This document shows, in pieces, positions 1 through 54,407 of a DNA stretch of 54,407 nucleotides. The DNA is from a virus. Lineage: Duplodnaviria > Caudoviricetes. Below the pieces are notes generated by a model, which had not been told where the DNA came from, searched no databases, and worked only from the letters and a program-made list of their open reading frames with translations. Position 1 is the first letter of the stretch; each line of letters begins with the position of its first letter. Position numbers and translations under genes: made by a program. The stretch spans positions 1 to 54,407 of the IMG/VR virus record IMGVR_UViG_3300032327_000339; one strand, given 5' to 3'.

Positions 1-2
1 CT

Positions 3-1265
3 TATATTCACGATATCGTAAAGGACTTCACACAGGAAACTTATGGCTGTATTCTTTATCAGGAACAAGTTATGCTTGCCTGTGTTCACTTAGGTGGAAT
101 GTCTATGGTTGAGGCTGATAAAGTTCGTAAGATTATTGGTAAGAAAAAAGATGCTAGAGAGTTTGATCAGTATCGTGAGCGATTTGTAAAGGGTGCTTCT
201 AAGCACATTACAGAGAAGCAAGCAGAAGGTTTGTGGAAAGACTTTGAAGCCCACGCAGGTTATTCATTTAACAAATCACACGCTGTTGCTTACTCAATGT
301 TATCTTACTGGTCGGCTTGGCTAAAGAAGTATTATCCACACGAATTTATGTATTCACTTCTTCGTAATGAAAAAGATAAGGATACTCGTACAGATTATCT
401 TATTGAAGCAAAGCGTATGGGTATTGCAATCAAGTTGCCACACGTTAATGAATCAGACATTGACTTTACCCTTGACGGTGATTCGATTAGATTTGGTCTT
501 GGTAACATTAAGTTTATCTCTGAAAATATCGGTAGCAAAATTATTGCCAATAGACCATATCAGAGTTATGAACACTTGAAAGAACTTGCTGTACAAAAAG
601 GTTCTGGTATTAATAACAGGGCTATTGATGCACTTAATAGAGTTGGTGCAGCAGCATTTAATGACAATCTAAGGAATGGAAATGAAAAAGAAAACTATTA
701 CGAATATCTTAATATTCCTGAGTTCACAAGTGATATGCCACGCTGGATTGAAGCTTATGCAAAACCACTTGAAGATTACACAGAAGAGGGATGCTTTCTC
801 GTTATTGCTATGGTCAAATCCATCAAGCGAGGAGACGGTTGGTCACGCATCGAAATCGTTGACAAGACTGGCTCTGTTGGCATCTTTGACAGGTCGGACA
901 CAACAATCGAGCCAGGAAAAATCTACATCTTCCTAGTTGCAGATAACCGTATTGGTGCCTATGCAACAGCAGATAATATGAAAGATGTTAAGGATCCTTT
1001 CATTAAATACTTACAGGCAAAGTCTATGCCTTTGGGTGATGGTGAATATTTTACTATTAGCTTTACCCCAAGAAAGACTAAGGCTGGACAGAAAATGGCT
1101 AATGCAGTTATTGCGGATTCCGATAAAGATTTAAAGTCTATCGTAATCTTTCCTAATATGTATGGGCAAGCATTAGCAAATCTAAAGCCAGGAAATAAGT
1201 GTAAGCCAGTCTTACAAGAAACACAATCAGGTAGTACTACAGTAAAGGAGTTTGAACGAGTATGA
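3..1265 (+). CDS. dnaE: DNA polymerase III alpha subunit, C-terminal part (5'-truncated by the window)
   Basis: The frame is open from position 3 (YIHDIVKDFTQETYGCILYQEQVML). It carries the DnaE motifs YQEQVM, GYSFNKSHAVAYS and IRFGL, followed by OB-fold-like segments. Confidence 0.95.
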   Translation, partial: YIHDIVKDFTQETYGCILYQEQVMLACVHLGGMSMVEADKVRKIIGKKKDAREFDQYRERFVKGASKHITEKQAEGLWKDFEAHAGYSFNKSHAVAYSMLSYWSAWLKKYYPHEFMYSLLRNEKDKDTRTDYLIEAKRMGIAIKLPHVNESDIDFTLDGDSIRFGLGNIKFISENIGSKIIANRPYQSYEHLKELAVQKGSGINNRAIDALNRVGAAAFNDNLRNGNEKENYYEYLNIPEFTSDMPRWIEAYAKPLEDYTEEGCFLVIAMVKSIKRGDGWSRIEIVDKTGSVGIFDRSDTTIEPGKIYIFLVADNRIGAYATADNMKDVKDPFIKYLQAKSMPLGDGEYFTISFTPRKTKAGQKMANAVIADSDKDLKSIVIFPNMYGQALANLKPGNKCKPVLQETQSGSTTVKEFERV

Positions 1266-1600
1266 ATCTAGATAATTTAGCACAGAATGTGCACAGTAAC
1301 GCAAAAATTAAGGGCTTCTGGGACTATATGTATCCAGAACCAAAGTCAGATACTTTTATCTTTTATGCAAAGCAGATTGCTATGATCCATTCAGAAGCAA
1401 CAGAGGTTCTTGAGGCACTGCGTAAGAGTAAGGGACAACAGGAAGTCGTAGAAGAATTAGCGGATATTATTATTCGTGTAGTTGATTTATATGAAGGTCT
1501 TCGTGTTGCAGGTGAAGTAGAAGCATCGCTTGAAGATACATTAATTCAAAAGACTATGATTAATTCACAGCGACCAAAAATGCATAACGTATTGGGATGA
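1262..1600 (+). CDS. MazG-like nucleotide pyrophosphohydrolase
   Basis: SEATEVLEALRK...EELADIIIR acidic helix motifs. Confidence 0.8.
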   Translation: MNLDNLAQNVHSNAKIKGFWDYMYPEPKSDTFIFYAKQIAMIHSEATEVLEALRKSKGQQEVVEELADIIIRVVDLYEGLRVAGEVEASLEDTLIQKTMINSQRPKMHNVLG

Positions 1601-1606
1601 TATAAT

Positions 1607-1873
1607 ATGCAAGGATACTTTTTAGAGGGAGTAGATGGAGAGCTTCTACTTGTAATAAGAGGTCATAGCGAAGAGCAAATGTATTCAATTATTAAAAAGA
1701 TTGAAACTATGCGAGAAGAAGAAATAAAAGAATTAGCACAAACATTGGAGATGCATTTTAATGATAGAAACAAAGATGGAAGACATTCTAGCGAGACTAG
1801 ATCCCAAAACAAGAAAAAGGGTACAGTCAGCAACAGAAGTAGAAATAGAAAAACAACCAACACCAAGCCTTAG
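1607..1873 (+). CDS. hypothetical protein whose 3' end overlaps recA
   Basis: The ORF fills the gap between mazG and recA. Its tail runs in an alternative frame over the recA start. Confidence 0.55.
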   Translation: MQGYFLEGVDGELLLVIRGHSEEQMYSIIKKIETMREEEIKELAQTLEMHFNDRNKDGRHSSETRSQNKKKGTVSNRSRNRKTTNTKP

Positions 1874-2768
1874 TCTTAATGTTGGATTAAAAGGTGGCTT
1901 AGGATATGGTCGCCAAGTTCTTGTTTGGGGAAACAAGTCAGCAGGTAAATCATCTTTTTGCTTGCAGATGATTGGTGAAGCCCAAAAGAATGGAAAGGTC
2001 TGTGCTTGGATTGATTCCGAGCAATCTTATTCCCCAGAGTGGGCAGAACAACTAGGTGTTGATTCAGAACAACTAATTTATTCTCCAGCAAAAACTATTA
2101 ATGATATGGTCGATGTTAGTGTAGATTTGATGAAAGCTGGCGTAGATATTATTGTAGTAGATTCTATCTCTGCTCTACTTCCTGCAATCTATTTTGAAAA
2201 AGATGGAAGTGAACTTAAAGAACTTCAAGACACTAAGCAGATCGGTGCTGAGGCAAAAGATATGACTCACGCAGTTAAGATGCTTAACTATGTAAATGAA
2301 AATACCCTGCTTGTTCTTATTTCACAACAACGAAATAGTTTTGGTGGAATGCATGCAACTCATATTCCTACAGGTGGTATGGCTGTTAAGTTCTTTAGTA
2401 GTACCATCGTAAAGTTGTGGTCTTCGGAAGCAGAAGCAAACTCTATTAAAGATAAGATCTCTATTGGAGATAGATTAATCGAACAAAAAGTTGGTCGCCC
2501 AGTAAATTGGAGTATTGATTACAATAAGACTGGTCCACAGTTTATCGGTGGATCGTATGACTTTTACTTCCAAGGTGAGCACGTTGGTGTAGATAAGGTT
2601 GCAGATCTTGTAGATGTTGCAGAACTTATGGGTATCATTGAGCGTGGCGGTGCTTGGTATACAATCCTAGATCAGCGTTTACAAGGTCGTGCAAAGGTGG
2701 TAGAATATGTAAGGTCTAATCCTGAAATATTTGATACACTAGAAAGTATGGTGTATGCAAAGATATGA
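1761..2768 (+). CDS. recA: RecA/UvsX-like recombinase
   Basis: Walker A GNKSAGKS, WIDSE, Walker B IIVVDS, GGMAVKF and GGAWY motifs. Confidence 0.95.
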   Translation: MIETKMEDILARLDPKTRKRVQSATEVEIEKQPTPSLSLNVGLKGGLGYGRQVLVWGNKSAGKSSFCLQMIGEAQKNGKVCAWIDSEQSYSPEWAEQLGVDSEQLIYSPAKTINDMVDVSVDLMKAGVDIIVVDSISALLPAIYFEKDGSELKELQDTKQIGAEAKDMTHAVKMLNYVNENTLLVLISQQRNSFGGMHATHIPTGGMAVKFFSSTIVKLWSSEAEANSIKDKISIGDRLIEQKVGRPVNWSIDYNKTGPQFIGGSYDFYFQGEHVGVDKVADLVDVAELMGIIERGGAWYTILDQRLQGRAKVVEYVRSNPEIFDTLESMVYAKI

Positions 2769-2962
2769 TAGATCCAAGAGACTTTATTAATAATAAGCCA
2801 GATGTGGCAAAGCCAGAACCAGAAAATGAGGATATAGAAGTGTCAGGAAGTTTTGTATGTGGAGAGTGTTTTGCCCAAGTTAATTCAGCCTATTTGAATG
2901 AGGATGATATGACACTAAATTATGTGTGTCTTGATGGTCATAAGAATACGGCAACATTATGA
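2765..2962 (+). CDS. small Zn-binding hypothetical protein
   Basis: CGEC...CLDGH, with ATGA coupling to both neighbours. Confidence 0.7.
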   Translation: MIDPRDFINNKPDVAKPEPENEDIEVSGSFVCGECFAQVNSAYLNEDDMTLNYVCLDGHKNTATL

Positions 2963-3264
2963 GTGAACGTGGAGAGTTAAAAAAGATAGGTGCAAAGGCA
3001 CATAAAAACTCTGGTCGTGGACAATACCAAAAAGCTGATGGCTCTACAGATGAGTTTGTAGTGGATGTAAAAGAGGCAGGTAAAAGCTTTACCCTTAACC
3101 AAGCAGTATGGGCTAAGATCGTCACAGACACGCTTAAAACGGATAAGAACAAGTACCCTGCCCTTTTAGTGGCAATCGGTGAAACACATAAGATAAGATT
3201 AGCAGTCATTGAATGGGCTGCCCTAGAAGATTTATTGGAGAGAGCAAATGGAATCAACCCTTGA
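2959..3264 (+). CDS. PD-(D/E)XK nuclease, Holliday-junction-resolvase-like
   Basis: N-terminal E, SG..., KAD and VDVK catalytic pattern in a recombination operon. Confidence 0.6.
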   Translation: MSERGELKKIGAKAHKNSGRGQYQKADGSTDEFVVDVKEAGKSFTLNQAVWAKIVTDTLKTDKNKYPALLVAIGETHKIRLAVIEWAALEDLLERANGINP

Positions 3265-3583
3265 TTATATCAATCAGGTAACTGAGTTTAATGATATACA
3301 CGAGTTTATGAAAGATGAAGATCTTGATGAGGCATTAGCATTGATTGTTAAAGTTATGATGAAGCCAGATATCCCATCAGTTCAAGCGGTTGCACTTATA
3401 AGTAAGTTGCAAGCAATGAGTGCCAAGTTTGGGGTATTAGCAACTTGGTATTCTACTGTTGAAAAAGGACCATCTGGTAGTATTAATAATACAAAAAAGA
3501 ATGTTTACTATACAATGAAGGATTCTATCGATAAGATGGTAGATGCTCTAAAGTATGTAGCACGATATAACTTAGGAGCATAA
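3248..3583 (+). CDS. hypothetical protein
   Basis: ORF track, RBS GGAG, translationally coupled. Confidence 0.8.
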   Translation: MESTLDYINQVTEFNDIHEFMKDEDLDEALALIVKVMMKPDIPSVQAVALISKLQAMSAKFGVLATWYSTVEKGPSGSINNTKKNVYYTMKDSIDKMVDALKYVARYNLGA

Positions 3584-4356
3584 TGGCTAAAAATTTAATA
3601 GGTACGCTTACAAGCAAGCCAAGAAATACGAAGATTGATGCAAAAAAATTTAGACTTGCGGTAGGTAAGGCATATCTAGAGGGTAAGAATGGAACAAAGT
3701 TTATGACAAAGAAAACATTTTCTCCATCTACTGTTGGTTATGGATACGGTAAGTGTCCTAGATATTGGAATCTTGCCTTTAGTGGTGCAAACTTTAAGAC
3801 AAGTTTTACATCGCAAGGTATGGCTGCTATGAATGCTGGAACACAAGCACACGATAGAATTCAGGCTGCTTTGCTTAAGGCTGGATTAGTTAAAGAACTT
3901 GAAAAAGAAATTACTTGTGCGAATCCACCCATTCGTGGTTTTGCAGATATGATCTCTGAAGTAGACGGTGAAGATATTGTTGGGGAAATCAAAACAATTA
4001 AGTCAGAGGGTTTTGATATTCGTAAAGATACTTCTACTGGAGCAGATAGTCACGTTGTTCAATTACTTATTTATATGCGTGTTCTTGACTTACAAGAAGG
4101 ATACTTTCTTTATGAAAATAAAAACAGTCACGAGATTTCTGTTATCCCTATCATAATGTCTGATGAAAATGCAAAGTATGCGGATTACATTCTTGATTGG
4201 ATGAGGGAAGTATATTCAGCTTGGCAAAACAAAAAAAATATCAAGCGACCATTTAAAGAAAATAGTACGAGTTGCAACTACTGCCCATTAAAGGGTGATT
4301 GTTGGGAAGCCACAGATGGTAGAACAAAGATTGAACCTTTGGAGGTTCGTTCGTGA
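3583..4356 (+). CDS. Cas4-like (PD-(D/E)XK) exonuclease
   Basis: CPR...GTQAH...GFAD...EIKT...QLLIYM...CNYCPLKGDC, a 1+3 Cys Fe-S pattern. Confidence 0.85.
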   Translation: MAKNLIGTLTSKPRNTKIDAKKFRLAVGKAYLEGKNGTKFMTKKTFSPSTVGYGYGKCPRYWNLAFSGANFKTSFTSQGMAAMNAGTQAHDRIQAALLKAGLVKELEKEITCANPPIRGFADMISEVDGEDIVGEIKTIKSEGFDIRKDTSTGADSHVVQLLIYMRVLDLQEGYFLYENKNSHEISVIPIIMSDENAKYADYILDWMREVYSAWQNKKNIKRPFKENSTSCNYCPLKGDCWEATDGRTKIEPLEVRS

Positions 4357-4649
4357 CCAAAGCTTGTATTCAATGTAACAAGCAGTTTGAATATAAAACT
4401 CATAATCAGAAGTATTGTTCAAAGGATTGTTGCAGATTATCCACAAATAAAAAGATTATGGAAAAGTATTATGCTAAAAAAGCTAGACTTGCTGGAGAGG
4501 TAAGGCTATGTTCTTCTTGTAATCTTCAATTAAGCAGATATAATCCAGATACTACTTGTCAGGATTGTCAGAATGCAAAAAAGAAAAATAAGGCAAATAT
4601 AGCAAGGGATGAGATTTTAAATGTCATTGGCAAAACTAGCAAAAACTAA
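4353..4649 (+). CDS. Zn-finger hypothetical protein
   Basis: CxxC...YCSxxC...CxxC...CxxC. Confidence 0.75.
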   Translation: MTKACIQCNKQFEYKTHNQKYCSKDCCRLSTNKKIMEKYYAKKARLAGEVRLCSSCNLQLSRYNPDTTCQDCQNAKKKNKANIARDEILNVIGKTSKN

Positions 4650-5187
4650 GGCTAATAAAGTATTAGGAATAGATGCGTCAACCGCATCTGTTGCCTTTTG
4701 CTTGTTTGAAGATGGTAAGCCTGTTAAGTTTGGTAAACTTCCAATCGAAGGTGCAGATATTTATGAAAAGATTAAGGATGCAAATACAAAGGCAAGAGTT
4801 ATTGCTTCATTAGTAGAGCCAGATTATGTTGCTGTTGAATCTGCAATTATGGTAAGGTCTGCAGATGCTGGATTAAAGATTGCAATGATTGTTGGTGCTA
4901 TTCTTGCACAGCTTTTAAGACCACATACAAAAGTTATGACAGTAGCCCCTGTACAGTGGCAAGCATTTATTGGGAATAAGAACCCAACTAAAGCAGATAA
5001 ACTGGCTCTTGAGAAAGAGATTCCAGGAAAAAGTGTATCTTGGTATAAAGCTGAGATGAGAAATCGTCGGAAGCAAAAGACTATGGACTACTTCATTGGA
5101 AACTATGGAGTAGATGTAACCGATAATGACGTTGGTGACTCTATGGGTATTGCTTATTATGCCTACAAGAATCTAACGGAGAGATAA
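4621..5187 (+). CDS. ruvC: RuvC-like Holliday junction resolvase
   Basis: VLGIDAS...VAVE...DVGDSMGIA. Confidence 0.85.
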   Translation: MSLAKLAKTKANKVLGIDASTASVAFCLFEDGKPVKFGKLPIEGADIYEKIKDANTKARVIASLVEPDYVAVESAIMVRSADAGLKIAMIVGAILAQLLRPHTKVMTVAPVQWQAFIGNKNPTKADKLALEKEIPGKSVSWYKAEMRNRRKQKTMDYFIGNYGVDVTDNDVGDSMGIAYYAYKNLTER

Positions 5188-5354
5188 TGAAATTATATCA
5201 ATCTAAAAATTGGTTGACAAAAAGATACTTAGTTGATAAAATGGGTATTGAGCAGATTGCAAAAGAATGCAATACAAGTCACCAAACTATTTATAGATAC
5301 TTAGTGCAGTTTGGATTAGTAAGGGAGCAAAGGTCTTGGAAAAAGAAAAATTAG
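5187..5354 (+). CDS. small HTH DNA-binding protein (not in ORF track)
   Basis: Translated by hand as MKLYQSKNWLTKRYLVDKMGIEQIAKECNTSHQTIYRYLVQFGL..., with TAATG coupling to ruvC. Confidence 0.8.
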   Translation: MKLYQSKNWLTKRYLVDKMGIEQIAKECNTSHQTIYRYLVQFGLVREQRSWKKKN

Positions 5355-6310
5355 AACTTAATATTAGTGGTCTCAACGCAGACTTAAATAATGAAAGTGC
5401 AAAGCTTAGGGATTTTATTGCTTTGTATGAAATAAAAAACGCACTTGAAAAGATTAACTTTGAACTAACTACCTTAGATATTAATTGTTTAGTTAATATT
5501 TCTTTTGGTAGTCCAGATATGCACACCTTTATGCCAAACGCATATAACATTTTTTATTCGGCGGTTGATAAAGAAAATATATCTGAAGACGATATCGTTT
5601 CCTTGAATAGAGCCAATGAAGTGTGGACTCCATCAAGTATCAATTTTGAAGCATTAAAGTCTTTGTTATCTGTTCCAGTTTATAAAATTCCTTTTGGTGT
5701 ATCTGGAACATTTTTGCCAACTAAAAGAAAGATTAGCGATGTATTTAGTTTTCTTCACGTTGGTGAACAAGATGGAAAAAGTAATACAGATCAAGTAGTT
5801 GCTGCTTTTATTCAAGAATTTGGTCACAATGAAAATGCAACCCTCACTCTTAAATCAAGATCTGAAGAGCCTTGGATAGTAATTGATGATGGTAACGGAA
5901 ACTATGTTTCCCCAGATTATATTTATAAGAATATAAAGATAATTAATGATACTCTATTCCCATCTGAATATGTTAATCTTTTGCACACCCATAATTGTTT
6001 GGTGTCTGCAGCACAAGATAAAAGTTTTGGATTTATTCCGCTTGAGGCTATCGCAACAGGAATGCCAGTGATTTCTACATACGATTGGTCTGATTACTCT
6101 GAACTAATAGAGTATAAAATAGATAGCCCATCAATAAGTAATATTGCTCAATCTATGAAAAAAGCATACAGCAATAGAATTGAGGATGCGGAGAATTGTT
6201 TTTATAAATCATTCAAAGCACATAGGGAGTGGCAGTGGGATGAAATATTTATTAATAATTCCATTAAAAGATTAAAGTTTGCACATAATTACGAGTTAGG
6301 AAATGAATAA
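5336..6310 (+). CDS. GT-B (GT4-like) glycosyltransferase
   Basis: EVWTPS...FLHVG...SFGFIPLEAIATGMPVIS. Start codon uncertain. Confidence 0.85.
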   Translation: MEKEKLELNISGLNADLNNESAKLRDFIALYEIKNALEKINFELTTLDINCLVNISFGSPDMHTFMPNAYNIFYSAVDKENISEDDIVSLNRANEVWTPSSINFEALKSLLSVPVYKIPFGVSGTFLPTKRKISDVFSFLHVGEQDGKSNTDQVVAAFIQEFGHNENATLTLKSRSEEPWIVIDDGNGNYVSPDYIYKNIKIINDTLFPSEYVNLLHTHNCLVSAAQDKSFGFIPLEAIATGMPVISTYDWSDYSELIEYKIDSPSISNIAQSMKKAYSNRIEDAENCFYKSFKAHREWQWDEIFINNSIKRLKFAHNYELGNE

Positions 6311-6654
6311 TGTTTGAATATGAATATAAAAATGATTATGGTCTAAATGAATTAATTGATTTTGCGTTAGAAGCACCAGCAGGAAAGGAAATTCTTGCAG
6401 AAGCTGTATATATTACCAAGATGTTAATTCAAAAAAATATTTCTTATGGTAACTCCGCTTTATATCCTGCATCTATTTTTAGTAAGGGTACGGCGGTAGA
6501 ACAACTATCAGCAAGATTAGATGACAAGTTAAATAGAATTAAGAATAACCAGACCTTTGAAAACGAGGGTATGGTCGATGCAGTAGATGATATTCTTGGA
6601 TATTTAATCCTTCTTAAAATAGCAATTAAGAATCAACTTAAGGAAGATAAGTAA
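6310..6654 (+). CDS. DUF1599 / nucleotide-modification-associated domain 1-like protein
   Basis: KNISYGNSA...RLDDKLNRI...DDILGYLILL. Confidence 0.7.
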   Translation: MFEYEYKNDYGLNELIDFALEAPAGKEILAEAVYITKMLIQKNISYGNSALYPASIFSKGTAVEQLSARLDDKLNRIKNNQTFENEGMVDAVDDILGYLILLKIAIKNQLKEDK

Positions 6655-6830
6655 TGCCAATCTATCAATATGTCTGTAAAGACTGTGATTCTTTACAGGA
6701 TCTAAAAAGAACTATTGGTGAAAGAGACAATGAAGCACTTTGCGAACATTGCTCATTACCAATGCAAAGAATATTCAACGCTCCTACCATTACATTTAAT
6801 GGTCCAGGATTTTACAGTACAGGTGGCTAA
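6654..6830 (+). CDS. FmdB-family zinc-ribbon protein (not in ORF track)
   Basis: MPIYQYVCKDC...CEHC..PMQRIF...FNGPGFYSTGG. Confidence 0.85.
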   Translation: MPIYQYVCKDCDSLQDLKRTIGERDNEALCEHCSLPMQRIFNAPTITFNGPGFYSTGG

Positions 6831-6831
6831 A

Positions 6832-7101
6832 ATGGCTAAGAAAAAAGTAGAGATTCAATATAATCCTAATTGGACAATATGGTACGAATATCAACACGGA
6901 AAAGATATTATTGTTCCAGGAACACCACTTAAAATTAAGTATGAACGTGGTATTTATAAATTTGAAAAGCATGTAATTAATTCTAAAACAAATACAGAGT
7001 GGATTGATGTGATTGGTCCAGATGGATACCGTTCCTTTTATCCAGAACGATTAAAGGGTATAATTAAACCTAAGAGAAAAAGGATAAAGAAAAATGTCTG
7101 A
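6832..7101 (+). CDS. hypothetical protein
   Basis: ATG 1 nt after the FmdB stop, which is more likely than the 6715 start in the track. Confidence 0.7.
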   Translation: MAKKKVEIQYNPNWTIWYEYQHGKDIIVPGTPLKIKYERGIYKFEKHVINSKTNTEWIDVIGPDGYRSFYPERLKGIIKPKRKRIKKNV

Positions 7102-7609
7102 GTTAGAACTTGCTGACCGTTGGGAACGTATCAATGTAGTTGCATCTGAGTTTTTAAAGGGTAACACCAATCCCACCGATATTGCAAGGTCTACAGGCTT
7201 TAAGAGAGCAGACGTTGTTGAGTACCTAGAGGAGTGGCGTTATGTTATCAAGAGTGACAAGCAGGTTCAAATTCGTGCGAGAGAGGCTCTCACAGGAGCT
7301 GATCAGCATTACTCTATGCTTATTAAAGAAGCTTGGTCTGTGGTAGAAGAAGCTACAAGGTCTGCACAACTAAATCAAAAAACATCAGCACTTAAACTTA
7401 TTGCAGATGTGCAGCAGAAACAAATTGATATGCTGCAAAAAGCAGGTATGCTAGATAACAATGAAATGGCTGAAAAGATTATTGAGACAGAAGAACGTCA
7501 GGAAGTAATTATGTCTGTAATTCGTGATGTTGTATCTAGTTGTGATCATTGTAAGATGTTGGTAGCAGAAAAACTATCTATCATTAGCGACAAGGCAGAG
7601 CCTATTTAA
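7094..7609 (+). CDS. probable terminase small subunit (HTH + helical)
   Basis: N-terminal HTH-like DIARSTGFKRADV, directly upstream of terL. Confidence 0.55.
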   Translation: MSELELADRWERINVVASEFLKGNTNPTDIARSTGFKRADVVEYLEEWRYVIKSDKQVQIRAREALTGADQHYSMLIKEAWSVVEEATRSAQLNQKTSALKLIADVQQKQIDMLQKAGMLDNNEMAEKIIETEERQEVIMSVIRDVVSSCDHCKMLVAEKLSIISDKAEPI

Positions 7610-9402
7610 TGTTTGAAGATGTACTAGACCTTCTTGGTGGTGATGAGTTTGATGAAAAGCCAGTAATGCTAGAAGAGTTTGTTGTATCTGAAAACTATTT
7701 AGGATTGCCACCACTATCTGATTATCAGTATCAGTCCATTCGTGCTATGAGTCAGATCTATAAAAAGCAAACACTACTTAATCTTTATGGCGAAGATGAG
7801 GGTCAAAAAAGATGGAAACAAACTTGTAATGAAGTAATTCTTCAACTTGGTAAGGGTTCTGGTAAGGACTATATGTCTACCATCGCTGTTACCTATATGG
7901 TTTATCTTTTACTTTGTCTAAAAGATCCTGCTAGATATTATGGAAAGCCTCCAGGCGACTCTATTGATATTCTTAATATTGCTATTAATGCTCAACAGGC
8001 ACAGAATGTTTTCTTCAAAGGCTTTAAAACTAGGATTGAAAAGTCCCCTTGGTTCTTAGGTAAGTATACACCTACTGCTGGTGCTATTAAGTTTGATAAA
8101 GGCATTACCTGTCACTCAGGACACTCTGAAAGAGAGTCTTGGGAGGGTTACAACGTACTCTGTGTAATTCTTGATGAGATTTCTGGTTTTGCTACAGAGT
8201 CTACATCAGGTCACGATCAAGCAAAAACTGCTCAGGGTTTGTATGATATGTATCGTGCTTCGGTTGATTCACGCTTCCCAGATTTTGGTAAAGTCGTTCT
8301 ATTGTCATTCCCTCGTTATCGTAATGACTACATCCAGCAACGATATAATGCGGTGGTAGCAACAAAAGAAGTTCTTACTAGAGAGCATACCTTTAAACTA
8401 GATGAAGAAATGGAAGATGAAAAACAAGAAAATTACTTTACAGTACAGTGGGAAGAAGATGTTATTGAGACTTACAAGTTCCCTAAAGTTTTTGCACTTC
8501 GTAGACCTACTTGGGAAATCAATCCAACAAGAAAGATTGAGGATTTTAAGATTGCTTTCTTTACCAATCCTATTGATGCCCTATCTCGTTTTGCTTGTAT
8601 GCCTCCAGATGCAGTAGATGCTTTTTTCCGTTCAAAGGAAAAGATTGAGGCTTGTTTTAGAAGTCCAAGTCTTGCTGTAAATGATGAGGGTAGGTTTGCA
8701 GAATGGTTCCAACCAAATCCAGAAAAATTATACTTTATCCACGTTGACCTTGCACAAAAACACGATCACTGTGCAGTATCCTTAGCACACGTTGATAAGT
8801 GGGTAAAGGTAAATACATTTAACAACTATGATGTAGTTAATCCATATGTTGTAGTAGATGCTGTGAGATGGTGGACACCAACAGCAGATAAGACTGTAGA
8901 GTTTAAAGATGTAAAAAATTATATTCTAGAGCTTAGATCAAGAGGCTTTAATATCCGTATGGTTACGTTTGACCGTTGGAATAGTTTGGACATTATGAAT
9001 GAACTAAAAGCTCTTGGGATGAATACAGAAACCCTTTCTGTTGCTAAGAAGCATTATGAAGATATGGCTATGCTTGTGGCGGAAGAAAGAATACTTGGTC
9101 CATCTATCAATCTACTTACAGAAGAACTATTGCAATTACGTTTAATTCGTGATAAAGTTGATCACCCAAGAAAAGGTTCTAAGGATCTTGCAGATGCTGT
9201 ATGTGGTTCTATCTATAATGCTATTGCAGGAACACCAAAAAATATTGGAGATCGTGAGATAGAGATTCATAGTTATGGTGATTTCAAAGCTGACACACCA
9301 AAAGAACTTGGTGAAAATGTTATTGAGCAACCATATAGACACAAATTAAGTGAAGAAAAACAAGATATTGGTGAATACTTGGGTAGAATGGGAACTGTCT
9401 AA
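7609..9402 (+). CDS. terL: terminase large subunit
   Basis: Walker A LGKGSGKD, Walker B VILDE, nuclease HVDLA...FDRW...DHP..GSKDLADA. Confidence 0.92.
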   Translation: MFEDVLDLLGGDEFDEKPVMLEEFVVSENYLGLPPLSDYQYQSIRAMSQIYKKQTLLNLYGEDEGQKRWKQTCNEVILQLGKGSGKDYMSTIAVTYMVYLLLCLKDPARYYGKPPGDSIDILNIAINAQQAQNVFFKGFKTRIEKSPWFLGKYTPTAGAIKFDKGITCHSGHSERESWEGYNVLCVILDEISGFATESTSGHDQAKTAQGLYDMYRASVDSRFPDFGKVVLLSFPRYRNDYIQQRYNAVVATKEVLTREHTFKLDEEMEDEKQENYFTVQWEEDVIETYKFPKVFALRRPTWEINPTRKIEDFKIAFFTNPIDALSRFACMPPDAVDAFFRSKEKIEACFRSPSLAVNDEGRFAEWFQPNPEKLYFIHVDLAQKHDHCAVSLAHVDKWVKVNTFNNYDVVNPYVVVDAVRWWTPTADKTVEFKDVKNYILELRSRGFNIRMVTFDRWNSLDIMNELKALGMNTETLSVAKKHYEDMAMLVAEERILGPSINLLTEELLQLRLIRDKVDHPRKGSKDLADAVCGSIYNAIAGTPKNIGDREIEIHSYGDFKADTPKELGENVIEQPYRHKLSEEKQDIGEYLGRMGTV

Positions 9403-9746
9403 TGGACGATATGTTTGACGGTGAAGACGAAGAAATGTCAGAAATTATTGACGGCTTAGTCGAAGATGGATATTTAATTCAAGTTGGATATGACCCTGAA
9501 GGTAAGCCTCTTTATCAAACAACACCAGAGTTTAGAGAAGTTTTTCCAGAGTTTTATGAAGAACAAATTAAAGATACAAATGAAACTATATTTGAACTAT
9601 GGAATATGGGTCTTTTAGATATGACAGTAAAAGAAGAAATTAATGACTGGGTAGTTATTCCTAATGAGAAAACATATAGTTGTAGTTTAGATGGATTAAC
9701 AAGTCACCAACAAAATATGATTAATTATATTAGAGGAAAATACTGA
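9402..9746 (+). CDS. acidic hypothetical protein
   Basis: ORF track, coupled to terL. Confidence 0.75.
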   Translation: MDDMFDGEDEEMSEIIDGLVEDGYLIQVGYDPEGKPLYQTTPEFREVFPEFYEEQIKDTNETIFELWNMGLLDMTVKEEINDWVVIPNEKTYSCSLDGLTSHQQNMINYIRGKY

Positions 9747-9758
9747 TATAATATGGTT

Positions 9759-10115
9759 ATGGATAAAGGATTTAAAGCAACATCAGGTATGAAAACTGCT
9801 GCTGCAAGAGCATTAAAATGGCATAAAGAAGGCAAGCGTGGTGGTACATCAGTAGGTTTTGCTAGAGCAAATCAAATAGTAAATGGTGAAACATTAAGTG
9901 AGTCCACTATTGCTAGAATGTTTTCTTTCTTCTCTAGGCACGAAGTTGATAAAAAAGCTGAAGGTTTTAATGGCGGAGAAAAAGGCTATCCAAGTCCAGG
10001 CAGAGTTGCTTGGGATCTTTGGGGTGGAGATGCAGGTTTTGCTTTTGCAAGACAAAAATGGAATAACATCAAGTCTATGAAAAAAGTAGACTTACCAGAA
10101 GATGAAGAAGATTAA
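9759..10115 (+). CDS. phage hypothetical protein (RVAWDLWGGDAG type)
   Basis: Recurrent phage motif GGTxVG.ARA...RMxSFFxRH...AWxLWGG. Leaderless start likely (TATAAT 9747-9752, 6 nt, ATG). Confidence 0.8.
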   Translation: MDKGFKATSGMKTAAARALKWHKEGKRGGTSVGFARANQIVNGETLSESTIARMFSFFSRHEVDKKAEGFNGGEKGYPSPGRVAWDLWGGDAGFAFARQKWNNIKSMKKVDLPEDEED

Positions 10116-10129
10116 TAGTTAAAAAACTA

Positions 10130-10158
10130 TTGACAATCAATTAGAAATAGGATAATAT
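10130..10158 (+). promoter_or_regulatory. sigma70/SigA-type promoter
   Basis: TTGACA-17-TAATAT, with ATG 6 nt downstream. Confidence 0.7.
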
Positions 10159-10164
10159 ATACAT

Positions 10165-10506
10165 ATGACAAACGATACAACATTCGATAATAAGGTTGCT
10201 TATGTGGCAACATCGTACTTCCGCCGTTATGATGATATAGAAGAAGGCTTTGATACCACCAATGAGTATCCAGCAGTTCTCCGTACCATCTTCCAACGGC
10301 ACGATATGGCTGGTGCAGTCGCACTAGCACTCTTTAATGGTGACATTGAAGCAAAGTCAGACAACGCTCGTAACTGGATTAATGAATCCTACGATGTTCT
10401 AGTTGCTGTATTTGGTGATCCACAGATTGGAACAGAGATTCCTGAGACACCAGCAGAAGATGTAAAGCCAGTCAAAAAGACTGCTGCAAAGAAAACTGCA
10501 AACTAA
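10165..10506 (+). CDS. hypothetical protein with Lys/Ala-rich tail
   Basis: ORF with its own promoter and terminator. Confidence 0.8.
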   Translation: MTNDTTFDNKVAYVATSYFRRYDDIEEGFDTTNEYPAVLRTIFQRHDMAGAVALALFNGDIEAKSDNARNWINESYDVLVAVFGDPQIGTEIPETPAEDVKPVKKTAAKKTAN

Positions 10507-10514
10507 ATGACTGT

Positions 10515-10543
10515 CCCCCACAGCGATCCTGTGGGGGCTTTTT
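10515..10543 (+). terminator. intrinsic terminator
   Basis: CCCCCACAG-cgatc-CTGTGGGGG followed by cTTTTT. Confidence 0.85.
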
Positions 10544-10558
10544 AGATAAAGGATTTAA

Positions 10559-11569
10559 ATGAAAAAAGCATTAATTACTGGAGTTACTGGACAAGATGGT
10601 TCCTATCTTGTAGAGTTTCTTCTAGAGAAAGGCTACGAAGTTCACGGACTTAATCGTAGAACATCTACTCCAAATGGCGGTAGAATTAATCATCTTATAG
10701 GTCAGCCAAATTTCTTTATGCATGACGGAGACTTGACGGACTCTGGATCTCTTACAAGAATTATTGATTCAATTAAACCAGATGAAATTTATAATCTAGG
10801 TGCACAATCACACGTTGGTCTATCGTTTGACTATGCAGAAGCAACAGCAGATATCAATGCTCTTGGACCACTTCGTATTCTTGAGGCTATTAGATTACTT
10901 GGTCTTAATACAAAGTTCTATCAAGCATCTACATCTGAAATGTTTGGTAAAGTACAAGAGATTCCACAATCAGAAACAACAGCATTTTATCCACGTTCAC
11001 CATATGGTGTAGCAAAGCTTTATGCTTATTGGATTACAAAGAACTATCGTGAATCATACGGAATGTTTGCTTGTTCTGGCATTCTTTTTAATCACGAATC
11101 TCCAAGACGTGGCGACAACTTTGTTACACAAAAGATTGTAAAGGGTTTACACGCTATTTCAAGCAAGGAACAGGATTGTTTATATCTTGGGAACATTGAT
11201 GCTATGCGTGATTGGGGTCACGCTAAGGACTTTGTTGAGGCTATGTGGATGATTCTACAGCAAGATAATCCAGATGATTTTGTTATTGCAACAGGTCAAA
11301 CCAATTCAGTCCGACACTTTATTAATATTGCATCAAACTATTTTGGTATGACTATTGAGTGGCAAGGCGAGGGTTTGGATGAAGTAGGTATTGATACTAA
11401 TACAGGTGATACGGTAATTCGTATCAGTCCAGAATTCTTTAGACCAGCAGAAGTAGATCTTCTAGTTGGTAATATCTCAAAGGCAATCACAAAGCTTGGA
11501 TGGGAACCTAAACTATCCTTTGAACAACTTGTGGAAGATATGTGTAAAAGTATTACAAATCCCTTGTAA
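10559..11569 (+). CDS. gmd: GDP-mannose 4,6-dehydratase
   Basis: [48 protein letters not shown]. Confidence 0.97.
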
Positions 11570-11666
11570 TTCTTTAGCAAAAGTGCTATAATATATTTAT
11601 GGAGGAAATGGATTTCTCTCACGACAGTCCATTTCCTCCTTTATCCGCTACTACCATAGGAGTATA

Positions 11667-11891
11667 ATGAATACTATAATGGAAAATGAAACTGAAGAAC
11701 GACAGTTAAATCTAGCAGATCGCTGTGATCGTTGCGGTGCTCAAGCATTTGTAATCGTAAAAGGTGTTTCTGGAGAACTATATTTCTGTGGACACCACTA
11801 TAATCAAAATGAAAAAGCTTTGGTCAAGTTTGCCTATGAAATCGTTGATGAAAGAAAATACATCAATGAAAGATCCGCTTCAAGCAATTAA
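11667..11891 (+). CDS. actinobacterial-type small Zn-binding protein
   Basis: DRCDRCGAQA...LYFCGHH, with RBS AGGAG. Confidence 0.8.
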   Translation: MNTIMENETEERQLNLADRCDRCGAQAFVIVKGVSGELYFCGHHYNQNEKALVKFAYEIVDERKYINERSASSN

Positions 11892-11897
11892 TTGCTT

Positions 11898-11971
11898 GGG
11901 GTGTTAGCTCAGTAGGTCAGAGCAGCAGACTCATAATCTGCCAGTCGTGGGTTCAAGTCCCACACACCCCA
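11898..11971 (+). tRNA. tRNA-Met/Ile2 (CAT)
   Basis: Acceptor GGGGTGT/ACACCCC-A, anticodon loop CTCATAA, T-loop TTCAAGT. CCA not encoded. Confidence 0.9.
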
Positions 11972-11975
11972 CTAA

Positions 11976-12048
11976 GCCCCCATAGCTCAGAGGATAGAGC
12001 GATAGGTTTCTACCCTACAGGTCGGGAGTTCGAATCTCTCTGGGGGTG
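11976..12048 (+). tRNA. tRNA-Arg (TCT)
   Basis: Acceptor GCCCCCA/TGGGGGT-G, loop TTTCTAC, GTTCGAATC. Confidence 0.88.
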
Positions 12049-12064
12049 CTATAATAGAATACAA

Positions 12065-12311
12065 GGGGATGCATAGTTTCGACTTTGTATGGAAACTTGT
12101 ACAGCAGCACAAGACAGTACTTGTAAAACTAAATAAAAATAAATGGCGCAACACAAAACGCTCTCGCTTTAGCTGCATAAACTAAAGCCGTCTGACGACT
12201 AGATAGGAACAGAAAGTCGTATAAATAGTAAGAAAAAAAGCTAGACAAATCTGCTGACATACTGTATAATTGAAAATACAAAGGACGGCGGTGCAATTCC
12301 GCCCATCTCCA
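12065..12311 (+). ncRNA. ssrA: tmRNA, compact (~247 nt), predicted tag (A)GATQNALALAA*
   Basis: Acceptor GGGGATG/CATCTCC-A with a G3.U pair. TTCGAC near the 5' end. Helix 2 pairs CTTTGTAT/ATACAAAG, TTGTACAG/CTGTATAA and CAGCA/TGCTG. Tag ORF 12145-12180 ends ALAA-TAA. Confidence 0.92.
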
Positions 12312-12323
12312 CAAAGGATAATA

Positions 12324-12545
12324 ATGAGTTACAACGAATATAAATATGAAAAAACTAAAACAGAATACCAAAAGATTGCTAGTAAGTTTATATCAGTAGA
12401 AGATTTTATTATTGCGTATACTCTTGGTCTACAAGAGTATCTTGTTCGCAGGACACTGCACGAAGGTCATATTGAAGATCTTGCAACAGAAAATGCGGCA
12501 TTTGCAGAAGCTTTTCTAATTACAGTGAGTGTTCTTAATGACTAA
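12324..12545 (+). CDS. hypothetical protein
   Basis: ATG after AAGGA RBS downstream of the tmRNA. Confidence 0.7.
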   Translation: MSYNEYKYEKTKTEYQKIASKFISVEDFIIAYTLGLQEYLVRRTLHEGHIEDLATENAAFAEAFLITVSVLND

Positions 12546-12628
12546 TTTTATTTTAGGTTTTGCTTTTGGTCAAGCTATTGGGCTTTTAGTTGCTATTTTT
12601 GGATATAGATATACTGAATGGAAACATA

Positions 12629-12823
12629 GTGAAAAACAATAACTATCTTATTCCAGCATTAATTGCTACAGCATTTTTGTTTTGGGTGTTTATGATTACA
12701 GCAGGTATGGTACATTCATTTATACCAGTAGTTCCTGCCATTGGATATATTCAAGTTATTGTTCTTAATTTCTTTATTGGTCTAGGTAAGTTTTTCTTAT
12801 TTGGATCTAATAAAAAAAAGTAA
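12629..12823 (+). CDS. small membrane protein
   Basis: Two hydrophobic segments. GTG start uncertain. Confidence 0.55.
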   Translation: MKNNNYLIPALIATAFLFWVFMITAGMVHSFIPVVPAIGYIQVIVLNFFIGLGKFFLFGSNKKK

Positions 12824-13071
12824 GATAAAATAGATAAATGGTTTCTCTTACTTGTATATGTGGTCACTCTGACTTCACCCATTTATTAGGGAGATCCTCC
12901 TGCTTATCCTGTGATTGCACAGAAATGAAAGAAAAAAAATGATGTTAAATAAATTTATGGGCTATGCTAAAAAGCTCGGATTAGATGAAGAAGAACTATT
13001 AGATATGACAGTCTTAGATGCAATGTTAAAGATTGAAGATGCTAGAGCATTATGGAAGGAGTTGATGGAAA

Positions 13072-13209
13072 ATGGGGAAACATCACGATAAAGTCAAGGA
13101 AGCACTTGATATTAGAATTAAAAATACACCCAATAGAACTGGGTATAATACTCCAGGAAGTATGAATAAGAAGAAAACTGGATATGTAAAGCGTGGATCA
13201 GGTAGATAA
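13072..13209 (+). CDS. small basic hypothetical protein (not in ORF track)
   Basis: MGKHHDKVKEALDIRIKNTPNRTGYNTPGSMNKKKTGYVKRGSGR. Confidence 0.6.
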   Translation: MGKHHDKVKEALDIRIKNTPNRTGYNTPGSMNKKKTGYVKRGSGR

Positions 13210-13249
13210 ATACCTTGATTTTTTTGTCTATCCGTGATAGACTAGAAGA

Positions 13250-13717
13250 ATGCGATTCAAAACCAAGGTTATGATTCCCGCCGTTGCGCTTCTTGCTAGT
13301 TTACTAGTATCGCTACCAACAGCCCAGAATCAAGCCAACGCTAATGAAAGACATAGCAGGTGTGTTGCTACAACAGCATCACGCAGTTATACAAGATTAC
13401 CATTTGCAAAGCCAGCCTATAACAAGGCTTTTGCAAGATCATATATGTCCAACAAATATGGTTGGTGTGGTAATCAGTTCGTTTGTTTAGTAACATTGTG
13501 GAACCACGAAAGTGGCTGGAGAGTAGATGCTCATAACAGATCATCTGGTGCTCACGGAATTCCACAATCACTTCCAGGAAATAAAATGGCAAGTGCAGGT
13601 CCTAACTGGTACTCCAATCCTCATACACAAATCAAATGGGGATTGAAATACATTAAGGCTCGATATGGAACTCCTTGTTCCGCACTGTCAGCTTGGAACC
13701 ATAAAGGTTGGTACTAA
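13250..13717 (+). CDS. secreted lytic transglycosylase (SLT-like, actinobacterial type)
   Basis: Signal peptide, then LWNHESGW...NRSSGAHGIPQSLPG.KM...QIKWGLKYIKARYGTPC...GWY. Confidence 0.88.
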   Translation: MRFKTKVMIPAVALLASLLVSLPTAQNQANANERHSRCVATTASRSYTRLPFAKPAYNKAFARSYMSNKYGWCGNQFVCLVTLWNHESGWRVDAHNRSSGAHGIPQSLPGNKMASAGPNWYSNPHTQIKWGLKYIKARYGTPCSALSAWNHKGWY

Positions 13718-13799
13718 ATAAATAAAAATCTTCACCGTACCGCCTATGTGAAGTAGGGTGGTAGCCACACCTGAACAAGTGTCTTAAACTGTTCACTTT

Positions 13800-13871
13800 T
13801 CTTCCTTAGCTCAAAGGCAGAGCATTCGACTGTTAATCGAACGGTTCTTGGTTCGAATCCAAGAGGAAGAG
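13800..13871 (+). tRNA. tRNA-Asn (GTT)
   Basis: Acceptor TCTTCCT/AGGAAGA-G, loop CTGTTAA, GGTTCGAATCC. Confidence 0.92.
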
Positions 13872-13892
13872 CACAAATAACAAAGGAGAAAA

Positions 13893-14045
13893 ATGAAAGA
13901 AATTATCTTATCAACTTTAACTGGATCGGCTTGTGGTATTGTATTTGCATTACTAAAACTTCCAGTTCCTGCACCACCAGTAATGTCTGGAGTTATGGGA
14001 ATTGTTGGATTATGGATTGGATATACATTTATAACTAATCTATAA
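13893..14045 (+). CDS. XapX-domain (DUF1427) small membrane protein (not in ORF track)
   Basis: MKEIILSTLTGSACGIVFALLKLPVPAPPVMSGVMGIVGLWIGY..., with RBS AAAGGAG. Confidence 0.8.
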   Translation: MKEIILSTLTGSACGIVFALLKLPVPAPPVMSGVMGIVGLWIGYTFITNL

Positions 14046-14052
14046 TTGACTT

Positions 14053-14125
14053 GCCTATATAATCCAACGGCAGAGATAAACGACTTAAACTCGTTACAGT
14101 GTCGGTTCGAATCCGACTATAGGTA
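14053..14125 (+). tRNA. tRNA-Leu (TAA), short variable loop
   Basis: Acceptor GCCTATA/TATAGGT-A, anticodon arm AACGA-CTTAAAC-TCGTT, GGTTCGAATCC. Confidence 0.82.
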
Positions 14126-14129
14126 CTAA

Positions 14130-14211
14130 GCCAGATATTCTCCAAGGTGGGGAAGGTGACTGTAAATCACTGGCTATTGCGTGGTAGGTTCGATTCCTAC
14201 ATCTGGCACCA
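14130..14211 (+). tRNA. tRNA-Tyr (GTA)
   Basis: Acceptor GCCAGAT/ATCTGGC-ACCA, loop CTGTAAA, extended variable region. Confidence 0.88.
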
Positions 14212-14212
14212 A

Positions 14213-14283
14213 TCCTCGTTCGTCTAATGGCAGGACCGCAGTTTTTGGAGCTGCTTATCATAGTTCGAATCTATGGCGAGGAG
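14213..14283 (+). tRNA. tRNA-Gln (TTG)
   Basis: Acceptor TCCTCGT/GCGAGGA-G, anticodon arm GCAGT-TTTTGGA-GCTGC, GTTCGAATC. Confidence 0.85.
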
Positions 14284-14344
14284 CAAAATAATGTATAATT
14301 AAATTGGGTTTAACCCAAATAAATTATAAAAGGAATGATGTTAA

Positions 14345-14770
14345 ATGGCATTACCAATTAAGGGTGGCAAAATCGGTACACCTTATGGTAAGAAAGGTGA
14401 CGTTTGGTCACACGGTATCCACAAAGGAGTTGACTTTCCTTGCAAGGCAGGTACAGATGTACTTGCAGCAGTAGGTGGAAAAGTTGTAGGAATCGGCACT
14501 TGGGGTGCAGCATTTGGTGCACACTCACTAATTGTTGAGTCTTCAATTAATGGTAAAAAGTATTGGTCTATCTATGCTCACTTGATGAAAGCACTTGTTA
14601 AGGTTGGAGATAAAGTTGAAAAAGGTCAGCACATTGGTGAATCAGGTGGTCGTGCAGGACACCCAGAAGATGGAAACGTCTTTGGTGAGCACCTACACTT
14701 TGAAGTGCAGAAAACTGCAAGCTGGGCTTGGGATGGTCACGTTGATCCCAAAGTACTTTTTGATCTTTAG
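14345..14770 (+). CDS. M23-family peptidase (endolysin-like)
   Basis: HKGVD...YAHL...HLHFEV. Confidence 0.92.
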   Translation: MALPIKGGKIGTPYGKKGDVWSHGIHKGVDFPCKAGTDVLAAVGGKVVGIGTWGAAFGAHSLIVESSINGKKYWSIYAHLMKALVKVGDKVEKGQHIGESGGRAGHPEDGNVFGEHLHFEVQKTASWAWDGHVDPKVLFDL

Positions 14771-14778
14771 GAATTAAT

Positions 14779-15189
14779 ATGAGTACAAGTAAATTAAATG
14801 GCATACAGGCTGTTAAAAATATGAGAAAGCACGAAGGTGTTTCTGGTTTTCAAGGTTGGTGTCACAGAACGTGTCAGAATGCTTGGGGACTTCCAGTAAA
14901 GTATGCATCGGCTATTGACTCTTGGAATCATATTCCAAAAGAGCATCGTCATACAGACTTTGAAAATGCACCTATTGGTGCTCCAATCTTTTTCAACATT
15001 GGAAAGTTTGGACACGTTGTAATTCAATCTGATAAAAAAGGATTTGTAATTGGCACAGATTCTCCAAAGAAAGATTTTGTTGGAGAAGTTCCATTAACTT
15101 GGTTTAAGAAAAACTGGGGAGTAGAGCCATTAGGATGGGCTTCTATGTACAATGATACAATTCTTACAATGAAAAAATTACCTAGCTAA
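14779..15189 (+). CDS. CHAP/NlpC-like cysteine peptidoglycan hydrolase
   Basis: GWCHRT...SAIDSW...APIGAPIFF...FGHVVI, a Cys-His dyad. Confidence 0.7.
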   Translation: MSTSKLNGIQAVKNMRKHEGVSGFQGWCHRTCQNAWGLPVKYASAIDSWNHIPKEHRHTDFENAPIGAPIFFNIGKFGHVVIQSDKKGFVIGTDSPKKDFVGEVPLTWFKKNWGVEPLGWASMYNDTILTMKKLPS

Positions 15190-15206
15190 TAAAAAAACTA
15201 TAAAAC

Positions 15207-15233
15207 AGACGGATCTTCGGGTCCGTCTTTTTT
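15207..15233 (+). terminator. intrinsic terminator
   Basis: AGACGGATC-TTCG-GGTCCGTCT followed by a T run. Confidence 0.9.
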
Positions 15234-15294
15234 ATTTAACTAATTAATGATATAATAATAATGTCGGTAAATATCGACTCGGAGTAAAGGAAAA

Positions 15295-16632
15295 TTGAAT
15301 AGAAAGAAATTATTAAACATTATAGGCATAGTACCTTTTGTGATAACAACTTTCCTTTTTATAGTAACTCCAGCTTTTGCAGATAGTTCGCAAATGATTT
15401 TTGCAAGTGCTCCAGAAAATGGAACAATAATTTTACAAGCACCAGATAATGCATACTTTGATTATGTAGAATTTGCTAGTTACGGCACACCAGATCAATT
15501 AAAAGAAAGTTGGTGTCACTCAAAACAATCATTATCTATAGTTGAAGAATATATTTTAGGTAATAATTATGCTGAGATACCTGCCTCAAATGGCATATTT
15601 GGAGACCCTTGTGGTGGTACATACAAGAGATTAAATGTTTATGCTCATTATTCATACATAGAAGTCGAACCCTATTTAAATGAACCAACTAATTTATCTT
15701 ATGTTATTCAGAATGATAATTTAATTTTATCTTGGGATATCCCAGAAGATAGTGGGGTAGAGATTGAAAGATATGCTGTGTCTTGGTCTACAGGATCAAA
15801 TAACGGTTGGGGTATTGCTTCAATAACTAATTCAATATCCATTCCATTAAGTGTGATTAGATCTACAGATGGATCAAATAAAAATTATTTGTTTGTTGTA
15901 AGATCAGATAATGATACTAAAAGTATTTATTCTATAGGATCAGAACCTGCTGAAATATTTGTTGCAGATTTTATAGAACCTACTCCCAGCCCGACACAAA
16001 CGCATTCGCCAGAACCCACAACAAGCCCAGAGCCAACATTTGAACCATCACCATCAATGACACCACCAATAACGCCGTCCCCATCGCCTTCAGAACCTTC
16101 TTTAACACCTTTGCCTACTCCAATCTTTTCAAAGACTCCAGAACCGACTGCAATTCCAACCGTAGTTCCTGAGCCAATAGCTTCGTCTCCAGAAGCAACT
16201 CCAGTTCCATCGGAAGATCCGATTGTAGTTGAAACTCCTGTTCCTGAAAATATTCCATCTATAAATGATACCACAGATGTAAAAGTTCAATCAATACTAG
16301 ATAGCCTAGTTCCAGGAGAAGCGGTAACAACAGAAAGCCTAACAGAACTAGGATTAACATATGCAGATCTTCCACCAGAAACACCAGTCAGTTTGCCTAA
16401 TGGTGTTGTATTGACTGCCAGGGTTGCTGATGCTATACAAATCTTTAATAGTCCGTCTGCAGTAGTATCTGCAATATTTACAGATCCAGGAAAAGCCTTG
16501 ACTGCTATTGCAAATATTGGTGCAGATATGACACCAAAGGTTAGAAAACAATCTCAAAAAGTTGTTGTTGCGTCAGTTATTGCTGCACAAATTTTATCAA
16601 CAACTAGCGTGGTAGGGAGGGTGATTAAATAA
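15295..16632 (+). CDS. secreted/membrane protein: SUEL-type lectin + FN3 + Pro/Thr linker + C-terminal hydrophobic region
   Basis: Signal peptide, FASYGTP..C..FGDPCGGTYKRL (SUEL/Gal-lectin motif), PTNLS..LSWD.P (FN3), and PTPSP repeats. Confidence 0.75.
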   Translation: MNRKKLLNIIGIVPFVITTFLFIVTPAFADSSQMIFASAPENGTIILQAPDNAYFDYVEFASYGTPDQLKESWCHSKQSLSIVEEYILGNNYAEIPASNGIFGDPCGGTYKRLNVYAHYSYIEVEPYLNEPTNLSYVIQNDNLILSWDIPEDSGVEIERYAVSWSTGSNNGWGIASITNSISIPLSVIRSTDGSNKNYLFVVRSDNDTKSIYSIGSEPAEIFVADFIEPTPSPTQTHSPEPTTSPEPTFEPSPSMTPPITPSPSPSEPSLTPLPTPIFSKTPEPTAIPTVVPEPIASSPEATPVPSEDPIVVETPVPENIPSINDTTDVKVQSILDSLVPGEAVTTESLTELGLTYADLPPETPVSLPNGVVLTARVADAIQIFNSPSAVVSAIFTDPGKALTAIANIGADMTPKVRKQSQKVVVASVIAAQILSTTSVVGRVIK

Positions 16633-16820
16633 TGAAGTGGTTAGTAGATAAATTTCGTGAATTATTAAACCAAACATTTACTCTTTTGGGTATGTTTATT
16701 GCTTGGGTAGTTCTTGAAGGAAGTGCTAAAACTGTTGTTGGCTATGCAATCGTATGGTCATTAGTGATTTGGCTTCTTTCGATGGGGCTAAGAGAAAATA
16801 ATAAGGAGGAAGAAGAATGA
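16632..16820 (+). CDS. small 2-TM membrane protein
   Basis: Hydrophobic, adjacent to the lectin gene. Confidence 0.75.
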   Translation: MKWLVDKFRELLNQTFTLLGMFIAWVVLEGSAKTVVGYAIVWSLVIWLLSMGLRENNKEEEE

Positions 16821-17074
16821 TTGATGTAGTTAAAAGAATTTTTGCTGTGTTTATTGCTACCGCATTGTCTGTTATTGGTGCTGGTGCAATCGTTGGTGTT
16901 AATTTTTGGCTATCTGCTGCTATGGCTGGAATCGGTGGTGTAGCCACAGTTCTAGAAAGATTAGCAAGAGCATATGTAGAAGATGGAAAGCTTACCAAGA
17001 ATGAGATTAATGCTGCCTTTAATAATGTAGATACAGAAGCTATTGTTCCAGATGCCCCAAAAGCAAAAAAGTAG
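16817..17074 (+). CDS. holin-like membrane protein
   Basis: 2 TM segments followed by DGKLTxxEINAAF. Confidence 0.6.
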   Translation: MIDVVKRIFAVFIATALSVIGAGAIVGVNFWLSAAMAGIGGVATVLERLARAYVEDGKLTKNEINAAFNNVDTEAIVPDAPKAKK

Positions 17075-17100
17075 ACAAGTAGACTATTTTAAGGTATAAT
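17072..17100 (+). promoter_or_regulatory. SigA-type promoter
   Basis: TAGACA-17-TATAAT. Confidence 0.75.
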
Positions 17101-17122
17101 ATTAATACAACATCTAAAGGAG

Positions 17123-17575
17123 ATGAGTATGGAAGAGTTATTACAGTTACTTAAAGTAACTTTGTCAGATATGGTTGCCCTTAAGTTTAAGGCACACGGT
17201 TATCACTGGAATGTTGAAGGTGACGACTTCCCACAATATCACGAATTCTTCCAAGAAATCTATGAAGATTATGATGGTTCTATCGACACCTTTGCTGAGT
17301 GGTTAAGAAAACTTGGTGACTATGCTCCATATAAACTATCTCGGTTTATGGCATACACAGATCTTCCAGAAACAGATGTAACATCGGATCCAGTATCTAT
17401 GGCTACAGATCTTCTTGTTGCAAATGATTCAGTTACAACTAAACTATTAGTTGGCTATGATATTGCCACAGCATTAAAGCAAAATGCTTTAGCTAATTTC
17501 TTTGCAGAGCGTCAGGATCAGCACCAAAGATGGCATTGGATGCTATCAGCAGTAGTAAAACAAACTGCAGAATAA
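17123..17575 (+). CDS. dps: Dps (ferritin-like DNA protection protein)
   Basis: HGYHWNVEG..F...HEFFQEIYE....DTFAE ferroxidase motif, WML C-terminus. Confidence 0.93.
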   Translation: MSMEELLQLLKVTLSDMVALKFKAHGYHWNVEGDDFPQYHEFFQEIYEDYDGSIDTFAEWLRKLGDYAPYKLSRFMAYTDLPETDVTSDPVSMATDLLVANDSVTTKLLVGYDIATALKQNALANFFAERQDQHQRWHWMLSAVVKQTAE

Positions 17576-17577
17576 CC

Positions 17578-17606
17578 TTGACAGTATCAATAATATTTGA
17601 TACTAT
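17578..17606 (+). promoter_or_regulatory. SigA-type promoter
   Basis: TTGACA-17-TACTAT. Confidence 0.75.
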
Positions 17607-17630
17607 ATATATAACAAACAAAGGATAAAA

Positions 17631-17930
17631 ATGATTAAACCTATTGAAGATAAAGTTATTGTACGCCCTAAAAAAGATTCAGAAAAGACTACATCATCTG
17701 GTCTTGTTATTGCTGGCAATAACGATAGTGCTATTGAAAGAGCAGAAGTTCTTGCTGTTGGTACTGGTATTGTTTTAAATAATGGAACACACGTTCCACT
17801 AAATATTAGTGTTGGTGACATTGTAATGTATTCCGCATTTGCAGGTCAGGAAGTAGAAGACGGTGGAGAAAAAGTATTGCTTCTTTCTTACCGAGATATC
17901 TTTGCTATTGTAGAGGACGAAGATGAATAA
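17631..17930 (+). CDS. groES: co-chaperonin GroES
   Basis: IKPIEDKVIV...TTSSGLVI...VLAVGTG...VGDIV. Confidence 0.93.
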   Translation: MIKPIEDKVIVRPKKDSEKTTSSGLVIAGNNDSAIERAEVLAVGTGIVLNNGTHVPLNISVGDIVMYSAFAGQEVEDGGEKVLLLSYRDIFAIVEDEDE

Positions 17931-18153
17931 GATTAATTTAACAGATGAGCAAGCGGTTGCACTACAAAATGCAGTAGACTATCATATGGATCGCTGTGCT
18001 AGTGTATTAGATTTTGAAGGTGAGAATCTTCCAACCTATCTTGAAGATGTATCAATGTATTGTGGCTGTCACGTTTGTCATACTCGTGAATACCTGCTTG
18101 CCACATTCAATTATTTGCGTGATGCAAGTATAGTAGATATTACTGTAGAATAG
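17923..18153 (+). CDS. hypothetical protein
   Basis: YCGCHVC motif, overlaps the groES stop. Confidence 0.7.
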   Translation: MNKINLTDEQAVALQNAVDYHMDRCASVLDFEGENLPTYLEDVSMYCGCHVCHTREYLLATFNYLRDASIVDITVE

Positions 18154-18219
18154 TATAAGCGATATATGTTTGATCGGTTGCATATGTCCCCACACGTTAT
18201 GGCGTGACAAACCGATTAC

Positions 18220-18291
18220 GCCTTGTTAGCTCAGTGGCAGAGCATCGCTCTTGTAAAGCGAGGGTCATCCGTTCAAATCGGATACGAGGCT
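18220..18291 (+). tRNA. tRNA-Thr (TGT)
   Basis: Acceptor GCCTTGT/ACGAGGC-T, loop CTTGTAA, GTTCAAATC. Confidence 0.9.
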
Positions 18292-18294
18292 CTA

Positions 18295-18391
18295 GGTGGC
18301 AGGAAGTCGTCCTTAGTGATGGTTGATAGTTACAGTTACGAGTCCAGAGAGACACGTTTGCCAGTGCAGGTAAATAGGTCTTCCTGTCACC
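18295..18391 (+). ncRNA. candidate structured ncRNA of unknown class
   Basis: 12-bp closing stem GGTGGCAGGAAG/CTTCCTGTCACC starting 3 nt after tRNA-Thr. Confidence 0.45.
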
Positions 18392-18415
18392 GATATATTA
18401 AAAAGGAGAGTAAGA

Positions 18416-18709
18416 ATGAATATCGCAGAGTTTATAGAAGAAGTATCTAAGGGTACAACGATTGTTGATTTCTGGGCAGAATGGTGTGGTCCCTGTAAAA
18501 TGGTAACACCTGTACTTGAGCAGATTGCAGAAGAAACAGGAGCAAGACTTCTTAAAATTAACGTAGATGAAGATCAAGAACTTGCACAAGCATTTGGCAT
18601 TACAAGTATTCCTGTAATTTCTTTATATGTCGATGGTGCAAAAACAACACAGGTTGTCGGTGCAAAACCAAAGCCAGCATTAAAGAAAGCATTATTTGGG
18701 GAAGAGTAG
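18416..18709 (+). CDS. trxA: thioredoxin
   Basis: DFWAEWCGPCK. Confidence 0.95.
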   Translation: MNIAEFIEEVSKGTTIVDFWAEWCGPCKMVTPVLEQIAEETGARLLKINVDEDQELAQAFGITSIPVISLYVDGAKTTQVVGAKPKPALKKALFGEE

Positions 18710-18721
18710 TATACTTATATT

Positions 18722-19237
18722 ATGCCTTGGTCAGTTAAAAAAGATTCACGTTGTGGGTCAGGATATGCAGTAGTTAAAGACTCTAACAATGAAGTCGTTG
18801 CTTGTCATAAGTCACGCAAAAGTGCTATTGCACAACAGAGAGCATTGTACGCATCTGAAGCTAAGGTAGCAAAAGCGGTAGTACCAGAAATGCCAGAAAC
18901 ATCTGATCAAGCCGATGAATGGGATAGTCTTAATGAAAGACAACAGGACCAAGCAGAATCATTATTTGAATTAGTTTTAGAATATGGTATGTTTGATCAA
19001 TCATCAAAAGCTAATGGTGCTCATTATGCTTCAGAAAATCCATTTAAAGCACAAGGTCTAATGTGCCAAAATTGCATCTTCTTTAATGATAATACAGGCA
19101 ATCAATGTATGATTGTTCAAGGTGTTATTGCAGGAGAAGCAGTATGCAAGCTTTGGGTTATCCCAGAAGAAAAAATTGTAGAACCCACAGCCAAATCAGA
19201 TAATATTTGGAACGGTTCATTTATTAAACTTTCTTGA
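18722..19237 (+). CDS. hypothetical protein (Cys-containing, possibly metal-binding)
   Basis: MPW..., CxNC.FF...C...C..W pattern, leaderless-type start. Confidence 0.75.
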   Translation: MPWSVKKDSRCGSGYAVVKDSNNEVVACHKSRKSAIAQQRALYASEAKVAKAVVPEMPETSDQADEWDSLNERQQDQAESLFELVLEYGMFDQSSKANGAHYASENPFKAQGLMCQNCIFFNDNTGNQCMIVQGVIAGEAVCKLWVIPEEKIVEPTAKSDNIWNGSFIKLS

Positions 19238-19262
19238 CATTACCTTATTAATTAGGTATAAT
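19234..19262 (+). promoter_or_regulatory. SigA-type promoter
   Basis: TTGACA-17-TATAAT, perfect consensus. Confidence 0.85.
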
Positions 19263-19290
19263 AGAATCTCACAACAAACTTAGGACGGTT

Positions 19291-19767
19291 ATGCAGGTAT
19301 TTTTATCTGAATATACATTTGCGGAATGTGCAAGTGTTCTTGATACTAAAAGATTAGTTAAACAGTTACTAGAAGGTCGTCAGATCTTACAAACACTTTC
19401 AGGTGAATCCGCAGGTTGGAGACACCACCCTGCGGTTAAAATGTTCGTGGGTTCAGAGGGTGTACTATATATGTACCTTTCTGCTATTCGTGACGAGATG
19501 GAAAAACGTGGCTACAAGTGGGAAAATAACTGGGAAGTTATTGAGCGTGTACACACACAGCATTTTCCAAACCAAGAGTCTGCTATTCTTCCAGAATGGA
19601 TGACAACAGAAGAATTTGACAAAGTAGTCACAACTCATCGTGGTCGGCTACACGCAAAAGCACCAGAGCTTTATCCACAGTATGAGGAAGAGTTCCATAC
19701 CTATCGTGACAGTGTATGTTGCGAACGGTGTAATTATTATTGGGTAACACATAAGGAGAGAGTATGA
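19291..19767 (+). CDS. pyrimidine-dimer DNA glycosylase / MSMEG_6728-like protein
   Basis: MQVFL...LDTKRLVKQLLEGRQIL...WRHHPAVKM. Confidence 0.8.
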   Translation: MQVFLSEYTFAECASVLDTKRLVKQLLEGRQILQTLSGESAGWRHHPAVKMFVGSEGVLYMYLSAIRDEMEKRGYKWENNWEVIERVHTQHFPNQESAILPEWMTTEEFDKVVTTHRGRLHAKAPELYPQYEEEFHTYRDSVCCERCNYYWVTHKERV

Positions 19768-20174
19768 AAAAAGCAATAATCGTAGATATTGATGGAACAG
19801 TATCAACTAGATTTGATAGAACGCCATATGACTATACAAAAGTTATTAATGATTTGACAATGCCAAATGTAATTGAAGTTGTTAAAGCCCTTTGGCAATC
19901 AGGTAACGAGATTCTTTTTGTTACTGCTAGAGATGATAGCTGTTATGAAGATACATATGAATGGCTTCGTTTACATTGTCCACCTTTTGTTAAACTATAT
20001 ATGCGTAAGTCTGGAGATAAAAGACACGATGCTATTATCAAGCGTGAGATTTATGAAGAATTAATTAAACCTAACTGGGAAGTTCTTTGTGTTCTTGATG
20101 ATAGACAAAGAGTTGTTGATATGTGGCGTGAGATCGGTTTGACTTGTCTACAAGTAGATTATGGAGATTTCTAA
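19764..20174 (+). CDS. HAD phosphatase (PNK 3'-phosphatase-like)
   Basis: DIDGT...VTAR...MRKSGDKRHD..IK...DDR..VV.MWR. Confidence 0.9.
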   Translation: MKKAIIVDIDGTVSTRFDRTPYDYTKVINDLTMPNVIEVVKALWQSGNEILFVTARDDSCYEDTYEWLRLHCPPFVKLYMRKSGDKRHDAIIKREIYEELIKPNWEVLCVLDDRQRVVDMWREIGLTCLQVDYGDF

Positions 20175-20494
20175 TGCCACTTAAAGATTATTTTAAGAAT
20201 CAAAGACAAAACTATGAGTATAAGCTTCTAAAAGAAAATGAGGCTCGTAGACAAGCACTAGCAGATATGATTAAAATAGCAGAAGAGGCAGGGTTATATG
20301 AAGAACCCGAACCTACTTTTGATGAAATTAATAATGCTATTAAACGTGTGCGTGAACTGCATAAATTAGTTATAGAAGATAACGCTGCCTGTGGCGATAT
20401 AGATTGCTGTGGTGAGTATGAGGAATATGAACTATGTGCTGATTGTTATTGTGAATACCCCTGCCCTACTATCAAAGCATTAGACGGAGAATAA
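20174..20494 (+). CDS. hypothetical protein
   Basis: TAATG coupling, AIKRVRELH...C..C...YPCPTIKAL motif. Confidence 0.7.
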   Translation: MPLKDYFKNQRQNYEYKLLKENEARRQALADMIKIAEEAGLYEEPEPTFDEINNAIKRVRELHKLVIEDNAACGDIDCCGEYEEYELCADCYCEYPCPTIKALDGE

Positions 20495-20747
20495 AATGGA
20501 TTTAATGCAATACTTAATCTTATTAAAAGAAGCAGTTTATACAACCGCTATTGAAAATAGTGACCTAAAAGATCCAGAAGAATTATATACGCAACTAGCT
20601 GATAAAATACTTAAGGATGTTAATAATGTGTAAAGCAGATGATATTATTGGTGGCATTATTGTAGCCACTACAGCATTTATTATGGCTGGGGCAGTATTT
20701 ATTATGGCTTCAACTATTTATGATGACTATAAAAGGAATAAGAAAAA

Positions 20748-20969
20748 GTGAGTTACTGGTCTTGGATCTTGGCGGTAATTGGAGTAACAGGTATATTCCT
20801 TGTTGGTCAAAAAACAATATGGGGTTGGCTGGTTTTAACTACTAACGAATTACTATGGATAGGATACGCCTTGAATACTAAACAATATGGTTTTATCGTA
20901 ATGGCTACAGCATATATGATTGTTTATATAAAGTCTTATATTGAATGGAATAAAGCAGATACTTACTAG
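20748..20969 (+). CDS. PnuC-like small membrane protein
   Basis: 3 TM segments, WSWIL...WGW...LW..YA...QYGF. Confidence 0.6.
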   Translation: MSYWSWILAVIGVTGIFLVGQKTIWGWLVLTTNELLWIGYALNTKQYGFIVMATAYMIVYIKSYIEWNKADTY

Positions 20970-20989
20970 ATTTATGGTAAAATGTAGTT

Positions 20990-23900
20990 ATGCCTAACAA
21001 AAAGTTCCAAGTTCCTATTAACTTAGTTAATTTATCTTCCGATCCAGTTTCTGGTTCTGAAGGGGATATGTATTATAATACAACAACAGATTTTATAAAA
21101 GTATATGCAAATGGTGCTTGGACAAATATTGGAACTACAGGTGCTACAGGTCCTCAAGGACCTCAAGGACCTACTGGTGCTACTGGAGCACAAGGTATTC
21201 AAGGAATAAAGGGAGATACTGGTAATACTGGAGCTACTGGTGCAAAAGGTGACACTGGAGACCAAGGTATTCAAGGTGTAAAAGGTGACATTGGTTCACA
21301 AGGAATTCAAGGTATTCAAGGGATCCAAGGTGTAAAAGGTGATTCTGGAGCAGATGGAAAAACTATTCTTAATGGCTCAGGAGTTCCAACTTCAGGATTA
21401 GGTGTTAATGGAGATTTCTATTTAGATACTGCTGCTAAACTTATTTATGGACCAAAAACTTCAGGTGTATGGGGTTCTGGCACTTCAATAATTGGAGCAA
21501 CTGGACCTGCTGGTCCACAGGGTGCTTCAGGTGATAGTTCAACGCACTACGCTTACAACGCTAGAACAAACACGACAAGTGGTGATCCAACTGCCAATCA
21601 ACTCGGTTGGAATAACTCAACTCAAAGAAACTCTACTGCATTGCGAGTTAATCACTTAGATGCAGATGGGCAAGATGACAGTATTTTTCTTGATCTTATA
21701 AATCAATACGATGTTTTAATTATTCAAGATAAAAATGACGCTGCTAACTATCAAAAGTGGGAAGTGTCTGGAACACCTACATATAATGCAACCTGGGATT
21801 TATTTCCTGTTACCTTAATTGATTCCGCTGGAACTGGTACTACAAACTTTGCAAGTAATCATCCTTTACTTTTTATTATTATTTCTGTTGGAAATGTGGG
21901 TCCAAAAGGAGATACAGGAGATGTAGGTGCACAAGGTCCTAGTGGTGTAATAAGTGTTACTGCACCTATTACAAATAGTGGTACCTCAACTTCTGCCGTT
22001 ATTGGCATAGATCAAAGTAATCTAGCTAAACTTAATACTGCTAACACTTTCACTGTTGGCGGTCAAGTTATTAATAATGATACTGCATCCAATATCCCTT
22101 TAGTAGTTAGGGGTTTTGGTACTGGAGACTCATCTACTCAAAGTGTTGATTTGCAACAGTGGAATACATATAATGGAACTACTTCAACCAATGTAGCAAA
22201 AATTACAAAAGATGGTGTAGCCAATTTTGCTGGTATATCTGTATCAGGAAACTCTGTATTTAACTATACAACAACATTTCAAAATTCTGTTGTTATACCA
22301 CTTATTGCTAAAAACTTAGGTGGTACAGCAGATATTCAACAATGGCAAAACTCTGTTGGAACTGTCCTCGGTGGTCGTAATGCTCTTGGTCAAATATATT
22401 CAGGATCAGCTACGGCAGTTGGAGGATCTAACGCTGCAACAATTTACAGTGTTCAAATTAATAGTTCTACAGAAGGTCAAATTAACTTTGTTACTCAAAC
22501 AGGTCTTGCCATAGGAGATCTTGTAGTTGTAACTGCAGCATCTGGAATTTCTATTATTCCTGCTGCAACATATATTATTACCAATGTTTTAAATAGCGGT
22601 ACAAACAATCTTTCTTATATCAAATTTTCCTTGGTAGGTGCGACTATTACAGCACAAACAACTACCGCTTCTTCTTTACCAGCTTCTGTAACCCCTTTTG
22701 CACAAGCATCATTTACTTCCAGAAGTGCTGGTACTCCTGCACTTTTGATGAGGAACTCTAGTGGTCAAATTGCTGATATTATGCAAGTTCGTGTTACAAC
22801 AGATAATACAACTTGGGGAGCAACATCTGGTTTTAGTAGTTTAGGTTCTCTTTATGTTCGTAGTGGTGCAAGTCTCGGTGGTAGTTTGAGTGTTGGTACA
22901 AACTTTGCTTATGGTACTGGTCAGGTTATTCGTGGAGTTTTTGGTCAAGTAAATGATTTGCTTCAATTACAAAATACAAACTCAACAGTAATTTCAGGTT
23001 TTGGAGCAGCAGGAGAATTGTTTAGTGGATCAACTGCCCCATCATCTAACAGTTTTGCCACACCTATTGCTATAGCATCATCAACTCAGTCAACAACAAC
23101 AGTTACATATAATACTACTTATAATCATGGCTTAGTAGTTGGTCAATATGTAAATGTTATTAATGTCACTACTACCCCAGTAGCACTTGCCCATAATCTT
23201 TCTGGCGTTGTCAATACTGTTCCATCAACAACACAGTTTACATTATTAACAGCAACATCAGGTTCAAATACTAGTTCTGGAACTGGTACAGTAAGTAGTA
23301 CTCGTAATCAAGCATTTATTCAAGGAACATCCACCTATTCTGGTGCTTTAAAACTTAAAGCATCTCCAAATAAAGTAGTAACAGTAACAGCAGCATCTGG
23401 GAATGGAACAACGGTAACATATACAGCAGCACAAAGTGGATATAATGCTCTTATTGTAGGAGACACGGTAACTATTACTGGATTAGGAATTTCATCGGGT
23501 TCATCATTAAATTTAGCATCTCAGGTTATTGTTACATCAAGTGCTACACAGTTTACTGTGACTAACTCAACAGTTGGTGTTTCATCGGGAACTGGTACAG
23601 CAACTGTTTTTCAGTATCCAGCCACATTGACTATAGAAAATGCTGCAGGAGTTGTTGTTAATAGGGTTGATGCAGATGGAAGTTTGAGAACACAATCAAT
23701 TGCAAATGTTGCAGCATACTCAAATGCTAATTTAACTCCACAAACAACAGGATGGATTTTAGCGGGATCTGCAGCAACAACATCTATTCCCCTTAAAATT
23801 CAAAATGCTAATGCTGGAACAATTTCTGGTGATTTAACACAGTGGTTAAATAATACTGGTTCTACAGTACTAGCATCAGTCGGATTTGACGGAGCAATAA

Positions 23901-25132
23901 GAACAATCGTAGGATTTGGTTCAACTACTGGAGGAAAAACATTTGCATATCCAAACTATGATACTGGAGCATTCGGTTTCTTTGGTGGAACTGGAACAGA
24001 TAAGAAGTTAGTTGTAAGAGGAACAGGAACTGGTGGTTCATATACCCAAACTGCAGATTTACAGCAGTGGCAAACATATGATGGAACAACTGCAACAACT
24101 GTAGCAAAAGTTGATGCATCTGGAAATATATTTGCCCCTTCTATTATTGAAACTGGGTATGTTTCTACTACAGGAGATCAGACTATACTGCCAACAACTT
24201 CTTTCTTTGAGGTTGCTGGAACTCCTGGAACAGTAACACTAACTCTTCCTAATGGAGTTAATGGTAAAAAAATTCTTATTAGAAATATAAGTACTACGTC
24301 AAGTGGCAATATTGTCTCTTCAGGTAGTAATATTATTCAAAAAAATAGTCAGGGATCACCAACTAATGCAATTCTTCCTGCAATTTATGGTGCTTGGGCT
24401 TTATTAGTTTATTCAAGTTCATCAGCATTATGGAAAATTATTTCAAGTTCTGCTTACCTAGAAGACAGTTCAAATACAGCATCCACAGTTGTTCTTAGAG
24501 ATAGTTCTGGTAACTTTAGTGCAGGTACAATTACTGCAACATCATTTAGTGGTCCAGCTGCATCTATAACCTCTCTGACAGCAGGTACACTTGCTACCAC
24601 TAATGTTATTGCTGACAATATGTTCAAAAATCAAAGCAGTATACGCTTAACCTCTGCTACTGCTACAAACTCAACTACAACACCTGCAGCAATCTTTGTA
24701 GCGAGTGGAGTTACTGGAGCAATTACTTTAGAAGCTAATTGTACATATGTCTTTAGAGGGGCTGTTTTATTTAATCGTGGTGCATCAGGTTCTGCTGCTA
24801 CTGGTAACATAACATTTAGTTTTAGTAATACACAGCAAGATATATATACTAATGTTATGGGTACAACAAACTCTCCAGCGGTGTCAACATCAGTAATAGC
24901 TAATATTTCATCAACAAATGTTTTTATTGTAACAAATTCAGGTACTGCTGCTGCTTCATATTTTTCTCAATTCAGTGGTAGCTTTAGAACAAATGCCACA
25001 ACAGGTGGAACTATGACCCCACAGTTTGCACAAAGCGTAGCAGGAAATGCAACGATTGGTGCTGGATCTTGGTTAGTAATTGAAAAAATTGCATCTTCAG
25101 GAAATGGTATAATTTCTGGATCTTGGACATAA
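20990..25132 (+). CDS. long tail fibre / virion adhesin with collagen-like repeats
   Basis: G-X-Y repeats at ~21137-21355, GDFYLD motif, repeated DLQQW-type units, Thr/Ser/Gly-rich. Confidence 0.8.
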   Translation: MPNKKFQVPINLVNLSSDPVSGSEGDMYYNTTTDFIKVYANGAWTNIGTTGATGPQGPQGPTGATGAQGIQGIKGDTGNTGATGAKGDTGDQGIQGVKGDIGSQGIQGIQGIQGVKGDSGADGKTILNGSGVPTSGLGVNGDFYLDTAAKLIYGPKTSGVWGSGTSIIGATGPAGPQGASGDSSTHYAYNARTNTTSGDPTANQLGWNNSTQRNSTALRVNHLDADGQDDSIFLDLINQYDVLIIQDKNDAANYQKWEVSGTPTYNATWDLFPVTLIDSAGTGTTNFASNHPLLFIIISVGNVGPKGDTGDVGAQGPSGVISVTAPITNSGTSTSAVIGIDQSNLAKLNTANTFTVGGQVINNDTASNIPLVVRGFGTGDSSTQSVDLQQWNTYNGTTSTNVAKITKDGVANFAGISVSGNSVFNYTTTFQNSVVIPLIAKNLGGTADIQQWQNSVGTVLGGRNALGQIYSGSATAVGGSNAATIYSVQINSSTEGQINFVTQTGLAIGDLVVVTAASGISIIPAATYIITNVLNSGTNNLSYIKFSLVGATITAQTTTASSLPASVTPFAQASFTSRSAGTPALLMRNSSGQIADIMQVRVTTDNTTWGATSGFSSLGSLYVRSGASLGGSLSVGTNFAYGTGQVIRGVFGQVNDLLQLQNTNSTVISGFGAAGELFSGSTAPSSNSFATPIAIASSTQSTTTVTYNTTYNHGLVVGQYVNVINVTTTPVALAHNLSGVVNTVPSTTQFTLLTATSGSNTSSGTGTVSSTRNQAFIQGTSTYSGALKLKASPNKVVTVTAASGNGTTVTYTAAQSGYNALIVGDTVTITGLGISSGSSLNLASQVIVTSSATQFTVTNSTVGVSSGTGTATVFQYPATLTIENAAGVVVNRVDADGSLRTQSIANVAAYSNANLTPQTTGWILAGSAATTSIPLKIQNANAGTISGDLTQWLNNTGSTVLASVGFDGAIRTIVGFGSTTGGKTFAYPNYDTGAFGFFGGTGTDKKLVVRGTGTGGSYTQTADLQQWQTYDGTTATTVAKVDASGNIFAPSIIETGYVSTTGDQTILPTTSFFEVAGTPGTVTLTLPNGVNGKKILIRNISTTSSGNIVSSGSNIIQKNSQGSPTNAILPAIYGAWALLVYSSSSALWKIISSSAYLEDSSNTASTVVLRDSSGNFSAGTITATSFSGPAASITSLTAGTLATTNVIADNMFKNQSSIRLTSATATNSTTTPAAIFVASGVTGAITLEANCTYVFRGAVLFNRGASGSAATGNITFSFSNTQQDIYTNVMGTTNSPAVSTSVIANISSTNVFIVTNSGTAAASYFSQFSGSFRTNATTGGTMTPQFAQSVAGNATIGAGSWLVIEKIASSGNGIISGSWT

Positions 25133-25136
25133 TTCC

Positions 25137-25165
25137 TAGACAATCCTTTAACTATCTGCTATAAT
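25137..25165 (+). promoter_or_regulatory. SigA-type promoter
   Basis: TAGACA-17-TATAAT with TGn extension. Confidence 0.75.
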
Positions 25166-25189
25166 ATAAGTCTAGAAAAGGATTTTATT

Positions 25190-25555
25190 ATGAAGATTTT
25201 GGTATATGGAACTGATAAGTTTCAAGATTATGCAACATTTATGCGTGGATTAGTAGTGGCTATTGAGGATAATTTGATTCCTGCCGACCCTCGCATTGAA
25301 GTATATACAGCAGGACCACATAAGATCAATAACTTTACTGCTGAATTTATTAATCGAACAGAAGGATTTTTTAAACAAAAGAAAATCAAGACTCGTTTTA
25401 GTACCATCAAAAGGGCGGATGCATTAGAAAAATTCCAAGAATATGGATTCGATCACGTTATCTCTTTTAATAGCAAAGATGACGGTAGATTCTTTGATAC
25501 CCTTATGGATAAGGCTGAAACAAATAAAGTTAAATCGTCTTATTATAAATATTAA
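25190..25555 (+). CDS. hypothetical protein, possibly SLOG/YspA-like
   Basis: MKILVYGTDKFQDY start resembles the SLOG N-terminus. Confidence 0.55.
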   Translation: MKILVYGTDKFQDYATFMRGLVVAIEDNLIPADPRIEVYTAGPHKINNFTAEFINRTEGFFKQKKIKTRFSTIKRADALEKFQEYGFDHVISFNSKDDGRFFDTLMDKAETNKVKSSYYKY

Positions 25556-25569
25556 GGTATAATTTAGGT

Positions 25570-25959
25570 ATGGCTACTGAAGTTTCATTTGAACCCACCA
25601 CCGTTAATTTAACTGTATATAAAGGTGACTCAATTAATCTTCAATTTAATTTATTTAAAGGTACTCCAGCCTACACAATTCCTGCTCTTGGTACTGGCAT
25701 TGGTCTTGGCTGGAAAGGTAGCATTAAAACTTCTTCAGATGCAGCATATATAAAGGTTATGACTGTAGCTGGAACAGCAGGGACTAGCATTCTTACAGCA
25801 TACGTTCCAAATACAATTACTACAACTTTTGTTGCTGGAACAACATATAAGTATGACATACAATATACTTGGGTTGAAACTGGAGTAACATATATTAAAA
25901 CTTTTGTAAAGGGGATAATCACAGTTCTAGATGACGTAACTCTAGCAAATGATGCATAA
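25570..25959 (+). CDS. tail-associated beta-sandwich (BppU-N-like) protein
   Basis: LTVYKGDS...YKYDIQ...TFVKGIITV..DVT, paralogous to 53907..54239. Confidence 0.65.
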   Translation: MATEVSFEPTTVNLTVYKGDSINLQFNLFKGTPAYTIPALGTGIGLGWKGSIKTSSDAAYIKVMTVAGTAGTSILTAYVPNTITTTFVAGTTYKYDIQYTWVETGVTYIKTFVKGIITVLDDVTLANDA

Positions 25960-25961
25960 TT

Positions 25962-28052
25962 ATGGCTGAATATAACGCAAGTATAAATATAGATATTGCA
26001 ACTTCAACAGTTACAAATGTAACTGTTACAGATCTGTATGCACCAAAAGTAAATCCAGTATTTACTGGAAATGTAAATGCAAGTGGGGCTACAGGAGTAA
26101 CCCTGCCAGCAAATACAACTATTGGAGATATTAGTGCAACAGAACTAGGATATCTTGATGGTGCTACATCTAACATTCAGGCTAAATTAGATTACTTAAG
26201 TGCAAACATTAGTGGCACTATTACTGGAAATCTTACTCTTCCCCCATATTCTGCTTATTCTTCTGGTGCTATTGTTTTTGAAGGTGCAACAGATAATGCC
26301 TATGAATTATTTCTAATTCCACCAGATCCATTATCTTCAGATGTTTATCTATATCTTCCTTTACCCTCAGCGACTGACACATTAGTTGGTAAAGCCACAT
26401 CTGATACATTCACAAATAAAACTTTTGATACTGCTGGTGCAAACAATGTGTTTAAGGTTAATGGTACATCATTAACAAATACAACAGGAACTGGAAATAC
26501 TGTTCTTTTATCAACTTCACCAAGCATTACTACTCCAATTATCAATAGTGTATCTTTAACTGGATACACAGGAACTGGTAGTACCGTTGCTTTATCTGCT
26601 TCACCAACATTTACAGGAACAACAACCGTTGATGCTCTTACTGTAAGTGGAGATTTAATTGTAAGTGGAACAACTACAACAATTAATTCAACAACTTTGT
26701 CTGTTAAGGATAAAAATATTGAGCTAGGTGTTATTACATCACCCACTGACGTTACTGCTGACGGTGCTGGTATAACAATTAAAGGTACTACAGATAAAAC
26801 ATTAAATTGGGTAGATGCTACAGATGCCTGGACCTCATCAGAAGATTTTAATTTATTAACTGGCAAAGTTTATGAAATTAATGGTACAGCAGTTTTATCT
26901 GCAACGCAGGTACTTGGAAAACCTGTGGGAACTAACGCCAGTGATTCTATTGTAACTCTTGGTGCAACACAGACACTAACTGCTAAAACACTAACTGATC
27001 CAGTGTTTACAAATCCAAATAAAACTATGGCTGGATTAATGGGCTATACATCTACAGCTACTGCAGGTGGAACTACTGTTTTAACAAATGCAAGTTCTTA
27101 TTATCAAGTATTTACAGGAACAACAGGAGTGCAAACTATTACTTTGCCAGTAACCAGCACATTAGCTACTGGATGGACTTTCCACATTGTAAATAATAAT
27201 ACTACTTCTGGTAACTTAACTATAAACTCTTCTGGTGGAAACTTAGTCCTTACTGTTGTTCCTGGAACTACCGCTATGGTTACTTGTATAGGAACAACTT
27301 TAACTACTGCTGCAGATTGGGAAGCTGGCTTAACTGATTTTAGCACATCTACTGGATCAGGTGGTGTTGTTTTAAGCACATCTCCAACCTTTAGCACTGC
27401 AATAGATAGTGGTGGAGCTTTTACAGCATTTTCATCTTCTACAAATTTAACGGTTGGATCATCTGGAACAAATACTATGTCATTTGCTCCAGCAACTAGT
27501 TCTGGAACACATTCTTATTCTAGTGGATCATTTACTGCAAATACTAATACAAGAACAATTAACTTAGGAGCTGGCGGTATAGGTGGTACAGCAGGAACAT
27601 TTAATATAAATATTGGAACAGGAACTAATTCATCAACAGGTGGATTTAGTACAATTACTCTTGGATCATCGTCTGGACTTAGCAGAATTGTTTTTGGAAA
27701 TAATGTTATTAATGTATCACAAACTGCTTTTACGTCTGTAACAACAGGAACAATTACTGGTGCAAATATTTTAACTAAAAATATTTATGCTTCTGGAGCA
27801 ACAACAGCAGTTACACTCACCCTTGATAGTGGAACAAACATAGATTCAGCATCTGGTCTTAATGCTCCAGCAGTCGGTTCTACAATAGAATGGTCAGTTA
27901 TTAATGATGGAACATCTACTGCACAAATTACTATTGCATCAGGAACCGCTCATACTATTTACGGTACAGCAACAATAAATATTGCAACAGCAGCAAAATT
28001 TATTACAAGAAAAGTTGCAACAAACTCATATGCTACATATAGATTAGCTTAA
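25962..28052 (+). CDS. tail fibre / virion structural protein
   Basis: ELGYLDG.TSNIQ, GDLIVSGTTTTINSTTLSVKDKNIEL and TQTLT.KTLT motifs, Thr-rich. Confidence 0.8.
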   Translation: MAEYNASINIDIATSTVTNVTVTDLYAPKVNPVFTGNVNASGATGVTLPANTTIGDISATELGYLDGATSNIQAKLDYLSANISGTITGNLTLPPYSAYSSGAIVFEGATDNAYELFLIPPDPLSSDVYLYLPLPSATDTLVGKATSDTFTNKTFDTAGANNVFKVNGTSLTNTTGTGNTVLLSTSPSITTPIINSVSLTGYTGTGSTVALSASPTFTGTTTVDALTVSGDLIVSGTTTTINSTTLSVKDKNIELGVITSPTDVTADGAGITIKGTTDKTLNWVDATDAWTSSEDFNLLTGKVYEINGTAVLSATQVLGKPVGTNASDSIVTLGATQTLTAKTLTDPVFTNPNKTMAGLMGYTSTATAGGTTVLTNASSYYQVFTGTTGVQTITLPVTSTLATGWTFHIVNNNTTSGNLTINSSGGNLVLTVVPGTTAMVTCIGTTLTTAADWEAGLTDFSTSTGSGGVVLSTSPTFSTAIDSGGAFTAFSSSTNLTVGSSGTNTMSFAPATSSGTHSYSSGSFTANTNTRTINLGAGGIGGTAGTFNINIGTGTNSSTGGFSTITLGSSSGLSRIVFGNNVINVSQTAFTSVTTGTITGANILTKNIYASGATTAVTLTLDSGTNIDSASGLNAPAVGSTIEWSVINDGTSTAQITIASGTAHTIYGTATINIATAAKFITRKVATNSYATYRLA

Positions 28053-28059
28053 TAAATCC

Positions 28060-28088
28060 TTGACATTTAACTAGTCTAAAGGTATAAT
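28060..28088 (+). promoter_or_regulatory. SigA-type promoter
   Basis: TTGACA-17-TATAAT, perfect consensus. Confidence 0.85.
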
Positions 28089-28137
28089 ATAGTAACGAGA
28101 AAATCATAAGGATTTTCCTTTAACAAGAAAGATAGTA

Positions 28138-28350
28138 ATGTTTATTACAAATGAAAACTACGCTAATAAAATCGTAGATACTAATAAGTCCCTATTCTGG
28201 GAAGGTTGGAATATTGTTGAGTTTAAACCAGCCTCTGATGCTTACTACTCACCGCAGGGTGCATTCCGTAATGGTGTGTGGGGATACAAGAATGTCTTTG
28301 CTCCAACAGAGCAGGGCTGGAAGGTTCCCAAGAAATATGTTAGAGGATGA
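28138..28350 (+). CDS. hypothetical protein
   Basis: First ORF after the promoter. Confidence 0.75.
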   Translation: MFITNENYANKIVDTNKSLFWEGWNIVEFKPASDAYYSPQGAFRNGVWGYKNVFAPTEQGWKVPKKYVRG

Positions 28351-28618
28351 GTGGGTAGTCAAAGGCAAATGTAGATCTATGGATGTAGAGATGTTCTTTG
28401 ACAAATATGAAGAAGATGCAGATCTTGCAAAGGTAGTAGATACTAACATATGCCTTCAATGCCCTGTAATCAAAGATTGCTTTAATCACGGTGCAACAAA
28501 CTCTGAATGGGGAGTATGGGGTGGTGTATACTTAGTAGATGGAGAAATCAATCAACTTCGTAATGCACATAAAACTATGGATACTTGGAAAGAAATATTA
28601 GGAGCTATTAGTGACTAG
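28337..28618 (+). CDS. whiB: WhiB-family Fe-S transcription factor
   Basis: C...FF...CLQCPVIKDC...WGVWGG. ATG 28337 preferred to the track start. Confidence 0.9.
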   Translation: MLEDEWVVKGKCRSMDVEMFFDKYEEDADLAKVVDTNICLQCPVIKDCFNHGATNSEWGVWGGVYLVDGEINQLRNAHKTMDTWKEILGAISD

Positions 28619-28871
28619 ATATACCCCAGAACTTTTGGCAGCACTTAAATCTGTCAAACAACCATATGCAAAGATGACTGTTGATTTTGTAGAGTTCCCA
28701 TCTTACCTTGCCGTAAGAACATATGAGAATGAGATTATGTCTATGAGTGAAGGACAAAAGGTTAGCGTTATGGAATACCTACACCAGCTAAGAATAATTG
28801 CTGAGTCTTTAGGTTTTCAATTCCATTTTGACGGTGCAAAGGGTGATCCCCCAAGAGGCTATCGTAAATGA
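28611..28871 (+). CDS. hypothetical protein
   Basis: ORF track, operonic. Confidence 0.75.
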   Translation: MTRYTPELLAALKSVKQPYAKMTVDFVEFPSYLAVRTYENEIMSMSEGQKVSVMEYLHQLRIIAESLGFQFHFDGAKGDPPRGYRK

Positions 28872-29053
28872 ACAACAAACTAGTTTGGATGATTGAAGAG
28901 CATACTACTGCTGAACTTATTCATTATGGAGCATATACATCTAGAGTTAAGTTTTTCTATGAAGGCTTACTTTATGATGAGATTGTAATGAATGATGAGT
29001 TTATTTTATACTCTGAACTAGGCATTGAACAAGACTTTATAGAGGAGAATTAA
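28868..29053 (+). CDS. hypothetical protein
   Basis: ORF track, operonic. Confidence 0.7.
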   Translation: MNNKLVWMIEEHTTAELIHYGAYTSRVKFFYEGLLYDEIVMNDEFILYSELGIEQDFIEEN

Positions 29054-29481
29054 TGAATATAGTTTATACTGGTGGGACATTTGACTTGTTCCATTCTGGA
29101 CACGTTAATCTTTTAAAGAGATGTAGAGAAGTTGCTGGAGAAAATGGAAAAGTTGTTGTGTCAATTAATAAGAGTGATTTTATTAAACAATTTAAAGGTA
29201 AAGAGCCAGTCTGTACAGATGATGAAAGAGCATCTGTAGTTAAAGCTTGCAGATATGTAGATGAGGTTATTTTTAACTTGGGCGGGGAAGACTCAAAAAT
29301 ATCTATTGAGTTAATTGATCCTGACTATATAGTTGTAGGTTCTGATTGGGCTAAAAAAGATTACCATTCTCAAATGCAATTCACACAAGAATGGCTAGAT
29401 GAAAGAGGAATAGGTTTAGTTTATGTCCCATACAGCAAAGAAATATCATCTACAAACATTAAGAAAAGAATGGGTCAATGA
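29053..29481 (+). CDS. cytidylyltransferase (TagD/RfaE-like)
   Basis: YTGGTFDLFHSGH...VGSDW...ISSTNIK. Confidence 0.9.
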   Translation: MNIVYTGGTFDLFHSGHVNLLKRCREVAGENGKVVVSINKSDFIKQFKGKEPVCTDDERASVVKACRYVDEVIFNLGGEDSKISIELIDPDYIVVGSDWAKKDYHSQMQFTQEWLDERGIGLVYVPYSKEISSTNIKKRMGQ

Positions 29482-31553
29482 TAAAAACATATGTTGTAGT
29501 TTGGAATAATGTTTTTGATAACCTAGAATCTATTACAAATCAGGTTTCTAATTATTCTATTATTAATTCTGATGCTCCAGAGGATCCATCTTGGAATAAC
29601 TTAGGTATGATTTGGTATTATAAACAATTACACTTTGCTTTTAAAGATTTTATTGAAAATACAAATGATGATATTTTTTGTTGGTTAGCAACAGATATTA
29701 AATCTGAAAATTTTAAGGGTGTGTTTGAGAAAGCAGAAGAAATTTTATCCGTCCCAAACAATGCTTTATATGGTCCACATACTACATTTGAGGCTTGGTC
29801 AGAAAGTACCACATCTCTTAAAAAATATAAAAATGGAATAAACTACGCTACACAAACTGACGGTGCTTTTTTCTTTATGAAAAGGGATATAGTAGAAACA
29901 ATGCTTTCTTATATGGACTATTTAGACTCTAAAGAAGATTTAAAGTCTATGAAGTCTGGATGGGGTATGGATTATATATGGTGTGCCCTTGCTATTTATA
30001 AAGAAAAGTATATCTTCCGTGATACGGAACAAATAGTATTCCATCCACAGGGAAGCTCCTATGATCACAGCGTTGCCAGTGCTGAGATGGAAACAGTTAT
30101 AAATATATTTTATGAATACTGCGACTTAAATAATTTAAACTCTGAACAACTTAAAAATATTATTCTTAATATTACTAAAAGAATGAGTAGAGATCCAGAC
30201 TATATGAGTCTTTCTAATTTTTATAAAAATCCAGAAAATATTAATTATACGATTGTTTCAATTAGTGATGATAGAGCAGAAAATAAAAATAGAATTAAAC
30301 AAATTCTAGGAGAAAAATCTTTAATAAATATTAAACCTTTAAATGCTAGTGATGATGAAGAATTATTTAGTTTTTTAGATGAAAATAAAAACTTTAACCT
30401 AAACCTTGAAAAATATAAATTAGGAGAAATAGGTTGCTTTGGAAGTCATTATAAAATCTGGCAGTACCTAGCCTCTTCTAAAATAGATAAGATCTTAGTA
30501 TTTGAAGATGATGCTTTTATTAGTGATGATTTCATTTTTGATGTAAGTGAAGCACTAAAACAATTACCAAGTAAATATGATTTGTTTAGTGTCTATGTAG
30601 ATCCAAATCAATATGACAGGCACGAAGAAGCACATATATTTAATGATACTATTTCAAAGGCTTACCAAGATTGGTCTACCTTATGTTATGTAATAACAAA
30701 AGCTGGTGCAAAGAAAATGTTAAAATTTATTAAAGATAATGGAACAAGCCACCCAGTAGATTGGTTTATTTTTAGAAATGCTGCAAAAGATATTTTTAAT
30801 GTTTACACTTTTAATCCAGCCACTGGTTCTCCTATGTCAATTAATGACGGTGGAAACTCAAATATACAGACTACGGAGTTCTTTATGGAATATACCTTTA
30901 AAAAGTTTTTAAAAGAGCACGGAGAAAGCCAATACTCACAGAACAAGCAAGATCTTTTTGCGTTATTTATTCACGGAAAAGATCCAGGATACTTTGTTGA
31001 GTTCGGTGCTTGTGATGGATTATATTTAAGTAATACCATTTTGCTCGAAAAAGATTATGGATGGACTGGAATCCTTTCGGAACCAGCACCATCATATTAT
31101 GAACAATTAATTAAAAATAGAGATTGCCATTTAGAAAGTCTATGTGTAACTGATAAGACTGGAGATAAAGTAGATTTCCTTGAGGTAGATATAAGTAGCG
31201 ATAAAGGTTTGTCTGGATTAACAGAATTTGTATTCCAAGATCACCACGCTGAGACCAGAAGAAATAATAGCTCTTCTTATGAAGTAGAAACAATATCTCT
31301 CAAAGATATGCTAGATAAGTATGATGCTCCAGATCACATTGATTTCTTGTCTATTGACACCGAAGGATCAGAATATTTAATTTTAAATGGTTATGATTTT
31401 TCTAGAGACTTTAAAGCTATAGCGGTTGAACACAACGGAACAGCAAATAGAGAAAAAATTTATGACCTATTAACCTCAAAAGGATACCAAAGAGTGCTAT
31501 TGGAGTTTAGTGCTTGGGATGATTGGTATATTAAACCAGATCTAATAAGTTAA
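29478..31553 (+). CDS. fusion: GT-A-like domain + GT25 glycosyltransferase + FkbM methyltransferase
   Basis: SGWGMD, GEIGCFGSH..IW...LVFEDD (GT25), and YSQ..QD...FVEFGACDG..SNT...LSIDTEGSE (FkbM). Confidence 0.82.
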   Translation: MIKTYVVVWNNVFDNLESITNQVSNYSIINSDAPEDPSWNNLGMIWYYKQLHFAFKDFIENTNDDIFCWLATDIKSENFKGVFEKAEEILSVPNNALYGPHTTFEAWSESTTSLKKYKNGINYATQTDGAFFFMKRDIVETMLSYMDYLDSKEDLKSMKSGWGMDYIWCALAIYKEKYIFRDTEQIVFHPQGSSYDHSVASAEMETVINIFYEYCDLNNLNSEQLKNIILNITKRMSRDPDYMSLSNFYKNPENINYTIVSISDDRAENKNRIKQILGEKSLINIKPLNASDDEELFSFLDENKNFNLNLEKYKLGEIGCFGSHYKIWQYLASSKIDKILVFEDDAFISDDFIFDVSEALKQLPSKYDLFSVYVDPNQYDRHEEAHIFNDTISKAYQDWSTLCYVITKAGAKKMLKFIKDNGTSHPVDWFIFRNAAKDIFNVYTFNPATGSPMSINDGGNSNIQTTEFFMEYTFKKFLKEHGESQYSQNKQDLFALFIHGKDPGYFVEFGACDGLYLSNTILLEKDYGWTGILSEPAPSYYEQLIKNRDCHLESLCVTDKTGDKVDFLEVDISSDKGLSGLTEFVFQDHHAETRRNNSSSYEVETISLKDMLDKYDAPDHIDFLSIDTEGSEYLILNGYDFSRDFKAIAVEHNGTANREKIYDLLTSKGYQRVLLEFSAWDDWYIKPDLIS

Positions 31554-31603
31554 TTAAATGAAGTTTAAAAACTAGGTATACAAATATACCCCTTAAATAC
31601 GTT

Positions 31604-31633
31604 AAAGCCCCCAGATTCGCTCTAGGGGCTTTT
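31604..31633. terminator. bidirectional terminator between convergent units
   Basis: AAAGCCCC...GGGGCTTTT hairpin. Confidence 0.75.
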
Positions 31634-31709
31634 AACATACCTTCTATACGGCGTTTCGGCGAGAAAGAAACAACCAAATAAAATGGAACAACGTGTTCCT
31701 TATTCCAGT

Positions 31710-32228
31710 TTACACCGCAAGATAATCTATTGGACCACGACAGCCGACAGACAGTTCTATTGCAGCAGAAACTGCTGTCCTCACTCTTTTTTCGGCTGAC
31801 TTCCACGAAGCGGTGGTGTACAAAGAACCCAGAGCAATAGATGCACCTGAACCTATAGCCATATAATCCACAGGCAATACTTGCCAATCTGAAGTATCCA
31901 TTAGATACAACTCTTCTGATACTCCAATAAGAAATGAAGCGTGAGCACCTTCTTTAAGATCTACACCTGAATCTACTAATGCCTTGCGTACCGCAGAGAC
32001 AAAGGTAGTTCGCATAAACTTTTCAATATTTCTTTTAGGTGGGGTAGGTAGCGTCATATAATGCAGAAGCTGTCCAGTTCCAGGACAGTCTGCATAACCA
32101 ATAATATAAGGACCATTTTGGCGGATCTTAGGAGCAGACATAGACATAATGATATCGTCATCTGATATACCTCTATCTGAACATAGATGTACACCTTCTG
32201 AATCCAATAGTCCTACAATTACCGTCAT
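31710..32228 (-). CDS. Ntn-hydrolase, proteasome-beta/HslV-like peptidase
   Basis: N-terminal MT, SDR...K...IG..D, AIGSGA..ALG.L. Confidence 0.8.
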   Translation of the reverse strand: MTVIVGLLDSEGVHLCSDRGISDDDIIMSMSAPKIRQNGPYIIGYADCPGTGQLLHYMTLPTPPKRNIEKFMRTTFVSAVRKALVDSGVDLKEGAHASFLIGVSEELYLMDTSDWQVLPVDYMAIGSGASIALGSLYTTASWKSAEKRVRTAVSAAIELSVGCRGPIDYLAV

Positions 32229-32421
32229 TTTTTCTTGTCCTCGTAATACTTTTTGACATTATAAAAGCAATTAATTGCTACAAATAACAAAACAAAACTA
32301 TCTATGATTACGGTCATTTTTTCCTCTCTGTGGTACATCTAAAATGTAACATTTGTCACATTGTTCATTGCCTTGCTTATCGTGAAAGAAAATATCTATC
32401 TTCTTGTCACATACTGTGCAC

Positions 32422-32598
32422 TTAGTCATTAAAATCGGCAGGTAAAGTTAGCCAATTATCTGGGTTTGCTAGATTCCACTTAGCAAGAGCACCCTTAACT
32501 ACCTGTACTTTTTCTTGTGCACTCATTGGTCTGCCTAGTTCTGCTTCCATCTGTGGAATAGACTGGCTCATAATTTCTAAAAAGTCTACTATATTCAT
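32422..32598 (-). CDS. hypothetical protein (not in ORF track)
   Basis: MNIVDFLEIMSQSIPQMEAELGRP..., coupled to the upstream ORF. Confidence 0.6.
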   Translation of the reverse strand: MNIVDFLEIMSQSIPQMEAELGRPMSAQEKVQVVKGALAKWNLANPDNWLTLPADFND

Positions 32599-32882
32599 TC
32601 ATTTTCCTCTTCTTCAAATAGCTTCCATAAAGTTGCTGTTTCACCTAAGACAAACATAAGTTGTTTACCATAAACTTCAGTGTTACGATGAGATAGCCAT
32701 TCAAGGGCTAACTTCTTTACATCATCTAATATCTCAGATTTTGGCGGGTTAGCCAGATACTCATCCATATATTTACTATAGATATCAAATAACATCTCTT
32801 CATACTCATCAGAGGATAATACTATATTGTTTTGATCACAATATAATGCTAATGCTTCTTCTGCTCGTTTTCTAATTGTCAT
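32595..32882 (-). CDS. hypothetical protein
   Basis: TATAAT, 6 nt, ATG (leaderless-type start). Confidence 0.7.
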   Translation of the reverse strand: MTIRKRAEEALALYCDQNNIVLSSDEYEEMLFDIYSKYMDEYLANPPKSEILDDVKKLALEWLSHRNTEVYGKQLMFVLGETATLWKLFEEEENE

Positions 32883-32956
32883 ACACAAATTATATCAGAG
32901 TATATGCTGATTGTAAAGGTTTATCTTCCGTCCTTTTGTTGCAAGGATAACTAAAG

Positions 32957-33098
32957 TTATCCACAATTTATTCACAATAGTTATCCACAATTTGTACCAA
33001 AGTTATCCACAAGTTATCCACATATACATTCATCTAATAGATTATATAGACATAGAGAATTGATTTTGATTTGTATGAGTAATTGTGAGTTATCCACA
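32957..33098 (+). promoter_or_regulatory. DnaA-box cluster
   Basis: TTATCCACA at 32957, 32981, 33003, 33014 and 33090, and TTATTCACA at 32968. All co-oriented and intergenic. Confidence 0.8.
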
Positions 33099-33388
33099 AC
33101 CCTCGTAATATCTCAAACCTGACATATATTCCTGTGAATTTTATCCTTTGATCGTAATCCCATACCAAATATACCTTGACAAACTGCCTGAAATATGCAT
33201 ACAAAATGCATCAAAAACACAGATAAAACTATCAGAAATGATATAAAACTGTGTAAAAATGCAGGATTTTATTCTGATTCCATATGTTTTTATATACATT
33301 GTATTATCTCCTATAGTAAATAGTATATGTCAAGGGTATTTTTGTTAAATCCCCGCAAATTTTTGACCTCTTCGTAATGTCTAACAAA

Positions 33389-33586
33389 TTAATCTTGGGG
33401 TCGATGCCACAAAGGTTGTGATATATTAATGTCTGATAAATCTAATTGTGATTGAGATCGGATTTCATTAAGAACCTTATCCATTATCCCTGTAATAGGT
33501 ATCATATATATACCTGCCTTTGTATAGTGTTCCATTAGCTTATATGCATATATTAAACCATCAGTATATGTTTTATCTTGATCCAT
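33389..33586 (-). CDS. hypothetical protein
   Basis: RBS GGAG. Confidence 0.65.
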   Translation of the reverse strand: MDQDKTYTDGLIYAYKLMEHYTKAGIYMIPITGIMDKVLNEIRSQSQLDLSDINISQPLWHRPQD

Positions 33587-33698
33587 TTTTTCTCCAAATT
33601 CCCGTGAATTTTTTATGTCTATCGTAATGTCTATTTATTTTATCTAGGGGTCGACCCTCCCCCACCAAAAGTCAATAGCTTTTGATAGGGGATTCTGG

Positions 33699-33929
33699 TT
33701 ATACAGGAAAGTCTGGTAACTTTACCGTTCCGTCATCATTGTATTCAGTAGGTTTGCCTAATCCGTCAAGTATTTGCATACCATTTATCCATTCATACGC
33801 ATTGGCTTTTGCTTGCCAATCCATTTCATCATTTGTAGCCCTTGCGAGCAACAACGGACTAATGCGTGTGTCTGAAAATACATCTGCTAACTTCTTCGCT
33901 TTCTGTCTGTGTTTTGCAATCCAAGTCAT
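33699..33929 (-). CDS. hypothetical protein
   Basis: RBS AAAGGA. Confidence 0.7.
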   Translation of the reverse strand: MTWIAKHRQKAKKLADVFSDTRISPLLLARATNDEMDWQAKANAYEWINGMQILDGLGKPTEYNDDGTVKLPDFPV

Positions 33930-33972
33930 AATTATCCTTTAGGTCTATTGTACCAAAAATGTGGGTGTTTGT

Positions 33973-34428
33973 CTAGACCCAATTACTATCATCTTTAATA
34001 AAGTCAACAGCCTCATCAATAGCATCATAGAAATTACTCTCACATACCATACCGTCAGGGAATTGGTCGTCATTGTATAGTTCCCACCAGGGATTGTTAT
34101 GATAAATCTCATATTCACGTTCTACTGACCATAGGTGTACTAGGTCAACTAAATCACTATCTGTTTCTGCAAACCGCTCTAACTCATCGGTGTAGCGACA
34201 GATATTAATCTCGTGTTCTACCCACTCGCCTGTGTCCATATCCTCACAAGGGATCGATAGATACATCTCCCCATTACGAGCGAGGTGCAAAGTACGTCCG
34301 TGATATTCCAATGTAGCCAAATCGGTACTTGATGTACCGTCTACATAGAACTCTGCCATTTGCTTATCTTCTGGCACCACCTCATAGTAGGTAATAGTTA
34401 CATCATCTCTGATTACTTTATTAGTCAT
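33973..34428 (-). CDS. acidic hypothetical protein
   Basis: ORF track, RBS GGAG. Confidence 0.75.
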   Translation of the reverse strand: MTNKVIRDDVTITYYEVVPEDKQMAEFYVDGTSSTDLATLEYHGRTLHLARNGEMYLSIPCEDMDTGEWVEHEINICRYTDELERFAETDSDLVDLVHLWSVEREYEIYHNNPWWELYNDDQFPDGMVCESNFYDAIDEAVDFIKDDSNWV

Positions 34429-34583
34429 TTAAAAACTCCGTTACTGTTTGGATAGCACTTGCATAACCGTGATGATATGCCCTGTCTAAATCTTCCTCGT
34501 GTTCGTCTAGCATTGACCAGTTATCTTCATCTTCTTTGATAACCTCTGAAAGAACGGTTTGCATATGTAAAAGTAGTGCTGAC

Positions 34584-34904
34584 TTATTCATTGATTAACT
34601 CCATATCTTCGTGCTGTAGGTAAAGGCTGTTATCTTCGATGTGGAAGTAATAACCCTGTGGAAGAAGTTCGTTAAACCAATGATATGCAATCTCAGCAAC
34701 ACCGAACAAATCCTCAACAGCATCTTCACTCTCACCAATCTGATTCTTAAGTTCTTTCCAATCTTCGATATTGATATCCCACCCAAAATGAATGGCAGTT
34801 TCAACTAACTGAATATCAAAAGATGAACCAGACATATGTGAACCGTCAATCCAACAACCCAAGTGGTCGGTAGTTACTTCTGATAGGTCATATACTTTCT
34901 GCAT
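34584..34904 (-). CDS. acidic hypothetical protein
   Basis: Start MQKVY, coupled to the upstream stop. Confidence 0.7.
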   Translation of the reverse strand: MQKVYDLSEVTTDHLGCWIDGSHMSGSSFDIQLVETAIHFGWDINIEDWKELKNQIGESEDAVEDLFGVAEIAYHWFNELLPQGYYFHIEDNSLYLQHEDMELINE

Positions 34905-35149
34905 TACCCCTCCAATTCTAATACTGCATTTGATAGTGCTTCGATACGTTCGGCAATCCAAGTTGGAACACCTAGGGCTTCTAAGTCCTCTGCTTCAATC
35001 TCTCCACCTGTGAACTCTGAACAACCATAAGTCATACAGTTCCAACCACAACCACCACCATCTTCATCGTCCCAAGTGGAGATGTTGGGGAACATAGCCT
35101 TTTCGCAATAGTCGCAATCAACGACTGTATCTTCTGTCCAAGTTTCCAT
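34904..35149 (-). CDS. acidic Cys-containing hypothetical protein
   Basis: CDYC...C...C....C. Confidence 0.7.
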   Translation of the reverse strand: METWTEDTVVDCDYCEKAMFPNISTWDDEDGGGCGWNCMTYGCSEFTGGEIEAEDLEALGVPTWIAERIEALSNAVLELEG

Positions 35150-35388
35150 TAGTCCTCCAAGTATCCGTAGTCATAAACATCTACATCAAATACATCATTC
35201 AGTTCCTCTTTGACTTCGATAGGAACGGTAGCAAACTCAATCGTATCCCAAACTTCCTGCCACTCTGACCAATCAAGGGTAGATAGTGTTTCGGCATTTA
35301 GGTCTGGTAGTAGGTGTAATAGACTATCTGGCACTACTACTTCCTGCCAAATGTCTTGTGTGCGTGTAAGTTGTCTAATTAATTTCAT
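35149..35388 (-). CDS. acidic hypothetical protein
   Basis: TAGGAT, 6 nt, ATG. Confidence 0.7.
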   Translation of the reverse strand: MKLIRQLTRTQDIWQEVVVPDSLLHLLPDLNAETLSTLDWSEWQEVWDTIEFATVPIEVKEELNDVFDVDVYDYGYLED

Positions 35389-35400
35389 AGGGAAATCCTA

Positions 35401-35592
35401 TCAGTTTTGGGGGGTATTGTCAATAGTAATTGGGGAAGGTGCATAAAAAGCTTCATTAAAGGTATCTACAACAACCTGACACATATCATCATATACCCAC
35501 TGTCTATCTATATCTAGGAACTGTGACTGAACAGTATCCATATAACTAATTAGATTCTCTTGTAGTTGTTCTTTAAGTTCAATTAGATTCAT
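35401..35592 (-). CDS. hypothetical protein
   Basis: ORF track, coupled. Confidence 0.65.
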   Translation of the reverse strand: MNLIELKEQLQENLISYMDTVQSQFLDIDRQWVYDDMCQVVVDTFNEAFYAPSPITIDNTPQN

Positions 35593-35762
35593 TATAACTT
35601 CTTCTTTCCAATAGTTACCTGTGGATAAACATTGTAGAACTGCTCTACAAACTTAAGGGCGGTATCCCAATATTGTAATTCAATACCTGTAGCATTATGC
35701 ATTTCAACTAGGTCATCTGCTAGTTGTTCTAATAGTTCTGATTCATATAACTTAAGCGTCAT
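35592..35762 (-). CDS. hypothetical protein
   Basis: Start MTLKLY. Confidence 0.6.
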   Translation of the reverse strand: MTLKLYESELLEQLADDLVEMHNATGIELQYWDTALKFVEQFYNVYPQVTIGKKKL

Positions 35763-35937
35763 CTTCCACTCCACTATCTTCTGGGTAATGTGTAATCTCT
35801 GTTACATCGATTGAATAAACTTCACCGAACATTGGGTACTCTTCCCAATTCCAGCCTTCCTGCTCTGCCTCTTCACGGCTGTCGGCTTCTACTTCATACA
35901 TAAAATTAACAGTTACTTCTACATCATAACTAGGCAA
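35752..35937 (-). CDS. small acidic protein, DpnD/PcfM-like pattern
   Basis: YDVEVT...EVEADSREEAE. Confidence 0.65.
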   Translation of the reverse strand: MPSYDVEVTVNFMYEVEADSREEAEQEGWNWEEYPMFGEVYSIDVTEITHYPEDSGVEDDA

Positions 35938-36151
35938 AATCTATCTCAACTCCTTGTGATTGGTAATCTACATTCTGTTCATCGTGGTCTACTGTATGAC
36001 CTTTTGCCTCAAAGTAGTCAAACATATCTTCATAGTCTATCGCTTCATCGGGGTCATTGTCAATAGTAAATGCTTCATATTCTTCATCAGTAATCTGAAT
36101 AGTAAATGTATGTTCAGATAATACTTCATATGTCTTAGTTAGAATTGGCAT
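35930..36151 (-). CDS. small acidic protein
   Basis: Start MPILTKTY after RBS GAGGAG. Confidence 0.65.
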   Translation of the reverse strand: MPILTKTYEVLSEHTFTIQITDEEYEAFTIDNDPDEAIDYEDMFDYFEAKGHTVDHDEQNVDYQSQGVEIDFA

Positions 36152-36311
36152 TTGATAACTCCTCAATATCATTTGAATCAAATTGACGACCATCTTCATC
36201 TTCAATAACGTGATAGTCTACGTCCCATTGGTTATCACAATACATTTGTTCTGCTTCTTGTAGGGTATCTGCTGTAATATATCCATAAACAATTACCTGG
36301 TAGTCTGGCAT
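36135..36311 (-). CDS. small acidic protein, DpnD/PcfM-like pattern (not in ORF track)
   Basis: MPDYQVIVYGYITADTLQEAEQ..., RBS AAGGAG, downstream of a module promoter. Confidence 0.7.
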   Translation of the reverse strand: MPDYQVIVYGYITADTLQEAEQMYCDNQWDVDYHVIEDEDGRQFDSNDIEELSNANSN

Positions 36312-36492
36312 ATTTCTCCTTGTTTGGTTGATACCTGTATCCTATCACAGACCACTGACATTTTCAATACTTTTTTCCGTGAATTTTTAACCTCTTCGTA
36401 AATAGGTACTTTTAAGGGTCGACCTAGATTTCCGTGAATTTTTTGATCCTTCGTAAATAGGCAGCTTTAGGGGTCGACCCCCAAGGGCAAAG

Positions 36493-36514
36493 AAAAAGCC
36501 CACCGAAGTGGGCT
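36493..36514 (-). terminator. intrinsic terminator
   Basis: On -: AGCCCAC-TTCG-GTGGGCT followed by TTTTCTTT. Confidence 0.8.
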
Positions 36515-36519
36515 AATCC

Positions 36520-36684
36520 TTACTTAACGATTTCGTAGGGGAACTCTCGTTCTCCGCTGTTAAGTTGTCGCTTGCTTGCATTATCTACAAACTTGCCATT
36601 CTGGTCTCGCACAACCGCACGTTCGGACTGTCCAAATCGTGTGTTCCACATTTCCTTGTGAATGAATAGTTCTTTCTTTGCCAT
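36520..36684 (-). CDS. hypothetical protein (not in ORF track)
   Basis: MAKKELFIHKEMWNTRFGQSERAVVRDQNGKF..., RBS AAAGGAG. Confidence 0.7.
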   Translation of the reverse strand: MAKKELFIHKEMWNTRFGQSERAVVRDQNGKFVDNASKRQLNSGEREFPYEIVK

Positions 36685-36767
36685 TTGTTTCTCCTTTGTT
36701 AGAAAATAGAAGGGTTTTTGGTTATGTGGTTATCCCTTGCCACATCTTTTCTACCTACCCGCAGAAC

Positions 36768-37208
36768 CTAGCCCTCATTACAATAGACTACAAATGTCTC
36801 GTAGTCTGTGACTTCGTAGTCAGAGTTTTCACTTGATACATCAAATGAGAAATCGCTACCGTCTACACTATCGGCTTCAATGCCAATCGGTAGAGTCATT
36901 GTAACTGAGAAAGTTACATTCACATCAACGACTACTTCGTTGGTGAGTTCAATGCCAAGCAAACGAGCAATCTCATCTGCGTGTTCGCCAAGTTCCTCAT
37001 AGTTTTCTACAAGGTATTCACGAACATTCTCAATGCTTGCATCTAGTTTGGCAATACGCTTTGTGCGTAGTGTGTCATTGTTCTTTAGTGATGTTACCTC
37101 GTGTGCTTCTAGCACAAGCGGTGTCACGCCTGAATAAACAGGCTGGTGAACATTCACGACAACTTTAGCGTATGGGTCATAAGTTACTTCTGGTGTTGTT
37201 TCGTTCAT
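36768..37208 (-). CDS. acidic hypothetical protein
   Basis: ORF track, RBS AGGAG. Confidence 0.75.
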   Translation of the reverse strand: MNETTPEVTYDPYAKVVVNVHQPVYSGVTPLVLEAHEVTSLKNNDTLRTKRIAKLDASIENVREYLVENYEELGEHADEIARLLGIELTNEVVVDVNVTFSVTMTLPIGIEADSVDGSDFSFDVSSENSDYEVTDYETFVVYCNEG

Positions 37209-37209
37209 T

Positions 37210-37899
37210 TTATTCTCCTGATTGGGTAGTGGTTGATAGTTCTAATTCTAGCGTATCTTCATCTGGATTGTCAAGACAGTTTCCAGATTCTGCCCAACCA
37301 CATTGTTCACAAGGAATGTCTAGTTCCTCAAAATCTGCGTGTGTTGGATTGTCAATGTATCGGTCTTTCACAAGTTCACCATTAGAATAAACTAAGATAC
37401 CTGCAAAGAAATTGGCTTCCTCTGTAATCTCATAACTAAAATCAAGATTAGGGAAACGCTTTGCGATTGCGTCATAGGCTTCTACGGCTGGCGACCAAGC
37501 GGTTTGGAAGTACCAGTGGAAATAATAGTCACCGTCATTGTTTTGGTCAAAGTCACCAATCTCATCTCGGTGTATGGTAATGTCCCACTTAGTACCCCAG
37601 TTACGAACATTCCAATGATACCAGTCCATACCTGTCGCAAGTTCTTCCTGAAAGTGTTCCATAGTAGACATACCCTCTGGGGTAGGCTTTACTGTGGAAG
37701 TTCCAAAGTATGCGTCAAGGTCGGTTGGTGTGATGAAGTTCCAGAAAACACCCTTAGTGTTCTCATCTACAACAACTTCCTTTGACTTCCAATCTTCCCA
37801 ATGAGAAGTGTGTGGCTGGTCACAGAAGTCAATAAATTCATTTAGTTCTGCTTCGGTCTTTGCAGATACGATTACAGAATTACTTGTCCAGTTTGGCAT
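37210..37899 (-). CDS. DUF1281/YubB ferredoxin-like family protein
   Basis: MPNWxxN...WYHWNVRNWGTKWD...FQTAWSP. Confidence 0.8.
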   Translation of the reverse strand: MPNWTSNSVIVSAKTEAELNEFIDFCDQPHTSHWEDWKSKEVVVDENTKGVFWNFITPTDLDAYFGTSTVKPTPEGMSTMEHFQEELATGMDWYHWNVRNWGTKWDITIHRDEIGDFDQNNDGDYYFHWYFQTAWSPAVEAYDAIAKRFPNLDFSYEITEEANFFAGILVYSNGELVKDRYIDNPTHADFEELDIPCEQCGWAESGNCLDNPDEDTLELELSTTTQSGE

Positions 37900-37960
37900 T
37901 TGTTTTCCTTTTGGTAGGTTATGGAAATAGTCTATCAGTTATGGGCGGTAAAGTACAGAG

Positions 37961-38158
37961 TTATTCTGAACTATTTTCATCTAGGTTTACAACATCTAAG
38001 TCAAAACCATTCCAGTCATAGGTAGCACCTTTGATTAGTGGTAGACCGTCCCATTCATTACGAATGTGTGACTCGTCAATTTCATCTGCTTCACCATCAA
38101 AGTCAATCACGATAGAGTCAGATACATAAGCGGTGAAGTTGATTTCGTACTGTGGCAT
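37961..38158 (-). CDS. small acidic protein
   Basis: Start MPQYEINF after RBS GAAAAGGA. Confidence 0.7.
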   Translation of the reverse strand: MPQYEINFTAYVSDSIVIDFDGEADEIDESHIRNEWDGLPLIKGATYDWNGFDLDVVNLDENSSE

Positions 38159-38290
38159 TTTATTTCCTTTTCGGTAGGTTGATAAATCAAGCATACCAGA
38201 TAGCACTGACATTTTCAATAGTTTTTTCCGTGTTTTTTTTGAAGCCCTCGTAAATAGAAGCTTTGGGGGTCGACCCCCAGGATCCAAACG

Positions 38291-38363
38291 TACCCCCAGT
38301 AGGACTTGAACCTACGACCCACAGATTAAAAGTCTGTTGTTCTACCATCTGAACTATGGAGGC
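38291..38363 (-). tRNA. tRNA-Lys (TTT)
   Basis: Reverse complement GCCTCCA...ACAGA-CTTTTAA-TCTGT...GGTTCAAGTCC...TGGGGGT-A. Confidence 0.92.
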
Positions 38364-38383
38364 TTGCCCCGAAGGGCAGAGGA

Positions 38384-39376
38384 TTAAACCCCTGCCACTT
38401 CGTTTACGATTGACAACAGACGATTTTTCTCTGCGTTTACAACAGGGTCGAAACCTGCTGTACCCATTAGCAACGACTCATCATTACCACGAGAAGTTCT
38501 GAACCAGTCAATGCGTTCTGTGAGTGCATTGTAAGCACCCCAAGCATTTCCTGCAATCATTCCATTGGTGTCACCACCATAGATTTCATCAAGCAGTTCA
38601 ATTTTATTTTCCCACTTAGTGAAAGCACCTTTTTTATCTGACTCTGGCTTAGGGTATGCCAAGTCTACAATCTCATTGAACTGAACCTTAGTTAGTTCTG
38701 TTTCAATCATAGTCTGTGCAAGTTTGTCAAACTCATCAAGGTAAGCATTGGCAAGACCAAGAGCCTCACGAGCCTGTGCAACTCTACCGTCAATAGACTG
38801 TGTGTGTCGCAACTTGAATGAGTGCTTTGCACCCTTACGGAATACTGCGGTGTGAGTATTCATACAGGTCAAACGAATTGGTGTAACGGTTGCCTGAACA
38901 GCACTAGAACCATCGTGGCTAGTAGAGATTGCAAGATAGTTCTTTACAACATCACGAACACCATTTGGGTCAAGGATTGTTTCACGCTCTAGTGCTAATG
39001 CACCGAACACGACACGACCATTCTTTAGTGAACCAGCAACTTCCCAACGCCCACCGTCAAGCAGGTTGTCACCAAAAGCAAACAATTCCTCATTCTGCAA
39101 GGTCTTGTAACGCTGTCCAACAACAGACAAAACATCTGGGTGATTATCGGCAGGGTGGTCACGAACAACCATAAAGGCTGGCTTGTCCATAGTGTATTCA
39201 TCAGGCATAGGAATGTCCTCAAGACGAACATTCCAAGAGTTTAGATTTGCTAGTGATAGCATTTCTGATGTAGTAACTTCATCTTGGAAAACAGTTCCAA
39301 GTTGGTGGTAGGCAGGTGTACGCAAGGAAGCATAAGAAGCCTTACCGTTTACGATTTCGATTTGGTCGATAGCCAT
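38384..39376 (-). CDS. DUF932 (TIGR03299 phage/plasmid-like) protein
   Basis: YH.LG...VG.RY..LQN...AGSLKNGR.VF...SHDGS..VQA..TPIR..C.NT...LRHT...WGAYNA.TE. Confidence 0.88.
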   Translation of the reverse strand: MAIDQIEIVNGKASYASLRTPAYHQLGTVFQDEVTTSEMLSLANLNSWNVRLEDIPMPDEYTMDKPAFMVVRDHPADNHPDVLSVVGQRYKTLQNEELFAFGDNLLDGGRWEVAGSLKNGRVVFGALALERETILDPNGVRDVVKNYLAISTSHDGSSAVQATVTPIRLTCMNTHTAVFRKGAKHSFKLRHTQSIDGRVAQAREALGLANAYLDEFDKLAQTMIETELTKVQFNEIVDLAYPKPESDKKGAFTKWENKIELLDEIYGGDTNGMIAGNAWGAYNALTERIDWFRTSRGNDESLLMGTAGFDPVVNAEKNRLLSIVNEVAGV

Positions 39377-39711
39377 TTTTTCTCCATTCGATTGTTTGAT
39401 AAACTAATCATAGCACAAAGGTACGACATTTATCAAGGTTTATTTTAATAAACTTCAGGGAATTTTTAGGCTCTTCGTAAATGAGAGCTAGGGGGGTCGA
39501 CCCCCAGATGGATCACAGCCAACTGCTGAATCCACCTAGTAGGAGTAAGATAAAAACAACAGTTAGGAAATACTTCACGACTCTAACCTCTCAATAAGCA
39601 ATTCATAAAACTTTTGATAATCCTCAGAATCCTCAAATGTATCTGCCCACATTAGTAGTTCATCTTTATGGTGTCGGATTCCATCTTGAAATCCTTCCTC
39701 ATAGTTAGACA

Positions 39712-39912
39712 TTAGAAAGACCCCCCACACATTTCTGCAAGTTTATCAGATACTAAATAGTAGTCTGTACCCATAGCAGGAAATTCGTGAACACTTAGCC
39801 AGTTAAAACCATCATAGATTTCTCTATCCTCAAAATGTTCGGTGGTAGTTCCCCAATCTAATCTAAAATGGTTTTCCTCTGTATCCCACATAACTACATA
39901 GTGATACTGCAT
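39712..39912 (-). CDS. hypothetical protein
   Basis: ORF track, coupled. Confidence 0.65.
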   Translation of the reverse strand: MQYHYVVMWDTEENHFRLDWGTTTEHFEDREIYDGFNWLSVHEFPAMGTDYYLVSDKLAEMCGGSF

Positions 39913-40079
39913 TACTCTACTTCCAATCCATAAATGTCATACTCAAAATGCTGACTTACTATTTTCAAGTCGTCTGCCATAAGTTCCTCAAAAATCTTTA
40001 TCGCTTCATCTTGTGTATCGGCTTCCACAATGTCCTCAAACTCGGTTACTCGTTTAGATGAAAAATAATAATTAGGCAT
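39912..40079 (-). CDS. small acidic protein, DpnD/PcfM-like pattern (not in ORF track)
   Basis: MPNYYFSSKRVTEFEDIVEADTQDEAIKIF..., RBS GAGGA. Confidence 0.65.
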   Translation of the reverse strand: MPNYYFSSKRVTEFEDIVEADTQDEAIKIFEELMADDLKIVSQHFEYDIYGLEVE

Positions 40080-40178
40080 TGTTATCCTCTTTCGTTAGTA
40101 TGCTGTAAAGCAATTTTACCTCATCATCACTTAGTTCGTCAAGCCTTTTCCAGTCAATTACTGATTCCCAATCTATCA

Positions 40179-40352
40179 TTATTCCACATTCCAATCTGAA
40201 CAAATAAACATAACTGCTTCATCAAGGGCAAGCACCAGACTTGCCACCGCTTCATCACTTAGGTCGGATACCATTTCATTAGTTACATAAGAGTTCCACA
40301 ATACTTGTGAGCGGAAAGGATTTCCACACTCTGCACAATTCTCTAAAGCCAT
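40179..40352 (-). CDS. hypothetical protein
   Basis: Start MALENCAEC. Confidence 0.55.
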   Translation of the reverse strand: MALENCAECGNPFRSQVLWNSYVTNEMVSDLSDEAVASLVLALDEAVMFICSDWNVE

Positions 40353-40485
40353 TCTGTTAAATCCCCATCTGCGTAGTATTCTTGTGTGTGTCCGTCTAGT
40401 TCCGCAATAGCGTCCCAAACATCGTCCTCTGTGGGATTCTCAATACCCCATTCTGCTAACAACTTGAAAATTTCTGTACCACCCA

Positions 40486-40821
40486 TTATTCGACTCCCTG
40501 CCAAATCATAAAACTATCAAATGAATAACCGTTTACGGTTTCTTTTACTAGGTCAATCTCTACAACTTCATCAGAAAAAACTGAATCTATTGCTCTAGGG
40601 TCAATAGCAAAAATGCCATAACCTGTTTCATCAAGTAACTCATTCTGAATAAGATGTGAGATAACCATTCGTGTCCAGTAAGATGTGTCACCCTTGCGTG
40701 GCTGTGCGTGTTTGACTGCTTCTGCTAAATCGAATGTCCAACTATCTGCACCCCAATGTGAATAAAGAACTACGGCACTATTAGTTCCATCATTGAATAC
40801 AAAGTTTACTCTTGCACCCAT
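40486..40821 (-). CDS. phage hypothetical protein (MGAR...LYSHWG type)
   Basis: Directly after a module promoter and RBS. Confidence 0.78.
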   Translation of the reverse strand: MGARVNFVFNDGTNSAVVLYSHWGADSWTFDLAEAVKHAQPRKGDTSYWTRMVISHLIQNELLDETGYGIFAIDPRAIDSVFSDEVVEIDLVKETVNGYSFDSFMIWQGVE

Positions 40822-40953
40822 TTATTTTCTCTCTTTCGGTAGGTTGATAACCTTATCCTAGCAGATACCACCGACATTTTCAATAGTTTTTTGTGATTAT
40901 TTTTGCCTTTCGTAAAAGGCAAATCGGGGGGTCGACCCCCGAAGGGATCCTGG

Positions 40954-41154
40954 TTAAGCCCAGTCTAGGTGAATATTTGCACCTGTACCAAACTTAGCCT
41001 GGATAAAACCATTGGCATACCATCGGTGGTTTTCGTTAGTTTCATCAAACATAAACCATAATGAACCTAGGAAATCTTCCCATAGGTAGTCTATGTCCTC
41101 TGAATAAACTGAAAAGTGACCCTCACGGTATTGACGACTAATTGTTGCTCTCAT
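40954..41154 (-). CDS. hypothetical protein
   Basis: ORF track, coupled. Confidence 0.65.
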   Translation of the reverse strand: MRATISRQYREGHFSVYSEDIDYLWEDFLGSLWFMFDETNENHRWYANGFIQAKFGTGANIHLDWA

Positions 41155-41528
41155 TATTCCCCCAATAGTTTCTTTAGTGCATCTGGGTCTGTCCCATTCA
41201 TAGCGTTGCGAATGTGTTCTTGCACACCGTCAAATTCACGAACAAAATAGTCACCGTCCTCATCAGATACACGATAGGTAATGTGGTGGGCGGTATCAAC
41301 ATCTGTGCTGTTGTTGTACATCACATCAGAACCGAAAATCTTACGACCAATAAAATCTATGATGCCCTCGCTAGTAATGTCATACTGACCAAGACCGTAT
41401 TCGTGAGTGTCAAGCATTTCTGAAATAACCTGCTTTACATCATAGGTGTATTCAATGTGGGCGGTGATTAGGTGGTGGGTATTTTCTGTCATTTCTAATT
41501 CCTCAAGGTAGCGTTTAATGTAACTCAT
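41154..41528 (-). CDS. hypothetical protein
   Basis: Leaderless-type start (TAGGGT, 6 nt, ATG). Confidence 0.72.
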   Translation of the reverse strand: MSYIKRYLEELEMTENTHHLITAHIEYTYDVKQVISEMLDTHEYGLGQYDITSEGIIDFIGRKIFGSDVMYNNSTDVDTAHHITYRVSDEDGDYFVREFDGVQEHIRNAMNGTDPDALKKLLGE

Positions 41529-41627
41529 AGGTACACCCTACCATAAACCACCGACATTTTCAATAGTTTTTTCGGTGAATTTTTATGTCCCTCGTAAATG
41601 AGATCTTGGGGGGTCGACCCCCGAAGC

Positions 41628-41704
41628 TGGCGATTCCAACGAGATTCGAACTCGCACTCTCCGCCGTGACAGGGCGGTGCATTAACCAATTATGCTATGG
41701 AACC
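41628..41704 (-). tRNA. tRNA-Asp (GTC)
   Basis: Reverse complement GGTTCCA...CCGCC-CTGTCAC-GGCGG...GTTCGAATC...TGGAATC-GCCA. Confidence 0.93.
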
Positions 41705-41808
41705 AAAATGTGCGGGGCATTTGCAACTACCCCACACACTCGTTGTGTTTCTATGTTTACTCACCATACCTAAACACACAAAGTGTATGGCTACATTTAT
41801 CTTGGATT

Positions 41809-42282
41809 TTACCAAGAAGCCTGATACTCAAAGTAATCAAACTTAGACTTTAGGCAACGGTCAATAACTTTGACTGTGTATTCCAAGTCCTTGAAGTAGT
41901 ATTCATCAAAGTCGGTAGAGCCAAAGAAAAACCCTGCACTTGTTGGAAGCAATTCCTCTGCCAATGAATGGTCTACAAGAACTTGCTCACACAAACTTTT
42001 TAGTTCCTCAAGGTGTTGGGTATTGACATACATAGGCTGGCACTCATCAACACCACCGCCACAGATTTCAACAAACCAATTATGAACACTATTTACTTTT
42101 CGCCAATAGCCCATAGGGAAGTCAATACTAATACCACCAAATGGGGTGTCACCGATTGCATCAGCAACGCCAAACTTTTCAACAAGTTCGTTGAATAGTG
42201 GGTTGTTGTCATCAGCATTGTTTCCGTCATAGTCATAGCGTGAAACATACTCACTTGCTCGTAGGTACATATCTAAGCCCAT
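41809..42282 (-). CDS. phage hypothetical protein (MGLDMYL...YWRK.N..H.WF type)
   Basis: Recurrent phage motif, RBS AAGGAG. Confidence 0.82.
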   Translation of the reverse strand: MGLDMYLRASEYVSRYDYDGNNADDNNPLFNELVEKFGVADAIGDTPFGGISIDFPMGYWRKVNSVHNWFVEICGGGVDECQPMYVNTQHLEELKSLCEQVLVDHSLAEELLPTSAGFFFGSTDFDEYYFKDLEYTVKVIDRCLKSKFDYFEYQASW

Positions 42283-42366
42283 TATGGACTCCTTTTCTTT
42301 TGGTAGGTTTATGAAAATAATCTTATCATAGGGGTCTGACATTTTTGCCAGACCCCCACAATAAAA

Positions 42367-42525
42367 CTACTTTACAGTAGTGTAACGGACAGTTCCGTCA
42401 GACAAAAGCAACTTGACCTTGAAAGAACCTGTTGCGTTCTGCTTGACTTCCTGAACAACACCTGTTGCGTTGCTCTTTTGGGTAGTGATTGTTGAACCAA
42501 TTTCTGGTGCGATTACTTTACTCAT
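42367..42525 (-). CDS. small SH3-like hypothetical protein
   Basis: Start MSKVIAP after RBS AAGGAG. Confidence 0.65.
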   Translation of the reverse strand: MSKVIAPEIGSTITTQKSNATGVVQEVKQNATGSFKVKLLLSDGTVRYTTVK

Positions 42526-42677
42526 TTTATTTCTCCTTGTTGTTTGGGATACTCCAATAGTATCAGATAACACCGACATTTACAATACTTTTTTTCAACT
42601 TTTTTTATTTATTTTTCGGTGAATTCCAAGACCCCTCGTAAAAGGGATCTTGGGGGGTCGACCCCCGAAAGGGCTGG

Positions 42678-42887
42678 CTATTCGCCAACCCTCTCGCAAG
42701 TTGTGTAGAAATTCAAAATGCTATCGGCAGGAATGTAAACAATCTCATTACCGCTTAGAGTTTCAAAAGATAACAAACCATTTTCAACTTTGTATTTGTT
42801 ATCAGGGTGAACATTTGGATACTCATAAGGATTAGCAAAATCGTTTGGCTGTTCCTTGTATGTGATAAATAAATTAGTTTGAAACAT
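42678..42887 (-). CDS. hypothetical protein
   Basis: Start MFQTNL after RBS GAGGA. Confidence 0.6.
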   Translation of the reverse strand: MFQTNLFITYKEQPNDFANPYEYPNVHPDNKYKVENGLLSFETLSGNEIVYIPADSILNFYTTCERVGE

Positions 42888-42979
42888 TCTAGTAGTCCTC
42901 TTTCGCTTCTGGTACGCTTGCACCGCATAGCATACAGGTTGGGTTTTCTCGGTCAGTTACATTTACAATCGGATGAACC

Positions 42980-43186
42980 TTACACATTGGTTAGTTCCTT
43001 TCGTTCGCTTTCGGTGAGTCCACCGTAAGTTCCATACTCAATGTTATTCTTTAGAGCAAAATCTAAACACTCTGACTTTACGACACACGCATTACACAAT
43101 GCCTTTGCCTTTACTACTTTGCTTTTTAGTTCTGAGAAAAAAATCTTGTAGTCTGCTTCTAAGCAGTTAGCGTTATCCTGAAACAT
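42980..43186 (-). CDS. whiB: WhiB-family Fe-S transcription factor (second copy)
   Basis: ANC...FF...AKALCNACVVKSECL..AL....YGTYGGLTESER. Confidence 0.9.
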   Translation of the reverse strand: MFQDNANCLEADYKIFFSELKSKVVKAKALCNACVVKSECLDFALKNNIEYGTYGGLTESERKELTNV

Positions 43187-43237
43187 AGTTTGCCTTTCGA
43201 TAGGTTGATGTAAACATCTTAGCAGATAGGTCTGACA

Positions 43238-43480
43238 TTATTCGTCAAAACTGAACATAGAGTCCCAACAAGTTCCACAAATACCTGTCATAAAACGCTC
43301 ACGAATGGCAGGTGGATAGTTCACAAGAACCGTCTGAACATTTGCACCGTTGTTGTAAAGGAACAAACTTTCGGGGGTAATCTCAATAGACAACACTTCA
43401 TTACAGGTAGGGCAAGGTTGTGATGAAACTACATAGGCGGATAGGTCAGCGGTCTTGATTGGGTTTAGTAGAGTGAACAT
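43238..43480 (-). CDS. Zn-finger hypothetical protein
   Basis: CPTC...RERFMTGICGTCWD. Confidence 0.75.
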   Translation of the reverse strand: MFTLLNPIKTADLSAYVVSSQPCPTCNEVLSIEITPESLFLYNNGANVQTVLVNYPPAIRERFMTGICGTCWDSMFSFDE

Positions 43481-43798
43481 TTAGAACCTTTCGTTAGTTT
43501 GATAAGTTTATCTTAGCATAGAGGTCTGACATTTTTAGTGTTCATAGTGCTTGGTCGGCTGTGTATTTGCGTAGGCAATTTCACACTCATAGCAACCAAT
43601 GTGGTATTCAATTAGGTCGGAATGGTAAAAACCATTTTGGTCAAAATAATCTAGAATCTTTTTTATTGTTTCCATAGGTACACCTTACCACAAGGGTCTG
43701 ACATTTTTGGTACCAAAACACCTTAAATTCCAGGCAATTTTTGGATCTATCGTAATCGGTCAAAGCTATGGGGGTCGACCCCCGAAGGGTGAGGACTG

Positions 43799-44131
43799 CT
43801 AAGAGTCCTCATCTTGGTCAAGCCAAGCATCATCAATGTGGTGTTCATCATAACCGTCACACGCATCAGACTCGCACCAAGCATTTAGGTGGTGCTGTTC
43901 GATAATTGCCCAAGCAGGTGCAACATTAAAGCCCTTGTAAGATACACCCTCTGGCATAGGGATTTCTCGGTCAAAGTCATCTTCCCAATAAGCATCTATT
44001 GCTTCGATGCAAGGCTGTACCATAGACAAGGGTACGGGTGGGTAATGATTACCCTGCAAGTGCCAAGCAAGTTGCTGTTCCATAGTGATTGCTCCGTTTT
44101 CTGCAATTCCAAGTGCTGTGTTGTATCCCAT
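43799..44131 (-). CDS. hypothetical protein
   Basis: HLQGNHYPPVP...HHLNAW, RBS AAAGGA. Confidence 0.75.
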   Translation of the reverse strand: MGYNTALGIAENGAITMEQQLAWHLQGNHYPPVPLSMVQPCIEAIDAYWEDDFDREIPMPEGVSYKGFNVAPAWAIIEQHHLNAWCESDACDGYDEHHIDDAWLDQDEDS

Positions 44132-44279
44132 TAGTATCCCATTCCTTTGTGTTTTGTTTTGCGAGTGTAGGCTTTTTTGTTTTTGTGTGGTTGGGCTGCA
44201 TTACTGGAACGCAGTCCAAGTCGTGCCTGAAGTTGCTCAGGTGTCGCTGGTGTTGCTGTGTATTGTTTCTTTTTCATAG

Positions 44280-44513
44280 TTACACAATACCACATAGGTC
44301 TGACAATTCTTGACTTGCTTCGTCAATAGCGTTTTGTAGTTTCTGACGGATTTGGTTTTTGCCATAACCATACTCTAAGCCATAAGCCATAATGTAACCT
44401 GCTGTAACCCAACCCAAACGGCGGTCTGCTGTTGCAGGGTACTTGATTTTTTCTACCTGATAGGTGATGTTCACTAGTCGCTCTACTAGGTCTGGCATAA
44501 CTGGGTTTGACAT
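44280..44513 (-). CDS. hypothetical protein
   Basis: Start MSNPV after RBS GAAAGGA. Confidence 0.65.
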   Translation of the reverse strand: MSNPVMPDLVERLVNITYQVEKIKYPATADRRLGWVTAGYIMAYGLEYGYGKNQIRQKLQNAIDEASQELSDLCGIV

Positions 44514-44632
44514 TTGCTGTCCTTTCGTTGGGCTGATGTAAACATCATACCACAGGGGTCTGACATTTTCAGGCATTTTTGAAGGTGTGTCGTAATCGGT
44601 TTTTGTGCGGGGGTCGACCCCGAAGGGTGGGA

Positions 44633-44842
44633 CTATGCGTCCCAACCAAACAGACCTGCTTCCATAGCAATGTCTTCACGACCCTCGTATGGGTCTTGTG
44701 GCTCTTCATCTTCATACTCGTATTCATCATCAAAATCTAAGTATGGGTCATAAGCGTCAATGAGGGCGTTGTAGAAATTTTCATTATCTACTTCTTCGTT
44801 CCAGATTTCGGTCATTGTTTCCTGAGTGTAGAACTCGTCCAT
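44633..44842 (-). CDS. extremely acidic small protein
   Basis: Asp/Glu/Tyr-rich (DFDDEYEYEDEE), RBS GGAG. Confidence 0.7.
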   Translation of the reverse strand: MDEFYTQETMTEIWNEEVDNENFYNALIDAYDPYLDFDDEYEYEDEEPQDPYEGREDIAMEAGLFGWDA

Positions 44843-45028
44843 AGTGGACTCCAATCGCTAGGTTGATAAAATTATCATAGCATAAGGGTCTGACATTTTT
44901 CGGTGAATTTTGAAAGTTTCTCTTAATACTTTAGATCTTGGGGGGTCGACCCCTTTCGGGGTCAGGTTATGAACCTGAACACGCACCTAGTATTAGCAGA
45001 ATAATTATTCCCCAGATAAAATAATTCA

Positions 45029-45562
45029 TTATTCCGCAGACCCCCTAAAAATAATCCAGATTAGGGCTTGCGTTGCACGAGGTGTTAGCCCAATTTCTTG
45101 TGCCACATCCACAACGGCTTGCGACATTTCTCGGTATTGTGTTTTGTTTGGTGAATTGGTATCTAGCCCACCTGCATAGCACATCCACACATCTATTGTC
45201 ACCGCATTTTCATCACCTGCGATTGCACGAGCGAACGCATTAGTTTTCAAACCCTTGAGAGCATTGAAACCTAGCACCAAACTATTTTCTGCCATTCGCA
45301 AATTGTTGCCTAGTCCATTAGCCTTGCCAGTGTGTGCGAACTCTAACGCTTGCACTACATTGCGATTCCAACGCTGACGAGGTGAGAATGATGAAACAAC
45401 ACTAGCACCAATTTCTAGTGTTGCATTTATGCCACGAGCATTTAGGATTCGTGCAACATCGTGTGCAACTAATTCTGCATCGGCATACCACTGCACAGCC
45501 AATTCGACTTGGGCAACGGTTGAGGTCTTAGCGATTGCGAGGTAGCGGTTGAAGTAGGTCAT
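45029..45562 (-). CDS. conserved phage protein, possibly HhH/glycosylase-like fold
   Basis: WY..A...SP...W..N...KT.AF...I.G....VTIDVWM...QALIW. Confidence 0.7.
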   Translation of the reverse strand: MTYFNRYLAIAKTSTVAQVELAVQWYADAELVAHDVARILNARGINATLEIGASVVSSFSPRQRWNRNVVQALEFAHTGKANGLGNNLRMAENSLVLGFNALKGLKTNAFARAIAGDENAVTIDVWMCYAGGLDTNSPNKTQYREMSQAVVDVAQEIGLTPRATQALIWIIFRGSAE

Positions 45563-45732
45563 TTTTTCCCCTAACGGTTGATGATGTTATCATCCTAGCA
45601 TAGAGGTCTGACATTTTTTGCATTTTTTTGAAAAAAGTCATTTTTTTCGGTGAATTTAAAAAGCTTCTCTTAATGAATCCTGGATCTAGGGGGGCGACCC
45701 CTTTCGGGGGCGGTGTCAAGCCACCACGCTTA

Positions 45733-45906
45733 TTAGACGAATGGAATTTCTAAGTCACCAAAATCATCAGCAAACATTTCTGGATAGTGGTGTGCGTATT
45801 GCCAAAGAGTCATCACGCCTTTGTATTCATTACAGGCTAGGCAAACTTTCACATCATCACCAACGGTTGATGAACAAAAAATACAGATTAGGGTTTCGGG
45901 TGTCAT
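45733..45906 (-). CDS. Cys-rich micro-protein (not in ORF track)
   Basis: ICIFC...VCLACNEYKGVM, RBS AAGGAG. Confidence 0.65.
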   Translation of the reverse strand: MTPETLICIFCSSTVGDDVKVCLACNEYKGVMTLWQYAHHYPEMFADDFGDLEIPFV

Positions 45907-46103
45907 AGTGTCTCCTTATGTGTTTGACATTTATTTCCTGTACCGTTTGGAATTACTGTGTAGCAAACTACGCAAGCAACCTGAACAGCGTTTGGTGTTG
46001 ATAGTGCTAACTCAAGTTCCACTTTATCTGCGAAACTTATTTGGTCTAGGTTTTTCCAACCTGCACCATTTTCATCTGCACTAAAAATTTCTATGTATCC
46101 CAT
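45903..46103 (-). CDS. hypothetical protein
   Basis: MGYIEIF...GAGW, CVVC...CQTH. Confidence 0.7.
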   Translation of the reverse strand: MGYIEIFSADENGAGWKNLDQISFADKVELELALSTPNAVQVACVVCYTVIPNGTGNKCQTHKETL

Positions 46104-46117
46104 TTTGGAATTCCTTT

Positions 46118-46318
46118 CTAGTATTCGGATAGGTCTATTGTGGTGTAGCGTGGTGTGCGTGTAACTGTGTTATTCCAATTTACAGTTAGCACCTCGCCAC
46201 CGACAACAATGCCATACCATTTATCTTTTACGGTGTGAATGTTGCTGATTAGCACATCTGACTTTTGGGTGACGATAGAGCCACCGATTAGCAAGTTCTT
46301 TAGTTTATCAAAATCCAT
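46118..46318 (-). CDS. hypothetical protein
   Basis: Start MDFDKL after RBS GGAG. Confidence 0.65.
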   Translation of the reverse strand: MDFDKLKNLLIGGSIVTQKSDVLISNIHTVKDKWYGIVVGGEVLTVNWNNTVTRTPRYTTIDLSEY

Positions 46319-46626
46319 TTTGTTCTCCATTCGTTGATACCAACATCTTAGCATAAGGGTCTGACATTTTTACCACTTTAGGGCACGTTTCATAGAAACT
46401 TTATGAATCCAACATTTGGCACACATAGCACCTTTGCCAGCCTTTTGGCAGTCTTTGCAGTTAGTCATTTCTGACCCCTTTCGTTTTGCTTACTCTGTAA
46501 GCATAGCAGTCAGGTCTGACATTTTTGGTATCAACACACCTTTTTTATGTGAACATTAGGTGAACAATAACTCACAAGTTATCCACAGGTGGGGTCGACC
46601 CCCTTGGGGTCTTGGTGTCAAGGATG

Positions 46627-46806
46627 TTAAAAGGGTGTGTCCATTTCAAATGCCTCATCCCAACAGCCAGCATCTTCACGCATCTGGTCATAGAAAAAAT
46701 CGGGGTCACACATAGGACACATAAGCATTTCGCACTCGCAAGCAACATCCATCCAATCAGGGGTAGAGGTCTTGAAAGCGGTTGGGGCAGAAGTATCAAA
46801 AGACAT
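46627..46806 (-). CDS. acidic Cys-rich micro-protein
   Basis: Start MSFDT after GAAAGG, CECEMLMCPMC. Confidence 0.6.
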   Translation of the reverse strand: MSFDTSAPTAFKTSTPDWMDVACECEMLMCPMCDPDFFYDQMREDAGCWDEAFEMDTPF

Positions 46807-46933
46807 TTTTGACCTTTCGGGTTGGCAATAAAAACATACTAGCATACAGGTCTGACATTTTTGGTAACGACACGCTGGATCTTTGGGGTCGACCCCTCGC
46901 ACCCACCTTTTCAGGTGGGGCGGTGGTCATTAT

Positions 46934-47098
46934 TTATCTTGTAGCCTTTTCAAAAACTTCACGATTGAAATTTGGGTTATCGTTTTCAAACATTTCTGAA
47001 AACTCATCAACAAGCATTTTGAATGCATCAGCGTTCAAGGCGTGTTGAAACATAAAAAGAATTTCTGCGGTTGCTACATAGTCTTTGCGTGTCATCAT
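46934..47098 (-). CDS. hypothetical protein, MTRKDY...DNPNF type (not in ORF track)
   Basis: MMTRKDYVATAEIL...FENDNPNFNREVFEKA. Confidence 0.7.
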   Translation of the reverse strand: MMTRKDYVATAEILFMFQHALNADAFKMLVDEFSEMFENDNPNFNREVFEKATR

Positions 47099-47214
47099 TA
47101 TTTTTTCACCGTTGCCTTTGCGATAGTTTGAATTTTCTTTGCGTTGTCTTTGCGTTCTTGTTCACGCTGTTCTTGCACTAGTGCTTTGAATTCATCAAGT
47201 TTCATTTTGTCCCC

Positions 47215-47397
47215 TTAGTTTTTTTCATCTAGTTTAGAAATAAATAATGCAATTCGCAAAACTGTATCTGCTTGCGACCACATAGCAGAACCACGCATAG
47301 CCTCTGCACAATCTGGGTGTGAACCCTTGCACTCGCAAGTGTAAGCGAATGGCATAAAGCGGTCTTGGATTAGTTGAGATAATTCTGAGTTTTTCAT
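47215..47397 (-). CDS. hypothetical protein
   Basis: Start MKNSEL after RBS AAAGGA. Confidence 0.6.
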   Translation of the reverse strand: MKNSELSQLIQDRFMPFAYTCECKGSHPDCAEAMRGSAMWSQADTVLRIALFISKLDEKN

Positions 47398-47452
47398 TTT
47401 CTGTCCTTTGTTTGTTGTTGATAAATCTAGCATAGCATAAGGGTCTGACATT

Positions 47453-47581
47453 TTATGAGAATTCGTATTCGTCAGGTTCGCAAATAATGCAATAGCCTGT
47501 CGTTTCCCAATCGGTAAGTTTGTCACCACACTCAACGCACTTAGTAGTAGTGATGTTCTCAACATAGGTTAGTTCTGTCAT
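47453..47581 (-). CDS. Zn-finger micro-protein, paralog of 49542..49658 (not in ORF track)
   Basis: KCVECGDKLTDWETTGYCIICE. Confidence 0.7.
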   Translation of the reverse strand: MTELTYVENITTTKCVECGDKLTDWETTGYCIICEPDEYEFS

Positions 47582-47873
47582 TTTCTGTCCTTTGCTCGGG
47601 CTTACTCTGTAAGACTAGCATAGGGGTCTGACATTTTTGGGATATTTTGGGGTGTGTCGGGAAAAATCTTTTTTATTTTTTATCGGTGTGTCGACTTGAC
47701 AGCTTTGGATCAGGGGGGTCGACCCCCCGAAGGGTCGGTTTGTCAATCATTGTCATCACCTGCAGAAATAATCATCATCATAAGCAAATAAAAAAATGTT
47801 AGACTAAGCAATCCAAGAATTGCTAGGAATGCATTATCGCTATCAGATAGCCAAGTTGTTATTGCGTTAAACA

Positions 47874-48104
47874 TTAGTTCTCCCATTCATCTAAAGTTTC
47901 ATCAGCCCAAGGTGCTAGGTGATAGTGTTCAGGACAATACCAAGTGATAAAGTCCACATCTTTTGTGCGAACCTTGAATCGGTTAGGGCATTGGTAAGAC
48001 TCTGCACAAAATGCTAGTTCGGTATCCACTAGGCGTGAATTGTCTGGATTATTCTTGACAAACTCTAAGTTATCAAGCACATCATCTGAAACATAAACAG
48101 TCAT
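47874..48104 (-). CDS. hypothetical protein
   Basis: RBS GAAAGGA after a module promoter. Confidence 0.7.
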   Translation of the reverse strand: MTVYVSDDVLDNLEFVKNNPDNSRLVDTELAFCAESYQCPNRFKVRTKDVDFITWYCPEHYHLAPWADETLDEWEN

Positions 48105-48153
48105 TAGTTTTCCTTTCGTTGTAGTTACACTCTAGCACAAGGGTCTGACAATT

Positions 48154-48276
48154 TTATGCACATTCGCAAGTGTCATAACCGCTATCATCTAGATAGTTCC
48201 AATCGTTGCAGGTGTCGCACCACATAACCTCATCAACACTTACGCCAAACTCGTTTGCAAATTCTGTCTTATTCAT
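48154..48276 (-). CDS. Cys-rich micro-protein (not in ORF track)
   Basis: WCDTC...TCECA, RBS AAAGGA. Confidence 0.6.
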   Translation of the reverse strand: MNKTEFANEFGVSVDEVMWCDTCNDWNYLDDSGYDTCECA

Positions 48277-48534
48277 TTTCTATCCTTTGTTTGTTTCTTA
48301 TAGTTATAACTTAGCATAGGGGTCTGACATATTTGGTAGCGACACGCCCAAGCTAGGGGTCGACCCCTTTCGGGGCGGTGTTATGTCTTGCGTGTTATGT
48401 GTAGGTGCAAGCCTTGCCTATCCTGTGACACACTTACACGAATAGATTTTATTAGCGTGATGATTTTGTTTTTCATTTGCCTGACCTCATACCTAGTAGC
48501 AATAAGATGATAACGATTAGCATAACGGTGTGCA

Positions 48535-48804
48535 CTACACATCACCACGCTTTAGTTGATTTAGTTCTGTCGTTATTGTTTTGATTGCGTGTTGTGTATT
48601 TGCATTACTAGCAACGCCCTCAATCACTCGTGCAGTTTCTACTACGATAGTACGAGCAAACGCAACAGCAAACAGTTTCATTCCTAGTGGGATAGCAACG
48701 ATTATGCCAACAATAAACAACACAATGATGACGGCAAAGAATTGGAAGATGTTACCAATCAAGTGCCAAACATCTGCAAGGGGGCTAGTGATAAAGTCCA
48801 ACAT
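48535..48804 (-). CDS. membrane protein
   Basis: Long hydrophobic segment, RBS GAAAGGA. Confidence 0.7.
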   Translation of the reverse strand: MLDFITSPLADVWHLIGNIFQFFAVIIVLFIVGIIVAIPLGMKLFAVAFARTIVVETARVIEGVASNANTQHAIKTITTELNQLKRGDV

Positions 48805-48878
48805 AGTTTTCCTTTCGGGTAGGGTACTAGCATAGCATAGGGGTATGACATTTCTGCCATACCCCTAGACATTAGGCA

Positions 48879-49103
48879 CTAGGCAAAATCATCAAAAGGG
48901 TTATCGCTATTCCATACCTTTGGCGGTGTGAACGGAACAACCTTGCGTTGTGCTAGTCCGTCTACGATTACCTTGCGAGTACGCAACACGACAACAATAG
49001 CAACAATGACGGCAAGAACTTTGGTGCTAATGTAGAACTCAAAGGCTGAACCGATACGCAAGTCTACATAGTTGGCGGTTAGGTCAAGGGTTAGTGCATT
49101 CAT
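48879..49103 (-). CDS. membrane protein
   Basis: One TM segment, RBS GAAAGG. Confidence 0.7.
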   Translation of the reverse strand: MNALTLDLTANYVDLRIGSAFEFYISTKVLAVIVAIVVVLRTRKVIVDGLAQRKVVPFTPPKVWNSDNPFDDFA

Positions 49104-49129
49104 TTTATTACCTTTCGTTGTGCTAGTGC

Positions 49130-49172
49130 TTATTTGCTAGGCTCACCCTTGCGGGATTATTTGCTAGGCTCA
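49130..49172. repeat. 16-bp direct repeat TTATTTGCTAGGCTCA flanking a mini hairpin
   Basis: 49130-49145 and 49157-49172 are identical, with spacer CCCTTGCGGGA. Confidence 0.9.
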
Positions 49173-49243
49173 TCACTAACTGCTAATAAGTACACTCTAG
49201 CATAGGGGTCTGACATTTTTGGTAGGTAGGTAGGTGTGTTAGG

Positions 49244-49259
49244 TGTGAGGAACATCACA
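49244..49259. promoter_or_regulatory. CRP/GlxR-type site
   Basis: TGTGA-GGAACA-TCACA between divergent promoters. Confidence 0.5.
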
Positions 49260-49386
49260 TTATCTGTCGGTGTGTCGACTTGACAAGGGCAAGTCGGGGG
49301 GGTCGACCCCCAGATGTTACACAAATGTTACATAGAATAGCGTATTGGTGTCAGGAAATGTCGGTGGGCTATGCTACATTATAACT

Positions 49387-49512
49387 ATGAACACAGATAC
49401 AGATTTGATGAACTACTGCTACTACTGCGATGGGACTATGAACTACTCACATATTGCTTGCGACTGTAACTATGATGTGTGTGATGATTGCCACCCTATG
49501 GGTTGCGAATAA
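49387..49512 (+). CDS. Cys-rich micro-protein (not in ORF track)
   Basis: MNTDTDLMNYCYYCDG...CDC...CDDCHPMGCE, leaderless after a + strand module promoter. Confidence 0.65.
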   Translation: MNTDTDLMNYCYYCDGTMNYSHIACDCNYDVCDDCHPMGCE

Positions 49513-49541
49513 TTGTCAGACCCCTATGATAAGGTGAAACT

Positions 49542-49658
49542 ATGAATGATTATGATGATGTTGAGGTTATTACTAAGAACAAGTGTGTTGAGTGTGGCGA
49601 TAAACTAACGCCATTCGAAACATCACTATGTATTATTTGTGAGGCGGTGAGTGAATAA
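49542..49658 (+). CDS. Zn-finger micro-protein (not in ORF track)
   Basis: KCVECGDKLTPFETSLCIICE, leaderless after a + strand module promoter. Confidence 0.7.
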   Translation: MNDYDDVEVITKNKCVECGDKLTPFETSLCIICEAVSE

Positions 49659-49762
49659 TGGAAACAGCATTTTGTTTTAATTGCGATGACCATTCTGTAT
49701 TTAATTACAGCGATGAGTTAGACGCAATAGTGTGTGTTGTGTGTGAGTGTGAGGGCTACTAA
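49658..49762 (+). CDS. Zn-finger micro-protein (not in ORF track)
   Basis: FCFNC...VCVVCEC, TAATG coupling. Confidence 0.6.
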   Translation: METAFCFNCDDHSVFNYSDELDAIVCVVCECEGY

Positions 49763-50074
49763 GCCCCCACCCCCCCCTATGTGCCTACCCCCTATGCCCT
49801 ATGGCGGTATGAAATAAAAGGATTGGAATGTAGCTAGTATGTGCTCACTATCTGAAAATATAAAAGGATTCAAAAACACCGTATCATACAAAATTAAAAA
49901 TTATTCACATTTTTCCCAAAGTGACCCTAGCTGATCTATAAATGTAAATTTTGTGTAAATTCTTTGTAACATTTTTGTTATATATCTATATTAGATGAAT
50001 GTTTTTTGGTATAATATATGAATGCACTTGCCTTCGGGGGGTGTAAATAAATAACTCGCTTAAAAGGAGCAAAA

Positions 50075-50584
50075 ATGAGTAACACAATTACTTGGACTAA
50101 CTCAAGTTGGTTCAACAATCCTTATCTGATTGGCTTTGAAAACGTATTTCCAAAGTTTGATCAGGTAATCAAATCAAATGAAGGTACATTTCCACCTTAC
50201 AATGTTAGAAAAATCGATGATAACGCATTTGTTATCGAATTGGCGGTAGCAGGATTCTCACAAAAGGATCTCACTATCACTGAACAAGATGGTAATCTAA
50301 CAATCGTGGGTGAAAAGGCTGAAAGTGAAGCAGAATATCTTTACAAGGGTATTGCAGCAAGAAAGTTTACACGAACTTATGCACTATCTGAATATGTAAA
50401 GACAGTCGGAGCTGAACTGAAAGATGGAATTCTTTTTGTCACACTGAAAAAAGATGTTCCAGATGAAAAGAAACCTCGTAGTATCTCAATTATTGCGGAA
50501 CAACCTAAGAAAATTTCTCAAAAGGAAAAGAATCTTAATGGCTGGCATCGTGAAAAAGAATACTATAACAAATCTACTAACTAA
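50075..50584 (+). CDS. small heat-shock protein Hsp20 (IbpA-like)
   Basis: FPPYNV...IELAVAGF...YLYKGIAARKF...LKDGIL. Confidence 0.93.
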   Translation: MSNTITWTNSSWFNNPYLIGFENVFPKFDQVIKSNEGTFPPYNVRKIDDNAFVIELAVAGFSQKDLTITEQDGNLTIVGEKAESEAEYLYKGIAARKFTRTYALSEYVKTVGAELKDGILFVTLKKDVPDEKKPRSISIIAEQPKKISQKEKNLNGWHREKEYYNKSTN

Positions 50585-50624
50585 GATTTAAACTTTAGTT
50601 AAACATCCTGAGTATGATGTAAAA

Positions 50625-50843
50625 CTACTCTTCTTTCAATTCTGGTGTAGAAATAGACGGAATAGGACACATAAGCAATCCTTGCTTATGCATTTCCATA
50701 AGTCGTAATGCATCTTCACCTTTACCTTGAGCGTCACAGAGCAAAATTAAAAGATCGTATACTCTGGCAAGCATAATATATGTTACTGCTCCCAGATTGG
50801 CTTCTATGCCCTCTACGGACTCTTCTAGAGGTTGCTCACTCAT
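50625..50843 (-). CDS. hypothetical protein
   Basis: Coupled to thyX. Confidence 0.7.
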   Translation of the reverse strand: MSEQPLEESVEGIEANLGAVTYIMLARVYDLLILLCDAQGKGEDALRLMEMHKQGLLMCPIPSISTPELKEE

Positions 50844-51547
50844 TTTTCAATCCTATACTCTTTCCAATATTTGGCGGTAGTCGGAAAATATTCCGATACC
50901 CAATGCTCTATTGGTCTAGTATACTCTCTGATCTCATATTGAGCATCATTGGCTAATCTTAAAGTCAAGAAATGTAATAGACCGTTGAGCGAAACAGTCC
51001 ATCTCCATCTGACATACATTCCATATGCTGGCAAAAATAATCTTGCCTGTTCTGGAGCTATATTAGATGCTAGAGCCTTTTTGTACATATCCTCGCCTAT
51101 TCCAACGTATGTGTCCAGCATACTGGTGAACATTGCACCACTATCTTCTGGCATATAGCCGTTGGATCCTTGCTTCTTGTTCTCCGCCGAAAAACGCCAT
51201 TCATTTTTAGATGGGATATAAAAAGTTTCTTTTTCGGTTATATATCTGCGAGAGCTTTCATTCCACCCCATTTGTTCTTCTAGGTGAGCCGAGCCGACTG
51301 CGTGTTTATACCACTGTCTAGCAACCATCAAAGGAGCATATACTTCAAATGAAAAAACGGAATGTCTTAAAACGGAATCGTGTTTTTCTTTAATCAAGAA
51401 AGAGATTAGTTTATCATCTTTTTCTGAAAGTTCTGATACTTCTTTATCAAAACTAACTCTTGCAGAATTTGCAATATCTAAATCAGTACCCATTACGTTA
51501 ACTAATTTAATATAACCATTATCAAGAATATCTATTTTGTTTTCCAT
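50840..51547 (-). CDS. thyX: flavin-dependent thymidylate synthase
   Basis: ARVS...H.S...ARQWYKH...NESSRRY...EQARLFLP...LR....AQYEIR. Confidence 0.95.
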   Translation of the reverse strand: MENKIDILDNGYIKLVNVMGTDLDIANSARVSFDKEVSELSEKDDKLISFLIKEKHDSVLRHSVFSFEVYAPLMVARQWYKHAVGSAHLEEQMGWNESSRRYITEKETFYIPSKNEWRFSAENKKQGSNGYMPEDSGAMFTSMLDTYVGIGEDMYKKALASNIAPEQARLFLPAYGMYVRWRWTVSLNGLLHFLTLRLANDAQYEIREYTRPIEHWVSEYFPTTAKYWKEYRIEK

Positions 51548-51569
51548 TTTAACTCCTTATGTTAAATCT

Positions 51570-51745
51570 TTGTAAATTTTTATATATATTTTTTTAAAAC
51601 TATTGACTTCGATATAAACTGTCGTTATAATAATATATATTATATATATAAAGATATTAATAAGTGTTAAATATTAATATATTAGATATTAAGAATATAT
51701 ATATATTACAATAGATATAATATATAAAATATATATTACATAGAT
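51570..51745. other. very AT-rich intergenic tract with TA repeats and a SigA promoter
   Basis: Nearly pure A/T. TTGACT-17-TATAAT at 51603-51631. ATATATATTACA(A)TAGATA occurs twice. Confidence 0.7.
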
Positions 51746-51757
51746 AAGGATACACTA

Positions 51758-52111
51758 ATGACAATTCAAAGTCAATACAAAGCAGTACTTGCTTCATATG
51801 GTCGTTCTGTTCTCGCCGCCGAAGCTGCGCTTTATGTTAGCGGTAATACAAATGTAGCAGATTATGCAAAGGCACTTATTGTTGCTGTAGCACCTGTTAT
51901 TTTGCGATACTTGAACAAGAATGATATTGCATTTGGTCGTGGATACACACCTGAGCAACTTGCTGATGTAGTTGTTGATACTGTAGTTAAGGCTACAAAG
52001 AAAACACCTGTAAAGAGTGCACCAGTCAAAAAGACTACAGCAACTCCAGTAACAAAGACCCCAGCGAAGAAGACCGCACAGACTACAACGAAGGGTAAGA
52101 CAACAAAGTAG
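51758..52111 (+). CDS. holin-like protein with Lys/Thr-rich tail
   Basis: ASYGRSVLAA...APVILRYLN..D.AFG. Confidence 0.6.
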   Translation: MTIQSQYKAVLASYGRSVLAAEAALYVSGNTNVADYAKALIVAVAPVILRYLNKNDIAFGRGYTPEQLADVVVDTVVKATKKTPVKSAPVKKTTATPVTKTPAKKTAQTTTKGKTTK

Positions 52112-52136
52112 TTTTCTTGAAAGTGTATAATTGAAT

Positions 52137-52457
52137 ATGGAACTCGCACAAATAATCTTATCAATCGCTGGAACTCTTGGTGGCATAACAGTTATTATAG
52201 TAACTGGTGGAAAGATTAGCAAGTCCTTTAAAAGATTTATACACTTTCTTGATGATTACTTTGGTGAAGAAGCTCGCCCAGGATTTTCAGGAAGACCAGG
52301 AATGCAAGAAAGACTTCGCAAGATTGAGGAAGATGTGGATCACATTTCATACGAAATGAAACCAAATTCTGGATCATCTATTAAAGATGCTATCAACAGA
52401 ATTGAAAAGCGGTTAACCGCCCTAGAAGAAAATGAAGGAAATGAAAATAAGCTTTAA
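52137..52457 (+). CDS. membrane-anchored coiled-coil protein
   Basis: N-terminal TM, PNSGSSIKDAINRIE motif, leaderless-type start. Confidence 0.7.
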   Translation: MELAQIILSIAGTLGGITVIIVTGGKISKSFKRFIHFLDDYFGEEARPGFSGRPGMQERLRKIEEDVDHISYEMKPNSGSSIKDAINRIEKRLTALEENEGNENKL

Positions 52458-53391
52458 TAACTATAATCCAGTAACAGCTACTGGCTATGGTCATGCCTGT
52501 GTAAAAATGGCAACCACACTTTCTGTAAACGATTTTGATGTTAAATATGAAGATGATAAATCAGACTTAGAAGTATATTTTGGTCACTGTGGTGATTATA
52601 AATTTTTTAATAAAGATGCTGTAAAGATTGGTTATACTGACTGGGAATCATCTTATATTTCAGAAAAATGGAAAGAAAATCTAGAACTTATAGATGAGTT
52701 ATGGGTAGGAAATCAATTCTGCAAAGATTTATTTTCAAAATATACAGACAAAAATATTATTGTTGTTCCACACGGTGTAGATAAAATATATACTCCACAA
52801 AAAAGAACATATGATGGAACATTAAAGTTTTTACATATTGGGTATCCAGCACTTCGCAAGAATCTATATGATGTGGTAAATGCTTTCTTAGATTTATATG
52901 AGGGAAGAGAAGATGTAACTTTAACTATTAAAGCATATAAAAACTCAATCCTTGATCAATATGCACATATACCAAATGTTAATATTATTGCTGAAGATTA
53001 TACTTCTTTTGAAATGCTTAATTTAATGAGACAACACCACTGTTTAGTATATCCATCTTATGGTGAAGGTTTTGGACTAATCCCGCTTCAAACACTTGCT
53101 ACTGGAATGCCTTCAATCGTTACAGAGGGCTGGTGTGACTATATTAAATATGCTGAAGATCTTAAGATAGACTCGGTATTAAAAGAACATAGATTTACTA
53201 GTGTTCATCCAGGACTTATGTTTCAGCCAAGCTATAGCACATTAGTTGAAAAAATGAAATATGTTGAAGAAAATATAGAAACTCTTCTTGAAAAATATTA
53301 TGCTCAAGCACCAGCATTAATTAATGAGTATGATTGGGAAAAAATACTAGTTCCACATTTTAATGATGTTAAACAACGCTTTAATCTATAG
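52441..53391 (+). CDS. GT-B (GT4-like) glycosyltransferase, paralog of 5336..6310
   Basis: TGYG...WES...FLHIG...RKN...YPSYGEGFGLIPLQTLATGMP. Confidence 0.88.
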   Translation: MKISFNNYNPVTATGYGHACVKMATTLSVNDFDVKYEDDKSDLEVYFGHCGDYKFFNKDAVKIGYTDWESSYISEKWKENLELIDELWVGNQFCKDLFSKYTDKNIIVVPHGVDKIYTPQKRTYDGTLKFLHIGYPALRKNLYDVVNAFLDLYEGREDVTLTIKAYKNSILDQYAHIPNVNIIAEDYTSFEMLNLMRQHHCLVYPSYGEGFGLIPLQTLATGMPSIVTEGWCDYIKYAEDLKIDSVLKEHRFTSVHPGLMFQPSYSTLVEKMKYVEENIETLLEKYYAQAPALINEYDWEKILVPHFNDVKQRFNL

Positions 53392-53415
53392 TCTTTTGTA
53401 ATGTATAATTAAACT

Positions 53416-53907
53416 ATGGCTAATCCAGATACAATTACATTAACTCTTACTAATCCAGTAGATTCTATTGTAGTATCCCCAGTTTCTACTGTAGATATTA
53501 TTGATGTTAATACTGTTTCTGAAGTTACAAGCATTAGTCTTACTTCTACTACCGATGTTTCTACTGTTATTGTAGAAGATGCTCAAAATAATCTAACTGT
53601 TGATATTAATTTAAATGAAGGCTATGTTCCAGTTACATCAGTAAATGGTATGATCGGTGATGTTCAGCTAACACTTCTTCAAAAATATACAATCCTTAAT
53701 CCAACGCTAACGGTATCTTCTGGAGTAGCTAATTGGACTATTTCTCACGGATTAGGGAATAATGTACAAGTTGAGTTGCGAGATGCAACTACAAATGCTA
53801 TAATTGAGGCAGAAGTGATTGTTGATTCGACAACAGTAACAATTAATTTTAATTCAAGTCTTTCAACTATTACTTCGGGAACTTATAGAGTAGTGGTGAT
53901 TGGTTAA
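53416..53907 (+). CDS. tail-associated protein
   Basis: VTSVNG..GDV.L and WTISHGLG...V motifs. Confidence 0.65.
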   Translation: MANPDTITLTLTNPVDSIVVSPVSTVDIIDVNTVSEVTSISLTSTTDVSTVIVEDAQNNLTVDINLNEGYVPVTSVNGMIGDVQLTLLQKYTILNPTLTVSSGVANWTISHGLGNNVQVELRDATTNAIIEAEVIVDSTTVTINFNSSLSTITSGTYRVVVIG

Positions 53908-54239
53908 TGCTTCCAGGATATAATGCATTCAAAGTTTACAAAGGTGATACCTTTGTATTTAGTATGCAATTAAAAACAGGTGCAAACAATTTTCCAGTAA
54001 CTGGATATACCTTTTTAGGTCAAGTAAAAGAAAAAGGAAAGTCTACAACTATTGCTTCCTTTAACTTTACAATTACCAATGCTTCTACAGGAACGGTTCA
54101 GGTAACATTAAGCGCAACAGAATCAGCAAAGCTAACTGGTGGAAAACTTTATGAGTATGATATTCAAATGTCAAATAGTGGAGTTATATCTACACTATTT
54201 AAAGGTCCACTAACTGTCGTTGCCGATGTCACCCAATAA
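53907..54239 (+). CDS. tail-associated beta-sandwich (BppU-N-like) protein
   Basis: VYKGDTF...YEYDIQ...LFKGPLTV..DVT. Confidence 0.65.
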   Translation: MLPGYNAFKVYKGDTFVFSMQLKTGANNFPVTGYTFLGQVKEKGKSTTIASFNFTITNASTGTVQVTLSATESAKLTGGKLYEYDIQMSNSGVISTLFKGPLTVVADVTQ

Positions 54240-54404
54240 TTTTTTAATCATTACCGATTTTCTTTCACCAATAAATAATTTTGAATCACATTCTAAACAC
54301 CACAAAATTGGTTGATCATCTTTAAAAGATGCTACAGGTGGCATATGTTCTGCATTCATTGTGCAAGGAATAATAGGAGCCATTCTCATATCTACTAGTT
54401 CCAT
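54210..54404 (-). CDS. small Zn-binding hypothetical protein (start uncertain)
   Basis: C...H...WCLEC. Confidence 0.5.
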   Translation of the reverse strand: MELVDMRMAPIIPCTMNAEHMPPVASFKDDQPILWCLECDSKLFIGERKSVMIKKLLGDIGNDS

Positions 54405-54407
54405 ATA

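Follow-up and report, generated by a model that had tools for sequence, protein, structure and literature searches.

Within the 54,407-nucleotide stretch of viral DNA analysed here (the window), short genes are interspersed with repeated G/C-rich palindromes and promoters, which raises the question of whether these repeats are the points at which self-contained gene cassettes are exchanged or serve only to regulate the genes between them. An initial annotation of this locus proposed an array of cassettes at 33101-49535, delimited by a three-part module and reshuffled by recombination at that module.

The phage and its small-gene region

The TerL of the window is 62% identical to those of the Streptomyces phages Forrest and Gilson (cluster BE), and its source is a freshwater Stanwilliamsviridae-like actinophage related to the Streptomyces cluster-BE phages. 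The array region (~33.1-49.8 kb) appears to be the early-gene region, with early timing predicted, of a lytic actinophage of ~100-115 kb. Its orthologue in cluster-BE phages is their left-end stretch of small genes, which one report describes as an ~11-kb direct terminal repeat, 10,787 bp long in NootNoot (PMC5764925). The homolog of the DUF932 gene, which was used as the anchor for finding relatives, is NootNoot gene 3, found on the minus strand and occurring twice per record. The identifiable genes of the array are as follows:

37210..37899, minus: DUF1281_C (Api92-like ferredoxin-like domain) protein
38290..38363, minus: tRNA-Lys(ttt), with a palindrome 12 nt further on
38384..39376, minus: DUF932 protein, 330 aa
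41628..41704, minus: tRNA-Asp(gtc), with a palindrome 6 nt further on
42980..43186, minus: WhiB-family protein, 68 aa (Pfam E 5.5e-19)
45029..45562, minus: DUF7178 protein

The small genes of the array are mostly family-less, and several of its proteins exceed 25% D+E. The WhiB, DUF932, DUF1281, tRNA and acidic cargo described earlier was thus recovered, whereas the reported Zn-finger micro-proteins have CxxC motifs only, their Pfam matches falling below threshold. The RecA, Cas4-like and RuvC genes named in the same account are also present, as a UvsX/RecA-like recombinase, a PD-(D/E)XK nuclease and RuvC at 1.7-5.2 kb of the window. A role of the cargo in host takeover or anti-defence may be supposed solely from its position.

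Promoters and palindromes at unit boundaries

A conserved promoter with the consensus AAAATGTC[A/G]G-N7-TGnTAnnnT was found in 23 minus-strand and two divergent plus-strand copies, all of them located at 36.3-49.5 kb, with no copy in the rest of the 54 kb; the position weight matrix was derived from the window's own copies, which scored 14.8-47 against a null maximum of 12.6. The promoters and palindromes of the array are arranged as follows, in the direction of minus-strand transcription after the first line:

49352..49762, plus: divergent mini-array; promoter ATGTC 49358, then a leaderless ATG at 49387 (41 aa, Cys-rich); the second promoter, TTGTC 49513, contains the stop codon of that ORF (49510-12) and is followed by a leaderless ATG at 49542 (38 aa) and then ATG 49658 (34 aa)
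49194..49310, minus: module 1; palindrome 49299-49310, TGTCAAGTCGACACACC box, promoter ATGTC 49216, 90-nt leader to ATG 49103
48829..48857, minus: promoter-only unit, ATGTC 48851; spacer CATACCCC can pair with GGGGTATG just upstream
48308..48367, minus: module; CCCC-GAAA-GGGG hairpin, palindrome 48356-48367, GCGTGTCG box, promoter ATGTC 48330
48129..48157, minus: promoter-only unit, TTGTC variant 48151; begins 2 nt past the upstream stop codon
47612..47726, minus: module; CCC-TTCG-GGG hairpin, palindrome 47715-47726, symmetric TTGACA / TGTCAA flanks, promoter ATGTC 47634
47429..47457, minus: promoter-only unit, ATGTC 47451; 1 nt past the upstream stop codon
46836..46896, minus: module; variable hairpin CCCACC..GGTGGG, palindrome 46885-46896, promoter ATGTC 46858
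46500..46602, minus: module; palindrome 46591-46602, DnaA-box sequence 46579-46587, promoter ATGTC 46522
46345..46373, minus: promoter-only unit, ATGTC 46367
45592..45701, minus: module; CCCCC-GAAA-GGGG hairpin, one-mismatch palindrome 45690-45701, ATTAAGAG..AAATTCAC, promoter ATGTC 45614, then the DUF7178 gene
44874..44953, minus: module; GACCCC-GAAA-GGGGTC hairpin, palindrome 44942-44953, ATTAAGAG..AAATTCAC, promoter ATGTC 44896
44544..44621, minus: module; palindrome 44610-44621, GATTACGA box, promoter ATGTC 44566
44284..44312, minus: promoter within the 3' end of the preceding ORF, TTGTC variant 44306; ATG 44277, 6 nt past the -10
43682..43782, minus: module; variable hairpin GAGGACT..AGTCCTC, CCC-TTCG-GGG, palindrome 43771-43782, GATTACGA, promoter ATGTC 43704, leaderless ATG 43675
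43510..43538, minus: promoter-only unit, ATGTC 43532, 2 nt past a stop codon; homology to the related locus L006 stops inside
43216..43244, minus: promoter-only unit, ATGTC 43238, overlapping a stop codon; predicted to feed the WhiB gene
42557..42665, minus: module; palindrome 42654-42665, 10-bp hairpin with TTTTACGA loop, AATTCAC, TTGTAA -35, promoter ATGTC 42579
42320..42348, minus: promoter-only unit, ATGTC 42342; spacer CAGACCCC pairs with upstream GGGGTCTG (hairpin 42321-42366)
41535..41621, minus: module right after tRNA-Asp; palindrome 41610-41621, TTTACGA, AATTCAC, TTGAAA -35, promoter ATGTC 41557, leaderless ATG 41528
40855..40939, minus: module; palindrome 40928-40939, 8-bp hairpin with TTACGA loop, TTGAAA -35, promoter ATGTC 40877
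39407..39504, minus: module upstream of DUF932; palindrome 39493-39504, TTTACGA hairpin, TTGATA -35, promoter ATGTC 39429
38190..38277, minus: module right after tRNA-Lys; palindrome 38266-38277, TTTACGA, TTGAAA -35, promoter ATGTC 38212
36339..36514, minus: last-promoter module; canonical intrinsic terminator 36497-36514 with T-run, palindrome 36470-36481, TTTACGA..AATTCAC duplicated with a degenerate second palindrome, promoter ATGTC 36361
33141..36311, minus: long operon of ~13 small, mostly acidic ORFs, no internal promoter cores, fed by promoter 36361
33590..33658, minus: degenerate module; one-mismatch palindrome 33647-33658, TTACGA, AATTCAC, no promoter core

The conserved promoter follows 15 of the 16 palindromes, as first described, but that description missed eight palindrome-free promoters on the minus strand, four of them starting ≤2 nt from the preceding stop codon. 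Because of these eight, the promoter, not the palindrome, is the common delimiter of the units. RBS-led and leaderless starts, both announced earlier, were both found. The proposed extent of the array needs adjusting at its right edge, since the plus-strand mini-array continues to ~49762, and the cassette organisation does not run throughout, the part from 36.3 to ~33.1 kb being a single operon without internal promoters.

Among 575 cores from 130 sources, including loci L023-L142, which were retrieved by the promoter pattern and hence contain the promoter by construction, the start codon lay 20-45 nt from the -10 for 400 of 533 cores, the distance was exactly 6 nt for another 17, and for 80 of 532 the end of the upstream stop codon fell at -1 to +3 nt relative to ATGTC. 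Promoter cores were clustered in one region in all five near-complete relatives, with a reversed-pattern control yielding 0-1 matches. No phage sigma factor was found in five records, and the array promoters are predicted to be host-type and active early.

The nature of the G/C palindrome

The 54-kb window contains 16 copies of GGGGTCGACCCC at ≤1 mismatch (14 perfect), all within 33647-49310 and spaced 294-2823 bp apart, against a chance expectation of 0.00 in 100 shuffles; counting a degenerate 17th copy within the module at 36470, this agrees with the ~17 palindromes, 0.3-2.8 kb apart, of the initial annotation. The small hairpin said to be fused to the palindrome directly adjoins it, as CCC-loop-GGGG, in 10 of the 16 copies. 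TTACGA was found in nine and AA[A/T]TCAC in six of the 16 palindrome modules, and the two together, the strict form of the module, in only four, so that the module is not uniform; the interval between palindrome and promoter falls into several sequence subtypes.

The palindrome-bearing element at the 3' end of the units may insulate or terminate read-through transcription. It might do so as an RNA hairpin (a terminator, a processing site or a 3'-end stabiliser of the upstream unit) kept uniform by gene conversion, a reading that we consider possible but rather unlikely. Its position, 6-75 nt (median ~16, from coordinates) 3' of the upstream stop codon or tRNA end, is consistent with such a role, as are the GGGGG-UCGA-CCCCC hairpin predicted by RNA folding for most copies, usually behind a second, variable hairpin, the UUCG and GAAA tetraloops that adjoin it, and the orthologous element of L011 and L008, a terminator-like GGGGTCGCCCC then TTTTT that follows a tRNA. 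Intrinsic termination by mycobacterial RNA polymerase depends on a U-tract, which the G/C hairpins of the window's copies lack. The coding strand of the array has only one canonical terminator, and no excess of terminator-like sites was seen (18 vs 12.7 ± 3.9). An element maintained for its structure only should moreover tolerate compensatory and loop changes, whereas all 12 positions are invariant in 14 of 16 copies, and gene conversion confined to 12 bp is implausible. The stem-loops of the PeSLs of T4-like phages are likewise of the GGGG...CCCC type (PMC2839356), which favours the hairpin.

A tentative proposal, which would add to our preferred explanation of the array rather than compete with it, is that the palindrome is a site for a lineage-specific, sequence-specific phage-encoded protein, whose binding at each unit end would stop or insulate transcription or turn the early genes off. 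Mean pairwise identity is 0.98 across the 12-mer but 0.28 and 0.32, approximately random, in the 25-nt flanks, which suggests that selection acts on the sequence itself, including the loop bases, and not just on the stem. The palindrome is also exchanged lineage by lineage: GGGGTCGACCCC has 14 copies in the window and five in the record of L006, CGGGGTACCCCG has eight within 37.5-44.1 kb of a 100-kb related record, and CGGGGCACCCCCG is carried by L016 and L126. In closely related genomes these versions are mutually exclusive, and none of them occurs outside the array. Upstream of DUF932, orthologous sites differ in the G/C element alone and retain the neighbouring boxes. The NootNoot left end carries a homologous module with the window's layout of hairpin, palindrome (10 copies in NootNoot) and promoter, and likewise has ThyX upstream, but a different palindrome, of 13 bp, takes the equivalent place. 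Each of these patterns favours a protein site. Against it, a screen of the shared array genes yielded no candidate for a cognate binding protein, a perfect repeated palindrome is missing from many relatives that have 10-18 promoters, and the next promoter lies, from coordinates, anywhere between 25 and 108 nt away. A comparable logic for an insulating or shut-off site is offered by the stoperators of cluster A mycobacteriophages, but these are asymmetric sites bound by a monomeric immunity repressor of temperate phages (PMC9283540), whereas no integrase was found in the present group (the window and the records of four relatives).

Gene order, exchange points and proposed cassette shuffling

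The relatives do not show the collinear, invariant cargo that had been named as the mark of purely regulatory repeats; both cargo and order differ. Summed over eight relatives, the promoter-rich 10 kb has 26 of its 100 shared genes in a different order, and the promoter-poor operon 3 of 62 (OR 6.9, p 5.6e-4, from comparisons that are not independent). Promoter-carrying junctions are broken more often in eight of nine reference genomes, the enrichment being significant in three tests, non-significant in six and lacking in L011 (OR 0.76). The upstream neighbours of promoter-led families are less conserved (median 0.38 vs 0.50, p 0.003). Genes are gained and lost equally often in the promoter-less operon and in the promoter-rich part, so turnover does not depend on the modules; their association is with reordering alone, and their proposed role as the basis of gain and loss is not sustained.

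Exchange points were resolved to the base in two comparisons and were also located from joints in metagenomic contigs of related strains, which are assemblies rather than reads, so that chimeras at repeats can in principle arise among these joints. L006 resembles the window's module 44942 upstream of the promoter and its w32 downstream, and all three sequences agree across the promoter and leader. Over w30 the window and L006 are 60-75% identical, rising to 93-100% across the promoter and w31, past which homology stops within the next promoter core, where the window has an extra gene. A deletion in a related strain (49367->49530, with 250 letters on the shorter side) runs from promoter to promoter, joins the cores in register and removes the first plus-strand cassette. 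Among the joints listed from related-strain contigs, 14 of 24 endpoints of large joints, 'large' being our choice, lie in promoter-to-start blocks (7.9% of the stretch), the deletion just described being one example. The expectation that breakpoints map to the module was therefore borne out for the promoter/5'-leader block and not for the palindrome, at which no exchange point was mapped (endpoint 40918 lies 10 nt from one).

Given the observed anatomy, its conservation, the reordering in relatives and the positions of several exchange points, we favour, with moderate confidence, a portable-homology promoter-cassette system based on general homologous recombination between promoter blocks. The region would comprise about 25 very short transcription units, each headed by the same host-type promoter (-35 A-tract or TTGAAA; spacer box ATGTC[A/G]G; extended -10 TGnTAnnnT), followed by an RBS leader of fixed ~30 nt or by a leaderless ATG exactly 6 nt from the -10, and carrying one to five small ORFs or a tRNA. 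The previous unit's 3'-end element, a variable hairpin plus the invariant G/C palindrome, precedes fifteen of these units; TTACGA and A-rich boxes frequently come next. Since the promoter and leader block (~45 nt) recurs about every 560 bp, it may act as a portable patch of homology, and through block-to-block recombination, for which the UvsX/RecA-like system of the phage is a plausible agent, self-expressing cassettes would be lost, gained, replaced and moved to new positions.

A less probable explanation is that the promoters and 3'-end hairpins are purely regulatory, ordinary illegitimate or homologous events occurring anywhere and selection leaving those at boundaries; selection for intact, expressed genes could mimic promoter-mediated recombination at unit boundaries. 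The equal gain and loss in the promoter-less operon is in keeping with this, as are the 4 to 11 promoter-less junctions likewise broken per genome, the nearly equal pair-level fractions of genes with the same upstream neighbour (promoter-led 0.345, non-led 0.302; 130 loci), and gene-exact replacements that involve no promoter, at 42674-42890 and 39714-39890 in related strains. It accounts less well for the concentration of order changes, as opposed to gain and loss, in the promoter-rich part, for the two base-level cases in which the homology partner switches inside the ~45-nt shared promoter/leader, and for the in-register deletion.

We consider it very improbable that a dedicated recombinase cuts and joins the palindrome and releases circular cassettes, as the analogy with integrons would have it. 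A perfectly conserved palindrome does delimit many cassettes, and the PeSL authors speculated on a protein targeting the GGGG...CCCC stem (PMC2839356). Eight cassettes are without a palindrome, many relatives lack it entirely, and the excised circles joined at the palindrome that had been envisaged left no circle junction in the run that contains the whole stretch. In agreement with the first description, no Phage_integrase or Resolvase match was found in the window or in the records of four relatives, one rated 100% complete (search controls positive in 14/14 and 12/14 genomes). The integron analogy was rejected on this lack of a tyrosine or serine recombinase in the window and four relatives, and because every cassette of the array, unlike those of integrons, has its own promoter. 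The analogy with the PeSLs of T4-like phages, also drawn in the initial annotation, stands: in the array, composite hairpin and promoter repeats flank small, mostly family-less, putatively early genes, cargo and order vary among relatives, and exchanges fall inside the repeated element. Cassette exchange by homologous recombination between the repeats is the mechanism proposed there too, and the array is best described as a PeSL-like promoter-cassette system in a new phage family, of a kind already known from T4-like phages.

Promoters, palindromes and cargo of the array

Twenty-five copies of the promoter motif AAAATGTC[A/G]G-N7-TGnTAnnnT were found in the window, its parts being an A-tract or TTGAAA as the −35 element, an invariant spacer box (ATGTC[A/G]G), and an extended −10 element (TGnTAnnnT) at 17-bp spacing. 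A position-weight scan of the 54 kb placed 23 cores on the minus strand, all within 36373-49228, and two on the plus strand at 49346 and 49501, with none outside these positions; as the weight model was trained on 21 of the window’s own copies, these match by construction, and the other four copies and the absence of cores elsewhere are the informative part of the result. A motif search of viral contigs, which the initial annotation had proposed, returned the promoter pattern in at least 120 of them (loci L023-L142); since these loci were retrieved by the pattern itself, the presence of the motif in them is given by construction, and its phasing to genes is not. Over 575 cores from 130 sources, the distance from the −10 element to the start codon was 20-45 nt in 400 of 533 cases, with a peak at 28-32 nt, and exactly 6 nt in 17 of 533, these being leaderless starts, and the upstream stop codon ended −1 to +3 nt from ATGTC in 80 of 532 cases. 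Five near-complete relatives have one core cluster per genome, with a divergent pair at one edge, and no sigma factor was found in the five records searched for one. Actinobacterial sigmaA promoters are known for TGnTAnnnT without a strong −35 element and for leaderless starts, and given their fit to this type we read the promoters of the window as predicted host-RNA-polymerase promoters. A generic sigma70 scanner found no enrichment (46 sites vs 51.1 ± 7.5 expected), since a TTGACA-like −35 element is missing from most of these promoters.

Inverted repeats were also observed at the promoters (517 unique promoters, all loci), beginning in the last bases of the −10 element and ending 9-12 nt beyond, with arms of at least 4 in 40% (9.6% in shuffles) and of at least 5 in 15% (2.4% in shuffles). 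The 44 distinct arm sequences include GATGATaacATCATC and CTTACagaGTAAG, and as the repeats are present at leaderless promoters too, they cannot lie wholly in RNA. Two promoter-only units of the window have their spacer box in a hairpin, one with the pair GGGGTCTG..CAGACCCC and the other with GGTATG..CATACC:

42321-42366, minus strand: promoter-only unit, spacer box paired with upstream sequence as a hairpin
48823-48863, minus strand: promoter-only unit, spacer box paired with upstream sequence as a hairpin

The orthologous site in the related locus L006 has a compensatory pair, GGGGTATG..CATACCCC, and the hairpin takes in the promoter spacer.

The palindrome GGGGTCGACCCC, allowing one mismatch, occurs in 16 copies, 14 of them perfect, all within 33647-49310 and none in shuffles, which bears out the repeated palindrome first described. 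The three-part module proposed with it stands in its pairing of palindrome and promoter, the latter lying 25-108 nt downstream of 15 of the 16 palindromes in minus-strand reading, and does not stand as a fixed set of boxes, as TTACGA is present in 9 of 16 modules, AA[A/T]TCAC in 6, and both in 4. A hairpin with a stem of at least 6 bp surrounds the TTACGA box in 19% of 148 cases, vs 3% of shuffles; it is enriched yet found in a subset only, and was therefore not treated as a defining part. Eight minus-strand promoters have no palindrome, and for four of these the preceding stop codon lies no more than 2 nt from the promoter start.

The palindrome lies 6-75 nt past the end of the upstream gene or tRNA, is adjoined by a CCC-loop-GGGG hairpin in 10 of 16 copies, and is predicted by RNA folding to form a hairpin behind a second, variable one. 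We assign it to the 3′ end of the upstream unit. A GGGG..CCCC stem-loop without a U-tract stands upstream of 15 of the 23 minus-strand promoters, and a terminator scan found no enrichment of terminator-like sites. At the site upstream of DUF932, the TTACG box, A-tract, −35 element, ATGTC, TG.TA and ribosome-binding site are kept in all eight orthologous sequences, which differ only in the G/C element; in the related loci L011 and L008 this element is GGGGTCGCCCC followed by TTTTT, after a tRNA, and resembles a small intrinsic terminator. The palindrome is probably descended from a terminator hairpin.

Within the window, the 12 palindrome bases have a mean pairwise identity of 0.98, vs 0.28 and 0.32 for the 25-nt flanks, and such conservation over its full length suggests that some factor recognizes the sequence specifically. 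The palindrome is swapped between close relatives: the window and L005/L006 have GGGG[T/G]CGACCCC, L007 has CGGGGTACCCCG, and L016 and L126 have CGGGGCACCCCCG; three palindrome types are distinguished, GGGGTCGACCCC, CGGGGTACCCCG and GCGGGGCACCCCCGC. In G001, a relative’s record of 100,657 bases, all eight copies of the L007 version lie at 37.5-44.1 kb and the window version is absent, as is the L007 version from the window. The palindrome is not required for the cassette design, since several relatives with 10-18 promoters lack a perfect repeated one. The window palindrome contains GTCGAC and that of L007 GGTACC; a restriction site or Chi-like site was considered as an explanation and set aside. 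When the shared array genes were screened, none encoded a protein that tracked palindrome type; the window, L006, L007 and L016 are about equidistant. An outer inverted repeat, TTGACA...TGTCAA, was noticed about 20-26 nt to each side of the palindrome centre in the window module at 47715 and, on visual inspection, in many modules of L016 and L007, its right-hand copy continuing as TGTCAAGTTACGACACGCC.

The array is wider than initially delimited: its upstream edge has two plus-strand promoters and three leaderless or tightly coupled Cys-rich micro-ORFs reaching 49762, and the stop codon of the first plus-strand micro-ORF is embedded in the second plus-strand promoter. Below 36.3 kb there is a long operon without internal promoters, fed by the last promoter. 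The cargo named in the initial annotation was recovered as WhiB, DUF932, DUF1281_C, two tRNAs and acidic proteins, and its Zn-finger label rests on CxxC motifs, the Cys-rich micro-proteins having only sub-threshold Pfam matches. A Pfam family scored above cut-off in 5 of the 30 cargo ORFs scanned, and Rfam at gathering thresholds returned only tRNAs and the tmRNA, in the array just the two tRNAs. Other contigs in the run that holds the whole stretch match the window only at pieces of about 44 nt and then diverge, one (49130-49173) within the 90-nt leader of the first cassette and one (47056-47099) at the start of gene 46934-47098; these may be short conserved elements common to co-occurring phages.

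The perfect DnaA-box sequence TTATCCACA was also counted 10 times in the window (0.82 expected; none of 100 shuffles reached 10), with a cluster at the downstream edge of the array:

32957-33098, plus strand: five DnaA boxes in a 140-bp stretch of a non-coding gap, downstream edge of the array (motif count)
32917-32889, minus strand: strong sigma70-like promoter, TTTACA-17-TATAAT with TG, after the DnaA-box cluster

This cluster is a candidate replication origin or DnaA-titrating site. Another DnaA box lies inside the module at 46591 (46579-46587), and others were seen by eye in modules of the related loci L016, L011 and L015.

Gene order and exchange points among relatives

Eighteen viral contigs carry a relative of DUF932, and eight of these were compared in detail with the window, which proved not to be collinear with them. 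In the promoter-rich 10 kb upstream of DUF932, 7-17 of the window’s 32 genes are common to each relative, and summed over the eight, 26 of 100 common genes are out of order, vs 3 of 62 in the promoter-poor operon (OR 6.9, p 5.6e-4, for comparisons that share phylogeny and are not independent). Turnover of gene content is equally high in the promoter-poor operon downstream of DUF932. With eight of nine genomes as reference, a break in at least one relative was more frequent at junctions bearing a promoter than at the others, significantly so in three (L006, p 0.023; L016, p<0.001; L007, p 0.004), and there was no such enrichment with L011 as reference. In the window itself, 12 of 15 junctions with a promoter were broken vs 10 of 21 without one (p 0.083). 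Adjacency across 130 loci gave a mixed and weakly supportive result for promoter-linked rearrangement, significant at the level of families and null at that of pairs: conservation of the upstream neighbour was lower in promoter-led families (median 0.38 vs 0.50, p 0.003; 19 vs 93 families, 130 sources), and pairs of loci agreed about equally on the upstream neighbour where the gene was promoter-led in both (0.345) or in neither (0.302; 130 sources), agreement being lowest, 0.133, where promoter status differed between the two loci.

Individual exchanges can be followed in L006. At 780-1150 of this locus, the sequence upstream of the promoter matches the window module at 44942, palindrome and boxes included, and that downstream matches window gene 43238-43480, which is located elsewhere in the window; all three sequences agree over about 45 nt of promoter core and leader, which places the switch of partner inside that block. 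In a second case, identity between the window and L006 is 60-75% over gene 43799-44131 and climbs to 93-100% at about 43756, a level kept across the promoter and the 46-codon gene 43535-43675; homology ends within the next promoter core, between spacer and −10 element, beyond which the window has an extra gene not present there in L006. The 46-codon gene (minus strand, behind the module at 43771) was observed to have 98% protein identity to its L006 homolog, its neighbours 60-76%, and looks like a recently exchanged single cassette.

Joints were further collected from assembled contigs of related strains in three other runs, comprising four large joints from one table, six joints from another and two gene-sized skips added by hand (39714-39890 and 42674-42890), a count that leaves out small indels and same-length diverged segments. 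Promoter-to-start blocks account for 7.9% of the 20 kb. Among the joints listed, these blocks contain 14 of 24 endpoints (14 of 20 before the two skips were added), and 10 of 12 joints touch such a block with one endpoint or both. The best supported joint, 49367->49530, with 250 letters on its shorter side, fuses one plus-strand promoter to the other in register, with the loss of exactly one cassette. No endpoint among those listed mapped inside the palindrome, one of them, 40918, being 10 nt away, and breaks are not confined to the repeated element, occurring elsewhere too. The module had been proposed as the place of breakage; at the points mapped, this holds for its promoter and leader and does not extend to its palindrome. 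Among the joints listed for the run holding the whole stretch, which is probably the window’s own source, the assembled contigs show no backward joint, and backward joints in other runs are indistinguishable from reordered genomes.

The phage group and its cultured relatives

The window, an IMG/VR viral contig of 54,407 bases with a completeness rating of about 51%, encodes a DNA polymerase fragment, a UvsX/RecA-like recombinase, a PD-(D/E)XK nuclease, RuvC, the large terminase, tail proteins, several glycosyltransferases, ThyX and Hsp20, together with nine tRNAs and one tmRNA. Its terminase is 62% identical to those of Forrest and Gilson, Streptomyces phages of about 128 kb. When the array was compared by megablast with 50,697 phage records, nothing matched. 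The runs that contain parts of it, four of which were compared, are labelled as freshwater, riverine or lake metagenomes. The array (33000-50000) was observed to have a higher G+C content (0.40-0.44) than the remainder of the contig (0.33-0.39) and inverted GC and AT skews, which agree with its minus-strand coding. Beyond the array, the following features were recorded:

11898-18292, plus strand: cluster of seven tRNAs and the tmRNA (tag peptide GATQNALALAA; tRNA and Rfam scans)
5336-6310, 29478-31553, 52432-53391 (plus strand) and 10559-11569 (plus strand): three glycosyltransferase-like genes and one nucleotide-sugar epimerase

The latter genes may serve DNA or virion glycosylation. A tRNA/tmRNA cluster is also reported for cluster-BE Streptomyces phages in the genome announcement of that group (PMC5764925).

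The cluster-BE phages have DUF932 homologs of about 50% identity; the gene is number 2 or 3, read from the minus strand at 1.2-2.4 kb from the left end, with two locations in each record. For NootNoot (NC_042009.1; Stanwilliamsviridae, Samistivirus), a direct terminal repeat of 10,787 bp with 20-25 ORFs, mostly of unknown function, is described, and the BE repeats are compared by size with those of T5 and SPO1 (PMC5764925). At the left end of NootNoot, spacers of about 110-270 bp lie between the small minus-strand genes, and ThyX is directly upstream, as in the window. After the stop codon come, in the same order as in the window, the hairpin (GGGCCC-TTCG-GGGCCC), the palindrome (GTCSG..CSGAC, present 10 times from 752 to 10058), the promoter (TTGnnn-nTGTCCC...TG-TAGACT) and finally a leader. 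The sequences of palindrome, hairpin and −10 element (TAGACT) differ from those of the window, and G+C is higher in NootNoot, so that the architecture is conserved across a deep split while its sequences are not. The array is orthologous to the BE left-end early region and, by position, its counterpart, the terminal repeat itself being reported for NootNoot. The module is not described in the accessible part of the BE1 genome announcement (PMC5764925), nor was a description found in the accessible main texts on cluster-BE/Stanwilliamsviridae and freshwater whiB-encoding actinophages.

If the array is shuffled as its exchange points suggest, promoter-mediated modular shuffling extends from T4-like phages of Gram-negative hosts to actinophages, in a group that is large and abundant (at least 120 viral contigs with the promoter) and has cultured Streptomyces relatives that allow bench tests. 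A concrete promoter model becomes available for early-gene prediction in these phages, leaderless genes included, and about 30 small early proteins are marked as candidates for host takeover or counter-defence. The question is also raised of what reads a 12-bp palindrome that is perfect within a genome and replaced between close relatives.

Comparison with known systems

The array resembles an integron in being a linear series of small exchangeable, mostly single-gene units with a repeated delimiter, and the initial annotation had drawn this analogy while noting that neither integrase nor attC was present. Both absences were upheld: PF00589 (tyrosine recombinases) had no match in the window (about 51% complete) and four relatives’ records, its control being positive in 14 of 14 genomes, and PF00239 (serine recombinases) had none either in the same set, which includes one relative’s record with a completeness rating of 100%, its control likewise being positive. 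An integron attC is an imperfect site of 57-141 bp, whereas the repeat of the array is a 12-bp perfect palindrome; each unit has its own promoter in place of a single Pc, and the mapped exchange points lie in the promoter. With no recombinase of either family, no attC-type site and no promoterless cassettes, the comparison fails on the defining features, and membership of the integrons, which would call for an IntI-type tyrosine recombinase, was rejected.

Lambdoid morons, the host-takeover module in the SPO1 terminal redundancy, and the T5 pre-early region are further analogues. The array shares with these systems the autonomous promoter-gene(-terminator) units set between genes, and the dense small early genes with many strong early promoters (predicted in the array) at the first-entering end. 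In none of them, to our knowledge, are the regulatory elements reported to form a single near-identical repeat at which exchange takes place.

Stoperators of cluster A mycobacteriophages are described as asymmetric sites, spread genome-wide and bound by the monomeric immunity repressor of temperate phages, which stop transcription elongation when bound (PMC9283540, PMC6550527). The array likewise has many copies of a short lineage-specific site at the unit boundaries of an actinophage genome (14-16 copies at unit ends in the window, 8 in G001, mutually exclusive), but the site in the window is a perfect palindrome found only in the early array of a phage that appears to be lytic, and comparison of the shared array genes produced no candidate for a cognate repressor. 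We consider it possible, if rather improbable, that the G/C palindrome, perhaps with the TTACGA box, is the site of a fast-evolving phage protein that would bind at 3′ ends and insulate the cassettes or shut off the whole early array, site and protein being replaced together in each lineage. Such a site would form a stoperator-like layer over a promoter-based shuffling platform common to Stanwilliamsviridae-like actinophages, from soil Streptomyces to freshwater hosts.

The closest comparison is with the promoter-early stem-loops (PeSLs) of T4-like phages, as proposed at the outset. PeSLs are described for RB49/phi1, PST/T4 and nt-1/KVP40 as strong sigma70-like early promoters with GGGG...CCCC stem-loop terminators in hyperplastic regions, where indels and replacements between relatives map to the PeSLs and mini-circles arise by crossovers between the −10 element and the start codon (PMC2839356, PMC4122927). 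Common to both are a host-type early promoter beside a GGGG...CCCC stem-loop, its many repeats, and a hyperplastic setting of small ORFans. In both, relatives differ at the repeats by insertions, deletions and replacements, with crossovers placed between −10 element and start codon, and both lack a dedicated recombinase, the phage’s own recombination system being invoked. The repeated early promoters (predicted in the array), the ORFan region and the rearrangements mapped to repeats are thus found in both, and on these structural and comparative grounds the array is best regarded, by analogy, as PeSL-like, the phage family being a different one. Terminator activity and mini-circles have been demonstrated for PeSLs, the comparison with the array covering structure and sequence.

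The array promoter and hairpin have no sequence homology to the T4-like PeSL motif, and the phage is Stanwilliamsviridae-like. A siphovirus-type actinophage of an unrelated family and with a host of a different phylum is compared here with T4-like myoviruses; the likeness reads as one of mechanism and not of descent. In contrast to PeSLs, the array has a promoter of actinobacterial, extended −10 type whose spacer box is conserved; a third of the units carry the promoter by itself, fused to the preceding stop codon, and the stem-loop is an invariant 12-bp palindrome exchanged lineage by lineage. What sets the array apart from PeSLs is its often-solitary promoter on a stop codon, its frequent leaderless starts, and its lineage-specific, invariant palindrome.

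What the first reader, a model, noticed from the sequence alone, without database searches (positions are those of the whole stretch)
35500..49800. GATC and AGCT are absent from the 14-kb cassette region except beside the GGGGTCGACCCC palindromes
Seen (manual scan): between ~35.5 and ~49.8 kb I find 11 GATC (36445, 38281, 39511, 40946, 41602, 42646, 43744, 44934, 45683, 46878, 47708) and 8 AGCT (36463, 38259, 39486, 41625, 43764, 45662, 47701, 48351). All 19 lie within ~30 bp of a palindrome copy and none lies in the dozens of ORFs. Both 4-mers are common in 1-33 kb and reappear just after 49.8 kb. The two 4-mers often occupy the same slot 1-3 nt before the G run (GATCTTGGGG vs AGCTAGGGG). Established: GATC (Dam/MboI-type), AGCT (AluI-type) and GTCGAC (SalI-type) are restriction-modification target sites, and phages tend to lose such sites. 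Inference: this is probably first-entering DNA. Keeping sites only at cassette borders suggests one of three functions: (a) a methylation-sensing switch on the adjacent promoters, (b) programmed cut points that drive recombination and cassette shuffling, or (c) sites shielded by a palindrome-bound protein or cruciform, acting as decoys. I know of no described system with this layout.
Basis: partly seen in the sequence, partly recalled or inferred. Interest (0 to 1): 0.9.

Follow-up and report, generated by a model that had tools for sequence, protein, structure and literature searches.

The report
Restriction sites purged from phage early genes
A 13-kb block of small early genes in an uncultured freshwater phage has lost almost every 4-base palindrome, and GATC and AGCT survive only in the short spacers between gene units, which looks like an extreme form of the restriction-site avoidance known for the first-injected DNA of phage T5.

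Summary
Between 35.5 and 49.8 kb the window holds exactly the 11 GATC and 8 AGCT that were listed. All lie within 34 nt of a GGGGTCGACCCC copy (one copy is degenerate). The 29 core genes hold none, against about 23 and 26 expected.

It is part of something larger. Nine of the ten most depleted 4-mers in these genes are palindromes, and TATA, CATG and ACGT are purged too. The block is the early small-gene module of a relative of the Streptomyces BE-cluster phages, where the homologous genes sit in the long terminal repeat.

The palindromes are hairpins of terminator-promoter cassettes. Their central 6-mer differs from genome to genome. Gene modules are shuffled between relatives.

The GATC/AGCT split also holds for 358 promoters in 119 further viral contigs, with a sharp step at the promoter.

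Best reading: T5-type avoidance confined to early-exposed DNA, acting on expression units. Spacer sites escape it because they are harmless, shielded or useful. First entry, a terminal repeat, methylation and cleavage are all untested.

Unexplained: cassettes with two sites nearly always carry one GATC and one AGCT.

The parts
36620..49830 (-). Core of the purged early module: about 40 small genes and 2 tRNA genes, all transcribed on the minus strand, with 15 regulatory cassettes
   Evidence: Per-kb counts of six palindromic words are 0-5 against 27-35 expected between 37,001 and 49,000. All 16 palindromic 4-mers together give observed/expected 0.39, against 0.81 for 1-33,600. GC is 0.417 against 0.361.
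33700..36619 (-). Shoulder: the last operon of the module, with no internal cassettes and only partly purged
   Evidence: Palindromic 4-mer ratio 0.67. It holds GATC 34252, AGCT 35449, 7 TATA and 6 ACGT.
36471..36480 (.). Cassette palindrome copy, with AGCT 36463 and GATC 36445; a second GGTCGACC lies at 36417-36424
38267..38276 (.). Cassette palindrome copy, with GATC 38281 before it and AGCT 38259 after it (in the sense of transcription); it follows tRNA-Lys
39494..39503 (.). Cassette palindrome copy, with GATC 39511 and AGCT 39486; upstream of the DUF932 gene
40929..40938 (.). Cassette palindrome copy, with GATC 40946 only
41611..41620 (.). Cassette palindrome copy, with AGCT 41625 (at the 3' end of tRNA-Asp) and GATC 41602
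42655..42664 (.). Cassette palindrome copy, with GATC 42646 only. This GATC sits in a 12-bp stem whose partner arm reads GGTC
43772..43781 (.). Cassette palindrome copy, with AGCT 43764 and GATC 43744. The orthologous cassette in L002 has the reverse order
44611..44620 (.). Cassette palindrome copy with neither 4-mer
44943..44952 (.). Cassette palindrome copy, with GATC 44934 only
45689..45701 (.). Degenerate copy GGGGTCGCCCCCC, with GATC 45683 and AGCT 45662; upstream of the DUF7178 gene
46592..46601 (.). Cassette palindrome copy with neither 4-mer; a DnaA-box word lies beside it at 46579-46587
46886..46895 (.). Cassette palindrome copy, with GATC 46878 only
47716..47725 (.). Cassette palindrome copy, with GATC 47708 and AGCT 47701; a second GTCGAC lies at 47690
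48357..48366 (.). Cassette palindrome copy, with AGCT 48351 only
49300..49309 (.). First cassette palindrome copy in the order of transcription, with neither 4-mer; a second GTCGAC lies at 49274
33648..33657 (.). Outermost copy (GAGGGTCGACCCC) at the end of the module; AGCT 33677 lies nearby
38384..39376 (-). DUF932 gene, the marker used to find relatives
   Evidence: Pfam PF06067, E 1.8e-45. The homologue lies at 1.2-2.4 kb of Streptomyces BE-cluster phages, in two places per record.
42980..43186 (-). WhiB-like regulator gene
   Evidence: PHROG 472, E 3.7e-16
38290..38363 (-). tRNA-Lys embedded between cassettes
41628..41704 (-). tRNA-Asp embedded between cassettes

Best explanation
The block at about 36.6-49.8 kb, with a shoulder reaching down to 33.7 kb, is the early 'host-takeover' module of a large lytic phage. 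The phage is related to the Streptomyces BE-cluster/Coruscant phages and probably infects a freshwater actinobacterium.

The module is built from units. Each unit has a conserved sigma-70-like promoter, one or a few small genes and a hairpin. The units are separated by regulatory cassettes. Read in the direction of transcription, a cassette has a gene-end hairpin, a G-run/C-run hairpin with a genome-specific centre (GTCGAC here), an often-present TTTACGA box, an A-tract and then the promoter.

The genes have been scrubbed of nearly all 4-bp palindromes by synonymous change. This is because the module is the part of the genome exposed to host restriction enzymes before the phage's own counter-measures act. 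That is the rule shown experimentally for the first-step-transfer repeat of T5-like phages and for the leading region of some Autographiviridae.

Selection acts on the expression units, from promoter to terminator, and not on the spacers. GATC and AGCT stay in the spacers at about the frequency that base composition predicts.

Shown: the counts, the boundaries, the cassette anatomy, conservation in relatives and homology to terminal-repeat genes. Inferred: restriction as the selective agent, early exposure or first entry, terminal-repeat status, and the reason for the spacer exemption.
For: Palindrome signature: the nine most depleted of 256 sense-strand 4-mers in 29 core genes are all palindromes, with GATC 0/22.9, AGCT 0/25.6, TATA 0/19.9 and CATG 0/19.1. 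In 36 genes, 13 of 16 palindromic 4-mers had 0 of 1000 shuffles as low as observed.

Regionality: outside the block GATC is 82 against 81.6. Palindromic 4-mer ratios are 0.39 (core), 0.67 (shoulder), 0.81 (1-33.6 kb) and 0.95 (49.8-54.4 kb). Palindromic 6-mers are 72 against 261 in the block and 418 against 647 outside.

The same pattern appears in relatives. G001 gives 0.42 in its early block against 0.86 elsewhere. In 9 loci GATC is 0.45/kb in coding and 2.78/kb in non-coding DNA, and AGCT is 0.36 against 2.44.

In 119 further IMG/VR loci, 362 promoters with distinct upstream sequences have 156 GATC and 135 AGCT in the upstream 150 nt, against 20 and 13 in +60..+210. The step falls exactly at the promoter, and only GATC and AGCT (weakly also GGCC) show it among the 12 words tested.

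Homology and synteny: DUF932 is about 50% identical to genes in the 10.7-12.2 kb terminal repeats of BE1 phages and Coruscant. The order DnaE-RecA-nuclease ... small minus-strand genes ... ThyX is the same. Coruscant's repeat has 15 cassettes of the same build with its own palindrome, TGGCGCCGGGCGCCA.

No DNA methyltransferase of three Pfam families was found in the window or in the relatives searched: PF02086 and PF00145 in 5 relatives' records, and PF01555 in the window plus 4 relatives. Both sets include the complete 113-kb G002. Avoidance rather than self-methylation is therefore plausible.

Printed precedent: T5-like phages resist Type I and II restriction unless the site lies in the first-step-transfer repeat (PMC10644984, passages; bioRxiv 10.1101/866236, passages). 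The leading injected region decides Type I sensitivity in murciaviruses (PMC12455610, abstract).
Against: - No direct evidence shows that this block enters first or is a terminal repeat. Only assembled contigs of public runs were served. In the one run with good cover (X2), contig depths were 58-78 inside the block against 51-64 beside it. That is not the two-fold step a repeat would give, although the tool warns that such depths cannot be compared.
- The cultured relative Coruscant shows no purge in its repeat (1.06 against 0.91).
- T5 itself shows only a mild purge (0.84 against 0.97), so the analogy does not predict this extreme.
- Under a strict T5 rule, 10 GATC and 7 AGCT left in the core should still be lethal in a host with the matching enzyme.
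- TATA, ATAT, CATG and ACGT are purged from the spacers too (even the -10 boxes avoid TATA). So spacers are not exempt in general in this genome.
- The peak of both 4-mers at -80..-61 (38 and 33 per bin, against 8-28 and 3-25 in the other upstream bins) and the one-of-each rule hint at a positive role that this explanation does not need.
- The host and its enzymes are unknown.
Confidence: 0.5

Rival explanations
1. The spacer GATC and AGCT are kept by positive selection as recognition points for two DNA enzymes. One version is methylation marks read by a factor on the TTTACGA box or hairpin, acting as a timer or a self/non-self switch on early promoters. The other is programmed cut points, so that 4-base cutters release whole promoter-gene-terminator modules whose ends lie in conserved cassette sequence. 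Such fragments could recombine into related genomes and so drive the module shuffling.
For: - Cassettes with two sites are one GATC plus one AGCT in 50 cases, against 2 with two of a kind, in 9 loci. In 119 further loci the count is 50 against 11. Both orders occur equally often (25 and 25).
- The order and slot change between orthologous cassettes while the composition stays the same. W 43777 has AGCT..GATC, L002 has GATC..AGCT, and the downstream gene is 98% identical.
- AGCT and GATC are the two most enriched 4-mers in the 16-nt flanks of 104 G/C hairpins: 45 and 42 against 2.0 and 2.7 from the regional background, or about 12 from base composition.
- Where a GATC sits in a stem, the partner arm carries a wobble variant (GGTC, GGATT). 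So one copy is kept and the second is removed.
- Module order is permuted between the window and L003/L012. A RecA gene is present.
Against: - Relatives that lack both words throughout the loci held (L009, L014), or lack AGCT genome-wide (the 113-kb G002), still have cassettes and promoters. The sites are therefore dispensable.
- 3 of 16 cassettes in the window have neither word and 5 have only one.
- Overall spacer density is about what base composition gives: 0.78 and 0.68 of expectation.
- The distance to the promoter varies, which does not suit a switch acting on RNA polymerase.
- Cassettes are homologous copies, so the one-of-each rule may descend from a few founder arrangements. I count about six, which makes the effective sample small.
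- No methyltransferase or HNH nuclease was found in the phage records searched.
Confidence: 0.22
2. The purge of the A/T-only palindromes (TATA, ATAT, TTAA) and the higher G+C of the block are not about restriction. They come from avoiding spurious -10-like elements, or from avoiding binding by an AT-seeking host silencer (Lsr2-type), on DNA that must be transcribed at once. GATC and AGCT would then be a separate matter.
For: - Even the true -10 boxes avoid TATA (TAGGAT, TATGCT, TATGAT and similar).
- No TATA occurs between 36,279 and 48,298.
- The block is richer in G+C than the rest (0.417 against 0.361). The same holds for Coruscant's repeat (0.54 against 0.47), where an Lsr2-like gene is annotated.
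- This part of the purge is specific to one lineage: present in W and G001, absent in G002.
Against: - It does not explain GATC, AGCT, ACGT, CATG, GTAC or TCGA.
- The related non-palindromic words ATAA, GATA and CATA are over-represented, so the effect is specific to palindromes and not to AT-richness.
- The Lsr2 preference is recalled and was not tested here.
Confidence: 0.12
3. The block has a different history. It was recently acquired from, or is constantly exchanged with, phages that avoid these words genome-wide. On this view the pattern is inherited composition and not local selection.
For: - Some relatives lack GATC and AGCT throughout the loci held (L009, L014).
- Modules are shuffled and come and go between relatives.
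Against: - Divergence from relatives is the same inside the block and beside it: 67-85% nucleotide identity inside, 77-79% for 31.7-34.5 kb.
- The regional pattern is kept in relatives whose avoided sets differ. CATG is genome-wide here but regional in G001, and TGCA is regional only in G001. This needs ongoing local selection.
- The step at each promoter is not expected from bulk transfer.
Confidence: 0.06
4. Avoidance acts on RNA. An endoribonuclease that cuts GAUC and AGCU selects against these words in transcripts, and the non-transcribed spacers are free of this pressure.
For: The words are absent from transcription units and present between hairpin and promoter, with a step at the promoter.
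Against: - An RNA enzyme has no reason to prefer palindromes, yet the nine most depleted sense-strand words are all palindromes and no non-palindromic word comes close.
- Some retained sites lie in transcribed parts: the tRNA-Asp acceptor end, and stems upstream of the G/C hairpin.
Confidence: 0.04

Closest known systems
First-step-transfer (FST) terminal repeat of T5-like phages, and the leading injected region of Autographiviridae
   Same: It is a block of pre-early or early small genes that must be free of restriction sites, while the rest of the genome may carry them (PMC10644984 and bioRxiv 10.1101/866236, passages; PMC12455610, abstract). A cluster of DnaA-box words and repeats sits at one border: the T5 injection stop signal, and 32,957-33,098 here.
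   Different: T5's own FST shows only a mild general purge (0.84 against 0.97), against 0.39 and 0.81 here. Two-step entry, a terminal position and A1/A2-type genes are not shown here. The phage lineage is different. Survival of GATC/AGCT in the spacers is not described in the passages I read.
PeSL (promoter-early stem-loop) cassettes of T4-type phages
   Same: These are composite terminator/promoter cassettes with a G-run-loop-C-run hairpin between small non-essential genes in variable regions. Their sequence differs between phage groups and they are linked to modular shuffling (PMC4122927, passages; PMC2839356, listing and start of abstract only). Here I see hairpin plus conserved promoter, shuffled module order and presence/absence between orthologues.
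   Different: The phage lineage and the promoter sequence are different. An extra TTTACGA box is present. The central 6-bp palindrome is genome-specific and otherwise absent from the genome. The PeSL passages I read do not mention restriction words; 'GATC' and 'palindrom' had 0 occurrences in PMC4122927.
Long terminal repeats of Streptomyces BE-cluster phages and Coruscant (Stanwilliamsviridae), and the SPO1 host-takeover module
   Same: The homologous DUF932 gene, 20-25 small genes on one strand, tRNAs plus a tmRNA elsewhere in the genome, and the same neighbouring genes. Coruscant's repeat has 15 cassettes with a GC-rich palindrome ahead of each promoter. For SPO1, only search listings were seen; the rest is recalled.
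   Different: Coruscant shows no palindrome avoidance and no DnaA-box cluster. Its AGCT sits inside the -10-like element. Repeat status is not shown for the window.
Genome-wide restriction-site avoidance in phages
   Same: CCGG, GGCC and CGCG are absent, and GCGC and CATG nearly absent, from the whole 54-kb window.
   Different: A second, regional tier of avoidance is laid on top of the genome-wide one. Its resolution is at the level of the transcription unit.

Membership tests
Restriction-site (palindrome) avoidance | Short palindromic words depleted relative to a model that keeps protein sequence and codon usage | tested here: met
   13 of 16 palindromic 4-mers had 0 of 1000 shuffles as low as observed. 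The nine most depleted of 256 words are palindromes.
Restriction-site (palindrome) avoidance | Matching restriction enzymes present in the host | not testable with these tools
   The host is unknown. The contig comes from a metagenome.
T5-type first-step-transfer region | Lies in a long direct terminal repeat at the end that enters first | tested here: inconclusive
   Homology and synteny with repeat-borne genes of cultured relatives. Only contigs were available, and contig depths were not two-fold. G002 assembles as a circle with a 127-nt overlap.
T5-type first-step-transfer region | Restriction works only through sites inside the region, so sites are absent there and present elsewhere | tested here: met
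   The sequence pattern is met: GATC 0/22.9 inside, 82/81.6 outside. The functional part is not testable here.
T5-type first-step-transfer region | Injection-stop region with DnaA boxes and repeats at the inner border | tested here: inconclusive
   Six DnaA-box words in 142 nt at 32,957-33,098, next to an AT-rich stretch. Clusters occur at the same border in relatives. This could equally be a replication origin.
T5-type first-step-transfer region | A1/A2-type DNA transfer genes | not tested
   No search with these proteins was made. Twenty early proteins were scanned against PHROGs and none was named so.
PeSL-type mobile regulatory cassette | Stem-loop directly followed by a sigma-70-type early promoter, repeated between small genes | tested here: met
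   16 copies. The G/C hairpin is predicted in 3 of 4 folded cassettes; the fourth (44948) instead pairs the G run with the upstream C run (CCCC-GAAA-GGGG). TTGAAA-17-TAGGAT-type hits lie at cassettes. However, the count of promoter-like hits in the whole block is not above shuffles (39 against 43.8).
PeSL-type mobile regulatory cassette | Marks the break points of module gain, loss and shuffling between relatives | tested here: met
   Permuted module order against L003 and L012. Cassettes are present or absent upstream of orthologous genes. Break points are not resolved to the base.
PeSL-type mobile regulatory cassette | Belongs to T4-type myoviruses | tested here: not met
   The nearest cultured relatives are Streptomyces siphoviruses of the Stanwilliamsviridae. 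It works like a PeSL but is not a member.
BE-cluster-like actinophage (Stanwilliamsviridae relatives) | Shared core genes in the same order, many tRNAs, one tmRNA, WhiB | tested here: met
   RecA 53% and DUF932 50% identical. DnaE-RecA-nuclease order. 9 tRNAs and a tmRNA. WhiB. Only about half of the genome is in hand (CheckV 51%).

The most novel reading that the evidence does not exclude
The early module is written in a 'cut-here' grammar. Every promoter-gene-terminator unit is kept free of GATC and AGCT, and each spacer carries one of each. The two commonest 4-base cutters of the hosts can then only cut between units.

The first-entering copy of the module would be expendable as DNA. The units still express their anti-defence genes after cutting, and a second copy at the far end restores the genome. 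The released units have conserved cassette ends and can recombine into co-infecting relatives.

This would make restriction itself the engine of module exchange in a large clade of uncultured freshwater phages.
Probability: 0.15. Interest if true: 0.85.

Novelty: new variant of a known kind. Interest (0 to 1): 0.66.

Why it matters
If the reading is right, a simple sequence statistic marks the DNA that a phage exposes first and the units it must express before its defences are up. The statistic is palindromic 4-mers counted against synonymous shuffles, mapped along a genome and around promoters. It would work in uncultured phages with no experiment.

Here it suggests T5-like staged vulnerability in a clade related to actinophages. 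It also separates enzymes the phage cannot neutralise (words absent genome-wide) from those it can (words absent only from early units).

The leftover GATC/AGCT pairs in the spacers, and the genome-specific 6-bp palindromes found only in cassettes, are concrete handles for experiments on early regulation, methylation and module exchange.

Tried and rejected
- **Second hairpin.** I tested for a second conserved hairpin with TTTACG as its loop and the 4-mers at its base. The best contiguous stem averaged 3.17 against 2.88+-0.12 for re-paired flanks (66 cassettes). Constrained folding gave -1.60 against -1.23+-0.19 kcal/mol, and 8 of 66 were strong. It is real in a few cassettes (for example 42660) but not general.
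- **Palindrome pattern scan.** The 14-nt palindrome pattern in viral contigs gave 60 mostly unrelated single hits, which were of no use.
- **Nucleotide searches.** Searches of the phage collection found no close relative.
- **Terminal-repeat evidence from public runs.** All 20 runs are kept as contigs, so depth and read starts could not be used.
- **DnaA boxes in Coruscant.** None lie near its repeat junction, so that feature is not shared with the cultured relative.
- **General purge in T5 and Coruscant repeats.** Weak or absent.
- **Consensus promoter and terminator scan.** Not above shuffles (39 against 43.8, and 16 against 11.8).
- **RNA-level selection and recent-transfer readings.** Judged unlikely.
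- **Literature.** Searches turned up no description of GATC/AGCT confined to inter-unit spacers, nor of a near-total 4-mer palindrome purge of an early block. Their terms were: Coruscant/terminal repeats; PeSL/modular shuffling; first-step transfer/T5/EcoRI; cluster BE; host-takeover module/SPO1; restriction site avoidance/early genes; palindrome avoidance/terminal repeat. These searches are not exhaustive, and supplements were closed.
- **Recalled, not from any call.** Enzyme names for the sites, the rule that intrinsic terminators of actinobacteria often lack U tracts, Lsr2 preferences, and the SPO1 details.

Full report
**1. The observation.**
The window is a 54,407-nt viral contig and is all that is held of its genome. 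CheckV rates it 51% complete. A plain count gives 134 GATC and 97 AGCT.

The next sites outward are GATC 34,252 and 49,933, and AGCT 35,449 and 49,832.

There are 14 copies of GGGGTCGACCCC, 15 of GGGTCGACCC and 18 of GTCGAC. All 18 GTCGAC lie between 33,650 and 49,302.

Seventeen of the 19 sites lie within 31 nt of a palindrome centre. The remaining two flank a copy with a one-base deletion at 45,689-45,701. With that copy counted, the largest distance is 33.5 nt. In 20,000 random placements, no more than 8 of 19 sites fell that close.

**2. Is it more than chance?**
All genes of the block are on the minus strand. I shuffled synonymous codons within each gene, which keeps both protein sequence and codon usage.
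- In 36 genes (10.4 kb) GATC is 1 against 30.5+-4.2 and AGCT 1 against 31.7+-4.4. None of 1000 shuffles was as low.
- In the 29 genes of the core (8.5 kb) both are 0, against 22.9 and 25.6.
- In 21 genes outside the block (22.6 kb) GATC is 82 against 81.6, so there is no depletion. AGCT is 51 against 102.

**3. It is not only GATC and AGCT.**
In the core genes the nine most depleted of all 256 sense-strand 4-mers are TTAA, GATC, ACGT, ATAT, CATG, AGCT, TATA, GTAC and TCGA. All are palindromes, and AATT ranks eleventh. A Markov model gives the same ranking.

No TATA occurs between 36,279 and 48,298. Even the -10 boxes of the cassette promoters avoid it, reading TAGGAT, TATGCT, TATGAT and the like.

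The whole window lacks CCGG, GGCC and CGCG, and nearly lacks GCGC and CATG. So there are two tiers of avoidance, one genome-wide and one regional.

The regional tier has sharp limits. Six words together count 0-5 per kb from 37,001 to 49,000, against about 30 expected. Values are intermediate at 34-37 kb and normal beyond 49.8 kb. All 16 palindromic 4-mers together give 0.39 of expectation in 36,620-49,830, 0.67 in the shoulder, 0.81 in 1-33,600 and 0.95 beyond 49,830. Palindromic 6-mers are 72 against 261 expected in the block, and 17 of the 72 are the cassette GTCGAC.

**4. What the block is.**
Outside the block the contig encodes a DnaE fragment, RecA, a PD-(D/E)XK nuclease, sugar-modifying enzymes, a collagen-like protein, ThyX and Hsp20. 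It also carries nine tRNAs and a tmRNA.

Inside the block are about 40 small genes. They include DUF932, an Api92-like domain protein, DUF7178 and a WhiB-like regulator. WhiB points to an actinobacterial host, which is an inference.

The best matches among cultured phages are the Streptomyces BE-cluster phages and Coruscant, with RecA 53% and DUF932 50% identical.
- In those phages the DUF932 homologue lies 1.2-2.4 kb from the genome end and occurs twice per record, that is, in the direct terminal repeat.
- The repeats measure 10.7-11.5 kb in BE1 phages (whole text of PMC5764925) and 12,244 nt in Coruscant (PMC7650747 passages).
- The gene order is the same in Coruscant and in the window: DnaE-RecA-nuclease, then the right arm, then small minus-strand genes, then thymidylate synthase.

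So the block corresponds to the terminal-repeat early module, collapsed into one copy by assembly.

This is inference. A relative assembles as a circle with a 127-nt overlap. The only run data available were contigs, and their depths (58-78 inside, 51-64 beside) do not show a two-fold step.

**5. What the palindromes are.**
Read in the direction of transcription, each cassette contains the following:
1. The end of the upstream gene, often with its own hairpin.
2. A C-run, a loop and a G-run that can pair with each other.
3. The G-run-TCGA-C-run hairpin.
4. A slot holding GATC or AGCT, in 11 of 16 copies.
5. In about half of the copies, a TTTACGA box.
6. Sometimes a second slot.
7. An A-tract.
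8. A conserved promoter (TTGAAA-17-TAnnnT, or the AAATGTCAGACC type).
9. A ribosome-binding site and the start codon.

RNA folds recover the G/C hairpin in three of four cassettes. In the fourth (44948) the G run pairs with the upstream C run instead. One cassette folds far better than shuffles (z = -7.4).

A simple consensus scan does not find more promoter-like sites than shuffles do. The promoter assignment therefore rests on conservation.

**6. Relatives.**
The DUF932 protein brought in 18 IMG/VR loci. In the nearer ones the layout recurs, but the centre of the hairpin element differs from genome to genome:
- GGTACC in L003
- GGGGSACCCC in L012
- GGGGCGACCCC, in either orientation, in L004 and L007
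- GGTCGGCA, in either orientation, in L013
- GCTCGGGC in L009
- TGCGCA in L014
- GACGTC in G002

In G002 all 8 GACGTC of the 113-kb genome lie in the early block. Coruscant's repeat has 15 cassettes with TGGCGCCGGGCGCCA.

Because the orientation can vary and the element is specific to each genome, it looks like a binding site for a protein rather than only an RNA hairpin. This is inference.

Module order is permuted between the window and L003/L012. Orthologous genes may have a full cassette, a bare promoter or a different cassette upstream. This is the behaviour described for the PeSL cassettes of T4-type phages (PMC4122927 passages).

**7. GATC and AGCT in relatives.**
- In nine loci the coding density is 0.45 (GATC) and 0.36 (AGCT) per kb, against 2.78 and 2.44 in non-coding DNA. 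No other palindrome shows such a contrast, apart from those inside the central elements.
- 67 of 104 G/C hairpin elements have one of the two words within 16 nt. These are the two most enriched 4-mers there.
- Among 362 promoters with distinct upstream sequence, the upstream 150 nt hold 156 GATC and 135 AGCT. Positions +60..+210 hold 20 and 13.
- In 20-nt bins over the 358 of these promoters that had 260 nt on both sides, both words fall to 0-6 per bin from the promoter onward. They peak at -80..-61, at 38 and 33.
- For 198 interior promoters the densities per kb are 3.3 and 3.4 in -160..-21, against 0.55 and 0.34 in +60..+399. GTAC, TTAA, ACGT, CATG, TGCA and CTAG are flat.

So the GATC/AGCT split is a property of the clade. 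The wider purge of TATA, ATAT and other palindromes belongs to the window's sub-lineage: G001 gives 0.42 against 0.86, while G002 gives 0.78 against 0.82.

**8. What this implies.**
Spacer sites sit at about the density that base composition predicts (0.78 and 0.68 of expectation). In the window's core there are 10 and 7. The units are essentially empty. Selection per site therefore differs by an order of magnitude over a few nucleotides. Equal selection against every site would have cleared the spacers as well, as it did for CATG, ACGT and TATA in this genome. Hence a site in the spacer is either not cut, or harmless when cut, or wanted.

The first two options fit the known T5 rule. Restriction hits T5-like phages only through sites in the first-step-transfer repeat (PMC10644984; Davison preprint). 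The leading region decides sensitivity in murciaviruses (PMC12455610 abstract). To this I add the idea that what must survive is each expression unit rather than the continuity of an expendable first copy.

No DNA methyltransferase of three Pfam families was found in the window or in the relatives searched (PF02086 and PF00145 in five relatives' records, PF01555 in the window plus four relatives), and no HNH nuclease in the window plus four relatives.

**9. What stays unexplained.**
Cassettes with two sites hold one GATC and one AGCT in 50 cases, against 2 with two of a kind, in nine loci. In the wider set the count is 50 against 11. Both orders are equally frequent.

Orthologous cassettes can swap order and slot while keeping one of each. 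Where a GATC lies in a stem, the other arm has a wobble variant, so only one GATC results.

These points favour a positive role: recognition by two enzymes, for methylation or for cutting. But cassettes are homologous copies and I see only about six distinct arrangements, so founder effects may explain much of this. Relatives that lack both words altogether still have cassettes.

**10. Limits of the analogy.**
T5's own repeat is only mildly depleted (0.84 against 0.97). Coruscant's repeat is not depleted at all (1.06 against 0.91). The extreme purge is therefore a feature of this freshwater clade, not of long terminal repeats as such.

A cluster of six DnaA-box words next to an AT-rich stretch lies just outside the block (32,957-33,098) and recurs at that border in relatives. 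This recalls the T5 injection stop signal but fits a replication origin equally well. Coruscant has none there.

**11. Verdict.**
The proposed special functions of the retained sites are open: cutting or methylation is possible, and shielding by a cruciform is unlikely.

The find is a new and extreme variant of known kinds (regional restriction avoidance, and terminator-promoter cassettes). It has one new and unexplained regularity.

Noticed in passing
window 32957-33098 (+), with the AT-rich stretch 33000-33600: Six DnaA-box words (five TTATCCACA, one TTATTCACA) lie within 142 nt, followed by an AT-rich stretch with 18 TATA, just outside the purged block. Whole-window count for TTWTNCACA is 19 against 9.5+-3.4 in shuffles. 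Clusters sit at the same border in L003/G001, L007, L009, L012, L014 and G002, but not in Coruscant. This is either a replication origin or an injection-stop-like site.
   Followed up: partly
window 33650-49302; G002 early block: The 6-bp palindrome at the centre of the cassette hairpin occurs nowhere else in the genome: GTCGAC 18 of 18 here, GACGTC 8 of 8 in the 113-kb G002. It differs between close relatives, and sometimes the element occurs in both orientations. This looks like the site of a genome-specific DNA-binding protein.
   Followed up: partly
whole window: CCGG, GGCC and CGCG are absent from all 54 kb. GCGC (4) and CATG (5) are nearly so. Relatives have other genome-wide gaps: ACGT in the 100 kb of G001 fetched, AGCT in G002, and both GATC and AGCT in L009 and L014.
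   Followed up: partly
window 12065-12312 (+) and 11898-18292: A phage-borne tmRNA gene (predicted tag GATQNALALAA) lies beside seven tRNA genes, as in the Streptomyces BE-cluster phages.
   Followed up: no
L090 (Coruscant NC_070782.1) 800-11250: Coruscant's terminal repeat holds 15 copies of a cassette with the palindrome TGGCGCCGGGCGCCA, an inverted repeat TAGATG..CATCTA and a -10-like GTAAGCTTA. It is not mentioned in the passages of the two genome papers I read.
   Followed up: partly
window 49740-49830 (-): A G-rich tract (GGGGGGGGGTGGGGG) followed by a CA-rich tract marks the sharp upstream limit of the purged block. It may be a repeat boundary or a genome end.
   Followed up: no
window 5336-11569 and 29478-31553, 52432-53391: Several glycosyltransferases, a GDP-mannose 4,6-dehydratase and a GT25-FkbM methyltransferase fusion are present. 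They could modify the cell surface or the DNA. DNA modification would bear on why the rest of the genome tolerates restriction sites.
   Followed up: no
window 42320-42367 (-): The promoter word AAAATGTCAGACCCC can pair with an upstream GGGGTCTGGC to form a long hairpin across a promoter. It was reported by the terminator scan.
   Followed up: no
The clade is therefore large and widespread in the IMG/VR collection.
   Followed up: partly
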